NCBI RefSeq assembly: GCF_902652985.1
Contig: NC_047015.1
Span: forward strand, 53,134,001 to 53,198,000
Direction of reading: 5' to 3'
Source of the DNA: Pecten maximus
Taxonomy: Eukaryota
DNA: 64,000 nucleotides
The position numbers and the translations under genes were made by a program. Positions 1 to 64,000 of the stretch are shown here, one piece after another. Numbering within the stretch: position 1 is the stretch's first letter; every line of letters begins with the position of its first letter. The notes below the pieces were generated by a model. That model was not told the origin of the DNA. It saw only the letters and a list, made by a program, of their open reading frames with translations, and ran no database searches.

Positions 1-164
1 AAACACCAATTCCTTCTTCCTTGATATTTTAGAAAACAATAGCTATAAAAAGGTGTTTTCATCGGCATATTTCGCTATCTATAGTTTCTCCTAACGGTAG
101 AGATTTCGATAGCACTGTGATAAAGGGAATAAAAACAAAGTTTTTCAACGATTTATCGGCCAAT

Positions 165-590
165 ACTTAATCGCAAAATCTCAACCATTTCCGTCTAGAC
201 TCGAAATCAAACGGTTGATTCTGCGTCTTGACGGAATTACCCGAGATGATACTCAATCGAAAATCTCGACCATGTCCGTTTAGATTTTAATCAAACGGTT
301 GATTCCGTGTCTTGACGGAAATACCCGAGATGTTGCGATTGAGGCAATACAAGGAGAGTTCATGACATGGAGCGTCATAGTTATGTATACAATCTGAGTG
401 AAATTAAGGATCAACACTAAACAATATATAGTTCGCATATAACCGTAACTCTCTCGGACAATACTCAATCGACTCATTCGTCTAGACTCGGAATCAAACG
501 GTTGATACCGAGCCTTGACGGAATTAGCCGAGATGTTGTGATTGGGGCAATACTAAGTGAGTTTTGGACATGTGACGTCATTGTTATTTA
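165..590. repeat. Three diverged direct copies of an ~85-bp unit (…tagactcgaaatcaaacggttgattc…ttgacggaattacccgagatg)
   Basis: The unit recurs at about 171-250, 257-340 and 468-545. Confidence 0.7.
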
Positions 591-1749
591 TATATAATAT
601 GTTAGTACATATGTATACATACTTAAATTTCTGTTAGTACCTATATATATATACTCAGATTGCTTTATCCGGACCATGAAGTCCGGAAAACCTATGTTCC
701 GTTGTATTGATACATTATCCCAAAGTGAGTACAAGGAAATCTCGTGAATTACTTGTACACAATTACATTTCCGAGAAAGAAATCCGGAATTACGGGTTTG
801 TTCGGTTTAATGAACCATTTCTTACTTCCTGAAATTCAAGTGAACATAAAACAGTATTGGCGATCACATAGAAAGAAGCTCCTAATATATATATTGTCTG
901 CAGTTTTGCCGACCTGGAAAAATAAAATATATCTCAAAATTAGAATAGAAAATAATTCTTTTCGGACCATCGAAACAACATAGTAATATTTGATTATCAC
1001 GAAGAAAACAAACAGATAAAACCAAAAACAAAACAAAACATTTTGCTGTGTAGTTATAATCTCGGGGAATTCTAGTTTTCCTTCCTTTCGTAGCTTCACC
1101 ACCTGTCGATAAACAGCTGTAAATCCTGACATTTAAGTACAGGAATCGAGTAAGTTGATAGTTAAGCACACACACCGTGTTGCTATAAATCCAACACATT
1201 TCTCATATCAGGCCTCCTGGATACTTAGGGTTGATAAAAATTCAACCCTTGGCATTTGCTTTAGATTGTAAGAGAAAAAGAACTACTTCCGTTTGACAGA
1301 GCATCTTTATTTCTCAAATATTGAAGTAGTCGCCTAATTCAAAGATAAAAAAACGAAACCGTTTCGCAGAGGGCGAGCAGGTGATACATTCTGTGTCTGG
1401 AAAAATCGCACTGCCTGTTGTTGATAAATTATTGGGTTTTTTTACTTTATATAGCTCCTGAGGAGATAATTTGTTATTTAGTTTTTTTAGTCGAAAACTT
1501 TATTTGATGAATACGAAGAATATGAACATTTGTGCTTCCCGAGACGAAAAATGAATTAGCGATAATTTTCTGGGTTGTATTGTTTTGGTCTTGCTTTATG
1601 GCCTATCAACAATTTGTGTCATTTAGGGCCATATTTTCCGGATTACGGAACAATGGAAGGAAATTTGTATTCCTTATAATGGCGCTAACAAATAAAAAAC
1701 TAAATATATGTAGGAAACATATGTTTCATTCAAAGTTGCTATCCTCTGG

Positions 1750-2270
1750 AGTTGTCCTGTTCTCACGTTGTCTTGTTCTCACGTTGTCTTGTTCTCACGT
1801 TGTCATGTTCTCACATTGTCCTGTTCTCACATTGTCCTGTTCTCACATTGTCCTGTTCTCACGTTGCCTTGTTATCACGTTATCATGTTCTCACGTTATC
1901 ATGTTCTCACGTTGTCTTGTTCTCACGTTGTCTTGTTCTTACGTTGTCTTGTTCTCATGTTGTCTTGTTCTCACGTTGCCTTGTTCTCATGTTGTCCTGT
2001 TCTCACGTTGGCATGTTCTCACATTGTCCTGTTCTCACGTTGTTTTTGTTGTTCTCACCTTGTCATGTTATCACGTTGTCTTGTTCTCACGTTGTCTTGT
2101 TCGCACATTGCTTGTTCTCACGTTTTCTTGTTCTCACGTTTTCTTGTTCTCACGTTGTCTTGTTATCACGTTGCCTTGTTCTTACGTTGTCCTGTTCTCA
2201 CGTTGTCCTGTTCTCACGTTGTCATGTTCTCACATTGTCCTGTTCTCATGTTGTCATGTTCTTACGTTGA
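1750..2270. repeat. 16-bp tandem minisatellite (gttgtcttgttctcac)n
   Basis: About 32 near-perfect units. The three overlapping low-complexity ORFs at 1532-2335 arise from this repeat. Confidence 0.95.
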
Positions 2271-3924
2271 CGCTCCTCGATTCCCGCCATTATTCAGAAT
2301 TTAGACATGGTTTGCAGGTTACGGTAAACCTCTAACTGGGACTAGAAGCTTCCGTCATCGATCTCAGAGAATTAATCAAGCCCCTAAAAGTTGAGTGCAT
2401 TGCACGTCAACTCAGGGAAATTTGATATCTAAGATACAAGTATGCTGACGGAATCACATTAACTATCTAAAAGATGAACGCCTATGACAGGAGATAGGTA
2501 TGTTTACCTAAGTAGAAAGATTGGCAGACGGTTTGATAAAGAAATGGGTTATCATTCAAAACAGATTATTTCTCTTAAAGTCATGTCTAAATGTGAATTT
2601 CCAAACAGATTTTTCGTAGATTGTAAGAGATGAATTTATCAATAGATATCAGAAATCTTACTTTAGTTTTTCTTTGGTAGACAGTCCTCTGCAAAAAGCA
2701 TTGATATTTCAGTACCATAATTTATCAGAGAGTAAAAACCTATACAGAACTGATAAAGCTGACATAGCAAACTATTTGAGTCCTTATTACAGCCTAACTT
2801 CTCTAAATTAATCCACTTTCTATAATAAAAAAGTAAATAGTTTTTACGATAAAGTTTGTTTGTTTTTTTAAGATACAGTAGTTTACACGGTACATATATA
2901 TTACATAAGTGTACGATGCAAACAGAAAAGAATAGTTCGAATACGTGACTCTGATGTTGTATGGTGAAATGTTGATCAAAGATGTACAGGTGATAAACAG
3001 ATCAGGTGGTCCGGTATAGTGAGCGTCTTCTGTTTCAAACGCGGAAGGATGATTCATCGATCTCCCCTATTTAACAATGTATACACACCTTCAACGGTTG
3101 TTAAAATGAAAACATGACATTGGCAATACAAGATACAGTGGCCGGTAACGGACATATCACAATATGTTCGAACGCCATATTTTTTATGTTATCCGTTCCA
3201 GTCTCTTAAAAAGTAGAAAGTTTTGAAATCCAGTCTATTGCATGTTTATCATGTCCTTGAAATAAGTGAATAATTGTAAAATAAAACGTTTGTTTCTTTC
3301 CAAAATGTTTAACTATTAGAGTGACACCTAATGCTCTCAGTCAGCTGCCTAGCCCGTCGCTATCTCAACTCCGTCAAAATAGATTTGTTTACAAACAATA
3401 ATATCATTCAGTTCTTGTGATCATCGAACAGTTGGTACGATAAATAGATGAATAAATCATTTATCTTTATCTTGTTTATTGTAAACAACAAACAGATTTT
3501 TTTTTAATTCGACGCCAGGAAGGGAGTAAGTGATGTTTTAATGATGTCGGGAAGTCCGATTATAGCGTGCCACCGGCGTACCATAACACGAGTAACAGCT
3601 AGTTTATATTTTTACAATTTAATGTAACAACCCACGAAAGAGGTTTGGCGTAAAGAAAACAAACAACCTAAATTATCCGTATAGTTGCTGATAATGTCTA
3701 TTTCTTTCAACATCGTGGGGCCTTTTCGAATACTTTATCGGCGATTATAGGCAGTTTATGAGTTCGAAATATATACGGATATCAATACATCTTATTGAAA
3801 ATGTTTTATCGCATTTATATACAGACATCTGTCTAGAATTTTCGTTTTCAATACAGCTGAATTGCCATTTATGAATGACGTGTTTATGCAGCTTTCTTCC
3901 ATCGCCGACTGACTTGAAAGTAAG

Positions 3925-4555
3925 ACATCAGAATTGGATTGTACCGGTTCGTAAGAGGCGACTAAATTTAGGATATCATCATTTTAATTCTCTTATTTCA
4001 GAATCAGAGAACCAGTCTAAATGTCGTTGAAATGTTAGTTAAGTTTATTGGTGACACTTTTTCGTCATTTCTTTAAGGAGTTATGGGTAACTCTTTCTTA
4101 ACAACTCTCTTCTTTCTTATGTCTCCTACTTCCTCACTTTTGGCCTTTAGTTGAGCGTTTGCCCCTTTGAGGAAGGTTATGTGGACTGACCGATACAAAT
4201 CAGAGTCTTTAAGATTGGATTGATTCTCGGTGCTTGACGTCCAGCTTTAATCTTTTTTGGTACTGGATGGTTCGCTAGTTGTCAGTATAATGTGACCGTG
4301 TGGGGTGTCTAGGTGTGGCTCGATGTCTCACGTTTGGCCTTGAGATGAACGTTCGCCCCTGTGAGGAAGGCTTTTGGTTCTGTCCCTTGGCCGAGACATA
4401 CCAGGGTCTTTAAAAATGATAGTTGCTACTATTGCTTAGTGTTCGGCATATTAGGATTGGGACGACTGGTTCGCCCGTTGTCAGTATAACCGGGTGGGGT
4501 GTCCTGCTGGTTGTCTTCGGAAGTATGCTTCAGTGAGGAAGCATTATACTTATGT
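3925..4555 (+). mobile_element. tRNA-derived SINE (Meta-domain-like family), two partial tandem copies
   Basis: Shares ggcctttagttgagcg…cccctgtgaggaagg…gtcagtataatgtgaccg with the copies at 12775, 16215, 23535 and 61353. Confidence 0.75.
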
Positions 4556-7500
4556 AGAAACATGTCATTTCTGACCTTTAACTACTGGTAACGAACGACC
4601 TTGACTATATTTGATGCCACGTGAATGTAACTTGTAAAACGATCCGTATTGTTAATGAAGCCACAGAAATAAGAGACACCATATTTGACATCTTCTCTGT
4701 AGCTTGCCCAATTTGTTTGCATTCTGGAATTAAATAAAACGGCTTCCTTTGCTCTCGGTTGCCAATATAGGATGGCGTATATAGACGTGCTTCGTGTACT
4801 GTATTTCCAGCAATGTTATTGTGCCTTTGTATTATACAAAACACGTATGCCCGAGCGAAATTGCTCAGTCTATATTTAAACTTGGCTTGACTTTCTAAAA
4901 AAAAATGTACTTGAACTATTTATTATATCTAGTTACTAAAATGACAGGTTTCTCCGGTGTTTTCTTTATTCTCTTACATACAGTTAAGTATCAGGAGCAA
5001 TACCTCTAAATATAGGTAGAGAAGAAAACTTAAGAGATGAAATCAATAGATATTACTTGAAAATTATTTTTCTTTGGGTATGAATCATCAAATATATAAG
5101 ATTACTGCCGTAAAATCCAGCGAAATATAACAAAGGAAATGTCTGTGGTACCTTAATACAAAAGTGACTGTCAATAGGTGTGGTCGTTGTTGCCAAATCG
5201 CGACGAGTGGGCGTGATCCGTGGACTAAATCGAGATGAGTAGGCGTGGTTCCTACTACGAGTGGATCATTGATGTACATGTTTTAACAGGTGATATCGCA
5301 GCACTGATTGCTCACTATCAACTGCTAATTAACGAGTGCTATCAGATTGCATGTTAACCTTTTTGTAGACACGCACAGCTGTATGTACAGTTACTCGCTG
5401 AACATGCATGGAAAAGCATGTCAACAAACATCAGCATTGCAGGTAGATAAACATCCACATAAACAGGTCAAAAACATATACATCTGCGGTTAGCAATATA
5501 CCCAGATATTTGACGAAGCATTTTTTTCTATTTATTTTTTTTTTCTTTAACTTGATATCGTGTTAGCGTACATTCGTGGCAACGAGCGAAACCAACTCAT
5601 ATGAGATTGCAGCGAAATTTGAATTCAGATCGTTTCCTCTCCGTTTTCTATTGTTCTGAGCCATTGATAGCTTCAACTTGGATTTTTATTCATAAGAGTA
5701 GTATGAAAATGACATTTGTGTTGATATTTTTTAATTTTTATATTCTACTGCTGAAAAAAAATCAAAGAAAATATGCAAATAAAATACAATTATTAGAAGG
5801 CAATATGATTTATTTTTTTTTTAATAATGTTTTGAAAAACATTGCTTTTTGTGTAAAGTAATGATTTTAGACTTGTTTGAGCTAGCATATTGTCTCTATT
5901 CCTCATCACGCTATGGTGGAGAGATCTAATTTCGGTGAAGACAACCTTAATACACTTTACGCGATTGAATCCCATAGCGGCGTTAGTTGTTCTGCGAAGC
6001 CGTCGTTACATTCCTACAGATGCGTTGTTGTGTTACATCTAACGGTGAATTCATTTATGGTGGACATTTATTTTATCCGTGCAAATTGCAAAATGGCCTA
6101 TTACTCCGTAACATCAATCGTACACGTGTTATTATTTCACATATAACAACAAAATATGCATATACACATTCTTAATACGCAGGCAAACGGTTTCATTTAG
6201 GGCTGCATGCTACCTTAATCTGACATGCATCTTCATTCCGGAAGAGTTCCACAAACTATGAAGATATAATTTATTGATGGTAATTTTTACTTAGTTGATG
6301 ATAGACTAGGCGTTAATTATTAGCCTGATCGTCCAAGGGAGATAACTATGACGCCAATAACAAGTATAATACGTTAAGTAGCATACACCCTTAAGTATGA
6401 TGAAATCAGCATGCATTTTATCACTTGCAGACGTTAACGTTGGTTGGTGCCATTTAGGTAGACTACAAGCTGTTGTAGCAAGTTATATTGCCATTTTCCC
6501 CCGTTTTTGTTTACCATTCAACAACCAATCATGGAGTTCACAAAATTTTAGAAATATGATATATATATAGTATATGTACAAAAATAAAGAAAGCTAATAT
6601 CACGATTTTTCCTCGTCAGTACACCAATTTTAGCTTCAATCAAATCTTCGGTCTTTGTGTCTGTCTTCTTCCTAATGATCCATAATTGTTTTTACTTTGC
6701 GAAGGCGGGAAATATAGTATGTGTGATTTATTCGATTATCTTTATGGATATTGTGCAAGAATACTTCAGGTGCAGTTATTTATATAGCAGAAGAGATATT
6801 TATATAGAGAGTCTAGTAAGTAATAACGACAGTATGGCCCAATATACAAATGTAGGTACTGGATCCTTACAACTAGAAATAGATAATTTGTCAAGTAGTA
6901 ATAACGACAGTACAGACAAGTAAATTGTCGAATTTTCGAGGCAATTTGCCCCTTTATCAAGACACAACTAAATTTCAAACGATCACATATAAACATAGGA
7001 ACATATATATATATATATTTCTTTTCTTTTTTTAAATACGAAAATTCGTTTGTGGGCTGTAAGGAAGAACAAAATGTAATCTCGATCAATTCTCCTTCAG
7101 GCGCCATATAAACCCTTGGACACATCTTGAATGGCTCGTAACATTGATCATTGAAGTACGGCTAAGCCTTTTTTTATTCTCATACATATAATACATATAT
7201 AAGTCTTCACTCATATCTTAAGAAAACTGCAACAATTTTAGGGATTCCATTAACAACTGGATTTTGTATGCTTTTTTAATTGTTGATTTCACGAAGTTTA
7301 TAAATATCTTGCGCCATAAATCTATAATGTAATTAAATGGTCATTAGTAGATGACCAAGATTCTTTCGACTCATCTGTTTCAAACATATAATATATTTAC
7401 GATGAATACTCAAATTACACGACGAAAATATAAGAAGATTTTAACGACTTGAAGAGGAATGAAAAAAACTATAAATTCTTCCGGCGGATAAGTATCCGTG

Positions 7501-7821
7501 ACCTTATATATACCGACGCACGGAAATAATCTAGTGGAGGAATTGTAAAAAAAAAAAAAAAAAATCCGTGATTTCTATAGTTATCTGTAACATGCGAGTT
7601 ACACACGTAAAATCCGTATAGCTGTTTTGAGCCACAGTTCCATCTTCAGGCAGCAGGTAGAGATCACACGATATATTCCGTACGTGTACAAATGTATAGA
7701 TGTCCGTCAAGTTCCTTTCACATTATCTTTACAGAAACATCTCTTAGGCTCAGAGTAGATCCCAAGCCTAATTGAAGATATCGATGGCAGAGGCAAGTAG
7801 CAACGTCCGAAATAGTTTTTC

Positions 7822-8100
7822 ATCTAAGGTTTGTTTGTTTGCTGGGCTTATCGCCCGATGAGCTGCAAGTGTCATTTTGCGACGGGCTTGCCTTGTAGTA
7901 GTTGGTGACTACGTCACTGAACAACATACGAGCGGCCCTTCGCATGCCATCCGGGACACGAGGGTTCTTGCCCAAGGACACGACTATAACAATGTAGACC
8001 GGCCCGTCGGTCATGGTTACGGGAGCGTCGAACCAGGCACCTCGGCTCCTCACCTGAGATTACGTGGCCGGCGCTTTAACTGATTGAGCTATTGCAGCCT
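7822..8100 (-). mobile_element. tRNA-derived CORE-type SINE
   Basis: On the minus strand: A-box tagctcaatcagttaaagcg, B-box ggttcgacgc, CORE-like gtgtccttgggcaag and an (aaac)n tail. Confidence 0.7.
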
Positions 8101-9839
8101 CTCTAAATAACATATTATCTTGACAAGTAAATCTCATTGGATTATATCTCGGAAATATCTTAACCTTCGCACGTGGTCAATCTCAGATTGGTACGAAAAG
8201 GTTTCGTGCAAGGCACGAGTATATACATACTTCGTTTACGATCCATGTGTATTTGGCCTTACCCTTAGTGTAAAGTAGTAATTCTAACTCGGTATATATC
8301 AAAAGAGGGTTAAATATATATTTGTACTGAAACTTTAGTAAAAGAACAAAGATGATTAGAACAGGCGTTCTGGAAGGGTAAGCGTCGTGCATCGACGAGA
8401 CGGGGCGTATTAATCTAAGACAAATATGTATTAATTCATACCCTCAAAGTAACAACCAGGGTAATAGTGATATTTCACTTCGACCGTTAAAAAAAGTCCA
8501 CTGTCCATGAGAGCATTTAGTCGTTATTGAAAACTTAGAGGGGTATCATGTTGGACAAATATTAATCGAGTCATCTTAAACGTATAAAAATGCTAGGACT
8601 GATCCTAATCTGCCCAGACCAAAACAAATTATCATGCGCTTGTGGTATAAGCATCGACCTCGACCTAGAAAAAGCAACTTAAGACGTCAATGATATCAGA
8701 GGAATTAGACAAGGTTTTTTTTATTAACGGTATCGGTAATTTATAGTGTTATAACAAAGTTTCATATCCCTGTGCATGGAACCGTTGCAAACCTGCCTGT
8801 AATCTAGACTCTATCACAGAAAATATGTTTTTTTGCAAAACATACAACACTCTAAAATACTTGATTTTTTTGTTTGTTTGTTTTCGTCGTTGTTTCTTTT
8901 TTCTTTTCCTTTTTTTTCTGGGTTTGTCGCTACGTTGACATCAAGGGCCATTTCTGTCTCCATGTAGTAGCTGGTGGCTACTTCATTGAACAATATACAG
9001 GATTGTCGCATGGTATCCAGATTAATTTTGCGTAAAGTGGCTTGTCCAAGGACATCATCGCTACCACATCACAGGGGACTGTCGTGAATATTTCTGAGAA
9101 ACACAAATCGTCGTGGGTCGGGCTAGCACATAATGCATTAAACGAAATACAGTTAATCAGCACAACGAAAATAAATTGTACGTGTGTGTTCATGTGAACA
9201 ATAGGTCTAAGTGTCAGAAGCATTGAAGTACAAAGGATATATAATCATCATTTCTAATGTGGACTTGATAATACTTAGTTTATCTACTCCCTAGATATAG
9301 ATTACCCTGTAGGTCCCGATCTGGTTGTGTCTCAAAGACAGTCTGTTACGTAATAAAGGTATTATACCACAGTTGTCCAAGAACAAAGAAGCCCGTCATA
9401 CCGGTGCTTGTGTGACTAAATGAAATCCTAATAACTGCTCTTTTATTACAATTATATTTCACATCTAGAGTATACAGCTTTTGTCTCAAAGGAACGCTGT
9501 TTCATCATACTTATTAATCAAAAGGCACACAGGTGTGAAGAAACAAACCACACCTGCTAAAATGACGTATATATATCGCATTGTTCACCTCACAGCCGTC
9601 ATAACCCAGTTCGCCAGCCATCGTAACTGGAACTCTCCGATACACATGCATGAAGATACACTGCTTAGCAGGGATCACCTGTCTTCTCTCATTCTGCTTC
9701 CTCCACGACAGCCTACTTCGGATCCCTAAGCACTTCGGACACCGTATGTGTTTTCTGTAAGTACCGTCTGTGAAATCAGATGACAGGATAAATTAAGCGA
9801 CTAGTGTTTATTGCACGTGCTCCGAATAGGTATTTTCTC

Positions 9840-10230
9840 TGTCTGTCTGTCAGTCTAGCGCCGCACTCCCTGTAACCTTGTAGAGCTGGAAATGACTTTG
9901 TCCTTTTATTGTCTCACTCCCTGTAACCTTGTAGAGCTGAAAATGACTTTGTCCTTTATTATCTAACTCCCTGTGAACGTGTGAACACGTCTGTCTGTCT
10001 GTCTGTCTGTCTGTCCTCTAAACACAATGTGTTACCGTCTCACTCCATGTAACCATTAACAGTTGAAATGACGTTATTGTCTCACTCCCTGTAACCTTGT
10101 AGAGCTGGAAATGACTTTGTCCTTTATTATCTCACTCCCTGTAAACGTGTGAACACGTCTGTCTGTCTGTCTGTCCTCTAAACACAATGTGTTACCGCCT
10201 CACTCCATGTAACCATTAACAGTTGAATAT
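9840..10230. repeat. Compound tandem repeat (ctcactccctgtaacc… units of ~47 bp with (tctg)n, higher-order duplicated)
   Basis: cactccctgtaaccttgtagagctggaaatgactttgtcc occurs 3 times. The block 9913-10075 is repeated at 10080-10230. Confidence 0.8.
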
Positions 10231-10237
10231 GCAATAT

Positions 10238-10598
10238 TGTAACAGGAGAGGGAAAATGCACGGTCAGACCGGGGTTCGAACCCGGGACCTCCGAGCACTA
10301 GCCGGATGCTCTACCATTTGAGCTACCTAGGCCCAGTTGTTCAAAAGGTGATTAGCTTAATCACTTGATTAGTGAAAATTTCATTTCTCATTTGTTGCAA
10401 AACCTGTGAGTATATCATCTTTAAACTATGTCAGTTGGAAGAGAATTAAGAATTACAGAATTTCATAAAGTTTTGTCAAGTTAGTTCTACCAGAAATTAT
10501 CATATTAGGATTTGAAAAAATGTTGTTAAAATGTGATTAGCCTGATCACCTTTTGAACAACTGGGCCCTGGTCGCCGATGATCGATCCAGTTTTGTTC
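10238..10598 (-). mobile_element. tRNA-derived SINE split by a MITE
   Basis: The minus strand reads ggtagctcaaatggtagagcatccggctagtgctcggaggtcccgggttcgaacccc (A and B boxes). The 5' part resumes after 10567. Confidence 0.75.
10330..10567. mobile_element. Non-autonomous DNA transposon (MITE), PIF/Harbinger-like
   Basis: TIRs ggcccagttgttcaaaaggtgat…atcaccttttgaacaactgggcc; cta/ctg flanks fit a CWG TSD; a second copy lies at 62526-62764. Confidence 0.8.
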
Positions 10599-11411
10599 CG
10601 CAACACTATTATAATACCTCACTTTCATTTACACTGATATGATTGGACTAAACGTTATCACATGACAAAATATAACTGAGACATTTCCCCGAAACTGCAG
10701 GACGAGGGTGAACAACCCGGGATGATAACCCCTCACGGGCGTCAGTATGACGTCATAACATTATAGAACTGCAGTACGAGGCGACAACCCCGGAATGATC
10801 TCTGAAAAATGTTGAAAAATGGTTATTTTTTAATGTTTCTATATGTTGATTAGATTATCAAGCAAATTTACATTTTTTCAGTTTCGTTCGATATGATTAA
10901 ATAATTATAGCCCTCTGTGCCGGAATCAATCCAGAATTGTCTCCCTGGGCAGGGTTATTTTTCCAAGGGCTCCTCCATGGAGGGCCATAATTGTATATTA
11001 TCTCACTCCCTGTAACCATGCTCAGTTAAAATTATGTATACTGCTTTAATGGTGCGTGTGTGTCCGCCTTCCTTTACAAATTGTGCATGCATGCTAACAC
11101 TCCCTGCCAACACGTCCGTTAACTTCTCTAGAATCGACAAGAATAGCAAGTAAAAACAGAAAATAGACTTGTGAATCCTTGGCTTTTCATGTTCCAGGAG
11201 AAACAATACTACTACTGAAAATGGGTATTGAATGTTGATTTAATAGCCTTAAATACATTGATCTCGGATGATAGTTTGTCTCGGGGTTGATAAAACCATG
11301 TATCAACCTAATTAAAGGTAAGAATAGTACATTACTCTCTGTTAAAAGGGGGATAACTCGAATATGCGACAGGGGCCCAGCAGAAGTAAAACGATTAGCT
11401 TGATGCGTTTC

Positions 11412-11566
11412 TATGGTGTTCCGTTAGGGCCAAATTTCCAATATTGCTCCTTCGCTCCTTCGCCCTAAACGCGAAGGTCCGAAAACACGATGGCGAAGGA
11501 GCGAAGGAGCGAAAATACGACGGCGAAGGAGCGATATTGGAAGTTTGGCCCTAACGGAACACCATA
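11412..11566. mobile_element. Fold-back MITE
   Basis: TIRs tatggtgttccgttagggccaaa / tttggccctaacggaacaccata, flanked by the direct repeat cgtttc. Confidence 0.85.
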
Positions 11567-12774
11567 CGTTTCAGACTTGCGTAACACATTTCCGTTTTAC
11601 TTGAAACGTAGTTACAGACATCTTACATACAGAGAACTAAACAATATCGAAATATGTTTATCTTAAAAAGCCAGTTACTTAAAACCAGGGGGGCCAAAAT
11701 GATACTCCAAAAAAAAAAGTACCGCGTTGTACGTGTCAATAATCTCCAGTAATTGAAGGGAACAACGTTTGGTTGGGTCTCGTGTTGGTTGGTTTCCTGT
11801 CCACAAAATGACGAGAGCATTTTGCCCATTTTCGTTTCGGGACCAGTCACAAACAGCGAGATATTCTTTATCTAATATTCATATTTTTCCTGTTTGGCAG
11901 AGAAAAGAATCCGTTGATATTTGACGAATTTATTGATATTAAGATTTCTCGTTTCATCATGACAACAATAAGACAACAGCTTCCCTTTCAATGTTTAGTC
12001 CTACCTCCCGTGTTGGCACGCTACCAGTCCTCCCTCAACTAAAGAAGGCTATATATCAGGGGCGATAACTCCTGCGAAAAGCGCAAGCTCAAACTCGGAA
12101 CGAAGTATTACTTTCGCGTCATTTGTACTGAGTTATGAAAGTTGAAGAAAAAAGTTTGCTTACGGCTTTATTTTGATCATTTAAATCATAGTTTGAAAAT
12201 ACATTTTTAAAGGTTTGCGTTGTCCTCTTCTTCCATTCCTAAAGTGCAGTTATGATGTCGTAAAGTGGGACGCGATGTCTCGATGAGAAAGGTTTCGTAT
12301 GTTCCGCGAACCTCAACCGAACAGTGGCGTTCGACCTCTGCTCCAGTCTCGTAGTAAAATTTCTCCATTGCCCTGTCATGAAAAAGTTTAGATCAGTAAA
12401 TTTTACTGTCGATTTAACGCATGAAATTAAGGGGGAAATCGGATTAAAAGATTCAATTCCGACATTTTTTTCTCTAACTATACAATATGAAAAAATTAAT
12501 TATATATAAATATATGAAGCGTTCCCCATACTATTGAATATCTTATTTTACATGAATCCGTAATAAAATTTCGATATCTACATGAATCCGTAATAAAATT
12601 TCGATATCCGAATCTTCTAACGTCATCGTATCAGAAACAGTTTAAAATATACATGTATACTGAAGTACAATAGACAAATATCTCAATTGTTTTATGGAAA
12701 ATCAGAGTCATAATAAATTATTTTGTAAATGATATTGTTATATAGACGGTGATATGGTTTGAATTGTTAGATGT

Positions 12775-13045
12775 TTGGTTTGGTCTTATTTGTTAAACGT
12801 CCTATCGACAGCTATGGTCATTTAAGGACGGCCTCCTGTGTGTGCGACATACATGCGTGTGGTGAGTGTGTATATGTGTTTTGGGAGGCTGTGATATGTT
12901 CGTATTACGTCTCCTCGTGATAGGCCGGAACTTTTGCTGATTTATAGTGCTACCTCACTGAAGCATACTGCCGAAGACACCCAGCAGGATACTCCTACCG
13001 GGTCACATTATACTGACAACGGGCCAACCAGTCGTCCCATCCTAA
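12775..13045 (-). mobile_element. SINE 3' half in intron 4 of copy A
   Basis: Closely matches 61365-61625 (aaacgtcctat…catttaaggacggcctcc…ggtcacattatactgacaacggg). Confidence 0.8.
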
Positions 13046-14910
13046 TGATATGTAAATTTTATGACGTATTTTATATGATGGTCGGTTCTTTGTCAATAGA
13101 AAAATGAAAAAGAGTTTCGGACACTTCCGGGGGCTCATTACCAGCACATCATGGAGTCGGTATCCGAAGGCTTCGGGTTTGGCCAATTCATGGTAGTTTC
13201 CATCGAATATGTCATTCCATTGGATGACCGTCAACAATGACATCTGGACATCATACTTGTTAAAACATGGAAGCATGGATTGTACAACTGAAAATGATGA
13301 TGAGATAATGATATAAATATGTAAGTACGGAATTATCTACACCTCAGCACTGACATCTTACAATCTTATTGGACCTAGAAAAAATACCTTTGCATTAATG
13401 CAGACAATGTAGTAAGCGTAGGAGAGCCAACATGGTATAGGTCAAGTTTATCGTCACATGGCTATGCCTATTTCTAGGTTTTATCTCATCGAAAACTATC
13501 AGTGTTCTGTCGGCGTGTATACAGAAATTTATTTATAATTTCGCTTGAAAAGTTATTCTCCAAATTTTTAATATAATTGTCGCTTGAACGCTTGATTCAA
13601 ACCTGTTCAAAGCGTTATCCGAGACCGGTTTCCAAGCGTCGCTTTGACTAATACAAAATTGTCTTTAATACCATCGCATACAATTGCGTGGCAAAGCCGT
13701 GATATATTTAAGGCCAGTAAATGACTTTATATCATGTCTGATATGGCGTCATAATGGTAGTAATGAAAGATAAAATTTTCTGCAGCTTTATTCAGATAAA
13801 ATCTACATATATTGGACAGCAGAATGTTTTCACTGAATTATATTGCAATATTATTTATTGTTTTAAATTCACCAATACCATGTTTGCCAGTTAGGCTATG
13901 TCATTTATAACGACTTTAAACACCATGATAGTACATTTAACATGTACGTCCCCCATCACCTGACGATGCTGACGTAATTGAATAATATCGATCTTTAATA
14001 ATCTAATGGAATAGTATAGTTGAATTGTTAAGGTGACGTCATTGCATTGTGGTCGTGACGTATTACAATTTTCATTGAAGATTTAAAGATCAAAACATCC
14101 TGGTTAAGGTGCTACATTTCGGACAAGGATTAATTGTTGTCGACTGAAAACAATACATTGTTGCTTTTATCTGATACAATGAAACACGTCGTAAACTTTC
14201 TTTATGCTATCACCACCCTTCAAAATAGTTAACTCTCTTCTTTTTTCTTTTTTTTTAGTCTTAAAGTGAATAACCAATTGATTGCACTTGAAGAAATTTC
14301 GTCGTGCCCCCTATCTATATTTAGTAACTTTCCGTCTTCTGATTAGCGACCATTTTTGGACGGTGTTTACTATTTTTGTCAATTATTCATGTTGGTTGGA
14401 TTTATTTCTTTACTTTGGGTGCCATTTTATGCATTTTTAAGATTTGATAGAGTTTTACCTGATTTCCCCGGCTGGAAACACATGTATTGGTATCTGGCGG
14501 TGAGCGATTCCACAAAATTCACAACATCAGGACAGTCTGCATATTCTCCATCGTAGTAGCACGCTAAGGACTTCTTCATGTACCTGTCAAATTTCACGAA
14601 TGTATTTAAAATGATGTATGTTAAAACATCTCAACTTGTGTATTAACACTATAATGACTTAATCATAGGCTTATTACGTCATAATAGATAAGTGACGTCG
14701 CATGATTGTCTGACTAGACGGAATCGTCCCATCCGAGCCGGAATTCGCATTCTATTACGTCTTATATTACGTAGAACAAAAATTAAGTTTTTTTGCTTAT
14801 TGTCTTATATATATATATATATATTAGTTATGTGATTAATAGAATATTATACTCGTGGCTATGTCATATGAAATTTATTAAACTCGTTCGATAATTTAAC
14901 ATGTCACTTC

Positions 14911-15150
14911 TGGCGCGGGAAGTATGTCATAATTAAATAGTTTTGCCTAGGCAAAATACGATTTCTGCCTAGGCAAAATTCGATTTCTATCTAGGCAAAA
15001 TGCGATTTCTGCCTAGGCAAAATTCGATTTTTGCCTAGGCAATAATCGAAACAAAATTATTTTTGCCTAGGCAAAAATCGAATATTGCCTAGGCAGAAAT
15101 CGCATTTTGCCTAGGCAAAAATATTTAATTATGACATCCTTCCCGCGCCA
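14911..15150. mobile_element. Fold-back MITE with an internal 21-bp palindromic (gcctaggc) array, nested in an older MITE (~14840-15240)
   Basis: TIRs tggcgcgggaagtatgtcataattaaata / tatttaattatgacatccttcccgcgcca. A half copy lies at about 38145-38212. Confidence 0.8.
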
Positions 15151-15599
15151 TAGCCACTCGCCTATAGGATGGTGGCATATACATTATTGAACTCGTTTGA
15201 TTATCTCCATATAGCATAGCCACTCATGTAAGATCCTGTATGTCCAATACATACCTGCAATGCTTCTTTAGAAACTTGGGCGTGACATCGAAGCCATTTT
15301 TAAAGGACCCTGAAGGTTCTGGGGACTCATTCTGCATCATACACATAAAATACGCCATGCACTTCATGTCGGGCATATCCCCGTTTGTAGTATTATCCCA
15401 CTCGCTGTCGAATTCGGCCGGTAATGTGGGCATTTCTTCAATCTCGTCTAGAACGTTGTCTTGGTGATCAAATATATCGCTGACGTCATTTCCGCCGGTA
15501 TATTCACGGATTGTAGAAGCTAAATATAAGTATAACTTAACATAAGTATCGTGATGAATTTAGTATATATTTCAATTCATGACTAATGCGTATGATGCT

Positions 15600-16216
15600 A
15601 TATGTCATTGCTGACTGGCTCATCAAATGACCAATCTTCCTGCAGTGTACATAAAGCAATTACATTCAGTACTCCTTTTTTCAATGGAAGATACCGTGTA
15701 TATCATCTTGAAATATACTATCACAAATGTAAGCAATGTCAAGACAATATGGGAGGTGGTCGTGCATGGATCTTTGCTCTTGTTTTTAAGTCTGGGTCAA
15801 GAAAAGAAAATCGTCATGCATTTTGGGCTGGCTCATCTTCCAAATGTTTCAAGTATTTCAAGCACTTATATCCCTTCCCCTAAATTCCTCATCGCAAGAA
15901 CACGTTTCACTTTGTCCTCGTCTGACGCGGTGTTAGAAATTTCCGCTGGATCCACGTGATCAGAGTCTCTGAAACGAAGTGGCTTCTGACGAGAACGTTG
16001 CGGGCGACCAGGCAAACCTGAAATCAGCGGCTGGGTTGACTGCCTCTCCAAACTATCTTGTGATCCATCGCGAGACTGTGGTACACACTTGAAATTTTGA
16101 TGGGGATGCGGAATCACTGGAAACAGGTCACGAATTTGCCTGGGCAGAATTCCCCCTTTCTGTCGTTTTCCGCTCGAAACAAAATTGTTCTCTTTTGAAG
16201 TTCTCCCCACGAGCAC
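15600..16216 (-). mobile_element. Degenerate Gypsy-type LTR retrotransposon pol 3' fragment (chromodomain-like)
   Basis: The translation RPQRSRQKPLRFRD…KVKRVLAMR resembles the post-integrase/chromodomain region of Gypsy elements, followed by stops. It lies in intron 1 of copy A. Confidence 0.45.
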
Positions 16217-16550
16217 CTGCAGGCGAGACGTTGATATTGTATGATCGCAGGAAGTGACTTGATTTTTGATCTTATCTTATTCCTCTCTTTCTTAAAAACT
16301 TTTTTCTTCCTATTGTCTTCCTTGACAATGCCTCACTTTTCGTCCTTACTTGAGCATTCGCCCCTGTGAGGAAGGTTTTGGGTTCTGTCCTCTGGCCGAG
16401 ACATACCAGAGTCTATACAATGGTTGTTGCTACTCCTACATGTGTACTTAGCGCTCAGCTTTTTGGGGAGCGAAACGAATGGTTCGCTCGTTGTCAATTG
16501 TACAACTGTATAACATGACCGAGTGGGGTGTCCTGCTGGATGTCGTCGCA
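16215..16550 (+). mobile_element. SINE copy (same family as 61353-61862)
   Basis: ttgagcattcgcccctgtgaggaaggttttgggttctgtcctctggccgagacataccagag. Confidence 0.75.
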
Positions 16551-18001
16551 TAGAATGGAAGATAGAGGAATACAACATACGAATAGAGTAAGAACACCGT
16601 ATGATATCTCTTACGTCATAACTATACCCCGTGATACTTTGATTAAAGTGATACACCTCCGACAAATAAATGTTTTATCAATTATAAACACAAATAGACT
16701 CATGTGTATTTTTCTTTAGTACTAAAAGTAACACACTTTACTTTATAACCACCCTCAGGAATGTTCATCTTTTTCTTTGTCTTTAGAATTAAAGAAATAA
16801 CGATAATAATAATTAATTGCGTCCCGGAGAAGTTCTATTTCGCTCCGCCTCCATATTGAATGAAATACTGACTGCGCATGCGCCGAAAAAAAACTCCCTG
16901 GTAATGGCGGACCGCATTAAGAGGGCCACAAGTAATAACATCTCCAGAAAGAAGGAAGCATTGATAAGATTGTGAAAGAGAACGAAGAAAGAGAAGGACT
17001 GCATAGACAAATTGAATACTTAGAAAAACGACAATGAAATCGAAACATATGATGAAATGACACAGTTTTTTGTTGGAAAGGCAAGTGTGCAATGTACACA
17101 CGTTTATGTATGATGTAACGTTCGGTTTGTTGTCATCTTTACTGAAAACTGTGAGCAAATGATGCGATTGAATCAATGGTTAATATTTTTTCCTGATATG
17201 TATTGATTGCAGGTTGACTTTAATCCTTCAACATGCAGCTTAAACTTATTGATAAATCACACTTGTATCGATCCAGCGAAATGGAACGTGTTGGGGTAAC
17301 GCTAAGAAAGCTTTTCAGTTCTTTTTGCATCAAAACTTCGGCATTTTAGATATGTTGTTATGACAAATTTGTTTTCTTCTGTGTGTAAATATCTCCCAGA
17401 ATGCACTGCGATCAAGGTCATATGTATGCAATGAAGATTATATTATTCAAAAGTTTGTAACGTCTTGGCTTCATAACAACAAATTCTTACATTATAAAAT
17501 TATTTTAAGTCTTAAATATGCATACATATATGTATTACGTGTCGTTAATTGTCAAAATAATACATTATTACACTCTGTCGGAGAGGTAGCATCTATAACA
17601 CTATTTTTATTCCCATTCGAAATATTTAGCTATTAAGAGCGCTCAGAACCCCCCATAATTTTGTTAATTGTTTTTAACTACATGTATTATTGAGGAAATG
17701 ACCATATTTTTAAAGCGTGGTCGTCGCATTTAAATGGGACATTAATTCGTCAATTACCGACCGAGTATTTTCTATCACCACAGCGACACAGATAAATACA
17801 GCCCTCGAAATGTCGTTCATGATATATGAACAGCACACCAGATGTTTGATATGTTGACACGAGCGACCAACATGACAAATTACATATATACTTATTCCAA
17901 AGTGGTCTCCGGAACAAATGTAAATATTAGATCAAATCGGCCGATAGAGGGTTTATTACAACAAATTAACGGAAGCCATCCTCCAGTAAAACAATGCTAT
18001 G

Positions 18002-18108
18002 AGAGGCCGCCCGGTGAGTTTATGGATACAATGCTAGTAGAGGCTGCCCGGTGAGTTTATGGATACAATGCTATTAGAGACCGCCCGGTGAGTTTATGGA
18101 TACAATGG
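18002..18108. repeat. 37-bp tandem repeat x3
   Basis: The gtgag of gcccggtgagtttatggatacaatg recurs at 18014, 18051 and 18088. Confidence 0.9.
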
Positions 18109-18994
18109 CTGATCAGAAACAGCTGGATAGACTTGATAATACATAGGATTGATTGAGGACCGATATTCCGAGATACATTTTATTGATCTATTATGAAAAT
18201 ATCGTATCTTTTTATATTACTGACACACTCAGAGTTTTGCTAATATAATCCGAAACCGTCGGCAATTTCCGTAAACGAGAAAACACGGAAAGCGCCGACT
18301 GCTCCCGATTCCTATTATAGGAGGAAACATGTTAGGTCAAAGGGCAAATTTCTTTTAGCAAAAAGAAATGTTTCTTCTTCGTCAAGTTTTAAAGGGCGTT
18401 CAATTGTTCGAACGGCTGATAGGAGTTGCAAAGTAATTAATCAACTTTATATGTATATAAAAGAAGCTTGCACTCATATTCCCGCTTATTTGTAATGAAA
18501 TAAATATCATATTCATACAGAAAATCAGTAAAGCGTATTTATGTTATCATAACTTGCAAAACTTGTAAATGAATTTAGGATATCAAAATAAGTAAGCCGA
18601 AAATTCCTCGTTCGACTCGACGGAGGCACCCCCTTCGCTCTCCTCAATCTTTCCATCTAGTTGCCGATGTATATATACGACTTAGGATGATGTTCGCTGT
18701 TTTGTAGCTTCCCCATTTCCTCGGTGATATCGTTTCCGATGACCACTTTGCTAATCGCTAACCATGGCAAGCCTTTTTTTAACTATAGCAGCTATTGGAT
18801 TTGAGTGTGATTTTTAATAACGTTTGACCGTCTTAGTGTTAAGTAAAGTTTAAAGCCGTGATTAGTCTAGAGATATACTAGATTCCCAGCTACTTTAAGC
18901 AGAAAATTATTTCAATTTCAACGACGTGATATCCCTTGAAATATCTTAACAAATATGACAAGACTATAAAACATCATATCAAAGAACAAGTCTA

Positions 18995-19265
18995 GTATTC
19001 ACAACAAAGAAACTCGTGTTCACAACACAATAATTCAAGCTCATGACACAATAACTCGTACTCACGTCAGAGAAATTCGTGCTCACAGCACAGTACATCG
19101 TGTTCACAACACAGTACATCGTGCTATCAACAAAGAAACTCGTGTTCACATCATCTGACTTATTTCAATCACATGCATGTTCTTAAATTTTTCATATCCG
19201 CGAGATACGCATGAGATAAAAATGAATATGCATGTTCTCGAAGGGGCTCCTTAAGGAGCTTCATA
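18995..19265. repeat. 21-bp minisatellite array (gtgctcacagcacaat…) in intron 1; related arrays at 44085-44250, 48605-48940 and 56190-56470
   Basis: The same unit lies in intron 1 of copies A, C, D and E. Confidence 0.7.
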
Positions 19266-20006
19266 GATGTAATAAATAAAGCGCCATATATACTAGGCTT
19301 GACATTTATAACCAATGCCCTCTAATACTACATGTTAACGTTAGCTTGTTCACAACAGTCCTCGTTGATTTTTTTTTCATTAAAAAAACTTGCAGTTTTT
19401 TTAATGACGGATTAATAAGAAATATTGTTTAAACTAAATACATGTACTCTGTGTATTATTAAAATGAAATGTAAAATATTTGAGAGAAAAAGTACCGGTG
19501 TCCTACCTGAAATGCTTCCTGTCAGGACAGCCAGTAACAGGACGACGGGAGACATGTTGTATCCTCGGGGTCGAAGTGATGAATATGGCGAAGATCAGTA
19601 ATGCACATCGTATTTATGTGGATATTTAATAAGCCCAAATTATCAAATTATTAGTCATTTGACTCATTTTTGTCCGAATTGTCTTTAAAGTTGAACCTTG
19701 ATATTAGACCACCAAATTACGCGATACAGGAGAACTCATTCGAGAAGATTTTAATCTGTTATGACATGTAGATGTCTATCGTTTGTGTAGGGTAGTTTGA
19801 CATTTTATTTTTCGATAATGTAAAAGTAAATCATATGTATTTTATATAAAAGAATTGATTATTTTTCATTTTATTGCTTTTTCTAATTTTCCTAAACTTT
19901 GTAAACTGCAATACCAAAGAGAATTTCTGAAAAATTTCATCAAAAGCAACCTTTTTATTGACTAAGTGGAGAGGACAAAAGGGTACATTTCTCCTTTTGT
20001 CTTTGT

Positions 20007-20077
20007 TGGTCAAATCACGCGCTGTAGCAGCTGGTGGCTAGGGAGGCAGTTACGTAATCACTCGTTTTATGCTGAAA
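20007..20077 (-). promoter_or_regulatory. Conserved upstream element of copy A
   Basis: ~70-bp block conserved upstream of all five paralogues; 452 bp from the ATG here. Confidence 0.6.
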
Positions 20078-21109
20078 CATTTAAAAGTGAAATTTTACAA
20101 TAATGTGCCGCTAATATTAAAACCTAAGTACATTCAATAACATTTTAATGTCCATATAAATTATAAATATAAATCCAAGGGTTCCGTACAAATGCAATTA
20201 CCATGATAAACTATTATAGTGATCCGAACCATTGAATTTCGGTGAAGAAACAAGGTCGTTGAGTGTTTCTTTTGACAATTAACTTCGATAGAAGCTACAT
20301 TTAAGTCTAAAAGCAGTCGGTGTAATTCGTCGGATCGAACACTGACTTAATGTATAAACGCTATAAATTGCACGACCGACTTGGGCGTGTTTAATTTAGT
20401 TTGTGGGTGTTAGACAGGGAGTCTCGTTTCGTGCAATCTATTTCCAAAAGCTCAATAACGTTAGCATAAATTGCAGTCATTTCACCCCTCCAATTTTTTT
20501 TTTTTTTTTTTTTTTTTATATTATTACTTTTTTTTTGCGACCGAATGGACCAACAATAGGTAAGATAGCAACCCTAACTGGTAGGCGTTTTGGCTTGCTG
20601 AAAGTTTTTCGAACGACAATGACTCTTTATATATTGTACCAAATGTATAAGCGGAAACTGAGATAATTAGATGAAGTTATTTAGTATATTACCGAAATCC
20701 AAGGGTTCCACAAATATACCTTGCCTAGACAATTATATCTTACTGTGAGTACGATGTCATGCAGTAATTTCGTCATTCTCTGTTTCTTCACAACACTAAA
20801 CCAGAAAGATTCTGGAAGATAATAACGATTTAATCTTAATCATTTCATATGATCATGTCAGGGGTTAGAGAAGAACCTACGTCATCAGATAATGTAATTG
20901 TCGGTGTTACAGTAGAATTATCAACTGACACTTCAGAACCCAAAGCAATTCGTGAAAGTAACTATAGGACAGTTAACCCTTCTTCGGAAACCTCCATCAC
21001 TACATGGAATGGCGTAATTTCCGTCGATTTTTTTAGCAAACCAGGCCATGTCCTCTTCAATATGAAATTACCGGGAGAGGATGAGGTAATATCTGAGCAT
21101 ATTTTATCA

Positions 21110-21850
21110 TAATGTTTTAATAGTCCGAACACACATCTATCACGAGGGCACAAGTAATACGTAGTATGTGGCGGTAGTGCAAAGACTGTGATGTTGTTAT
21201 TTTCGGCTTCCTCCTATAACTCAACAGCCTCGTGGAAGATGAACTGATCAAGGATAAGCAATTGAGTACGTCCTGGTCCGATTTCTTACATACGTCTTCC
21301 ATAATCATTTTGCCTGTCTCATGGAACCACGCTTTGCTTGATTAGACCACAATACGTGTAGGGCCTCCACTGCGGTTGACGTCATTCAGAGAATCATCGG
21401 CGACAATGCCTTCTACTTTTATGCAGAGTTGCACTCTCGAGAGAGATGTCAACAACACCTCGAACACTCCCCGAGCCTTTTCTTGCAATCACCGTCGCTG
21501 GACTGTGCTCTAACTGGACGTCTGTCTCGCCCATGTTCCATATTCTTTCTGGTGAAGGCTCCGGTCAAAGACAATTTTTGAAAAGTGTTTATAATACTTA
21601 GACACTGTCAGGGCATTCATACTGCGGTTTTTCAGGTTTCCGTTTTCGAAATCCATCCCACGATCCCTGTCCTGGTTTTTCTCCAGAGAAGGGGGTCTTT
21701 ATTTTGATGTTGGTTTCAAGACGAGAAGCTTTTAAAAGCAATTGCTGCCTTATAAACCCAAAACCTTTGTCAGCCATTGAGTTGGCCATTTCAACTATTC
21801 CCTACTGGACCTCTGGAGGGAAAACAGTCTCACGTCAATTTCTATTTTAC
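21110..21850 (-). mobile_element. Degenerate pogo/Tigger-like DNA transposase remnant
   Basis: MADKGFGFIRQQLLLKASRL…IKTPFSGEKPGQGSWDGFRKRKPE matches the CENP-B/Tc5-type HTH motif of pogo transposases; the downstream sequence is broken. Confidence 0.65.
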
Positions 21851-22735
21851 GACTTGCATGGTCAGCTAATGTGAACCACCTTGTTATACCAAAAGCTTCG
21901 ACAGCTTTTCGAACACTACAGGAAATATTTTTCAATTAGATTGCAAAAGAAATTTCTTTGTCACAGGAAATAACTACTTTGAATTATCCGATGAGAAAAC
22001 GTTTATTGCTCTTACAATGTTAGCCAACTTGAACATGAATAAATCTAACTTTGATGGAATGTCTTCCTTTTCCCTTCGGACAGAAGGCTACCTGCGTCTT
22101 CTCAAAAACGAAATCGATAGCGAGTGATCAGGGCCTACGGGAGACAACTCCCGCATAATAAATAGCATTACGTTTCAGCGATAGTCTTACTAAGAGCCCG
22201 GGAGATACAGAAACATGAAACTGTCCGAATTTACCCATATGGTTTATATGTTTTTGATATGTTTTTTTATTTCACCGGCAAAAATGCAATAAGGAAATTT
22301 ATCAAACTAATAAAATTTATATTTTCACTGCAGCGATGAGCAGTGAAAATATAAGAGTTTGCAGTGAAAATATAAGATTTTGCAGTGAAAATATAAGTTT
22401 TGCAGTGAAAGTATTTCCGTTTTTGTCCAATGAGAACGGACATTCGTATTCACCTCGTTGAAACTTGCAGATTTTTCCAATCGAAGCGGAGATAGATAAA
22501 TTGGTTATTTTGCTGTATTTCTGAAATTTTCAGGCTAGTTTTTGACAAAATACTCACTTGACGTTAGATATTCATGCACATTGCGTTGATCAGTCCTTTC
22601 GAAATGGCGCCGTCAAGTTGACGTGGTGTAACATCACAAAGAGATGACGTCATTACTGATTCCCACACTTTTTGACTATTAATTTTCCGATGTTTTTAAT
22701 TTTGTTTTGAAGTCTATGAAATGCAATTAAAAGAA

Positions 22736-22896
22736 AATTGAATGGTCTCCCGTTAAATATAACATATATTTCACTCGTATGACAGAATATTTCGATATTT
22801 TTCATTCGTGTTTCGCACTCGTGAAAATATCGATATTCTGTCATACTCGAGAAATATATGTTATATTAAACGGGAAACCATTCAATATCCTCTATA
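22736..22896. mobile_element. Palindromic MITE
   Basis: attgaatggtctcccgttaaatataacatatattt … aaatatatgttatattaaacgggaaaccattcaat. Confidence 0.75.
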
Positions 22897-22899
22897 TTT

Positions 22900-23062
22900 T
22901 AATCACACTTGTTGGCCTGGAAAGAAGAACCCGGAGTATCCGGAGAAAACCCACGTACATGTAGTTTGGCATGTAACACCTATTCCTTCTCGGGTCCGAT
23001 CTGGGAATCGAACCCCGATCGCTTAGATAAAAAGTGACTGTGTTACCACTTTGCCACCCGAC
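22900..23062 (-). mobile_element. tRNA-derived SINE fragment (V-SINE-like)
   Basis: Minus strand: gggtggcaaagtggtaac…ggggttcgattccc…gggttttctccggatactccggg. Confidence 0.6.
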
Positions 23063-23184
23063 AACGTCAAGTAACTATAACTACGGCCATCTTGTTTTGT
23101 GAGTTCCTAGCGAGTTAAAGATTGGAAGATGTAAACCTAAAACTTCTAAGGGGTTATTTAAATTCACAAAAGAATTGATAATTA

Positions 23185-25941
23185 CATTCTGACGCAAACA
23201 CGTGAAATAAGCCAAGCATTGCATGTTGGGCATTTCCCCGATTGTATAATTCACCATCTCGCTGTCGATGTCGGCCGATAATGAGGGCATTTCTTACTCT
23301 CAACGAGATCGCTATCTTGGCGATCCAATATATCGCTGACGTCATTTCCGCCGGTATGGTCACGGATTGTAGAAGCTCATAATGTTCGTGATGAATATAA
23401 AACATATATTTCGATACTAAAATGTCAGTTTTATTCAGACCAATGGTTCAAAACTGGCCCGTCCTTGATGAGTACGAGATTCCTTCTTCTACCGTTTTTT
23501 CACTCGAAAAAATACCGTTCTCTTCAGAGGTGAGGCCCTGCAGGTAGGGCGTTAAAATCGTACTCAATGCATGATCGCATTAGATGATTAAATTTGGGAT
23601 CTTACTTTCTTTCTTTTTTCTAAACAACTTCTTCCTAATCTCCCTTGAGACTGACTTACTCTTGGCGTTTAGTTGAGCGTTCACCGCAGTGAGGGAGGTT
23701 TTGAGTCCTGTCCCAACATATTTAGGAGTGCGACATCGCCCGTTGACAGTACAATTGTATATCCTGCTGGATGTTTTCGGCGGTGTGTTTCAGTAAGACA
23801 GCACTATAAATCGACATCAGATTTGCACTATCTCAAGGAGACAAACAGGGTCATACTGCAGCCTTCCAAAACAAACACACACACACTTCACTCATGCATT
23901 TCGCACACATGGGAGACCGTCCCCGAATGACCATAGGTAAGTTGTTGTAGTATCAGAACAATGTTCTAACGTCAACATCGGCGAGATACGAATCGGTATA
24001 ACATCTGAAAATATCTAGATATTTACGGATTCTGAAATTATGGACCGTCTTGTGCTGTCATTCGAGAGCTGTGACCTTGACAAGGAAACACGCAATATGC
24101 ATCCCGTGTGGTTTATTAGCTAGCCACAAGCAACTACAATTGGATTCTAATTTAAGAATACCCTTGCTGTCGACATGGTGATGAAACCAACAAATAAGCT
24201 TGGATAGAGCATAAGAACACGATACGATATCTCTGTTACGTCATAATTATCCTTTTTCGAAAAAGGACATTATTTTGAATGCGTAGTCGTCGCTTTTAAA
24301 AGGGACAATCATTCGTCAATTACCGAACGAATATCTGTTTAAAATCACAGTGATACAGATAAGTGCAGCCCTCGAAATGTCGTTGAGGACTTATTAACAA
24401 CACACCAGCTGTTTTGTTTTTATTATTTTCACATGGGAAAACCCACGTGACCAATTACGTGCATATTTATTGCAAAGTAATCTCCGAAACAAGTGTAGAT
24501 AAGGGACAAACTGGGCTGATGAAGGTTTTATTACAACAAATTAACGGAAGCCAGCCTCCAGAAAAAAAAAAAACAATGGTACGATGAGCTCATGGATTCA
24601 GAGGCTGATTCAGAAAAGGTTGGAGAGACATGAGCGAACAAAGGATTTATTGAGGACTGATATTTTAAGTATATCTTATTGGTCAATGTTCTGCTAGGAT
24701 CACAGAGAGAATTCAGGAAAATGTCACATTTTATATAACACTGACACAGTCAGAGTTTTGCTAATATAATCGGAAACCGTCGGCAATTTCCGTAAACAAA
24801 ATACGGATAGCTCCAATTGGTCCCCTATCTACACTTGTTTCGGAGAATAAGAATATGATGCTTAATTTCATCACAATTAGGCAGAAATACGAGTGTAACC
24901 TTCTTTTTATATATGAAATTGATCAATCACTTTTGAACTCCCAAAGGACATTCAATCGTTCGAACGGTGAACACGAGATCATATTTCGTGAACGGGAGTT
25001 AGTTATTACCAGCGACCGAGCTAATATCTCGTGCGGACGAATTAGTTATGTCGGGGCCACGACTTTATATCTCGTAATTAATTTATGCACATGTCATATT
25101 AAATCTAAACAGACGTCTCATCTCATGCCGTGTGTTAGTGAACAAATGAACAACACATTAATTATTTCATACCAGCGAGATATAGTCAAACCAGAATGAC
25201 ATGTCGCGACGACCTTTTCCTGGAATATTCAAAATGGGTAGTTGCATTTGTGCACATGTGTGTTAACAAAACATATTGATTAGGAATACTACTGTGTCCA
25301 GCAGGGTGCTGTTTTGGACCATTCGTATTTGTTACAATTTTATATTGACAACACAGGGGATTGTATGATTATTTTTGATGCATGGTTAACACATATTCGA
25401 GTAACTATGTGATCAATTATTCACATGTTAACAGTTTTGTCGCTAAATCTAGACCAGTATAAATACAAATGATGAAGCTGATGATAAGGTTTGTTACATT
25501 ATAAACAACTAACAGATATACATACAAAGCACCTATTTCCCCTTAATGACTATAGACTCGTCTGTAATCAAAATACTAATCAAAGTTCATCACGACAGGT
25601 CATTCTGGTCGAACTATACGCACGTGATAAAAAAATAATACACAATGTGTATTCTCGGAGGGGCTCCCTCAGGGTCTTCGTAGATGAGAAGGAAAAAAAG
25701 TAAGCGCCAAATATACTGAACATGACATATATTACTATATTTTATAACGCCCTCAACTACATGTATATCTTTAGCTTATATTTTCCAATCCTCGCTGCAT
25801 TTTTATTGTAAAACTGTGGTGTTTAAATAACGGTTAAATAAAAATAATTCATTAAACTGAAATGTAAAATGTTTGAGAGAAAAAGTTCCTACCTGAAATG
25901 CTTCCTGCTATGACAGCCAGTAACAGGACGACGGGGGACAT
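23185..25941 (-). pseudogene. Truncated paralogue B of the secreted Cys-rich protein gene
   Basis: The signal exon 25941-25893 (MSPVVLLLAVIAGSIS) is intact. The exon 2 remnant 23375-23185 has a degraded acceptor, a 1-nt deletion near 23295 and truncation after CLAYFTCLRQN. Exons 3-5 were not found. Confidence 0.85.
23535..23937 (+). mobile_element. Diverged SINE copy
   Basis: Same family as 16215 and 61353; its position in intron 1 corresponds to the 16215 copy in gene A. Confidence 0.65.
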
Positions 25942-26915
25942 GTTGTATCCTCGGGGTCGAAGTGATAAATATGGGGAAGACGACTCATGTACATCGTATT
26001 CATATGGACATTCAATGACCCATATTTTTTTTTGTCGTGACTGTCTCTTAAGTTTAACCTTGATATTTGAACAGCAAATTATGCGAAGCAGGAGAATTCA
26101 TCCTAGACGATTTCAATCTGTGATAACATGTAGATGCATTTAGTTTGTGCAGGGTAGTTTGACATTTAATTTTTCAAAAAATGCATGTATCAGCAAAGTA
26201 CATTAGCCGTGTGTTCCTTCATTTGGTTCGTACCAATTATACTGAATAGGTACGGTACCATACAAAGGAACGCAATTGACTTTCAAGTGAGTTCCCAAGA
26301 TGGCGGCCATCTCTACAAACTATACGCTTCAAACATAGCGATTATTATTATCAATACCTGAATAGTTCCGTCATATATTAACACACATAACTTATACAAT
26401 GATATTTCACGTCTCGTTTTAAACAAAACGTGCTTTTAGTATGAGGAATGTAGCATCACAGTATCCAAGTGGTACGTTTCAGAGAACGCCGCGTTCCATT
26501 ACGAGTACAGCAGATTCGTACCGATACAGCTGGTACGAACCCGATAAAGGAACGCTCTGTATATGTTCAAAAGTTTTAGAAAAACAACGAAAACGCTTAT
26601 TAGCTTATATGAGTTTATTTTTTACATTGTTTAAGGTAACACAGTATGTATCACAAATACTTCATTTTGATTTACTTCGTATACATTGTAATCAATAAAT
26701 AGGAAATGGAATTGAATCTAAAATGCAAATTTAAATATGAAGAATTCATTATTCTTCATTTTATTCATTTTTATTTTTTCTATTTTTATTTTTTTTTTTT
26801 TATCATTCTTAAACATTGCAAAATAGGGATAAGAAATTTCTGTACGATTTCTTCATAAATCTTTTCATTGGCCAAGCGGAGAAGACAAAAAACGCATTTC
26901 TCCTTGTGTCTTTGT

Positions 26916-26986
26916 TGGTCAAATCACGCGCTGTGGCAGCTGGTGGCTAGGGAGGCAGTTACGTCATCACTCGTTTTATGCTGAAA
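26916..26986 (-). promoter_or_regulatory. Conserved upstream element of copy B
   Basis: tggtcaaatcacgcgctgtggcagctggtggctagggaggcagttacgtcatcactcg. Confidence 0.55.
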
Positions 26987-28341
26987 CATTCAAAAATCTA
27001 ATTTTAAAATAATGCAACGCTAAAATTAAATACTAAATACATCCAGACCACGTGAATTACAGTTGATTGCCAATGAAAAATTATAGATTTCGAAGTCCAA
27101 GGGTTCCTTACCGATACAATTACCCTAATATATCATTATAGAGACCGGAACAATTGGATTTCGATGAAGAAACAAAGTCGTTGAGTGTTGGTTTTGACAA
27201 ACTTTTCGAGTGTTTAATTTACTTTTAGGTGCTAGACAGGGAGTCATGTTTATTGTGTACAATTTATTTCGATTCTCAATAATGTTAGTATAAATTGTTG
27301 TCATTTCACCCCTCTAATTTTTTTTAAATTTATTTTTTATTTTTCGGGGTATTTTTTTGCGACATAATGAAATAACGATAGGTAAGATAGCAACCCTAAC
27401 TGGTAGGCTTTTTGGCTTGCTTTGCAAACGACAGTGCTTGAATATTGCGCCAAATGTATATTTAGATAAGTGAAAACTGGTGTATTTCTATGAAATTATT
27501 TAGTATATAACCGAAATACAAGGGTTCCACAAATATACCTTACGAAGACAATTACATCTACGAGTTATACATACTGTGAGTACGATGTCATGCAGTGATT
27601 TCGTCATTCTATGTTTCTTCACAACGTTGAACCAGGAAGATTCTGGAACACAATAACGATCAAATCTTAAGTTATACAATGAACTGTGATATGTGTATCA
27701 TCGAAGAAAAACATTGAGAATTTCCATTATGGATCTTTATGAGATACTCAAATCGCATGCAGAAACTTATTGATAAAAGACAGGGTAAATAAAACCACAC
27801 ATACCATTTTCAGCTTTGGAGTAATCTTTCTTGTAGAAGAGGTTGTGCCATATTTTGTTTCGGATGTCACTTTTCTTTCTCAGCTCGACCTCCTCTTCCT
27901 GGGTCGGGGAACTGGTCCAGCCGTGAGACGATCTGGATTCTGTTGTAATCCATAACATACTTTGTTATGATCAGTATGTTGATGTAAATAATGAAATCTT
28001 GTTTGAATAGCAATTATTGTTATTTTTTTTAAATCGAATGAATAGACATTATTCTGACACAGGCCCCTGAGTAAATATATTTCTGTTTGGGATTCGTTAA
28101 ATATTAGAAGAATATGTCCGCCCTTAATAACACCTGTTTCCTTGTAAATTATTAATCTATATTTATATTTACAAACAAAATTCTTTGTGACTGGAAGAAT
28201 CACTTCAACATTTAGATAGGAAATGATATATGCTAGGAAATGATTATCAAAATGTTGAATGAACCACTGACAGTAGAGGATATTTCTAGTTAAATATGAC
28301 ATATTGATGAACTCGACATATCTATTATAAGTATAACTTAC

Positions 28342-30047
28342 TTGGTAATTCTGGAAGATATCTTGACCACGCGGGGGTCATCATGTCGTCTCTAGTGGCC
28401 GGAGAATGAGGGACAATAGAACCTAAAAACAGTATAAAATATAAATTGTACCTTGTAATACACACGGATTTTTTTCTGTAGAACAGTAAATTTTTGTTTT
28501 TGTGGGTATTTTTGTTTATTTATTTGTTTTGGTGGTGGGTTTTTTTCCGGAAAGACCCGATCGACTTAAGTATTCCAGATTCCAAGCCTCAACAATTTGG
28601 CCATTTCCGACAAATTACGGACCTTGAAGAAATCGACCGAATTGTTGCAACTGAGCAATTCCCTTATCGAAAAAAAAAATTCTACTTACTGTGTTTGAAG
28701 CCTTCCTGTGGGTTTGGTGCAATCGGCTTCAATTTGATGTAGCATGCTCTTTCCAAGTGAGCTTCAATTAATAGAAGATAATAAAAACCATCAAAGCGGT
28801 ATACAGGATGTACGTTTCCATTATTTGAAACTAAATCCAAAAGAAGTAAAATTAAAATATCATTTCATATGATCATATTTAAAAAAAAAAAAAAAAAAGA
28901 GAGATGCTTTGAAAAGAGGTCAGCATGTTAGTTGAAAAGTGTACCACAGCGGAACCTGGGAAATCAGGATCAAATATTCCATACCAACAAAGTCCCACTG
29001 TAAATATTCATAACGATTGGATCCTGGATTTAAATTCTTACCTGGGAAAAACGGAAGGTATCTTGTCCATTCTAAGGTCATCAGGTCATTTCTAGTGGCC
29101 GGAGGAGGTTGGACAACGTCTCCTGGAGATCAAATCAATCAACATTACAATGAACATGTATATTGTGTATACATGTATGTATAGTTTTAATTTAAAACTC
29201 TCTTGTTCAAGACATACACATCAAAATAAGGTGTTTTAGTGCATATTACGATAAGGTAGGATATGCCCTTAAGTCAAACTTACCGTGATTATCACCGGTC
29301 TGTGGATTTGGAGCGATATGTTTCAGATGGACATATCTCAATCTCTCCAGAAATTCAGCTGAAAATAAACACAACAATCATTATGAAATACAGCATTATC
29401 ATCAAGTTGGAGAAAAAAACTCGACAAAACGTTTACTCGGTTAGGGAACCTCGCTCTGAACCAATGGTGAATCAAGTGGGAGGGGCGGGTTGAGGGGACG
29501 GAGTTACCATAGCATCCGCCCCTATCCCGCCCTTATCATAATTCCCATCCACCCTTATTACTATCATTTTTTTAATTTTTTTTAATATTTTTTTTTTCAT
29601 CCAAATAATTGATATACATATATATAATATCAATGTGTGTTCTGCAATTGCCGAACCAGCGTTTACATCTTATAACTTTCCACGCCATTGCGAACATTAA
29701 CCAGAGCATCATTTATCTGACATACCCGTGTAGATTCTGACTGTTGTAATCCTGGTGATGGTATCCTGATAACTCCGGAGATGTTCGTTGACTTTCTCTC
29801 TAGATTTAGGAGTGTCGATTTCTGTAGATTTGTTCAGTTCTGTGTTAATGTCAAAGTCTGCAACGGAAAAATGATGTCAATTGCTTTTCTAAATTTGGAA
29901 AACATTTTTACAAAACTCACCTATTATGCAATATGGATCATCCATTCAAGGAACAAATAATTCGTGCCAAGTTAAGCCCTTATACACTAATAAAAACTAG
30001 TAAAGTTAGTTCATATACATAAAAAGATATATACACTCACCTTCCAT
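28342..30047 (-). CDS. Uncharacterised small protein with an internal ~51-aa repeat (3' end unresolved)
   Basis: Exons 30047-30041 (ATG GAA G|gtgagt), 29857-29726, 29358-29284, 29122-29042, 28761-28690 and 28422-28342, all AG/GT, phase 1-1 and stop-free. Exon pairs 3+4 and 5+6 are homologous (LERxxYxxLKxIAPNPQxG; PATRxDxMTxxWxRYLP). Confidence 0.7.
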
Positions 30048-30683
30048 ATTTGGTAAAGATAGTTGAATTTGTTAATTTTGCTGTAGAGAACTACTTGGTA
30101 AACACCGCATGCAAATAGCGTGAAACAAGAATCTGGTGGTGAAGCACAGTGATACTGACGTAACAATAGCACTGAATCTATGACGTCATAATTGGTAACC
30201 AGTGCTGCTATGTAGCCTAAACAAGGGAAGTAACTGAGGACGATACCAGTCTGCAAAAAGAACTACACAGAGTTATGCCCCTTTACTGAACGAGCGATAA
30301 CGTGTTCTAGGGAAAGGCATGACGATATAACACGCTATATTTGAAAAAAATTTGATTTCCGTGTGTTTAACTATAAATTATTTATTTTGCCGCGAACATT
30401 TACATCGTCGAAAAGCAATACTGCGTTATTAGCTGTATATGAGACTAAGCTTCATCTTACCACCGACAACCCTCACCCGGAGTCCTCAGGCCACTCGGAT
30501 TTTACCGACATTCTCTCTCCTTTTAGCAGTTTGTTAGATAAAGTTCCGAACGCTTAGAGAGACACAATGGTAAAGTCCATTTTCAGGTTGGCGTCGTGTA
30601 AGAAACTTTCTCCATTCTTTAAAACACTAGAGAAGACTCCAGACAACCAGTCCTTTGGTAGGATCCAAGTTCTTAGTGAGTAC

Positions 30684-30783
30684 ACTGGAGAATGGTGATG
30701 AGGCTCGGCGCGGTGTTGTCTTTACGACTGTGTCTGGGATCACATCCGGGCCACTTCCTGTGGTGGCGCTCAGGTCTCTTAAT
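30684..30783. repeat. ~100-bp segment duplicated at 35289-35387
   Basis: ctggagaatggtgatgaggctcggcgcggtgttgtctttacgactgtg is identical in both. The minus strand reads LLRDLSATT…TVVKTTPRRASSPFSS. Confidence 0.8.
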
Positions 30784-31497
30784 AGCTGCGATAACGTAGC
30801 TCTGGACGACGGACGGACAATTTCTGACAGATGGTCGTCGTCAGAGCTACGATTCCCTCCCATTGCTCGTAATGTAGCAAAACAGTGAACTTCGAAAATG
30901 CTACAAATAGCGGATATCGTATAACTTTGGAGTAATAGTTCGTATAATTAAACATTTTTAATACAATTTTGCAATGTATTAGCCTACCGTCTAATCTAGA
31001 AATCTTTAATTCGCATATTCTGATATCATACTGCTCGGAGTTGTCTCCGTGATCCGCCATGATACTTCTCGAAGAACTCTCGCGAGGATTCTAACCCAAA
31101 TATGGAACCCGTGATCCATATATGGATGAAGCTACTACGATAAATAAATACATAATCAGAGATATTAACCACTCTTTTGTAACTCTTGTGAAGAAAGCGA
31201 ATCTTACTTTGCGTAATTAAATAATTTCAGAATGAATTGACCTTCCTTACCGAGATATATTACTCCGAATCTGTTTTTCTGTTGAAATCTCGCGGGAAAC
31301 CTCATTAGCATCAATTTATTTTGATATCCTTATAAGGAAATTGACCTTTACACTTGTATTTGATTTAAACATATTTTATTGTATCTTAATATATACATGG
31401 GAATTGGGCACAAGTTATCAAACTTATATTAAGCCCTTTCCCTATATAATTTTACATACATATAATACATTTATTTTACAAGATGACATATATTTAC

Positions 31498-31501
<4 letters not shown>

Positions 31502-31580
<79 letters not shown>
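31502..31580. repeat. (GA)n microsatellite in the LINE 3' UTR
   Basis: Pure GA run. Confidence 0.97.
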
Positions 31581-31582
<2 letters not shown>

Positions 31583-31673
31583 TGTGTTATAATGAAGATA
31601 TAATTAAAAAAAAAATCATTATGACTATAGATTATCAAATGAATAAACAATTCAAGTAAACTATTCCAATAAA

Positions 31674-31831
31674 CTATTCCGATGCCGATAGCAGAAGTTC
31701 ACACTATTCACTTTTCAAAACACTCTGCTGTTTCTAAAGTTCATCACATCCTGTGCCATGGTTAGCTCTCTCCGTTCGCTTCCTATGCCTCCTGGAAATT
31801 CAATTCTCTTTTGCCATCGGCATCGGAATAG
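31674..31831. mobile_element. Small TIR element inside the LINE 3' UTR
   Basis: ctattccgatgccgatagcagaag … cttttgccatcggcatcggaatag. Confidence 0.7.
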
Positions 31832-31884
31832 ATATGATAAGCACACATAAATTTACACAGATATATTTAGAAAGATAAGGGGAA

Positions 31885-34800
31885 TTAAAATCTATACGAA
31901 TCAAGAATGTACTTCTGAGTGTTTTTACATATTGTAACATTATCCTCTATGGATAAATCACTGCTTCCATACAGTAATAGCTGCAGATCTAGCGGTATGA
32001 AATTGTTCAGATTTCGGTACAATTCGATTCTCTGTTCAACATAATTATTACAGACGAAGAAGAAATGATATGTATCCTCAATAGGATGACCACATTGACA
32101 GTAACTATAATCAATCAGATGAGATCGGAAAAGATCATTATTTAAAGTACTACAACTATTTCTTAATCTTGCATGCAATATATTAGATTTTCTATTTCCA
32201 ACAGAGTAATAATAAGGGACTTTTGATATATTAGTGATAGACTTTTTAAAAACTAAGTATGAGTTACTTTGCCTAGTTTCTAAATCTAATTGGTTCCAAA
32301 GTCGAATAGTAGCCGGGAAAAACGAAATATTGGTCAAATGAAGTCGGAAATTTGGTAAAGAGTAGTTATTGGCGTCTCGGAGGTTATAGTGAGAGTTTTC
32401 AGATACTAAAGGAGGAAGTAGAGTGGATAAATAATTTGGTGTTAGGTGATTTGTGACTTTATAGAAAAGTTGCAGTTTTCTCCTAGTACGACGAGTAGCA
32501 AGTGGTTCTAAACCACTTTCAGAATATAACGAAAGTCTGCTAGCAAAAGATGGTAATCCAGTAATTATTCTTGCTATTTCTAAGTTAAGTTTTTCCAATT
32601 TGTCTGCATCACCGAGAGAACAACCGTCCCAAACCTCACAACAGTATTCAAATAATGGCAGAATATAAGACTTGTAAATTTTAATTAAAGTTTGTCTGTT
32701 TAAAAGATATTTGAGCTTTCGGAGGATACTTACCTGTTTTGATACCTTTTTACAAATGTTGTCAATATGAGTGGACCATCTGCAATTTGCATCTAAAGTA
32801 ACTCCTAGGTGTTTATGGTTATCAACAAATTCTACATCCACATTATTAAAGCTTATATCTACAACATGTTCGTGTTCATTGTTTGATATAAGTAAAGCTT
32901 CCGTTTTCAGAGGGTTGAATTTCACCAGCCATATTTCTGCCCAATTTTGAATTTTAACTAAGTCATTATTTATTTTCGTTTCAATTTCCAAGAGCGATCG
33001 ACCAGAACATAATAAGGAGGTATCATCAGCAAATAATTTAGAAAGACTTTCAAGGTTATCTGATATGTCATTTATATATAGGATAAAAAGAAGAGGACCC
33101 AATACTGACCCTTGCGGAACGCCAGCATTAGTAGTTCTGACGGAAGATTTACGAATTCCTACGAAAACTTGTTGTTTCCGGTTTCTGATATAATTATTTA
33201 ACCATTTTAAAAGTTTTCCGTTTATTCCATAATTAGCTAATTTTATATTTAGTCCCTTGTGCCACACACGATCGAACGCTTTGGAGATATCACAAAAAAC
33301 TAGACACGTTGGTTGCTTTTTTTCCAAATTTTCACAAACAGTATGATACATTTCTACCATTTGATGAACGGTAGAGTGACCAGGTTGGAAACCTGACTGG
33401 TATTTATATATAAGTGAGTTTTCAAGTAAATAATTATTCAAAAATTTCACAACTAAGCGTTCAAAAACTTTACCAATAGTACTGAGTAATGATATAGGTC
33501 TATAATTTGAAGAAACATGTTTATCCCCATTCTTAAATAATGGCATAACTATTGCTAATTTCCAATGTTCTGGAAAGACACCAGTATCCAACGAGTATCT
33601 AAAAATTAATGATAAAGGATAAGCTACAGATACTGCAGTATTTTTTAACATACTGTGACTAATCCCATCATGGCCTACAGCTTTGTATATAGATAAAGAT
33701 TTAAGTATGTCGATTATGTCATTGAGTTCAAATTGTATGTCTGATATAGTAGCGTCCGTCCTAAGTTCGACCCCTGGCTCGTCGATGTTTGTATCGTCAA
33801 TAGTAGAAATGGAAACAAAGTAATCATTTAGTATATTAGCTTTATCTACATCTGTCATTACAAGATCTCCGTTATTATTTACAAGGGGTGGTATAGTATT
33901 AACAGTTTCAGTAGATTTTATTAATCTGCGGACAACTTTCCAAAAATTTCTAGGATTCGAATCAGAAAAACGGTCTAAAATACCATTTATGTCCGCATAG
34001 AACTGTTCTTTTATGTGCTTTTTTAGATTATTAACGTGATTACGTTCTCTCCGAAAATTCGTCAAGTTTCTTATAGAGCGATTAGATTTAAAAAAATTTA
34101 AAAGTCTGTCTCTTTTCCTTATTTCACGTCGAAGGTCAGAATTAAACCAAGGCTTGTCATTAGGTCGTATTGTAACAGTTTTCGTAGGAATGCACTCCTC
34201 AGCTATGTCCAAATATTTTTCTGTAAACTTAACACACGTCATCTGGGGAGTGCGAGGTAGAGAATAAATCAACCCAGTCTGTATCGTCAAGTTTACTATT
34301 AAAAAGTTCGTAATTAGCTTCATTGTAACATCTTATGGTTCGTTTAAACGTCCTGGTAATTACTGTGCCTACAGTCAGTTCTACAGTCGTCGCTTTATGG
34401 TCAGATACCTCATCGCCAATGTCAATTACGTCAGAAAAGTTAGAAGTACACGTGTCGGAGAGTAAAATGGGGTCAAGTAAGGTAGAGCTCGTGCGTCCTA
34501 TGCGTGTCGGTTTGTCGATTACATTTGTTAGGTGAAAGGTGTGGATAATATCATACACAACGTGCGTGTTTCCTACAGTTAAAAGATCAACATTTATATC
34601 ACCAACTAATACTATATTTGGGGTTTCCTGAATAGCAGTGTCTATAGAATTCTGTAGATGATTCCAAAAGGATTGTGCGATGTTAGGAGGCCTATACAGA
34701 GTACACAGAAGATATTTTTTATATGGAAAATTTATCTCCGTCCAAATAACCTCACCCACCTGAAATTCTAAGTCAACTCTACGACGGGTGCACAAGAGAC

Positions 34801-34990
34801 TGGATGTAAATACTGCTATCCCCCCTCCCGGGGTTCCCCGGTCCTTGCGGTATAACTCGTAACCACCCAGGAGTATATCAGCGTCAGAAATAGAAGGATC
34901 AAGGTGAGTCTCGGTGACGCAAACAATATCATAATCAGAAGCCAAATTTTCTAAATGTGATAACTTATTTCTTAGACTACGAATATTCAA
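31885..34990 (-). CDS. LINE ORF2 (apurinic endonuclease + reverse transcriptase + C-terminal CCHC), one frameshift at ~34232
   Basis: EN motifs NIRSL, VTETHL, GDIN, LLDPI, SDH; RT motifs NYRPISLL, DISKAFD, GVPQGSVLGP, LFADD, HLG; CQCGHPIEDTYHFFFVC. A 2-nt slip in gtgtgt separates the two ORFs. Confidence 0.92.
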
Positions 34991-36473
34991 GTTACACTTG
35001 TATTAAAGATGGCGGTATGTTTGAACTGATATCTCCGTGTGTCTTGCTCGCTTTGGATTTTACTATTTATTGTCAAACAGTTGAAGTAATGTGCAGGTTT
35101 GTGGCTTGAATATTCATAATAGATGCCAGAATCATCGATTTACATGTGTTTTTTATCCGAGAAAAATTTTACCACTGCTAATACTGCCCGATGTGAATCG
35201 CATCGGGGCTTGCTACACTATCGGCAATGGGAGGGACTTCATACCCTGCCGGAGAGCAGTGTAGGCAGGGTATGAATATTCGTACTAACTGGAGAATGGT
35301 GATGAGGCTCGGCGCGGTGTTGTCTTTACGACTGTGCCTGGGATCGTTTCCGGGTCACAACATGTGGTGGCGCTCAGGTCTCTTAACAGTTTAGCTGTCC
35401 CTAAATGTGGCTCTCGATGTCCTTCAATGGACGATGTTTGGGAGCAGGAGGTTATCACAGTGGTGTGGATATCCTTTTTGTTAATAGTGAGCGATAATAC
35501 AGCAGCACGGTGTCCGCTTTATCAATATACTGAAAGGAAAAAGTAATGCAATTTAGATATTGTCCCTTTTACGAGAAATAATTTTTTTTATAGAATGTAA
35601 TAATGATGTAATTGAAAGATAGGGAAACAGTCTGTCGTCTGGGAATGTTTACCGATCTAGTTTTGATTTATGATATTTTATTTGCATATATGAAGCGGAA
35701 CAGGAGTGTGTTTACATGAGTACTGATAAATTGCTGACACGACAGATTTAACAATAACTGAATGAAATTATTTACATCAAAGCGGTTACACGTATACACC
35801 GACGCATCAGAAATAAACAAATACACTAGAGTTCTCAAGAGTTTACTCTGATCCATATTCAAACGCCTCCGTCGATCAGGAACGGTCAAAGGGAGATAAC
35901 TCGTTGACATTATCCACAATTTCGATGTATATAAAAATCATTGTGAAGTTTGACACTGTGAGAGGATTTTGTAAAGAACACATTGTCAGAGATAAAAATT
36001 GTTTTATGTATGAGCCAGGAATGAGGTTTTATCAAAAAGTAAAGTAGGGAACTAAACTATAGCAACTAACCGTTATACATATCTGTGATGTAAATGTCTG
36101 GCACACATTGTAAAATATTATAATAGTGTTTTAAATCTCAATTTTCTGTAGGCTCCAAGCAACCATCCGTCTCTCAGAAAAGTCAGCGATATTCGACCAA
36201 ATACGATTCGATTTAGATATATTTCATACGAAAATGTTAGCAAATTATTTCTGGACAAGAAATTAAAATTTCTTAGGTAGGTAACATTTAAAAAAAGAAA
36301 TTAGTATACATGTTGTATAATTTTATAACGAAAATTACACAGCTTGCCTCAATGGCATTACCTGATTATTACCAATCTAGAATTGGTTTCATTTGACGCT
36401 TTCCGTACACGAGTATTCAACATTTAATATCTATATTGATATTGCCTTTCATTCTGTAACTTGGGGAGATCGA

Positions 36474-36560
36474 TACACAGGCAAAATTCCTTCACGTGAA
36501 ATTCACAGGAAATATTCCACGTGAAATTCGAATTTCACTTGAGGGAATTTTGCCTATGTA
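36474..36560. mobile_element. Mini fold-back element
   Basis: tacacaggcaaaattccttcacgtgaaattc … gaatttcacttgagggaattttgcctatgta. Confidence 0.6.
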
Positions 36561-39203
36561 CCGAGAATTCTGATTTATTCATCCGTAATCAACTCAACTC
36601 GCCAAAATATTGCCGTAAAAAATGAGTTATCGGTTACGAACTTAACGATTTTCATTTGCTTTAAGTGAGAACATTTAGTAAATTTTCTATAATGGGAGGG
36701 ACAACCAGGGAGAAATCGACGAGTTTTGGTAAAACTTGGGTGTGAAATGGTTTTAATCTTTATGGAAACTTAATTCCCCTTTAATAGCAAATTGATACAA
36801 TATTGAATATTTGCTTAAATTGTTTTTACCTGGAGTAGCGATTCCATTTAAGAATAATTCATGGAAAGTTGAGGCAAACAAATATGGAGATTATAGATAT
36901 GGAGAGTATTCATTATTCAAGCGCATCTGAAAAAGATTTAACAAATCTTGAAACTGAGGGATTTGTATTTGTGAAAGGGCCGAAATATTAAGGTACGGAC
37001 CGTTAAAGCGACATGATAAGATAACGAAAACTTGGAGTCGCTGTTTAGTATCCTGACATTTAGATATAGCCAAAGGTTTCGATAATTTGATATGATATAT
37101 GATATATATGTATATTGTTTGGTTGTATAAAAATGGTATCCATTATGATCATATGATGCTATTTCTCAATTTATAAAACATGTAATGTGGAAAGGGCGTT
37201 AGTAATGTTGTAATAATTTGTGTTTAATCCTTTATGCGTTTGAAGTAAATAAAATGTTTAAAAATAAACAAAACAAAACAAAAAACAAAAAACCCACTAT
37301 AATCACCGTTCGCTCGCTACGAAAAAACGGCCTAAATATTGCCTCGAGGGCAAGGAGCAATCTCGCGGGTTGTCGTTTGTTTCGCTCCACAAAGCGAAGG
37401 AACGAGAATTAGAACAAATAATAATCGGGACTAAATGTCAGACAGGTAAAACGGGATAGTTTGCTATAAATTTCTTAATATTTTTCAACCTTTATAACCC
37501 CAATAAACATTCGAAGTCTAATGTAATGCAAAACTAATTAATAAAATTTGTTAAAACATGTAAAAATAAGATACACTCATATTCCATATTTGGTATAGAT
37601 AGTTGAATTTGTTATTTTCGCTGTAGAGTACTACTTGACAAACACGCCGATAAAACTGGTATAACAAGAATTATACTGGATTACCTGCCTTAGTACCATT
37701 TCTCTCCGCTAGGCGGCGTTTATGAATATTCGTGCAATTTTCGAAGCGAAGCCTGGTATGGCCATCTTCGCTAGCCAAGGCTTCTGATTACGTTACACTC
37801 CACGAACCCTTGGCAGATATAGGCGTCAGTTCTGGCCCTCTAGCGGTGATTCGAAATTACCACCCTTCACGCATGAAATTTTCGACCAATCAAAACAAGC
37901 GTTACCGATTTACTTCATCGGTGATGTTTACAAACACACATCGAGGTTTGGTGTCATTTCGATGAGATATGTGATCAATGACTTATATGAATTGGTCAAA
38001 CACTGCGAATGTTCCCCCAAAGATTGTGATTTTTGTATTTAGGTAAAATGCCATGACATAGTCGGCAATGTAGCTCTGTACTGGGTGCCGCATTTTTTGT
38101 TTACTGCGAAACCAAGCCAGAATGTAAAACGCGATTTGATTGGGTGCCTAAGCAATATTCGATTACTGCCTAGGCAAAAATATTTAATTATGACATCCTT
38201 CCCGCGCCATAGCCTGGCGGATAGTACAGCAAGAATGTTGTTGTGGGACTTCGATATCGTAAAAATAGCACGACATCTATGACTTCATGATTGGTTAATG
38301 AGAAGATGACGTCAAAAAGCTTGATGAAATCCAAGGGAGAAAAGTATAAATCTTCAATGATCTCGGCTTCCATTTGGCACGTTCAGTCGCCCTCCTTGCT
38401 CCCCTTCCTTGTTCATTACTCCTCCTCCTCATCTTTAAAACCTCCTTATTCTGAACATTTGAAGTACTTTGGTCTTTAAGAAACCAATGTGATATTCACG
38501 TGCAAAATATATGTCAAGTTTTGCATGGAAACAGCTTACTGTAAGAAATTGTGTGAAAGAAAAACTTAGCGTAGAAGCTTGTGCTTAGTGTTAGAGTTTA
38601 TGTGAGAGGAAAACTCACTTAAAGAGATTGTGTTAAAGAGAAACTCGGCGTAAGAGTTTGCGTGAAGGAAAAATTCAGTGTAAGAGTTTATGTTAAAGAA
38701 GTTTTTTTTTTTTAGATTTTCAATATGAAAGGAATATGTAACTTTTATTAATTCAATTTTCACAAGAGACATATTCAGTGGATGAGTTTTGAATAAAACA
38801 GAAATTCTGTCGTAAAAGTTTTCTTTGTATTAAATCGAATTCAAATATTGGGAATTTTCTTTGAGACAGAAATTCACTGTAATATTTTCAAAACGAAAAA
38901 GACTCCCATGTATTAAAACGTAGAAGTGACATGTTGTAGATGCTGGTATACGGATGGTATTACAACAAAACAAACAAACAACAAAGTAAACAAACAAACA
39001 AACAAAACATCTTTGCTGCAGAAGTCTTTATTCTGAACCTTATCAAATACAATACTCGTCAGAAGTAATGTTCGACTAAAAAAAAAAGTTTGGTAGCAAT
39101 TACTTCCGTGTCATTTGAATTGTATTTAAGAATTGAGGGGAAATATTGTTGGTCTTTATTTTACTTTATGATAATTAACGGTCAGTGTAAACAAAAAAAG
39201 AAT

Positions 39204-41775
39204 TTAGAGACTCGTGTTGTTGTTTTCTTCAATCGTACAGTTATAGTCTCGTAATCCAGACCTCGACCAAATCACCGCCATGTTTTCGTAAATTCGACGA
39301 TCGGCTGCCGAACACCGGCTTTCGATCTCCGCTCCGGTATCTTGGTAGAAGTTATTCATTACCCTAAAAAAGTTCAAATGAGACAAAATAAAGAAAAATA
39401 AAATATCAGATCGACAAATATATTTTTGGGCTGTCCTTAAATGTACAAAATAAAGAAGAAAAAAAATCAGATCAACAAATATATTTTGCGGACTGTCCTT
39501 AAATGTACGAAATAAGGAAAAACAAATGTTCCGATCAACAAATATATTTTGCGGACTGTCCTTAAATGTACGAAATAAAGAAAAACAAAAGTTCAGATAA
39601 ACAAATATATTTTGCGGGCTGTCCTTAAATGAACGAAATAAAGAAAAACAAAAGTTCAGATCAACAAATGTATTTTTGGGCTGTCCTTGAATGTATACGA
39701 AATAAAGAAAACGAAGTCAGAATGATTATACTGAAATGATATCATTTCAATATCTCGATTTCCTTTTGTTTCCTTAACCAAGATTTGTGATTAGATTAAA
39801 TGGGTTTTTTTCATATCCTGTTATACCTTGGAAAATTAGAGGTTGTATATTATTGCAAAACAATTATATTTAAGCATTGATGTCATTTTTTTAGTTTCAT
39901 TGGTATACACGGTTTCGTACAGTTTACAAACAATGTTTTACATACCCCTATGAAACTATCAAATAATTGACATCAACGCTTATAATTAATTTTTTTAAAT
40001 TGATTTTCAAAATTAAAACATATTTTATGTACAATTGAACTGATCTTATAACGGATTCTTTTTCACAAATCAATACACAATGTCAATGGCCGTATTGTGA
40101 CGTCACATATTTCGCGCCATTCTCGTATTTTTTTGTATTTTTTTTTTTCGGAAAAATGCCTCAACCAATCAGAATGCCGCGTTCTGCGTAAAAAATACTG
40201 GACAATTAATTGTATTTATATTTTAATTCTAGATATATTGTAATTACCAGCGAACACAGGGAATGTCCCCCCACGAAAGATCTACACTTTTGTACAATAC
40301 GGGCAATAGTTTGTGATATTGATCAGAACGGAAGCTTTTGTACTAAACCAAAGTGTTACTGCGAATATGTTTTAGAAAAAGGTCACACGACCTTTGACCT
40401 AAAGAATCTTACCTGCACATCATCAAAGCGATATTTGAAGGCTCCTGGTCTGGCCAATCCCTGATTGTTTTAACCGAATGTGAAAACCCATAAGATGACA
40501 AAATCAGTTGTAACTGGACCTCGAAGTTGTTGATACATGGAAGAATGGACAGTACAGCTGGAAAAGTGATAATAATTATAATAATATAGGTATAATTCAA
40601 GGTGAATAGTACATTCTAAACCCTTTTACTGACACCTAATGTTACACTGCAACAATCTTGGAGGGACCCGACAATTTTCCGGATATGACATGAAAAGCTG
40701 TCTCCGGTAAGGCATAAATGAATTTATTTTAAACATAGTCTTTGTTTTGTGTCCCGTCATATAGATTGCATGTTCAACAGATGAATGCTTCAGACGCTTG
40801 AGCATTTAAAGCCGTACACGTTGTTATCAGAGGCGGATTCCAAGCGTCGCTTTGACGTATAAAAAGATGGCGTCAAAATCACGACGTGTCATCATTTGCG
40901 TTCATGTAAGAATTGCATTGTTGTCCAATATGGTTATTAGCAAAACATAAATCCATCTTAAGATGCAAAGTAGCACAGACAACGTAACAGATCCTGGAAG
41001 CGGTTTCAAAGCGATTTTCCTTACTGGGTTCCGCCATCTTGAATATCTTAGTATGAGAAACCACAACACACTGTGAGGAAAATAAGGATAAATTTTCGAT
41101 ATTGTTTGTTTACGGTTGATATCCCTTCGCTTACCTAAACAACGTAAACTTCATAAAACCGCGTACAACATTGAAATGACAACAAATTTGAGACAAGACA
41201 ATCTCAATATCTTGTCACCATGCTTTTTTATTATTATTAATTCACGTCATTTATTCTCATCCTTTTATAAAAAAAAGTTATCCATTTCGATATCAAGTTA
41301 CCTGATCTGCCTGGCTCAACACACATGTATCGATACATGTTGGTTGTAGATTTAACAATCTCCGTCACAATGGGACAGTCGGCATAATCTCCCTGATAAT
41401 AGCAGCCTACTGACGACTTCATATACCTGTTGAATTACACACACAAATGAAATATANNNNNNNNNNNNNNNNNNNNNNNNNNNNNNNNNNNNNNNNNNNN
41501 NNNNNNNNNNNNNNNNNNNNNNNNNNNNNNNNNNNNNNNNNNNNNNNNNNNNNNNNNNNNNNNNNNNNNNNNNNNNNNNNNNNNNNNNNNNNNNNNNNNN
41601 NNNNNNNNNNNNNNNNNNNNNNNNNNNNNNNNNNNNNNNNNNNNNNNNNNNNNNNNNNNNNNNNNNNNNNNNNNNNNNNNNNNNNNNNNNNNNNNNNNNN
41701 NNNNNTTTCTCAGGGGTTTTCACAACAACCAAAGTCACATGGGGACGGATGTTCAGAAGGTTCAGACCGTCTGAA

Positions 41776-41807
<32 letters not shown>

Positions 41808-44800
41808 ACTGTCACGGCTTGGGGGGAGGGGGGGGGGGGGGGGCTACCATCCCACACAAAGGGATAAAGTGGGAGATGTTAGGAGGAAAACAGTTGTCTA
41901 TTAGGATTATTATACGATTCCACAGTTAGTTGCCTCTTACGAATCCTCTAATGGGGACAGTTGGTGTAATTCTAACTACAGAAATTAATTTCTGTGAAAC
42001 ACTGATATTTTGATAATGTACTTATGTGTTATATTGGCATAACGAAGACCGGAAATACGATTACAGCAATGCTCACCATACCTGCACATTTTCTTTAAGA
42101 AACCAGGGGAAATGTAGAAGCCCTTCGTGATGGACCCCAAAAGTGCAGGGGGCGGACTCTGCATAGCACATATGTAAAATTCATTGCACGGCATGTTGGA
42201 GTGCTCTATATGAATTTCCGCATCGGTAACCACCTCGCTGTCGATGTTGTCAGCCGGTAAATTGGTAGTTTCTTCACTTCCGGTGCCAACGTTGTCTTGG
42301 TGTTCAAATACATCCTCGACGTTATTTCCGCCGGTATAATCTCGGATTGAAGAAGCTGGCAATAAAGATAATCATTAATTAATATTGGTCAAAATTAGTC
42401 GAATGACCTTAATTGGATCTATGCAAGTCTGGTTCTTTCTCTTCTTTTCCCATCTTTCTCCTCTACTTCCTAATCATTTGGAAAAAAAGAACATGTATAA
42501 TTAATGAAAATTTGAGGAAGAACTAATTAGCAGTAACAAACAAATATCCAAGATGGCTGCCTATTGGCCATTTTCGTATATTTTTCAGATCAGTCTCAAA
42601 CTTCAACGGCAAAATCAAGATGTCCTCCTTTCGAATTTTGTTTTGATATATATTTCTTGATCAATCTCAAAATTTAATGGCCACAGGTAGGAGGCAAAAA
42701 GTAACCTGCATATGAAATCCGAGAAAGATTCATATCATGAAGAACTTTCTGGGAAATAATTATAATAACTTTCAGCTGTAAAGAGGGAAACTTACATATC
42801 AAATTTGAGTAAACGTATTCTGATGCCTCTATGTCTTCGACTGTCAAAATCTACCGCATGTCGGCCATTTTGTTTTGCAGATCAGAATCAGAATTGAAAA
42901 CAACAAGATAGATAAATACCCTTTCAGTACTTCTTAGGGAACTGTGATAACTCATTTAAATTGTAAAGAGTCTAACTTACGCATCAAATTTGAAAAATAT
43001 TCCCCACGTGCCTCTCAGGAAATAGCAAAAAGAAAATTCTAATGTCGAAATCCAAGCTGGCTGCCTGTCGATCATTTTGTTTTCCGTATGCTCTTTAAAA
43101 TTGAATGGGCACAACTAAGGGACCAAGGGGAACGTACATTGGAAGTTTGAGAAATAACCTTCATATAATTCAAAAGAAACAGCGAACCTTGGACAAAGGG
43201 CTATTCGAAAAGTCCACCATCGCCAAATGGTGAGTTAAAACATAAGCGTCCTCCAAACCTGCTGAAGGAAAGGTGTTCACGACGATGTTCTGGCACAAAT
43301 CTAACCAATAACTTCTAATAGCGGTTTCCAGAGCGAGAACTGTCCACCTCGTACAGAAAAGATCCTTCTGTAGATATTCGGTCAAGAATAAGCGCAATAA
43401 AGCCGGCCCTGAGGTTATACGTAGACCACTATTAGGAGGTATATTTATAATATGAAAACTTAGACGAACAGCTAAAATATCAATGTAAACAAATTCAACA
43501 GAACACCGCTACGAGGGACGTCATAACAATAACAGAATAAGGCACTATCAGGACCAGGAAACATCTTCAAAACCTACACTTAAACTTGTTATAGGACAGA
43601 CGGTTCCATAACAGAGGTATACTCTCCCACGTTATATTCATATCTGCAAGGCGAGTCCCCGATCTGGTTAATACTGACATTTTCTAACAATGGTCGTGGT
43701 ATTTTTAAGGTAAATGTTTATTTACTGTTCCCGTATTGTTACGTTTATTTATCAAGCATGTTCTTAAACCCAGACTCGCGTGTAGAACGGTGTATAATGT
43801 ACTGTTAAAACACAGTCAACATAGAGCTGAATAACTACTCCAGAAATACGTAGTGACGTGTAACATTTCGTCATGTCCTACGGCAATTAGTATTTATAAC
43901 AATTTCGTTATTCCGTATTGAATGCACGAGGGACTACACATATCAAAAGAAAGAATAGTTTCCTTGGTTTTTCTTTTCACGAAAACAAAGAAAAGACATA
44001 CGGTATTCCTTTTTTTATCGTCGCAGCGAATTTGTGGACATAATGTAGAGTTATGATGTTGATACATATATAAAAGGAGCAAAGAATGACTTGTGTTCAC
44101 AGCACAATGACTTGTGCACACAGCGCAATGATTCGTGCTCACATTACAATGACTGGAGCACACAGCTCAATGACTTGTGCTCACAGCGCAATGATTAGTA
44201 CTCACACCACAATTATTAGTACTTACACCATGATAACTCGTGCTTTAGATCATTATGACTTAGTGTACGGTAGTATGCCCACAGCTTGCAAAATGATGTT
44301 CAATTCTTACGTTTGCCTCAAACAAATCGTTGAAATACGGTACGAAGAAACTAAAAGTCGGGATGTGTGGCGACGTTGGCAATACGGCAGCTGTGGAAGT
44401 ATATATAGGGAACAACTAACCAATTGAAAAAATAGATTTTTGAAGCATCCTCTATGTATAGAAAGTTAAGTCAATGATAAAATGTCTGGCAGCCACTGAT
44501 TGGCCAGTATGTCATGAAGTAAGAAAATAGATATGTATCCTGATAGGTAACTATCCATAAGAAATGTTGACATAAATTTCGTAAGTCCGATTGATTTTCC
44601 CCCCAAAAGTTTCATGTAATAATAATAAACAGGTAAACATTTAAGATTTTTGAGAATTTTTATTGCGAAATTCACCCATTTACAAAATGGCTACCCTGGA
44701 GAAAATTTGAGCTGAAGGACACAACTTTTTTTTTTTTTTTAGGTGTTATATCAGACCCTTAACGTTTGTTATAAACCATAATTGTCATATTGAATTCAAG

Positions 44801-45140
44801 AACTTGAATGAGATAGTCTATGGGAAAACAATTGGTTGGTTGGTCCCTATAATCTAGTTCTAGTGAAACTACGCAGATACACCAATACGAGATATCGTTC
44901 CCTCAACACAACCACACGCAATCACAATAAAACTTTGATACACAAAATAAAAGATGTTTGCTTCAAAGCTGTCCGTAATTTCTGAGATATGAACAAAAAA
45001 AAACTGTCTCTTAGTACTTACGACTTCAAATGATGTCAGAACAAAATTGAAGAACATTGTGTATTTGAAAGAAAAAGTACCGGTATCCTACCTGAAATGC
45101 TTCCTGCTATGACAGCCAGTAACAGGACGAGGGGAGACAT
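39204..45140 (-). CDS. Secreted Cys-rich protein paralogue C, 250 aa
   Basis: Exons 45140-45092, 42355-42082, 41426-41302, 40557-40413 and 39363-39204 (49/274/125/145/160 nt, 753 nt in total), GT-AG, open frame, signal peptide MSPLVLLLAVIAGSISA. Confidence 0.9.
39385..39720. repeat. ~63-bp minisatellite in intron 4 (also 53920-54370 and 59715-59970)
   Basis: Unit (gene sense) tttgttgatctgaacttttgtttttctttatttcgtacatttaaggacag…, directly upstream of exon 5 in C, D and E. Confidence 0.9.
41457..41705. other. Assembly gap (N run) in intron 2 of copy C
   Basis: 249 N, followed by poly-G tracts. Confidence 1.
42540..43165. repeat. Diverged ccaagatggctgcc…ccattttgtt tandem units (Helentron-associated HINE/satellite-like)
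   Basis: The motif recurs at about 42548, 42855 and 43052. Confidence 0.5.
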
Positions 45141-45565
45141 GATGTATCCTCGGGGTCGAAGTGATGAATATGGCGAAGACCTGTAATGTACGTCGTATTC
45201 ATGTGAACACATAATGAACCTTAATGAGCCAATTATTGACATATTTTCCCTAATTGACTTCAAAGTGGAACTTTGATATTTGTAATAGTAATCTGACATG
45301 AGCTTACTCTCTAAAATGTAGGTAAATTACACAGGGTTTTTATATGTATATTGGGGCAATAATTGTTGAAATAGACAACTAAAATCGGACTGTCAGCTCG
45401 CATATTGTATTTGTGACATTTAAATGTCATATAATACTTGTCATAATACGTTAATTTTCTTAAATATGTATATATAATATGTATAAAAATATGAAAATAA
45501 AAAAAAATCCATTTGGAGTGATATGATCAATCCGATTTCAACAAAATGAATCAGTAGTTCTGCGA

Positions 45566-45636
45566 TGGTCAAGTCACGCGCTGTAACAGCTGGTGGCTAG
45601 GGAGGCCGTTACGTTATCACTCGCTTTACGCTGAAA
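45566..45636 (-). promoter_or_regulatory. Conserved upstream element of copy C
   Basis: tggtcaagtcacgcgctgtaacagctggtggctagggaggccgttacgttatcactcg; 426 bp from the ATG. Confidence 0.6.
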
Positions 45637-46859
45637 GATAAAAATCATTTTAACAAATATATATCTGTATCTATATATATATAAAGAGCACTAAAAGATT
45701 TCAACTATTATGATTATGTTGCTCATCATTATTTTCCATGTCTTTCCTTTATGAAATTGTGTGGAAGTGAGTGTGAAAGGTGTGCTGTTTAGACTATGTA
45801 TAATTATTATACCTATCTGCAACCGGTCTATGGAAAAGACTTATATAGGGTAATCCTGTTGTCTGATCCTATTATTTCATATATATAAATATTTAAAAAA
45901 AAAAAAAAAAAAAAAAACTTAACAAATGATAATAATATACATAAATAATATTTAAATTTCTAATATAATTAGGTTTATTGATTGTATGTATATTGAACAT
46001 GTATTTGTTATATTTGGAATAATAAAATAATTTTTGAATTGAATTGAATATCTGTATCTATTTCATTAGGATGTTTTACATTTTATCTCACAGCTTAAGA
46101 TATGATAAAGCACTGAAGAAAATAAGTAAAAATAAATGGCAATCTTCTCCAAAGAAACAAAAACAAATCAAAAGTATTTACGTAACGAAATGGTTCCATT
46201 TTACCTTTACAACCAGAGAGCTAAACCCTTGGATTTTGAAGGTGGAACAATATTGGTTATAGTTTTTGACGATAATTTTTTTATGTAAACTACATATCAA
46301 ACAGAAACTAGAGAGGGCAGCCTGACACATGGAACTAAATTCGTGGTGTCTTTACGTCAGGGTGTGCTGTTTAGATATGAATAACAAAACACGGTTTAAG
46401 CGAAATTATCACCATAACTGTGCACCGTCTTATGGTGATAAGTAATGTGAATATTGATATTGTTTTTATATTTTGCAGAAATTTATGTTAAAATGCTAGG
46501 AGATACCAACGCTTTTGCCAAGACATTAAGTGATGTTTTCAAAATCAACGCGTTCAACGAATGTACCTTATCTAGACATACTGTACTTACTGTGAGTACG
46601 ATTTCCTTACATGGACAATTATATGTATATAATCGAGTAAATTAGAAGATATTTATCTTATAGTCTCTGTTTAAAATGAGGTCTCCATAAAAACGTTAAA
46701 AACTACCAATATTGTTCCACTTTCAAAATCCAAGGGTATAGTCTTGGGATATAAAGGTAGAATATAGAGATGAAACCCATTCGTTACGGAAATAGATTTT
46801 TTTTTCTTTTGACGACTTTGGAGAAGATGGACAGTTTTATTTGGTTTAATCAGTATTTA

Positions 46860-47692
46860 TTTGTTCAAAATGATAATAAGACAATACATAAACAGAGAAT
46901 AACAGAGAATTAGGAAAGAAGTACTTACGTACTTATATTAATCCGTCTTCTCTCTTGTGACAGGCATGACAAACAGAAAAGATGTCATGGTGAGCCACAG
47001 ACTGTAGATGGCTCAACATGACCCGAGGTCTGTAGGTAAGTGTTGTAAAACCAGCAGAGAAAAGGTCATACTGTCGTAATAATAGTGAAAACAATAATAA
47101 TAGTAGTATCAATAAGTAAGATGATAACATTAACAATAATGTAGTTGAAGAGGAGAGAAAACATTGGAACCAGAAGAGGTAGAAGGTTTGGTGGAGGGTG
47201 GAAGTGGTGGAATAAAGTAGTAGTAGAGTACATCAAATTCGTAATTTGACCAGAAGTACAGAAAGGATTTTCAATCATTTTTTACGAAATAGGTGATCTC
47301 GAAGAGAGCTACATTTAAAACGAAGTCTGGCATGATAAATTTGACCCAATCGTTTCTAGTAAAATAGTGCATGGGAATTTTCATTTTCCAGAGTTGAGAT
47401 TAAGTTTCAAAAATGAAATGGAAGGATTAACTTTTATATTAGGAGGCAAATTATTCCATAAGTTAATAGTAAGAGGAAAGAAAGAGTTAATATAAAACGT
47501 GGTTCTGGCCTGTAGATTAGCAATATTTTGAGATTGGCGTGTATCATGATCATGCATTTCATTCATTCGATTAGGTAGCATTTCTGACAAATAGCTGGAT
47601 GTCAGTCCTTGAATGATTTTATGAAGCTGGATAATTTCATGTTTGCGTCTTCTTTCCCACAATGGATCTATTCCAGTTTCCAGACATTTCAT
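46860..47692 (-). mobile_element. CR1/L2-group LINE 3' fragment
   Basis: GIDPLWERRRKH…INSFFPLTINLWNNLP is homologous to the C-terminus of the 31885 ORF2 (SFFPATIRLWNQL). Confidence 0.75.
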
Positions 47693-47791
47693 TTGTTTCA
47701 GTTATTTATCATATTTAAAACTGTAAGGTAGAATAGATGTGATTGTGATGAATTAGATACAGATATATATATTTATTATAGTGATTTTATC

Positions 47792-47864
47792 TTTCAGCGT
47801 AAAACGTGTGATGATGAGTAACAGCCTACCTAGTCACCGGCAGCTACAGCGCGTGACTTGACCA
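47792..47864 (+). promoter_or_regulatory. Conserved upstream element of copy D
   Basis: tttcagcgtaaaacgtgtgatgatgagtaacagcctacctagtcaccggcagctacagcgcgtgacttgacca. Confidence 0.55.
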
Positions 47865-48372
47865 TGGAAGAACTACTAATTCATTTCGTAATGTCATTTA
47901 TTGGCCAATGGAAAGATGTGAGAGGAAAATTGATTAATCATATCACTTCAAATGGATATTTCCGTTTCATTGAAAAGACTATATGTCATGACTCTTAAAT
48001 TTACATATTTCATGATCATTCTTATTTCCATATTATCATACACATATATATATACGCGAGGAAAAGTATTTTGACAACTATTATATAACACTTAAATGTC
48101 AAAAATAAAAACATGTAAGTGGTCAGATTAAAGTCGTTTATTTCAACAATGATTGCTCCCAAAATTATATAAAAAAAAAAGCTGCATCATTTTTCTACAT
48201 TTTAGAGATTAAAATCATGTCAGACCACTTCAAATATCAAAGTTCTACTTTAAAGTCAATTAGGGAAAATATGTCAACAATTGTGTCATTATGGTATATT
48301 GTGTGTTCACATGAATACGATGTACATGACTTGTCTTCGCAATAATCATCACTTCGACCCCGAGGATACAAC

Positions 48373-51300
48373 ATGTCTCCCCTGGTCCTGTTACTGGTTC
48401 TCATAGCAGGAAGCATTTCAGGTAGGATAGTCCTTTCTAATATACTTAGATTTTGTTTTGACATCATTTGAAGTTATGAGTTCTAAGGGATTGTTTTTAG
48501 ATATTTTTTTCTTAATTGGGGAGAATTACGGGATTTCTTTGGTGCGGAACGCTTTCGTTTTATTCCATGCATTCACATATTTATTGATGTGGATACAAGG
48601 CATCGTATTGTGAGCGTGCTATGTTAGGGCATGCGCATGAGCTTTTATGTTGTGAGCATGAGATGTCTTTTTGTGAGCAGGAGTTCTTATGATGTGAGCA
48701 CGAGATTTTATGTTGTGAGCACGACATTGTATGGTATGAGCACGAGCTATGGTGTTGTGAGCACGAATCGTTATGCTGTTATCATAAGTTAATGATGATA
48801 ACGAGTTACTATGTTGTGAGCAAGATTTATGAACATCGTACTGTTAGCACGAGTAATTGTGCTGTGAGCACGAATTATTGTGTTCCAAGCACTAATCATT
48901 GTGTTTAAGCACAAGTCATTGCGCTGTGAGCACGAGTTATTATTTACTCCTTTTATATATGTATCAACATCTTAACTCTACATTATGTCCATATAACGCT
49001 GCGATGATAAATTGACTGCTGTCTGCGTTTTCTTTGTTTTCGTGAAAAGACAAAACCAAGGAAAATATTCTTTCTTTTGGCATGTGTAGTCCCTCGTTCA
49101 TCCAATACGTAATAACGAAACTGTTGTCAATGCTCATTGTCATAGGACACGACGAAATGTCACATGTTATTACGAGTTTCTGGAGCAGTTATTCAGCTCT
49201 GTATGGACTGTGTTTTAATTAAACCGTAACGTTATACCCCATTATTAGTCTGAATTTATGAACATGATTTATAAATAAACGAAACCATACGGGAACAAAT
49301 AATAAACATTTACCTTAAAACATCATGACTATTGTTAGAAAAAACGTCAGTATTATCAACGCTCTGATCGAAAAGAGTATGATGACGTCACGAAACAATC
49401 GGACAGTGTGATGACAGGTCGTGTTCAGATTAATTAAACCGTATTTGCAATCGTCAATGTTCTTATCTGCGTGAATAGAACATTTGTGTATTTAAACAAA
49501 ACTTAAATGGTCTTAATTCGGCCTTTAATTTATACGTGTCCTTTGATTAGGCCTGAGGATAGTGTTAATGACAACCATGAAGCGTCGGTAATTTCCGTAT
49601 TTTCATCTTTACGGAAACATCCGACGGTTCCCGATCTGTTGCATGAGGTTCCCAAGCAGGTCGACTCTTCTTCTTCTTTTTCTTCTTCAGAAATGTCCAG
49701 CTCGGGGCTCACCTTGCAGCGCTGAAGTCGAGCTTCTTTTGGGCGTGACCGTTAGTTAGTTAGTTAGTTCATCATTCGCATGGGTGTTTTATTGAATTTG
49801 GTTATTTGGTTACATTTATATTTTTGTGTCTTGAGTAATGGAAATGTATTAATATTTAAACTTGATGTGTTTGTTCTCCGTGATCCTGCAATTTTCATGG
49901 TTAACTTTAAGACTGCTCTGAAAAATAAACCAAAATGTCCGATAGGCAACAATCTTGGGTATTCGTTGAAGATTGTTATCACTAATTAAGTCTCCATCAA
50001 AGTTCCATTCAGTATAAGAAAGATCAGTCTTACATAGATACCATCAAGGTCATTCGATGGCAGGCGTAAATATCTATCTGGGGTTTATATGTCACCTCTT
50101 CCATAGAGAAACTGAGCGCAGGGGTTAAACTTATGCAGTACATCTCGGTTGTTGAGCCCGGCATGGCATTTCGGGGCTACAATTATGTTAGTGACTTCAT
50201 AGATTGTAAAGGTCTGTCAGCTATTAAACTATCCAGTGTGACATCGATAAAGAGTATTGAGGACTACCACCTATGAAACATATTTTTCCTGAATAATAGT
50301 TAGAAATTTAAAGGTTTTCTGGACACACAATTGCCATGAAGGATTGCTATTTCCGCAAATGGAATGAGAAAAATGTAATACTTATATCCCTATTATTTAA
50401 TTAGATATGACGGCAGAAATATAATTATACATTTAGAAAGTGAAGTATTTATAAGCCCACTGACATTCGACAGGCGCATTATGGTCAAGTGTCTGCGTCC
50501 GTTCTTCCGTCCGGGGGCCGCGATAACTCGAGTAGAACGCAAGTTTAACGTTGAAAATTGACCCGGGTAACTTTTCAACGTTGAATATTGACCCTGAATG
50601 CCGTTGAAAATTGAACCATCGGCGCATTCTTTACTTCGACCCATGGAATATGGACTCCGTTTAAAACTGACCCAATTACAGATGGTTTATCATTTCGTAA
50701 CTATACCCGCCCTGTCGAATCGATTATTATGGCCAAATCGATCACACCAAATGTCAAGGTCAAGCGACGAGTCATTCATTTATCGATTTCATTTATGTGG
50801 AGCAGGGTGCAAGATGTTTTCACTAACCAACAAGCGATTTTTTTAATGTCGTGTAGCTCGACATACGACATGCAACATTCAGAAATTGAATGATATACAG
50901 TTCAACTTACGACAGTCAACAAAAAATGTAATCACTGGCTATCGAGGCTTTGCAGGTCAACATACGGCATTCAAAATTCAGACATTGTAGAGCGCGATAT
51001 GCGACATTCAGATTTTGAATGTTGTGCAGCTCGACATTCGACATTCAATTATGGCAAGCTAGGTTGTGACAATGTTGATCCGTTATTTTACCAAATTATA
51101 TATATTTTGTGATATATCTTGTAAATCTTTTTAAGAAAATTATGATATATCTCATTTATTATAAGATATCTTATATAATTTATTTATAAATCCTGGATCG
51201 ACGTTGCTCCGTGAATAGATGACATATTCGCTTGCCATACTCAAATGTAATCACTGGTCAAAGAGGAAACTTTTGAATGTCGTGCAGCTCGACATAATAT

Positions 51301-54300
51301 ATGCATTGCCGTTTTCTGATATCAAAAATATTTCCTGAAATCAGATACATGTAATAGTTGCTTTATACCTAAACATATGTTTTTGATTTTTGATTTTTCA
51401 ACAACATACCCCAGTTCAACGGCATTCAGGGTCAATATTCAGGGTTGAAAACTGACCAGGGTCATTTTTCATCGAGGGTCCATTTTCACCGGCCACATAA
51501 CGGGACGGTTTGTGTTGTCCTTGTTTCGTCCTTGGGTAAGAAACCTTTACAGTTACACTGGATGACATACGATTGGCCTCTCGAATGTTTAGTGAAGTAG
51601 TCACCAACTACTATAAAATGTCTATGGCAGTTCACGGGGTGATAAAACCAGCAAACTTATTTTGGCATAGAAGTTCATGTGGGGTCTTGCAAAGACAATA
51701 CAGATTAGATTTACGAAAATAATTTTGATGTTTAAATTTTTTTTGTCATGTTTGAAACTTAACTTAACCAGCAATTTCTCGGTTAAAGATTTGATGCAAG
51801 TTTCAAATCATGTATCAGTTTGTGCTGCTCATCTTCATATAACTTGTCCGACTACGAGACTAATATTGATCATTAGTAAAAAATGAATATCTTTATTACC
51901 AGCTTCTAAAATCCGAGATTATACCGGCGGAAATAGCATCGAGGATGTATTTGAACACCAAGACAGCGCTGGTCCCGGAAGTGAAGAGATTACCAACATA
52001 CCGGCTGACAACATCGACAGCGAGGTGATTACCGATACGGACATCGATACAGAGCAAGCCAACATGCAGTGCAATGCATTTTACACATGTGCGATGCAGA
52101 ATCCGCCCCCTGCACCTTTGGGGTCCATCACGAAAGGCTTCTACATTTCCCCTGGATTCTTAAAGAAAATATGCAGGTATAGTGAACATTGCTGTAATAG
52201 CATTTCTGGTTCTCGTTATGCCAATATATGTAACACTCTAGGGAATGGACACTATATGCCCTTACCAACTGTAGGTGGGCGTTACCGACTCATAACTGCT
52301 AACTTGCGTATAAATATAACAGTAAAGAAATAGCAACAGTTTTCTTCCTAATATATCCATTGACACTGTCTCATATTTGGCGGTCTTTTGTTGAAAGTTT
52401 GACACTTTGTGAAAGGGTTTAACAGTTGTTGTTCCTTTCTTTTACTGTCTGCTCCCTCTTGCTTTGTTTTGTTTTCTTCTGTGGGTGTAGTTGATAGAAA
52501 ATAATTCTATCTCTGTGTCTCGTAAAATGTTATCAGATAGTTTTCATTCTTGCGTGTTATTTGACAGGTATATGAAGACATCAGTAGCCTGCTATTATCA
52601 AGGAGAGTATGCCGACTGTCCAATTGTGACGGGGAATGTTAAAACTATGACCAACATGTATCGATACATGTGTGTTGAGCCAGGCAGATCAGGTACCTTT
52701 AACTAAAATGGCTAACGTGTTATAAATGAATGATAATAAATTGACGTAAATTAACTCCATTTATAATCTTATTGTACAAACGGCATGATTGCAAGATATT
52801 GAGATTGTCTTGTCTCAAATTTGTTGCTATTTCAATGTTATATACGGTTTTATAAAGTTTACGTGTAGGTAAGAGAAGGGATATCAACCGAAAACACTCA
52901 ATTTCGGAATTTTATCCTCATCTTCCTCAGTGTGTTGTGGTTTCTCATACTAAGATATTCAAGATGGCGGAGACCTGTACGGAAAGCGAAACAGCTACAA
53001 GGACTGGTCAAATGGTTCATGCTTCTTTGTATATTGAGATGGAGATGTATATCGCTTATAACCATATTAAACATCAATGCAATTCTTACATGAACGCAAA
53101 TGATGACATGTGGTGATTTGGACGCCATCTTCGTATACGTCAAAGCGACGCTTGAAAGTCCACCTCAGATAATACCATGTACGGCTTTGAGTAAAAGCGC
53201 TCAAGCGACTGACACATTTTCAATTGGACATGTAATATGTAGATGTTTTATTACGAGACACAAAAACAAAACAAAATATACTGAGATTAAATTAAAGTAA
53301 GCCTTTACCGGAGATAGGTTTTCATGTCATCTTATCCGGAACAATTATGTAGTTAAGGGGTTTAGAATGTACTACTTACCTTGAATGATACCTATATTAT
53401 TATTATCATTATTAACACTTTTCCAGCTGTGCTGTCTATGCTTCCATGTATCAACAACTACGAGGTCCAGTTTCAACTGATTTTGTCATCTTACGGGTGG
53501 TCACATTCGGTTAAAACAATCATGGATTGGCCAGACCAAGAACCTTCTAATATCGCTTTGATGATGTGCAGGTAAGATTCTTCAGGTCAAAGGTCGTGTG
53601 ATATACTTCTAAAATATATTCACACTTACACTTTGGTTCAAAGCAAATTTTCTATTCTGATATCTCACACTGCTGTGTACGATGTACTTCCGTAGGGGAG
53701 ACATTTCCTGTGTTCGCTGGCAATTGCAATATAGTTAAAATTCGAACGTTTCCCGCTTGACTGATTCTAAATACGTAATTGTTTTGTAACGATATGCCAC
53801 CCATCCATTTCTGATTTTACAAATGTAAAAAAAAAATATAATGTAGGTTATGAAAAAAAGAAGGTTGACATATTATTTAATCACAAAATTTAGTTACGAA
53901 AGTAAAAGGAAATCGAAATCTGATGTCTGTTTTTCTTTATTTCCTACAGTTAAGGACAGTCTACAAAATGATATTATGTTTGTTGATCTGAACTTTTGTT
54001 TTTCTTTATTTCGTACATTCAAGGACAGTCTACAAAATATGTTTGTTGATCTGAACTTTTGTTTTTCTTTATTTCGTACATTCAATGACAGTCTACAAAA
54101 TATGTTTGTTGATCTGAACTTTTGTTTTGTTTTTCTTTACTTCGTACATTTAAGGACAGTTAATAAAATGTGTTTGTTGATCTGAACTACTGTTTTGTTT
54201 TTCTTTACTTCGTACATTCAATGACAGTCTACAAAATATGTTTGTTGTTCTGAACTTTTGTTTTTCTTTACTTCGTACATTTAAGGACAGTTAATAACAT

Positions 54301-54554
54301 ATTTTTGTTTATCTGAAATTTTGTTTTTTCGTTACTTCGTACATTTAAGAACAGACCACAAAATATATTTATAGCATCGCACTGTTTATTTCAGGGCAAC
54401 GAGGAACTTCTACTACGATACTGGTTCGGAGATTGAACACCAATGTTCGGCAGTCGATCGTCGCGTTTACGAACATATGATAGTGGTTTGGTCGCGGTTT
54501 GATCTACGAAGATTTAACTGTACCCTTGAAGAAAACAACAACACAAGTCTCTAA
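48373..54554 (+). CDS. Secreted Cys-rich protein paralogue D, 250 aa
   Basis: Exons 48373-48421, 51903-52176, 52568-52692, 53427-53571 and 54395-54554; GT-AG, open frame, 10 Cys, ends NCTLEENNNTSL*. Confidence 0.9.
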
Positions 54555-55148
54555 AAGTCTGTTTTTACTAACAATGACCTTTAATGCTCTATACAAAGTA
54601 AGATAAAAGCTACAAGTGTATTTTTTTTTAATTCTTAAAATACAATTCAAATTATTCAAAGTATTGTATTTGCTAAGGTTCAGATTAAATTATTCAGCAG
54701 CAACGAGTTTTGGTTCTTGGTTTTTTTCGTATTACATTTTACACTGAATTTCTATCAGAAAGAAAACTCTTTTAACTGAATTTTCTGTTTTGGTATAAAA
54801 AAAATTACATTGCATATGTTTCTTTCCGAAAATGGAATAAAAAAACAGCTACGTGGATATTCTATTCATAATGAAAATCTTAAGAAAATAATACCTCTTC
54901 ACATAAACTCTTCCACTGAATTTCTCATTCACGTAATCTTACGTTCCTTTCGCACAAACTCTTAAGTTGAGCCTATTCCCTGCAAAACTTGACATATATT
55001 TTTTCACGTGAATATCTAAGATCCTATGACTTTAATAACAACATGTTTGTTTCTTGAAGTTCAAATCAGCAAAAATCTTAGGAATGAGTTTTTCGAATTT
55101 CCAGAACAATGAGCAAAGACGAGTAGGACGGATAATGAACAGGAAAGG

Positions 55149-55150
<2 letters not shown>

Positions 55151-55225
<75 letters not shown>
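55151..55225. repeat. (GT)n followed by poly-G
   Basis: Seen directly. Confidence 0.95.
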
Positions 55226-55285
55226 GTGAGCTTACCAGATGGAAGGTTTTAGATAAAAGAGAGATATTACCATTATAAATAGACA

Positions 55286-55353
55286 CAGCTTAAAACGAGT
55301 GATGATGTAACTGCCTCCCTAGCCACCAGCAACTATATCGCGTGACTTGACCA
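55286..55353 (+). promoter_or_regulatory. Conserved upstream element of copy E
   Basis: cagcttaaaacgagtgatgatgtaactgcctccctagccaccagcaactatatcgcgtgacttgacca. Confidence 0.6.
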
Positions 55354-55834
55354 TGCAAAAACTACGAATTCATTTCGTAATGTCATTTATTGACCAATAG
55401 AAATATATGTGAGGAAAATGGATTAAGTCACTTTAAATGGATACTTCCATTTCATTGAAAAGACTATACGTCATAATTAACATATTTTATGATTATTTTT
55501 ATTTACATATTACATATAAACATAAAAAATAACGTATTTTGACGAGGATTATATAACATTTAAATGTCAAAATAAAAAGATGTGTTAGCTGTCAAATTTT
55601 AGTTGTTTATTTCAACAATTATTGCCCCAAAATTATACAAAAAACTACATAATTTACCTAAACTTTAGAGAGTAAAAGCATGTCCGATTATTTCAAATAT
55701 CAAAGTCCCACTTAAGAATAAAATTGGGAAAATATTTTAATAATTGCATCATTATGTTCCGTTATATGTGCATATGAATACATATTACATTGTTCGTCTT
55801 CCCCATATGCATCACTTCTCCCCGAGGATACAGC

Positions 55835-58800
55835 ATGTCTCCCCTTGTCCTGTTACTGGCTGTCATAGCAGGAAGCATTTCAGGTAAGATACCGATAGTC
55901 CTTCTTTTAAATATACTTCTGAATGTATTTCGTTTCGACATATCATTTGAAGTCATAAGTTCTAAGGGACAGAGTTTTTAATTCTTTAATTTCAGAGATT
56001 TGATATAAACTTCATTTCATTCCAATATGTATATTACAAATGTTTACAACAATAAAGTAAAAATATACAGGAATAGGATCCAGAAACAAGTTTTTAAAAA
56101 ATATATATATTAATCCGTTTCCAAACGGAGATTTACGGGACTGGTTTAGCGTAAAACACTTGTTTTATTTCGTGTATCCATGTTTTATCTTGAGTACGTG
56201 TAGTTATGTTGTGAATATGAGATATAGCGTCGTTAGAACGAATAACACAGATGTATTATGTTGTTAGCACGAGCTAAATGTATTAAGTTGTGGGCACGTG
56301 TTACATAAACGTGGTATGTTGTGAGCACGAGATGTTATGTTGTAAGTACGATTTTGATGTTGTGATTACGATTTATATCGATGTGGGCACTAATCATTGT
56401 GCTATGAGCATTAATCATTGCACTGTAAGCACTAATCATTGATCTGTGAGCACATGTCATTGCGTTGTAAGTTATTCTTTACTCCTTTTACATATACATG
56501 TACCCAAATCATCACTCTGCATTAATTCCGAAAAAAGGATGCGACGATAAATTGACTGTTATCTGTGTTTTCTTTGTTTTCGTGAAAAGACAAAAACCCA
56601 AGAAAAATATTAGATTAAACATAGCGGCTGACATAATGTAATACATGTGGAAGTTATTGTCTTTATGATCCCGTCGAAATTCGTATTATGGTCGGATGCT
56701 CCTAAACAATGTCGGTTTTTTGTTTCTCGGGGAAACTGAGAAACGGGTTGGTCTGTGCTGCTGTTAGTGTGTCCTTGGGCAAGACACATTACCCTTATCG
56801 CTCTGGATGCCATGCGACGGCCGTCCTGTATTTTGTCCAGTGAGGTAGTCACACTTCTACAAAATCACTCTGACAGAGCACGGGGCAATACATCCAACAA
56901 ACAAACAAACTGGTTCGTTTCTTCAGTGGTCTACAGTTCAGTCAGATAATGTGTTAGTGTCCTCATCTTTAGCATTGATGCTCTTATAGGATCGAACAAA
57001 GACAGTTTGGATTTTATTTGGAAAAATATGTTTGGAACTTAACTTTTTTGCATAAAGTTTCAAACCATGCATCCATTTGTGGTGCTCTTCTTCACATATC
57101 TTGTCCGACTACGAGACTAATATTAATCAATATTCAAAAATAAATATCTTTATTGCCAGCTTCAACAATACGAGATTATATCGACGGAAATAACATCGAG
57201 GATGTATTTGATCACCAAGAAAACGCTGGCCCCGGAAGTGAAGAAATAACCAATTTACCGGCTGACAACATCGACAGCGAGATGGTTACCGATACGGACA
57301 TCGGTACAGATCAAGCCAACATGCAGTGCAATGAATTTTACATATGCATGTTCGCAAATCCGCCCCCTCAACCTTTGGGGTCATTCACGGAAGGCTTCAC
57401 CTTTTCCTCTGGATACTTAAGGGAAACGTGCAGGTATGATGGGCACTGTAGTATTCGCATTTCCGGTACTCGTTATGCCAAAAATGCTCCATGAATTCGT
57501 TATCAAAATGTCAGTGTTTCACAGAGATAAATTGCTGTAGTTTTAATTACACCAACTGTCCCCATTAGAGGATTCGTAAGAGGCAACTAAATTTGGAAAC
57601 CTATCTCTTCCTAATAGACAACTGTTTTCCTCCTAACAACATCTCTCTTTACACTGCCTTATTTTTGTCACTGTATGGAAGGATATGGTGGCCCCCGCCC
57701 TGACAATAGTTCTCTTGTTTCCCCTTTCTGTTTGCCCGTTTCTTCCGCTTGTTTTCTTTTTAGATATGTCTTTCACACCCGTCCTCATACGACCCTGGCT
57801 GTTGCGAAGATATGATCTATAATGTATTTATATCAATCTTACCGATTAGTCAAGTTCACTCAAGTAAAAGTATCACTAGTGAAAATAATATACTTTTATG
57901 AATCATTTCTCTCTCTCTCTCGTGAATTGTTAAAAGTTTAAAATATTTTTCATTCTTGTGTGTAATTTGACAGGCATCTGGAGTCGTCAATAGCCTGTTA
58001 TTATCAGGGAGATTATGCCGCCTGTCCCACGCTGATGGAGAGTGTTAGAACTATGACCAACATGTATGATTACATTTGTGATGCGCCAGGCAGATCAGGT
58101 ACCTTTAAATCAAAATGGCTAACGTTTCATAAGTAGATGATAATAAATGACATGAATTAAATAAATAATCAAATTGTTCAAATGGTATGGTGATATCGAG
58201 ATCGTCTTGTCTCAAATGTGTTGTTACGTTTTGGTAAGCAATCGTAAACACACAATATCGGAATTGTATCCTAATTGTCTTCACAGTGTGTTGTGTTGTC
58301 TCGCTCTAAGATATTCAAGATGGCGGAGCCCTGTACAGATAGTAAAACCGCTTCCAGGACTGGTTACGTGGTTCATACTGCTGTTTATTTAGATGAACAT
58401 TTACATTTTACTAATAACCATATCTGACAACAATTCAATGCTTACATGAACGCAAATGACGACACTTGGTGATTTTATATAAGTCAAAGCGACGCTTGGA
58501 AGTCCACCTCAGATAACACCGTGTACGGCCCTGAATAAAGCACTCAAGCGACTACAAATTTTATCACTTGGTCATATAATCTATAGATGATTTATAACAA
58601 GACACAAAAACCAAGAATATGCTTAGATTAGATTAAATTAAACCTTTACCGGAGATAAATTTTATGTCATATTATCCGGAAAATTAGCTGGGTCCATGAA
58701 ATTGTTGTAATGTTACAGTAAAGAGGTTTAGAAAGTACTCTTACCTTGAATGATACTTATATTATTATTATTAACACTTTTTCAGCTGTACTGTCCATTT

Positions 58801-60136
58801 TTCAATGTATCAATAACTTCGAGCTCCAGCTGCCATTGATGATGATGTCTTTCGGGTTGTCACATTCGATCAGGACAATTATGGATTGGCCCGACCAGGA
58901 GCCTACAAATATCGCGCTGATGATGTGCAGGTAAGATTATTCAGGTCAAAGGTCATGGGAAATGTTCCTAAAATATATTCATAGTTACACATTTGTTACC
59001 AGCTTACGTTTACCTCCCTTCTTAAAGATAGCGCAGAGAGTCGAGCTTTCTTCCAATCGTCTTGTAGTGTTCCTGTTGAAAGTGATTTGTTAGACATATT
59101 GGTAAATGGACCTAATATTGATGCAGCAGTGTTTTTGAGAAACATTGGATGGAGTTCGTCCAATTCAGGCGACTTTTCTGGTTTAAGATCTAGACTAGTA
59201 AGTATTTCAAACACCATCTCGACGTTGACTTTAAGCATTGGCATTTCCTCGGTTATCACCTGTTGTTTTTGTTGAGGTGTTTTTGCCCTGTCTCTTCTTT
59301 CACAAACACGCTACTGAAAAACTTTGAGAGTACATCAGCTTTTCATATATCCTACGAGACATTAGGTGAGTTTTTATCTTTTGGATTTGAATAAAGGTCT
59401 CCGATGTCTGACTTTGATGTTGAGTTAGATTCAAATCGGCTTTAGGGTCTGTTTTGGCCTGTCTGCAATGCTGTGCTCATACTTTTTCCTTGGTTTACAA
59501 GTTTGGTTTATTTTTTCTTACTTTGTTTCTGGCCTTTCTGGTCCTTATTATCGAGTTCTTTCTTCCATGTATTTGCTTCTTGAAGCTTTTCTAAACAATA
59601 AGTTCCTTTTTAATGGCTTCCCACGTGACTTGGTTTGCTGGAAAGCTGTGTCTGTTGTTCCTACCAACTGTGATCATTTTTGTCGGTACATATTTATCTT
59701 CTATTTCCTTTAATATTATTTTTCTTTATTTCGTACATTTAAGGACAGCCCGCAAAATATATTTGTTGATCTGAACTTCTGTTTTTCTTTATATCGTACA
59801 TTTAAGGACAACCCAAAAAAGATATTTGTTGATCTGAACTTTTGTTTTCTTTATATCGTACATTTAAGGACAACCCACAAAATATATTTGTTGATCTGAA
59901 CTTTTGTTTTTCTTTATTTCGTACATATAAGGACAGCCCATAAATGTATTTGTCTCATCTGAACTTTTTATGACAGGGTGGCACAGAGCTTCTACCAAGA
60001 GTCCGGAGCGGAGATTGAACGCCAATGTTCGGAAGTCGATCGTGGAACTTTCGAACATATCTTCGTGATATGGTCGCAGTCTCCGCTACAAAGGTTTAAC
60101 TGCACGATTGGAGAAAACAACAACACAAGTCTCTAA
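55835..60136 (+). CDS. Secreted Cys-rich protein paralogue E, 250 aa
   Basis: Exons 55835-55883, 57160-57433, 57974-58098, 58786-58930 and 59977-60136; GT-AG, open frame, 10 Cys. Confidence 0.9.
56690..56912 (+). mobile_element. CORE-type SINE fragment
   Basis: gtgtgtccttgggcaagacac and an (aaac)n tail. Confidence 0.55.
58997..59712 (-). mobile_element. Degenerate CR1 LINE ORF2 fragment in intron 4 of copy E
   Basis: LKPEKSPELDELHPMFLK…SLSTGTLQDDWKKA is the pre-RT region of CR1 ORF2; it is absent from C and D. Confidence 0.8.
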
Positions 60137-60419
60137 AAGTCTGTTTTTACTAACAATGACTTTTAATACTCTTCATATAGTAAAATAAAAGCCAAGAGGT
60201 TTATTTTCAATTCTTAAAATACAATTCAAATGAAACGGATGTAATAGCTACCAAACTTGTTTTTGAGTCGAACATTACTTCTGACGAGTATTGTATTTGT
60301 TAAGGTTCCGAATAAATGCTTCAGCAGCAACGAGGCATTTTTATTTTTTTTAATACATGCAAGTCTTTTGCACTTTGAAAATCTGATACTGAATTTCTAT
60401 CACAAAGAAAACAACCGAA

Positions 60420-60577
60420 TGTCTCTTTCACATAAATCTCTTGCACTGAGTTTCCATTTCATACAAACTCTTACTCTGAATGATTTTTCACATAAAACTC
60501 AAATTGAATGTTTCGTTCACATAAAACTCTTACTCTGAATGTTACTTCCTCTTAAAACTCTTACTCTGAATGTCTTC

Positions 60578-60618
<41 letters not shown>

Positions 60619-60812
60619 TCACCCACCCACCCACAAACTCTTACTCTGAATGTCTCTTTCATATAAAACTCTTACTCTGAAGGACATAAAACTTTTACTT
60701 TAAATGTTACTTCCACTTAAAACTCTTACTCTGAATGTCTTTTTCACACACACAAAAACTCTTACTCTGAATGTCTCTTTCACATAAAACTCTTACTCTG
60801 TTTCTTTCACAT
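60420..60812. repeat. ~31-bp minisatellite (cacataaaactcttactctgaatgt…) with (CA)n; related arrays at 38540-38720 and 54890-54965
   Basis: Tandem units lie 3' of copies C, D and E. Confidence 0.8.
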
Positions 60813-61352
60813 GAATTTCACAAGGAAAATCTGTCAATTACATGCAATGCCTCTTTCACATAGAAATAGTTACATTGAAAGTAGAAGAATATGGTTGATA
60901 TTTGGAATGTCTTCCTGATTTTGGCCGACTTAAGGGTCGCTTAAGTGGCATGTTCTGACGCGGGCAGATTGACAACACATCTTTCCATATCTATCTTATT
61001 CCTAGGCCAGGATGGGTCAGATATGTTCATTGTATCTTATTAATAACATCATGGACCATCAACCAGGGAGCAGAAAGTTCAATTTCTAATTACTACAGTA
61101 TATCACAGCTGGAGTGGTCCAAAGCCTTCCTCACAGGGGCGAACCCTCAACTAAATGCTAAAAGTGAGGCAATGTCAATGGAGACATCAGGAAGATGGAA
61201 GTTGTTTTAAAGAAGGGAAAAGGTCAAATCCCAGATTTATATATAGATATAGAGACACATTAATAGTTTGCACACTGACTTAGACTTACTGCACGGGCTA
61301 AAAATATAGCGCAAAAAGGAGTACATCCTCTGCGAAAATTTGCATTTAGACA

Positions 61353-61862
61353 GTTTAGTTTGGTTTAGTTTATTTTGTTTAACGTCCTATTAACAGCTAA
61401 GGTCATTTAAGGACGGCCTCCCGTGCGTGCGACATGCATGCATGTGGTGAGTGCGTATGTGTGATTTGGGAGTCTGCGGTATGTTCGTGTTAAGTCTCCT
61501 TGTGATAGGCCGAACTTTTGCCGATTTATAGTGCTACCTCACTGGAGCATACTGCCGAAGACACCCAGCAGGACACCCAACCCGGTCACATTATACTGAC
61601 AACGGGCCAACCAGTCGTCCCACTCCCAAAATGCTGAGCGCTAAGCAGGAGTAGCAACTACCATTTTAATGACTCTGGTATGTCTCGGCCAGGGGACAGA
61701 ACCCAAAGCCTTCCTCACAGGGGCGAACGCTCAACTGAAGACCAAAAGTGAGGCATTGTCAAGGGAGACATTAGGAAGAAAAAAGTTGTTCAGAAAGAAG
61801 AGAAAAGATAAGATCCCAAATTCAGTCACCTCTTACGATTTCTTACGCCCTACCTGCAGGGT
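61353..61862 (-). mobile_element. Near-full-length tRNA-derived SINE (Meta-domain-like)
   Basis: Best-preserved copy of the family, with an (aaacc/aaact)n tail. A partial head also lies at 61122-61220. Confidence 0.8.
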
Positions 61863-62525
61863 AGACAGAAATGTAAAGCCGTGTTCATTGCAGACTGTTT
61901 ACAAAGCGTGGTTGAGCGAACTTTAAAAGCCGCAAAAATACATTCGTCTCGGAACAACTTCGAAATGCAAGCCCGGTGAAATTTAACAACGTGACATATT
62001 ACGTATCTGTAGCGGCGTCAGCCGAGTCAAAACATAGCAGCGATATTCTGTCAAGGATGAAAAAAAAATATTGGGATGTTAGAATAACCCTAATGACGTC
62101 ACAGCCAGGTTTCATCCCGATAGATGGCGCTACATACAGTACACATTCACGGGTGGGGCAACGTGTATTTCAGTAAATGAACTAATGTTAACATACATCT
62201 GTTGTTCCATGCGAGGTTTCTTTGGGTTCGTTGTACTTTTTTATATTAAGTTAACTTGTTTCCGCGAGCAAGGTGAAGTTTTTGTGGTGTCAATTTCTCA
62301 TGGTTACCAGTTTCCATTGATGTAACAAAGTTTCTATTAATACCAGTTTTGCTATTTTTCCATGGTTACGAGTTTCCTTTGGTGTAACAAAGTTTCTACA
62401 AATACCAGTTTTAATAGTTTTCCATGGTTACTAGTTTCCTTTGGTTGACAGTTTCACATGGTAACTAGTTTTCCATGGTAACAAGTACTCAATGCTGAAC
62501 TAGTTTCCTATGGCCGTGATGTTCT

Positions 62526-62764
62526 GGGCTCAGTTGTTCAAAACGTGATTTGGCTAATCACAATTTAACAACAATCTTGAAATCCTGATAAAATCATATC
62601 TGGTTAAACTAACTTGACAAAAATTTAGGAAACTATAACACTCATCAGCCTCTCCATACCTGTCTATTTTGAGAAATACACAAACACAGGTTTTGAAGTA
62701 AAGGAGAAATGAGTTTTTCACTAATCAAGTGATTAAGCTGACAATCTTTTCAACAACTGAGCCC
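62526..62764. mobile_element. Second copy of the 10330-10567 MITE (opposite orientation)
   Basis: TIRs ggctcagttgttcaaaacgtgat / tcaacaactgagcc. Confidence 0.75.
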
Positions 62765-63014
62765 TTTGTAACTAGTTACTATATATGGATACCAGTTGTT
62801 TATATGATAACCTCTTTCCTGTTTTTATTTGCCTACAGTCAAGTCTCGTTACCTCGAATTCTGATAACTCGAACACTCAGCTTAACTCGAATTAAAGATT
62901 TAGTACCGTCATTAAATATTGTTTGTAAAATATGCTTGGTTATCTCGAATATTCGGGATACCGGGATAGTATTTTTCTTGAAGCCAAAATGACTGCGAGA
63001 TAACGATTGTAGTT

Positions 63015-63760
63015 GTCTATGGCTAACAGTTTTCAATGGTTCCAAGTTTTTAAGTTACTTGCCTCTATGGTTAACAGTTTTCAATGGTTCCAAGTTTTTA
63101 AGTTACTTGCCTCTATGGTTAACAGTTTTCAATGGTTCCAATTTTTTAAGTTACTTGCCTCTATGGTAACAGTTTCCAATGGTTCCAAGTTTACATGTTA
63201 CCTGCCTCTATGGTAACAGTTTCCAATGGTTCCAAGTTTACATGTTACCTGCCTCTATGGTTTAACAATTTCCAATGGTTCCGAGTTAATAGGTTACCTG
63301 CCTCTATGGTAACAGTTTTCAATAGTTCCAAGTTTATTTATAAGTTACCTGCCTCTATGGTAACAGTTTCCAATGGTTCCAAGTTTATAAGTTACCTGCC
63401 TCTATGGTAACAGTTTCCACTGGTTCCAAGTTTATAAGTTACCTGCCTCTATGGTAACAGTTTCCACTGGTTCCAAGTTTATAAGTTACCTGCCTCTATG
63501 GTAACAGTTTCCACTGGTTCCAAGTTTATAAGTTACCTGCCTCTATGGTAACAGTTTCCAATGGTTCCAAGTTTATAAGTTACCTGCCTCTATGGTAACA
63601 GTTTCCAATGGTTCCAAGTTTATAAGTTACCTGCCTCTATGGTAACAGTTTCCAATGGTTCCAAGTTTATAAGTTACCTGCCTCTATGGTAACAGTTTCC
63701 AATGGTTCCAAGTTTATAAGTTACCTGCCTCTATGGTAACAGTTTCCACTGGTTTATATC
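63015..63760. repeat. 47-48-bp satellite (cctctatggtaacagtttccaatggttccaagtttataagttacctg)n
   Basis: About 15 units, with degenerate related repeats at 62290-62510 and 63760-63920. Confidence 0.95.
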
Positions 63761-64000
63761 TATCTATGGTTACCTGTGTCTATTGTTACCAGATTTCTGT
63801 GTTGTCCAGTTTCTATGGTTGCCAGTTTTCTTTTAGTCTCTTGTTGTTCAGTTGCCAAATTACAATGGTTGCTTGTTTCAATGATTACCAGTTTTATATT
63901 GTTACTATGTTTACCAGTTCCGAATTTCTAGCATTACATGAATATGACGTCACACCAGTGGTATGGAGAACAGACACAGTACATATCTCATCCAGGCCTG

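What the first reader, a model, noticed from the sequence alone, without database searches (positions are those of the whole stretch)
12207..60136. Hidden five-copy cluster of an unrecognised secreted 10-cysteine protein family
Seen: five paralogues with the same exon plan (49/274/125/145/160 nt in C, D and E; phases 1,2,1,2). Three are intact (C, D, E; 250 aa), A is frameshifted and B is truncated. Copy D translates as MSPLVLLLVLIAGSISASKIRDYTGGNSIEDVFEHQDSAGPGSEEITNIPADNIDSEVITDTDIDTEQANMQCNAFYTCAMQNPPPAPLGSITKGFYISPGFLKKICRYMKTSVACYYQGEYADCPIVTGNVKTMTNMYRYMCVEPGRSAVLSMLPCINNYEVQFQLILSSYGWSHSVKTIMDWPDQEPSNIALMMCRATRNFYYDTGSEIEHQCSAVDRRVYEHMIVVWSRFDLRRFNCTLEENNNTSL. It has a signal peptide, a ~55-aa Asp/Glu-rich segment, 10 invariant Cys, a conserved N-C-T sequon and no TM or GPI tail. 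I do not recognise it as a named gene. Inference: a birth-and-death family of secreted effectors (immune/haemolymph, shell/byssus or signalling).
Basis: partly seen in the sequence, partly recalled or inferred. Interest (0 to 1): 0.78.

Follow-up and report, generated by a model that had tools for sequence, protein, structure and literature searches.

The report
Scallop-only secreted ten-cysteine gene cluster
A real, transcribed cluster of five copies of a small secreted cysteine-rich protein gene, found only in scallops and already listed in the public annotation as "uncharacterized", whose function remains unknown.

Summary
The window (Pecten maximus, by the names on the matching database proteins) carries five paralogues of one five-exon gene. 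C, D and E are intact at 250 aa (coding 49/274/125/145/160 nt, phases 1,2,1,2, all GT-AG). A has a one-base surplus in exon 4. B is an exon-1 plus broken exon-2 relic. The N gap lies inside intron 2 of copy C and touches no exon. RNA contigs from four runs of four studies carry all five junctions that lay inside the laid stretch, at the predicted bases.

The cluster is not hidden. RefSeq lists four "uncharacterized" loci with identical 250-aa products, and B's first exon serves as an alternative first exon of A.

No other copy exists in the 918-Mb genome. An exhaustive profile search of 1.84 billion proteins found relatives only in four scallop genera.

The predicted protein has a signal peptide, a roughly 55-aa acidic disordered segment, and a roughly 175-aa all-helical domain with 10 invariant Cys. 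No Pfam family reaches its cut-off and no solved structure matches. Repeated sub-threshold hits to nematode CPG4/DUF19 suggest, but do not prove, remote kinship.

Function is unknown; a soluble extracellular binding or defence protein is my best guess. Earlier notes of this scan are from this same window only. Interest is modest.

The parts
48373..54554 (+). Copy D, intact gene (LOC117337912; 250 aa). Coding exons 48373-48421, 51903-52176, 52568-52692, 53427-53571, 54395-54554 (stop included).
   Evidence: Searches give the exon bounds with GT-AG; product is identical to P0001. RNA contigs carry the joints 52176|52568 (X1, X12, X6) and 53571|54395 (4 of 4 runs); 52692|53427 appears in X12 record 9.
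55835..60136 (+). Copy E, intact gene (LOC117337902; 250 aa). Coding exons 55835-55883, 57160-57433, 57974-58098, 58786-58930, 59977-60136.
   Evidence: One search gives the exons; searches give P0003; joints 55883|57160 (X1, X5, X12) and 57433|57974 (X1, X5). The 793-nt X5 contig has spacing that fits exons 4 and 5 at 145 and 160 nt.
39204..45140 (-). Copy C, intact gene (LOC117337878; 250 aa). Coding exons 45140-45092, 42355-42082, 41426-41302, 40557-40413, 39363-39204. It lies head-to-head with D.
   Evidence: Searches give the exons; searches give P0002. It was not covered by the read laying.
41457..41705 (.). Assembly gap (N) inside intron 2 of copy C, 30 nt upstream of the exon-3 acceptor.
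   Evidence: One search gives the position; both flanks are colinear with intron 2 of D and E. No letters were inferred.
12207..19555 (-). Copy A, frameshifted (LOC117337885). Exons 19555-19507, 15519-15255 (265 nt), 14583-14459, 13287-13142 (146 nt, one base more than in C, D and E), 12372-12207 (166 nt).
   Evidence: RefSeq models P0008 and P0004 read through into the shifted frame and end at 214 aa.
23186..25941 (-). Copy B, a relic. It has an intact exon 1 (25941-25893) with a conserved 5' flank, and an exon-2 remnant (23375 to about 23186) that is frameshifted, after which homology ends. Its exon 1 is used as the alternative first exon of A in RefSeq isoform X2.
   Evidence: no exons 3-5 found; the P0004 N-terminus equals the B exon-1 peptide; the upstream region is conserved.

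Best explanation
This is a scallop-restricted (Pectinidae) family of small secreted glycoproteins, amplified by tandem and inverted duplication in Pecten maximus.

Shown:
- Three intact copies exist (C, D, E). D and E were shown spliced in RNA contigs; C was not covered by the read laying.
- There is one older copy with a +1 frameshift (A) and one relic (B). B's promoter and first exon now serve A.
- Exon 1 encodes the signal peptide.
- The rest of the protein is a roughly 55-aa acidic segment predicted to be disordered, followed by a roughly 175-aa domain predicted to be all-helical (seven to eight helices plus a short hairpin).
- The domain has 10 invariant cysteines.

Inferred:
- The 10 cysteines form five disulfides that staple the helices, so the product is a stable soluble extracellular protein.
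- Its domain is a very distant relative of, or at least built like, the nematode secreted CPG4/DUF19 cysteine-rich domains.
- It acts by binding an extracellular partner (a ligand, a surface or a microbe) in body fluid, mucus or gut lumen. The paralogues diversify quickly (dN/dS 0.5-0.7, about 1 in exons 2-3), as is common for defence or environment-facing proteins.

The binding role is a guess (about 0.35). The gene structure and family limits are solid (above 0.9).
For: Gene models and copies. Identical RefSeq products. Splicing: GT..AG joints at 5 of the 5 predicted junctions inside the laid stretch, in contigs of four runs from four studies, one of them a declared RNA-Seq library. Family limits: own-genome exon-profile searches hit only this window at E below 0.1. 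The profile search of 1,835,955,588 proteins gave 5 hits at E<=0.001; by source names these are Pecten maximus, Argopecten irradians, Ylistrum balloti and Mizuhopecten yessoensis. Two further word-seeded profile searches found pectinids only. Fold: the AF2 model of D has pLDDT 75-93 over residues 70-244 and below 40 over residues 1-69. The model of the Argopecten domain has pLDDT 80.4 and pTM 0.75, with the same helix order. Remote kinship: Pfam CPG4 matched 5 of 8 family proteins at E 0.0027-0.017, always to the same stretch (profile positions 26/27-79 of 94). DUF19 matched 1 of 8 at its C-terminal end, which is colinear. ESM-Atlas feature neighbours (0.87-0.90, 187-204 shared features) include DUF19, CPG4 and DUF1397 clusters. 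Selection: dN/dS is 0.54, 0.72 and 0.58 for C-D, C-E and D-E, and exon 4 is the most constrained. The 10 Cys are conserved across genera.
Against: Every CPG4/DUF19 hit is below the curated cut-off (16-19 bits against 32.7; 14.5 against 23.2). E (P0003) and the Ylistrum protein (P0006) gave no such hit. The Atlas tool's own calibration says scores of 0.9 arise in 4-10% of shuffled proteins, and that only 3 of the ten best family-bearing hits share a family or clan, so the top-ranked named family (DUF1397) is probably wrong. No profile-profile or structure comparison with real CPG4/DUF19 members could be run. No solved structure matches (Foldseek best E 0.3-0.8; VIA best Z 7.5 among generic helical rows). 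The signal peptide and disulfides are predicted, not measured. No tissue, induction or protein-level data were available. dN/dS rests on 29-41 synonymous differences per pair. Four of five AF2 models of the second run were poor (54-59).
Confidence: 0.55

Rival explanations
1. This is an orphan family with its own fold and no ancestry shared with CPG4/DUF19/DUF1397. The weak matches reflect only the general look of secreted, cysteine-rich helical proteins.
For: All Pfam matches are below cut-off and are missing in 2 of 8 proteins. The exhaustive HMMER search found nothing outside scallops. The Atlas calibration warns of chance neighbours. No PDB fold match was found.
Against: The same Pfam family hits the same stretch in five proteins that are only 44-52% identical across genera. 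An independent method (language-model features) names the same two families.
Confidence: 0.35
2. It is an acidic shell-matrix or biomineralisation protein. The Asp/Glu-rich N-terminal segment binds calcium or carbonate surfaces, and the cysteine domain anchors it in the organic matrix.
For: The mature N-terminal segment is acidic and predicted disordered (13-14 D/E of 55, pI about 4.05). The family is restricted to one shelled lineage.
Against: The acidity is modest (about 25% D/E, with no poly-Asp runs) and is weaker in Ylistrum (7 D/E of 39). No paper in the searched library names any of the accessions (supplements were closed). There are no repeats or low-complexity blocks of the kind I recall as usual in matrix proteins (recalled, no call).
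Confidence: 0.12
4. The loci are decaying pseudogenes or annotation artefacts that make no functional protein.
For: Two of the five copies are broken. dN/dS is high in exons 2-3.
Against: Three copies keep full open frames and canonical splice sites. Spliced RNA contigs were found in four runs from four studies. All 10 Cys are kept in genera that are only 34-57% identical. Overall dN/dS is below 1, and exon 4 is strongly constrained.
Confidence: 0.03

Closest known systems
Pfam PF15481 CPG4 (chondroitin proteoglycan 4 domain; nematode secreted proteins)
   Same: Both are secreted and cysteine-rich. Residues 99/102/103-157/159/160 of five family proteins (30-87 in the 175-aa fragment P0005) match profile positions 26/27-79 of 94 at E 0.0027-0.017. 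CPG4 clusters are among the Atlas feature neighbours (0.87).
   Different: Scores of 16-19 bits lie far below the 32.7-bit cut-off. There is no match in E or in Ylistrum. The scallop domain (about 175 aa) is much longer than the 94-position profile. No glycosaminoglycan-attachment evidence was sought or seen.
Pfam PF01579 DUF19 (large family of secreted C. elegans proteins)
   Same: The size class is similar: 140-220 aa in C. elegans, where 42 of 51 genes have a signal peptide and 14 are induced on infection (PMC3534327, Table 2 passage only). Both are multi-copy families. The C-terminal 53 residues of the Mizuhopecten fragment match the last 50 profile positions (E 0.032). A DUF19 cluster is an Atlas neighbour (0.89, 204 shared features). 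A 'DUF19 domain-containing protein' K1PB63 is listed for oyster digestive tissue (PMC10058639, table passage only), so the label occurs in bivalves.
   Different: Only 1 of 8 proteins matched, at 14.5 bits against a 23.2-bit cut-off. The cysteine register was not checked. An own-genome scan with the Pfam model found nothing, but that scan works exon by exon and its positive control did not ring either.
Pfam PF07165 DUF1397 (arthropod cluster named 'northern house mosquito hypothetical protein' in the Atlas)
   Same: It is an Atlas feature neighbour (0.89, 195 shared features) with a similar length of 228 aa.
   Different: No HMM match was found in 0 of 8 proteins at E<=10.
RGM N-terminal domain (chain 6z3m_C)
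   Same: It is a disulfide-linked three-helix bundle that aligns over 72 of 74 residues to the last three long helices (Z 6.7).
   Different: The match is tied with unrelated helical rows. Identity is 12% and there is no sequence-level signal. It covers only half of the scallop domain.

Membership tests
Pfam CPG4 (PF15481) | Whole-protein score at or above the curated gathering cut-off (32.7 bits) | tested here: not met
   16.1-18.7 bits in 5 of 8 proteins (P0001, P0002, P0004, P0005, P0009). No match in P0003, P0006 or P0007. No match in any of 8 single-exon peptides.
Pfam CPG4 (PF15481) | Match at the same place in diverged orthologues (consistency expected of true remote homology) | tested here: met
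   Profile positions 26/27-79 of 94 align to the homologous stretch in all five matching proteins, which come from two genera.
Pfam DUF19 (PF01579) | Whole-protein score at or above the curated cut-off (23.2 bits) | tested here: not met
   14.5 bits, E 0.032, in 1 of 8 proteins (P0007).
Pfam DUF19 / CPG4 | Cysteines in register with the family's conserved cysteines; profile-profile or structural match to real members | not testable with these tools
   No member sequences or models of these families could be obtained. hmmscan shows no alignments and no AlphaFold DB library is on hand.
Pfam DUF1397 (PF07165) | Any HMM match | tested here: not met
   0 of 8 proteins at E<=10. It appears only as an Atlas neighbour at 0.89.
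RGM_N / neuritin-like three-helix module | Structural match standing clear of unrelated folds, plus a sequence signal | tested here: inconclusive
No PDB sequence hit was found.
Pectinid 10-Cys family (defined here) | Signal-peptide exon, acidic segment and 10 Cys at fixed spacing; five coding exons with phases 1,2,1,2 | tested here: met
   C, D and E meet all features. A meets them up to its frameshift. Argopecten and Ylistrum proteins keep the 10 Cys.

The most novel reading that the evidence does not exclude
The scallop family is the first recognisable molluscan branch of a protostome-wide superfamily of secreted, disulfide-stapled helical domains. That superfamily would join nematode DUF19/CPG4 and perhaps insect DUF1397, all of unknown fold and function. 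The three expressed, fast-diverging paralogues would then offer a tractable non-nematode system for finding what these domains bind.
Probability: 0.4. Interest if true: 0.45.

Novelty: new member of a known kind. Interest (0 to 1): 0.28.

Why it matters
Lineage-restricted secreted cysteine-rich families are common in molluscs and are usually left as "uncharacterized". This one is cleanly delimited: one locus, five copies, four scallop genera. D and E are shown spliced in RNA contigs, and the family has a confident predicted helical domain with no solved counterpart. If the weak link to nematode DUF19/CPG4 holds, it extends a large family of unknown function beyond ecdysozoans and gives a second system in which to test it. 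In practical terms, the report corrects the claim that the genes are unannotated. It shows that the assembly gap does not affect any coding exon. It also documents a relic copy whose first exon is reused by its neighbour.

Tried and rejected
- Exon-by-exon Pfam scan of 8 exon peptides of D and E: 0 families at E<=10. The pieces were too short to be informative.
- Own-genome scans with Pfam DUF19 and CPG4 models: no match, and the tool's controls did not ring either, so this says nothing.
- PDB sequence searches with two profiles: best E 0.25-0.5, unrelated molecules.
- Foldseek against PDB with two models: best E 0.81 and 0.30, TM 0.12-0.34, nothing credible.
- VIA-align wide with two models: best Z 7.5 in both, generic helical rows.
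- Internal duplication: hhalign of the two halves gave probability 0.6%. Rejected as unsupported.
- The 'FNCT' motif at 40039: a chance match, not an alternative exon 5 of C.
- Paper searches. Six locus tags gave 0 papers and six accessions gave 0 papers. A prefix search for DUF19/CPG4/DUF1397 was swamped by unrelated words. A whole-word search gave 22 papers, of which I read passages in three. Supplements were closed, so proteome or expression tables naming these loci could exist unseen.
- Tissue of expression: run records are coded, so nothing could be said.
- Contig depths were not used to rank expression, as the tool warns.
- The contigs that 'go back' from E exon 2 to D exon 2 are colinear within exon 2. 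I read them as paralogue or allele mosaics of de Bruijn contigs, not as trans-splicing.

Full report
WHAT IS THERE

The window has about 36% G+C and one N run at 41457-41705. A six-frame motif scan, open-segment listing and boundary checks recover copy D as five coding exons. These are 48373-48421, 51903-52176, 52568-52692, 53427-53571 and 54395-54554. Their lengths are 49/274/125/145/160 nt, every intron is GT..AG, and the phases are 1,2,1,2.

blastn of the D exons against the window and tblastn of exon peptides find exactly four further copies.
- E lies on the + strand at 55835-60136.
- C lies on the - strand at 45140-39204.
- A lies on the - strand at 19555-12207.
- B lies on the - strand, with exon 1 at 25941-25893 and an exon-2 remnant from 23375 to about 23186.

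C and E have the same exon lengths as D and open frames throughout. An 'FNCT' at 40039 is chance.

A has intact exons 1, 2 (265 nt), 3 and 5 (166 nt). Its exon 4 has 146 nt instead of 145, which shifts the frame. B changes frame inside exon 2, loses homology after about 190 nt, and has no exons 3-5.

THE GAP

The N run lies in intron 2 of C, 30 nt upstream of the exon-3 acceptor. The sequence on its 5' side aligns with the start of intron 2 of E (217 nt, 83%) and of D (52 nt). The sequence on its 3' side aligns with the end of intron 2 plus exon 3 of D and E, in the same order and strand. No reading frame crosses the gap. True continuity is not shown. I inferred no letters.

NOT HIDDEN

I did not submit a joined model. 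I searched exon by exon first: Pfam on eight exon peptides gave nothing. I then searched the protein database with the unchanged open frame around D exon 2, scored on the exon part only. Three proteins came back, all 250 aa and all named 'uncharacterized protein [Pecten maximus]'.
- P0001 is LOC117337912 (XP_033754950), 100% identical; this is D.
- P0002 is LOC117337878 (XP_033754912); this is C.
- P0003 is LOC117337902 (XP_033754939); this is E.

A is annotated as LOC117337885 with two 214-aa isoforms that run into the shifted frame. Isoform X1 starts with A's own exon-1 peptide. Isoform X2 starts with B's. The relic B therefore supplies an alternative first exon. The 5' flank is conserved in all five copies for at least 200 nt upstream of the ATG.

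TRANSCRIPTION AND SPLICING

Seventeen listed runs from six studies hold part of 51800-60300, and four of them are declared RNA-Seq. I laid contigs of four runs from four studies on 52101-58100. All five predicted junctions inside that stretch are present at the predicted bases with GT..AG.
- D 2/3: 52176|52568, in X1, X12 and X6.
- D 3/4: seen in the pieces of X12 record 9.
- D 4/5: 53571|54395, in 4 of 4 runs.
- E 1/2: 55883|57160, in X1, X5 and X12.
- E 2/3: 57433|57974, in X1 and X5.

One 793-nt X5 contig carries the E exon-1 tail, exon 2 and exon 3. Its remaining letters fit exons 4 and 5 at exactly the expected offsets. Another contig ends at the E exon-1 donor and starts at 55538, so the 5'UTR is at least 297 nt.

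Not tested by reads: D 1/2, E 3/4 and 4/5 directly, and all of C, A and B. Contigs cannot give expression levels or strand. The records were coded, so no tissue is known.

FAMILY LIMITS

Profiles of exons 2, 3, 5 and 4 (A1-A4) were searched against the whole 918,306,378-base assembly. They hit only this window at E below 0.1 (the best outside hit was E 0.23).

A profile of P0001-P0003 was run with HMMER against 1,835,955,588 representative proteins. It gave 5 hits at E<=0.001.
- The query cluster itself.
- P. maximus LOC117337885.
- A cluster holding Argopecten irradians XP_069123038 (247 aa).
- Ylistrum balloti XP_060071723 (228 aa).
- A 102-aa Mizuhopecten yessoensis fragment, OWF42802.

Two further word-seeded profile searches added nothing. 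By sequence the family is confined to scallops.

A small tree was built from six proteins, trimmed at A's frameshift. It puts C, D and E on one side of a split with 85% support, and A with the Argopecten and Ylistrum proteins on the other. This fits A being the older copy and C, D and E being a Pecten-lineage expansion. With six tips and no root, this is only suggestive.

THE PROTEIN

The first 16-17 residues are a hydrophobic leader (KD19 mean 1.9), encoded by exon 1 with a phase-1 boundary. Nothing beyond residue 20 exceeds 1.38, and the C-terminus is polar, so there is no TM helix or GPI-like tail. SignalP was not available.

Residues 18-72 hold 13-14 D/E against 1-2 K/R in the Pecten copies (7 against 5 in Ylistrum). 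They are modelled with pLDDT below 40.

Cysteines sit at 73, 79, 107, 116, 125, 143, 157, 197, 215 and 240. They are invariant in C, D and E and conserved in the other genera.

Sequons: N-C-T at 239 (N-C-S in Argopecten; absent in the Mizuhopecten fragment), plus overlapping N-N-T and N-T-S at the C-terminus of the Pecten copies.

AlphaFold2 on a 9-row alignment gives pLDDT 75-93 for residues 70-244: a short hairpin and seven to eight helices (pTM 0.63). A second run on the natural 175-aa Argopecten domain fragment gives pLDDT 80.4 and pTM 0.75 with the same order of elements, although four of its five models were poor.

COMPARISON WITH KNOWN FAMILIES

No Pfam family reaches its cut-off. CPG4 (PF15481) matches 5 of 8 family proteins at E 0.0027-0.017 (16-19 bits, cut-off 32.7), always over the same stretch and the same profile positions. 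DUF19 (PF01579) matches the C-terminal end of the Mizuhopecten fragment at E 0.032. E and the Ylistrum protein match neither.

The ESM-Atlas feature search, a different method, lists unnamed arthropod and nematode clusters, DUF1397, DUF19 and CPG4 at 0.87-0.90 with 187-204 shared features. By the tool's own calibration this is a lead, not proof.

PDB sequence searches find nothing. Foldseek finds nothing credible. VIA-align's best Z is 7.5 among generic helical rows. The RGMB N-terminal domain appears at Z 6.7 over 72 of its 74 residues but is tied with unrelated rows. hhalign of the two halves of the domain gives 0.6%, so I see no support for an internal duplication.

I therefore do not file the family under CPG4, DUF19, DUF1397 or RGM_N. 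I regard distant kinship with CPG4/DUF19 as somewhat more likely than not.

For context, DUF19 in C. elegans is a family of 51 genes, 42 with a signal peptide and 14 induced on infection, sized 140-220 aa (PMC3534327, Table 2 passage). Individual DUF19 genes appear in expression tables of PMC3527274 (passages). A 'DUF19 domain-containing protein' is listed among oyster digestive-tissue proteins in PMC10058639 (table passage).

EVOLUTION

Nei-Gojobori counts summed over exons give dN/dS of 0.54 (C-D), 0.72 (C-E) and 0.58 (D-E). Exon 4 is the most constrained (pN/pS about 0.26-0.32). Exons 2-3 are near or above 1 in some pairs, but the counts are small.

C differs from D much more in exon 5 (pS 0.35) than in exons 1-4 (0.07-0.21). 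This hints at gene conversion between the head-to-head pair or at a mosaic history.

A LINE with endonuclease and reverse-transcriptase ORFs sits between B and C. Minisatellites in introns 1 and 4 are shared among copies.

MECHANISM

Shown:
- Spliced transcripts of D and E.
- Conserved open frames.
- A conserved cysteine framework.
- Restriction to scallops.

Inferred:
- Secretion.
- Five disulfides.
- A stable helical extracellular domain with a flexible acidic tail.

Guessed (about 0.35): a soluble binding or defence-related role. This rests on rapid paralogue divergence, tandem expansion and the possible DUF19/CPG4 link. A shell-matrix role (about 0.12) is kept as a rival.

NOVELTY AND VERDICT

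The genes are already in RefSeq as uncharacterized loci. No paper in the searched library names them (supplements closed). The family as such is undescribed, but it is of a common kind. Interest is modest (0.28). It would rise if the link to DUF19/CPG4 were confirmed.

Earlier notes of this scan came from this same window only.

Noticed in passing
window 25893-25941 and 12207-19555: The intact first exon of relic copy B is used as the first coding exon of RefSeq isoform X2 of the neighbouring frameshifted gene A (LOC117337885). Isoform X1 uses A's own exon 1.
   Followed up: partly
window 31885-34990 (-): A non-LTR retrotransposon lies between copies B and C. It has an 812-aa ORF with a reverse transcriptase domain (E 8.6e-35) and an overlapping 253-aa ORF with an endonuclease/exonuclease/phosphatase domain (E 2e-09).
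   Followed up: partly
window 39386-39711, 53928-54370, 59719-59968: A 63-bp minisatellite (4-7 copies) sits just upstream of exon 5 in intron 4 of C, D and E alike. A 21-bp repeat sits in intron 1 of A, C and D (42-bp period in E). The repeats were duplicated together with the genes.
   Followed up: no
window 39204-39363 versus 54395-54554: Exon 5 of C is much more diverged from D (pS 0.35) than exons 1-4 are (pS 0.07-0.21). This suggests gene conversion between the head-to-head pair C/D, or a mosaic origin.
   Followed up: no
window 52102-52173 and 57274-57346: RNA contigs in three runs switch from an E-like to a D-like sequence within exon 2 ('goes back' joints with 12-13 letters between). 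The pieces are colinear in exon coordinates, so these are probably paralogue or allele mosaics of the contig assembly, or transcripts of copy C.
   Followed up: partly
window 63016-63754 and 1751-2269: There is a 47-bp satellite of 15.5 copies at 94% match near the right end of the window, and a 16-bp repeat of 32 copies that creates long spurious ORFs at 1532-2335.
   Followed up: no
A 140-aa ORF at 27880-28302 (-) gave no Pfam match at E<=0.01. I did not examine it further.
   Followed up: no
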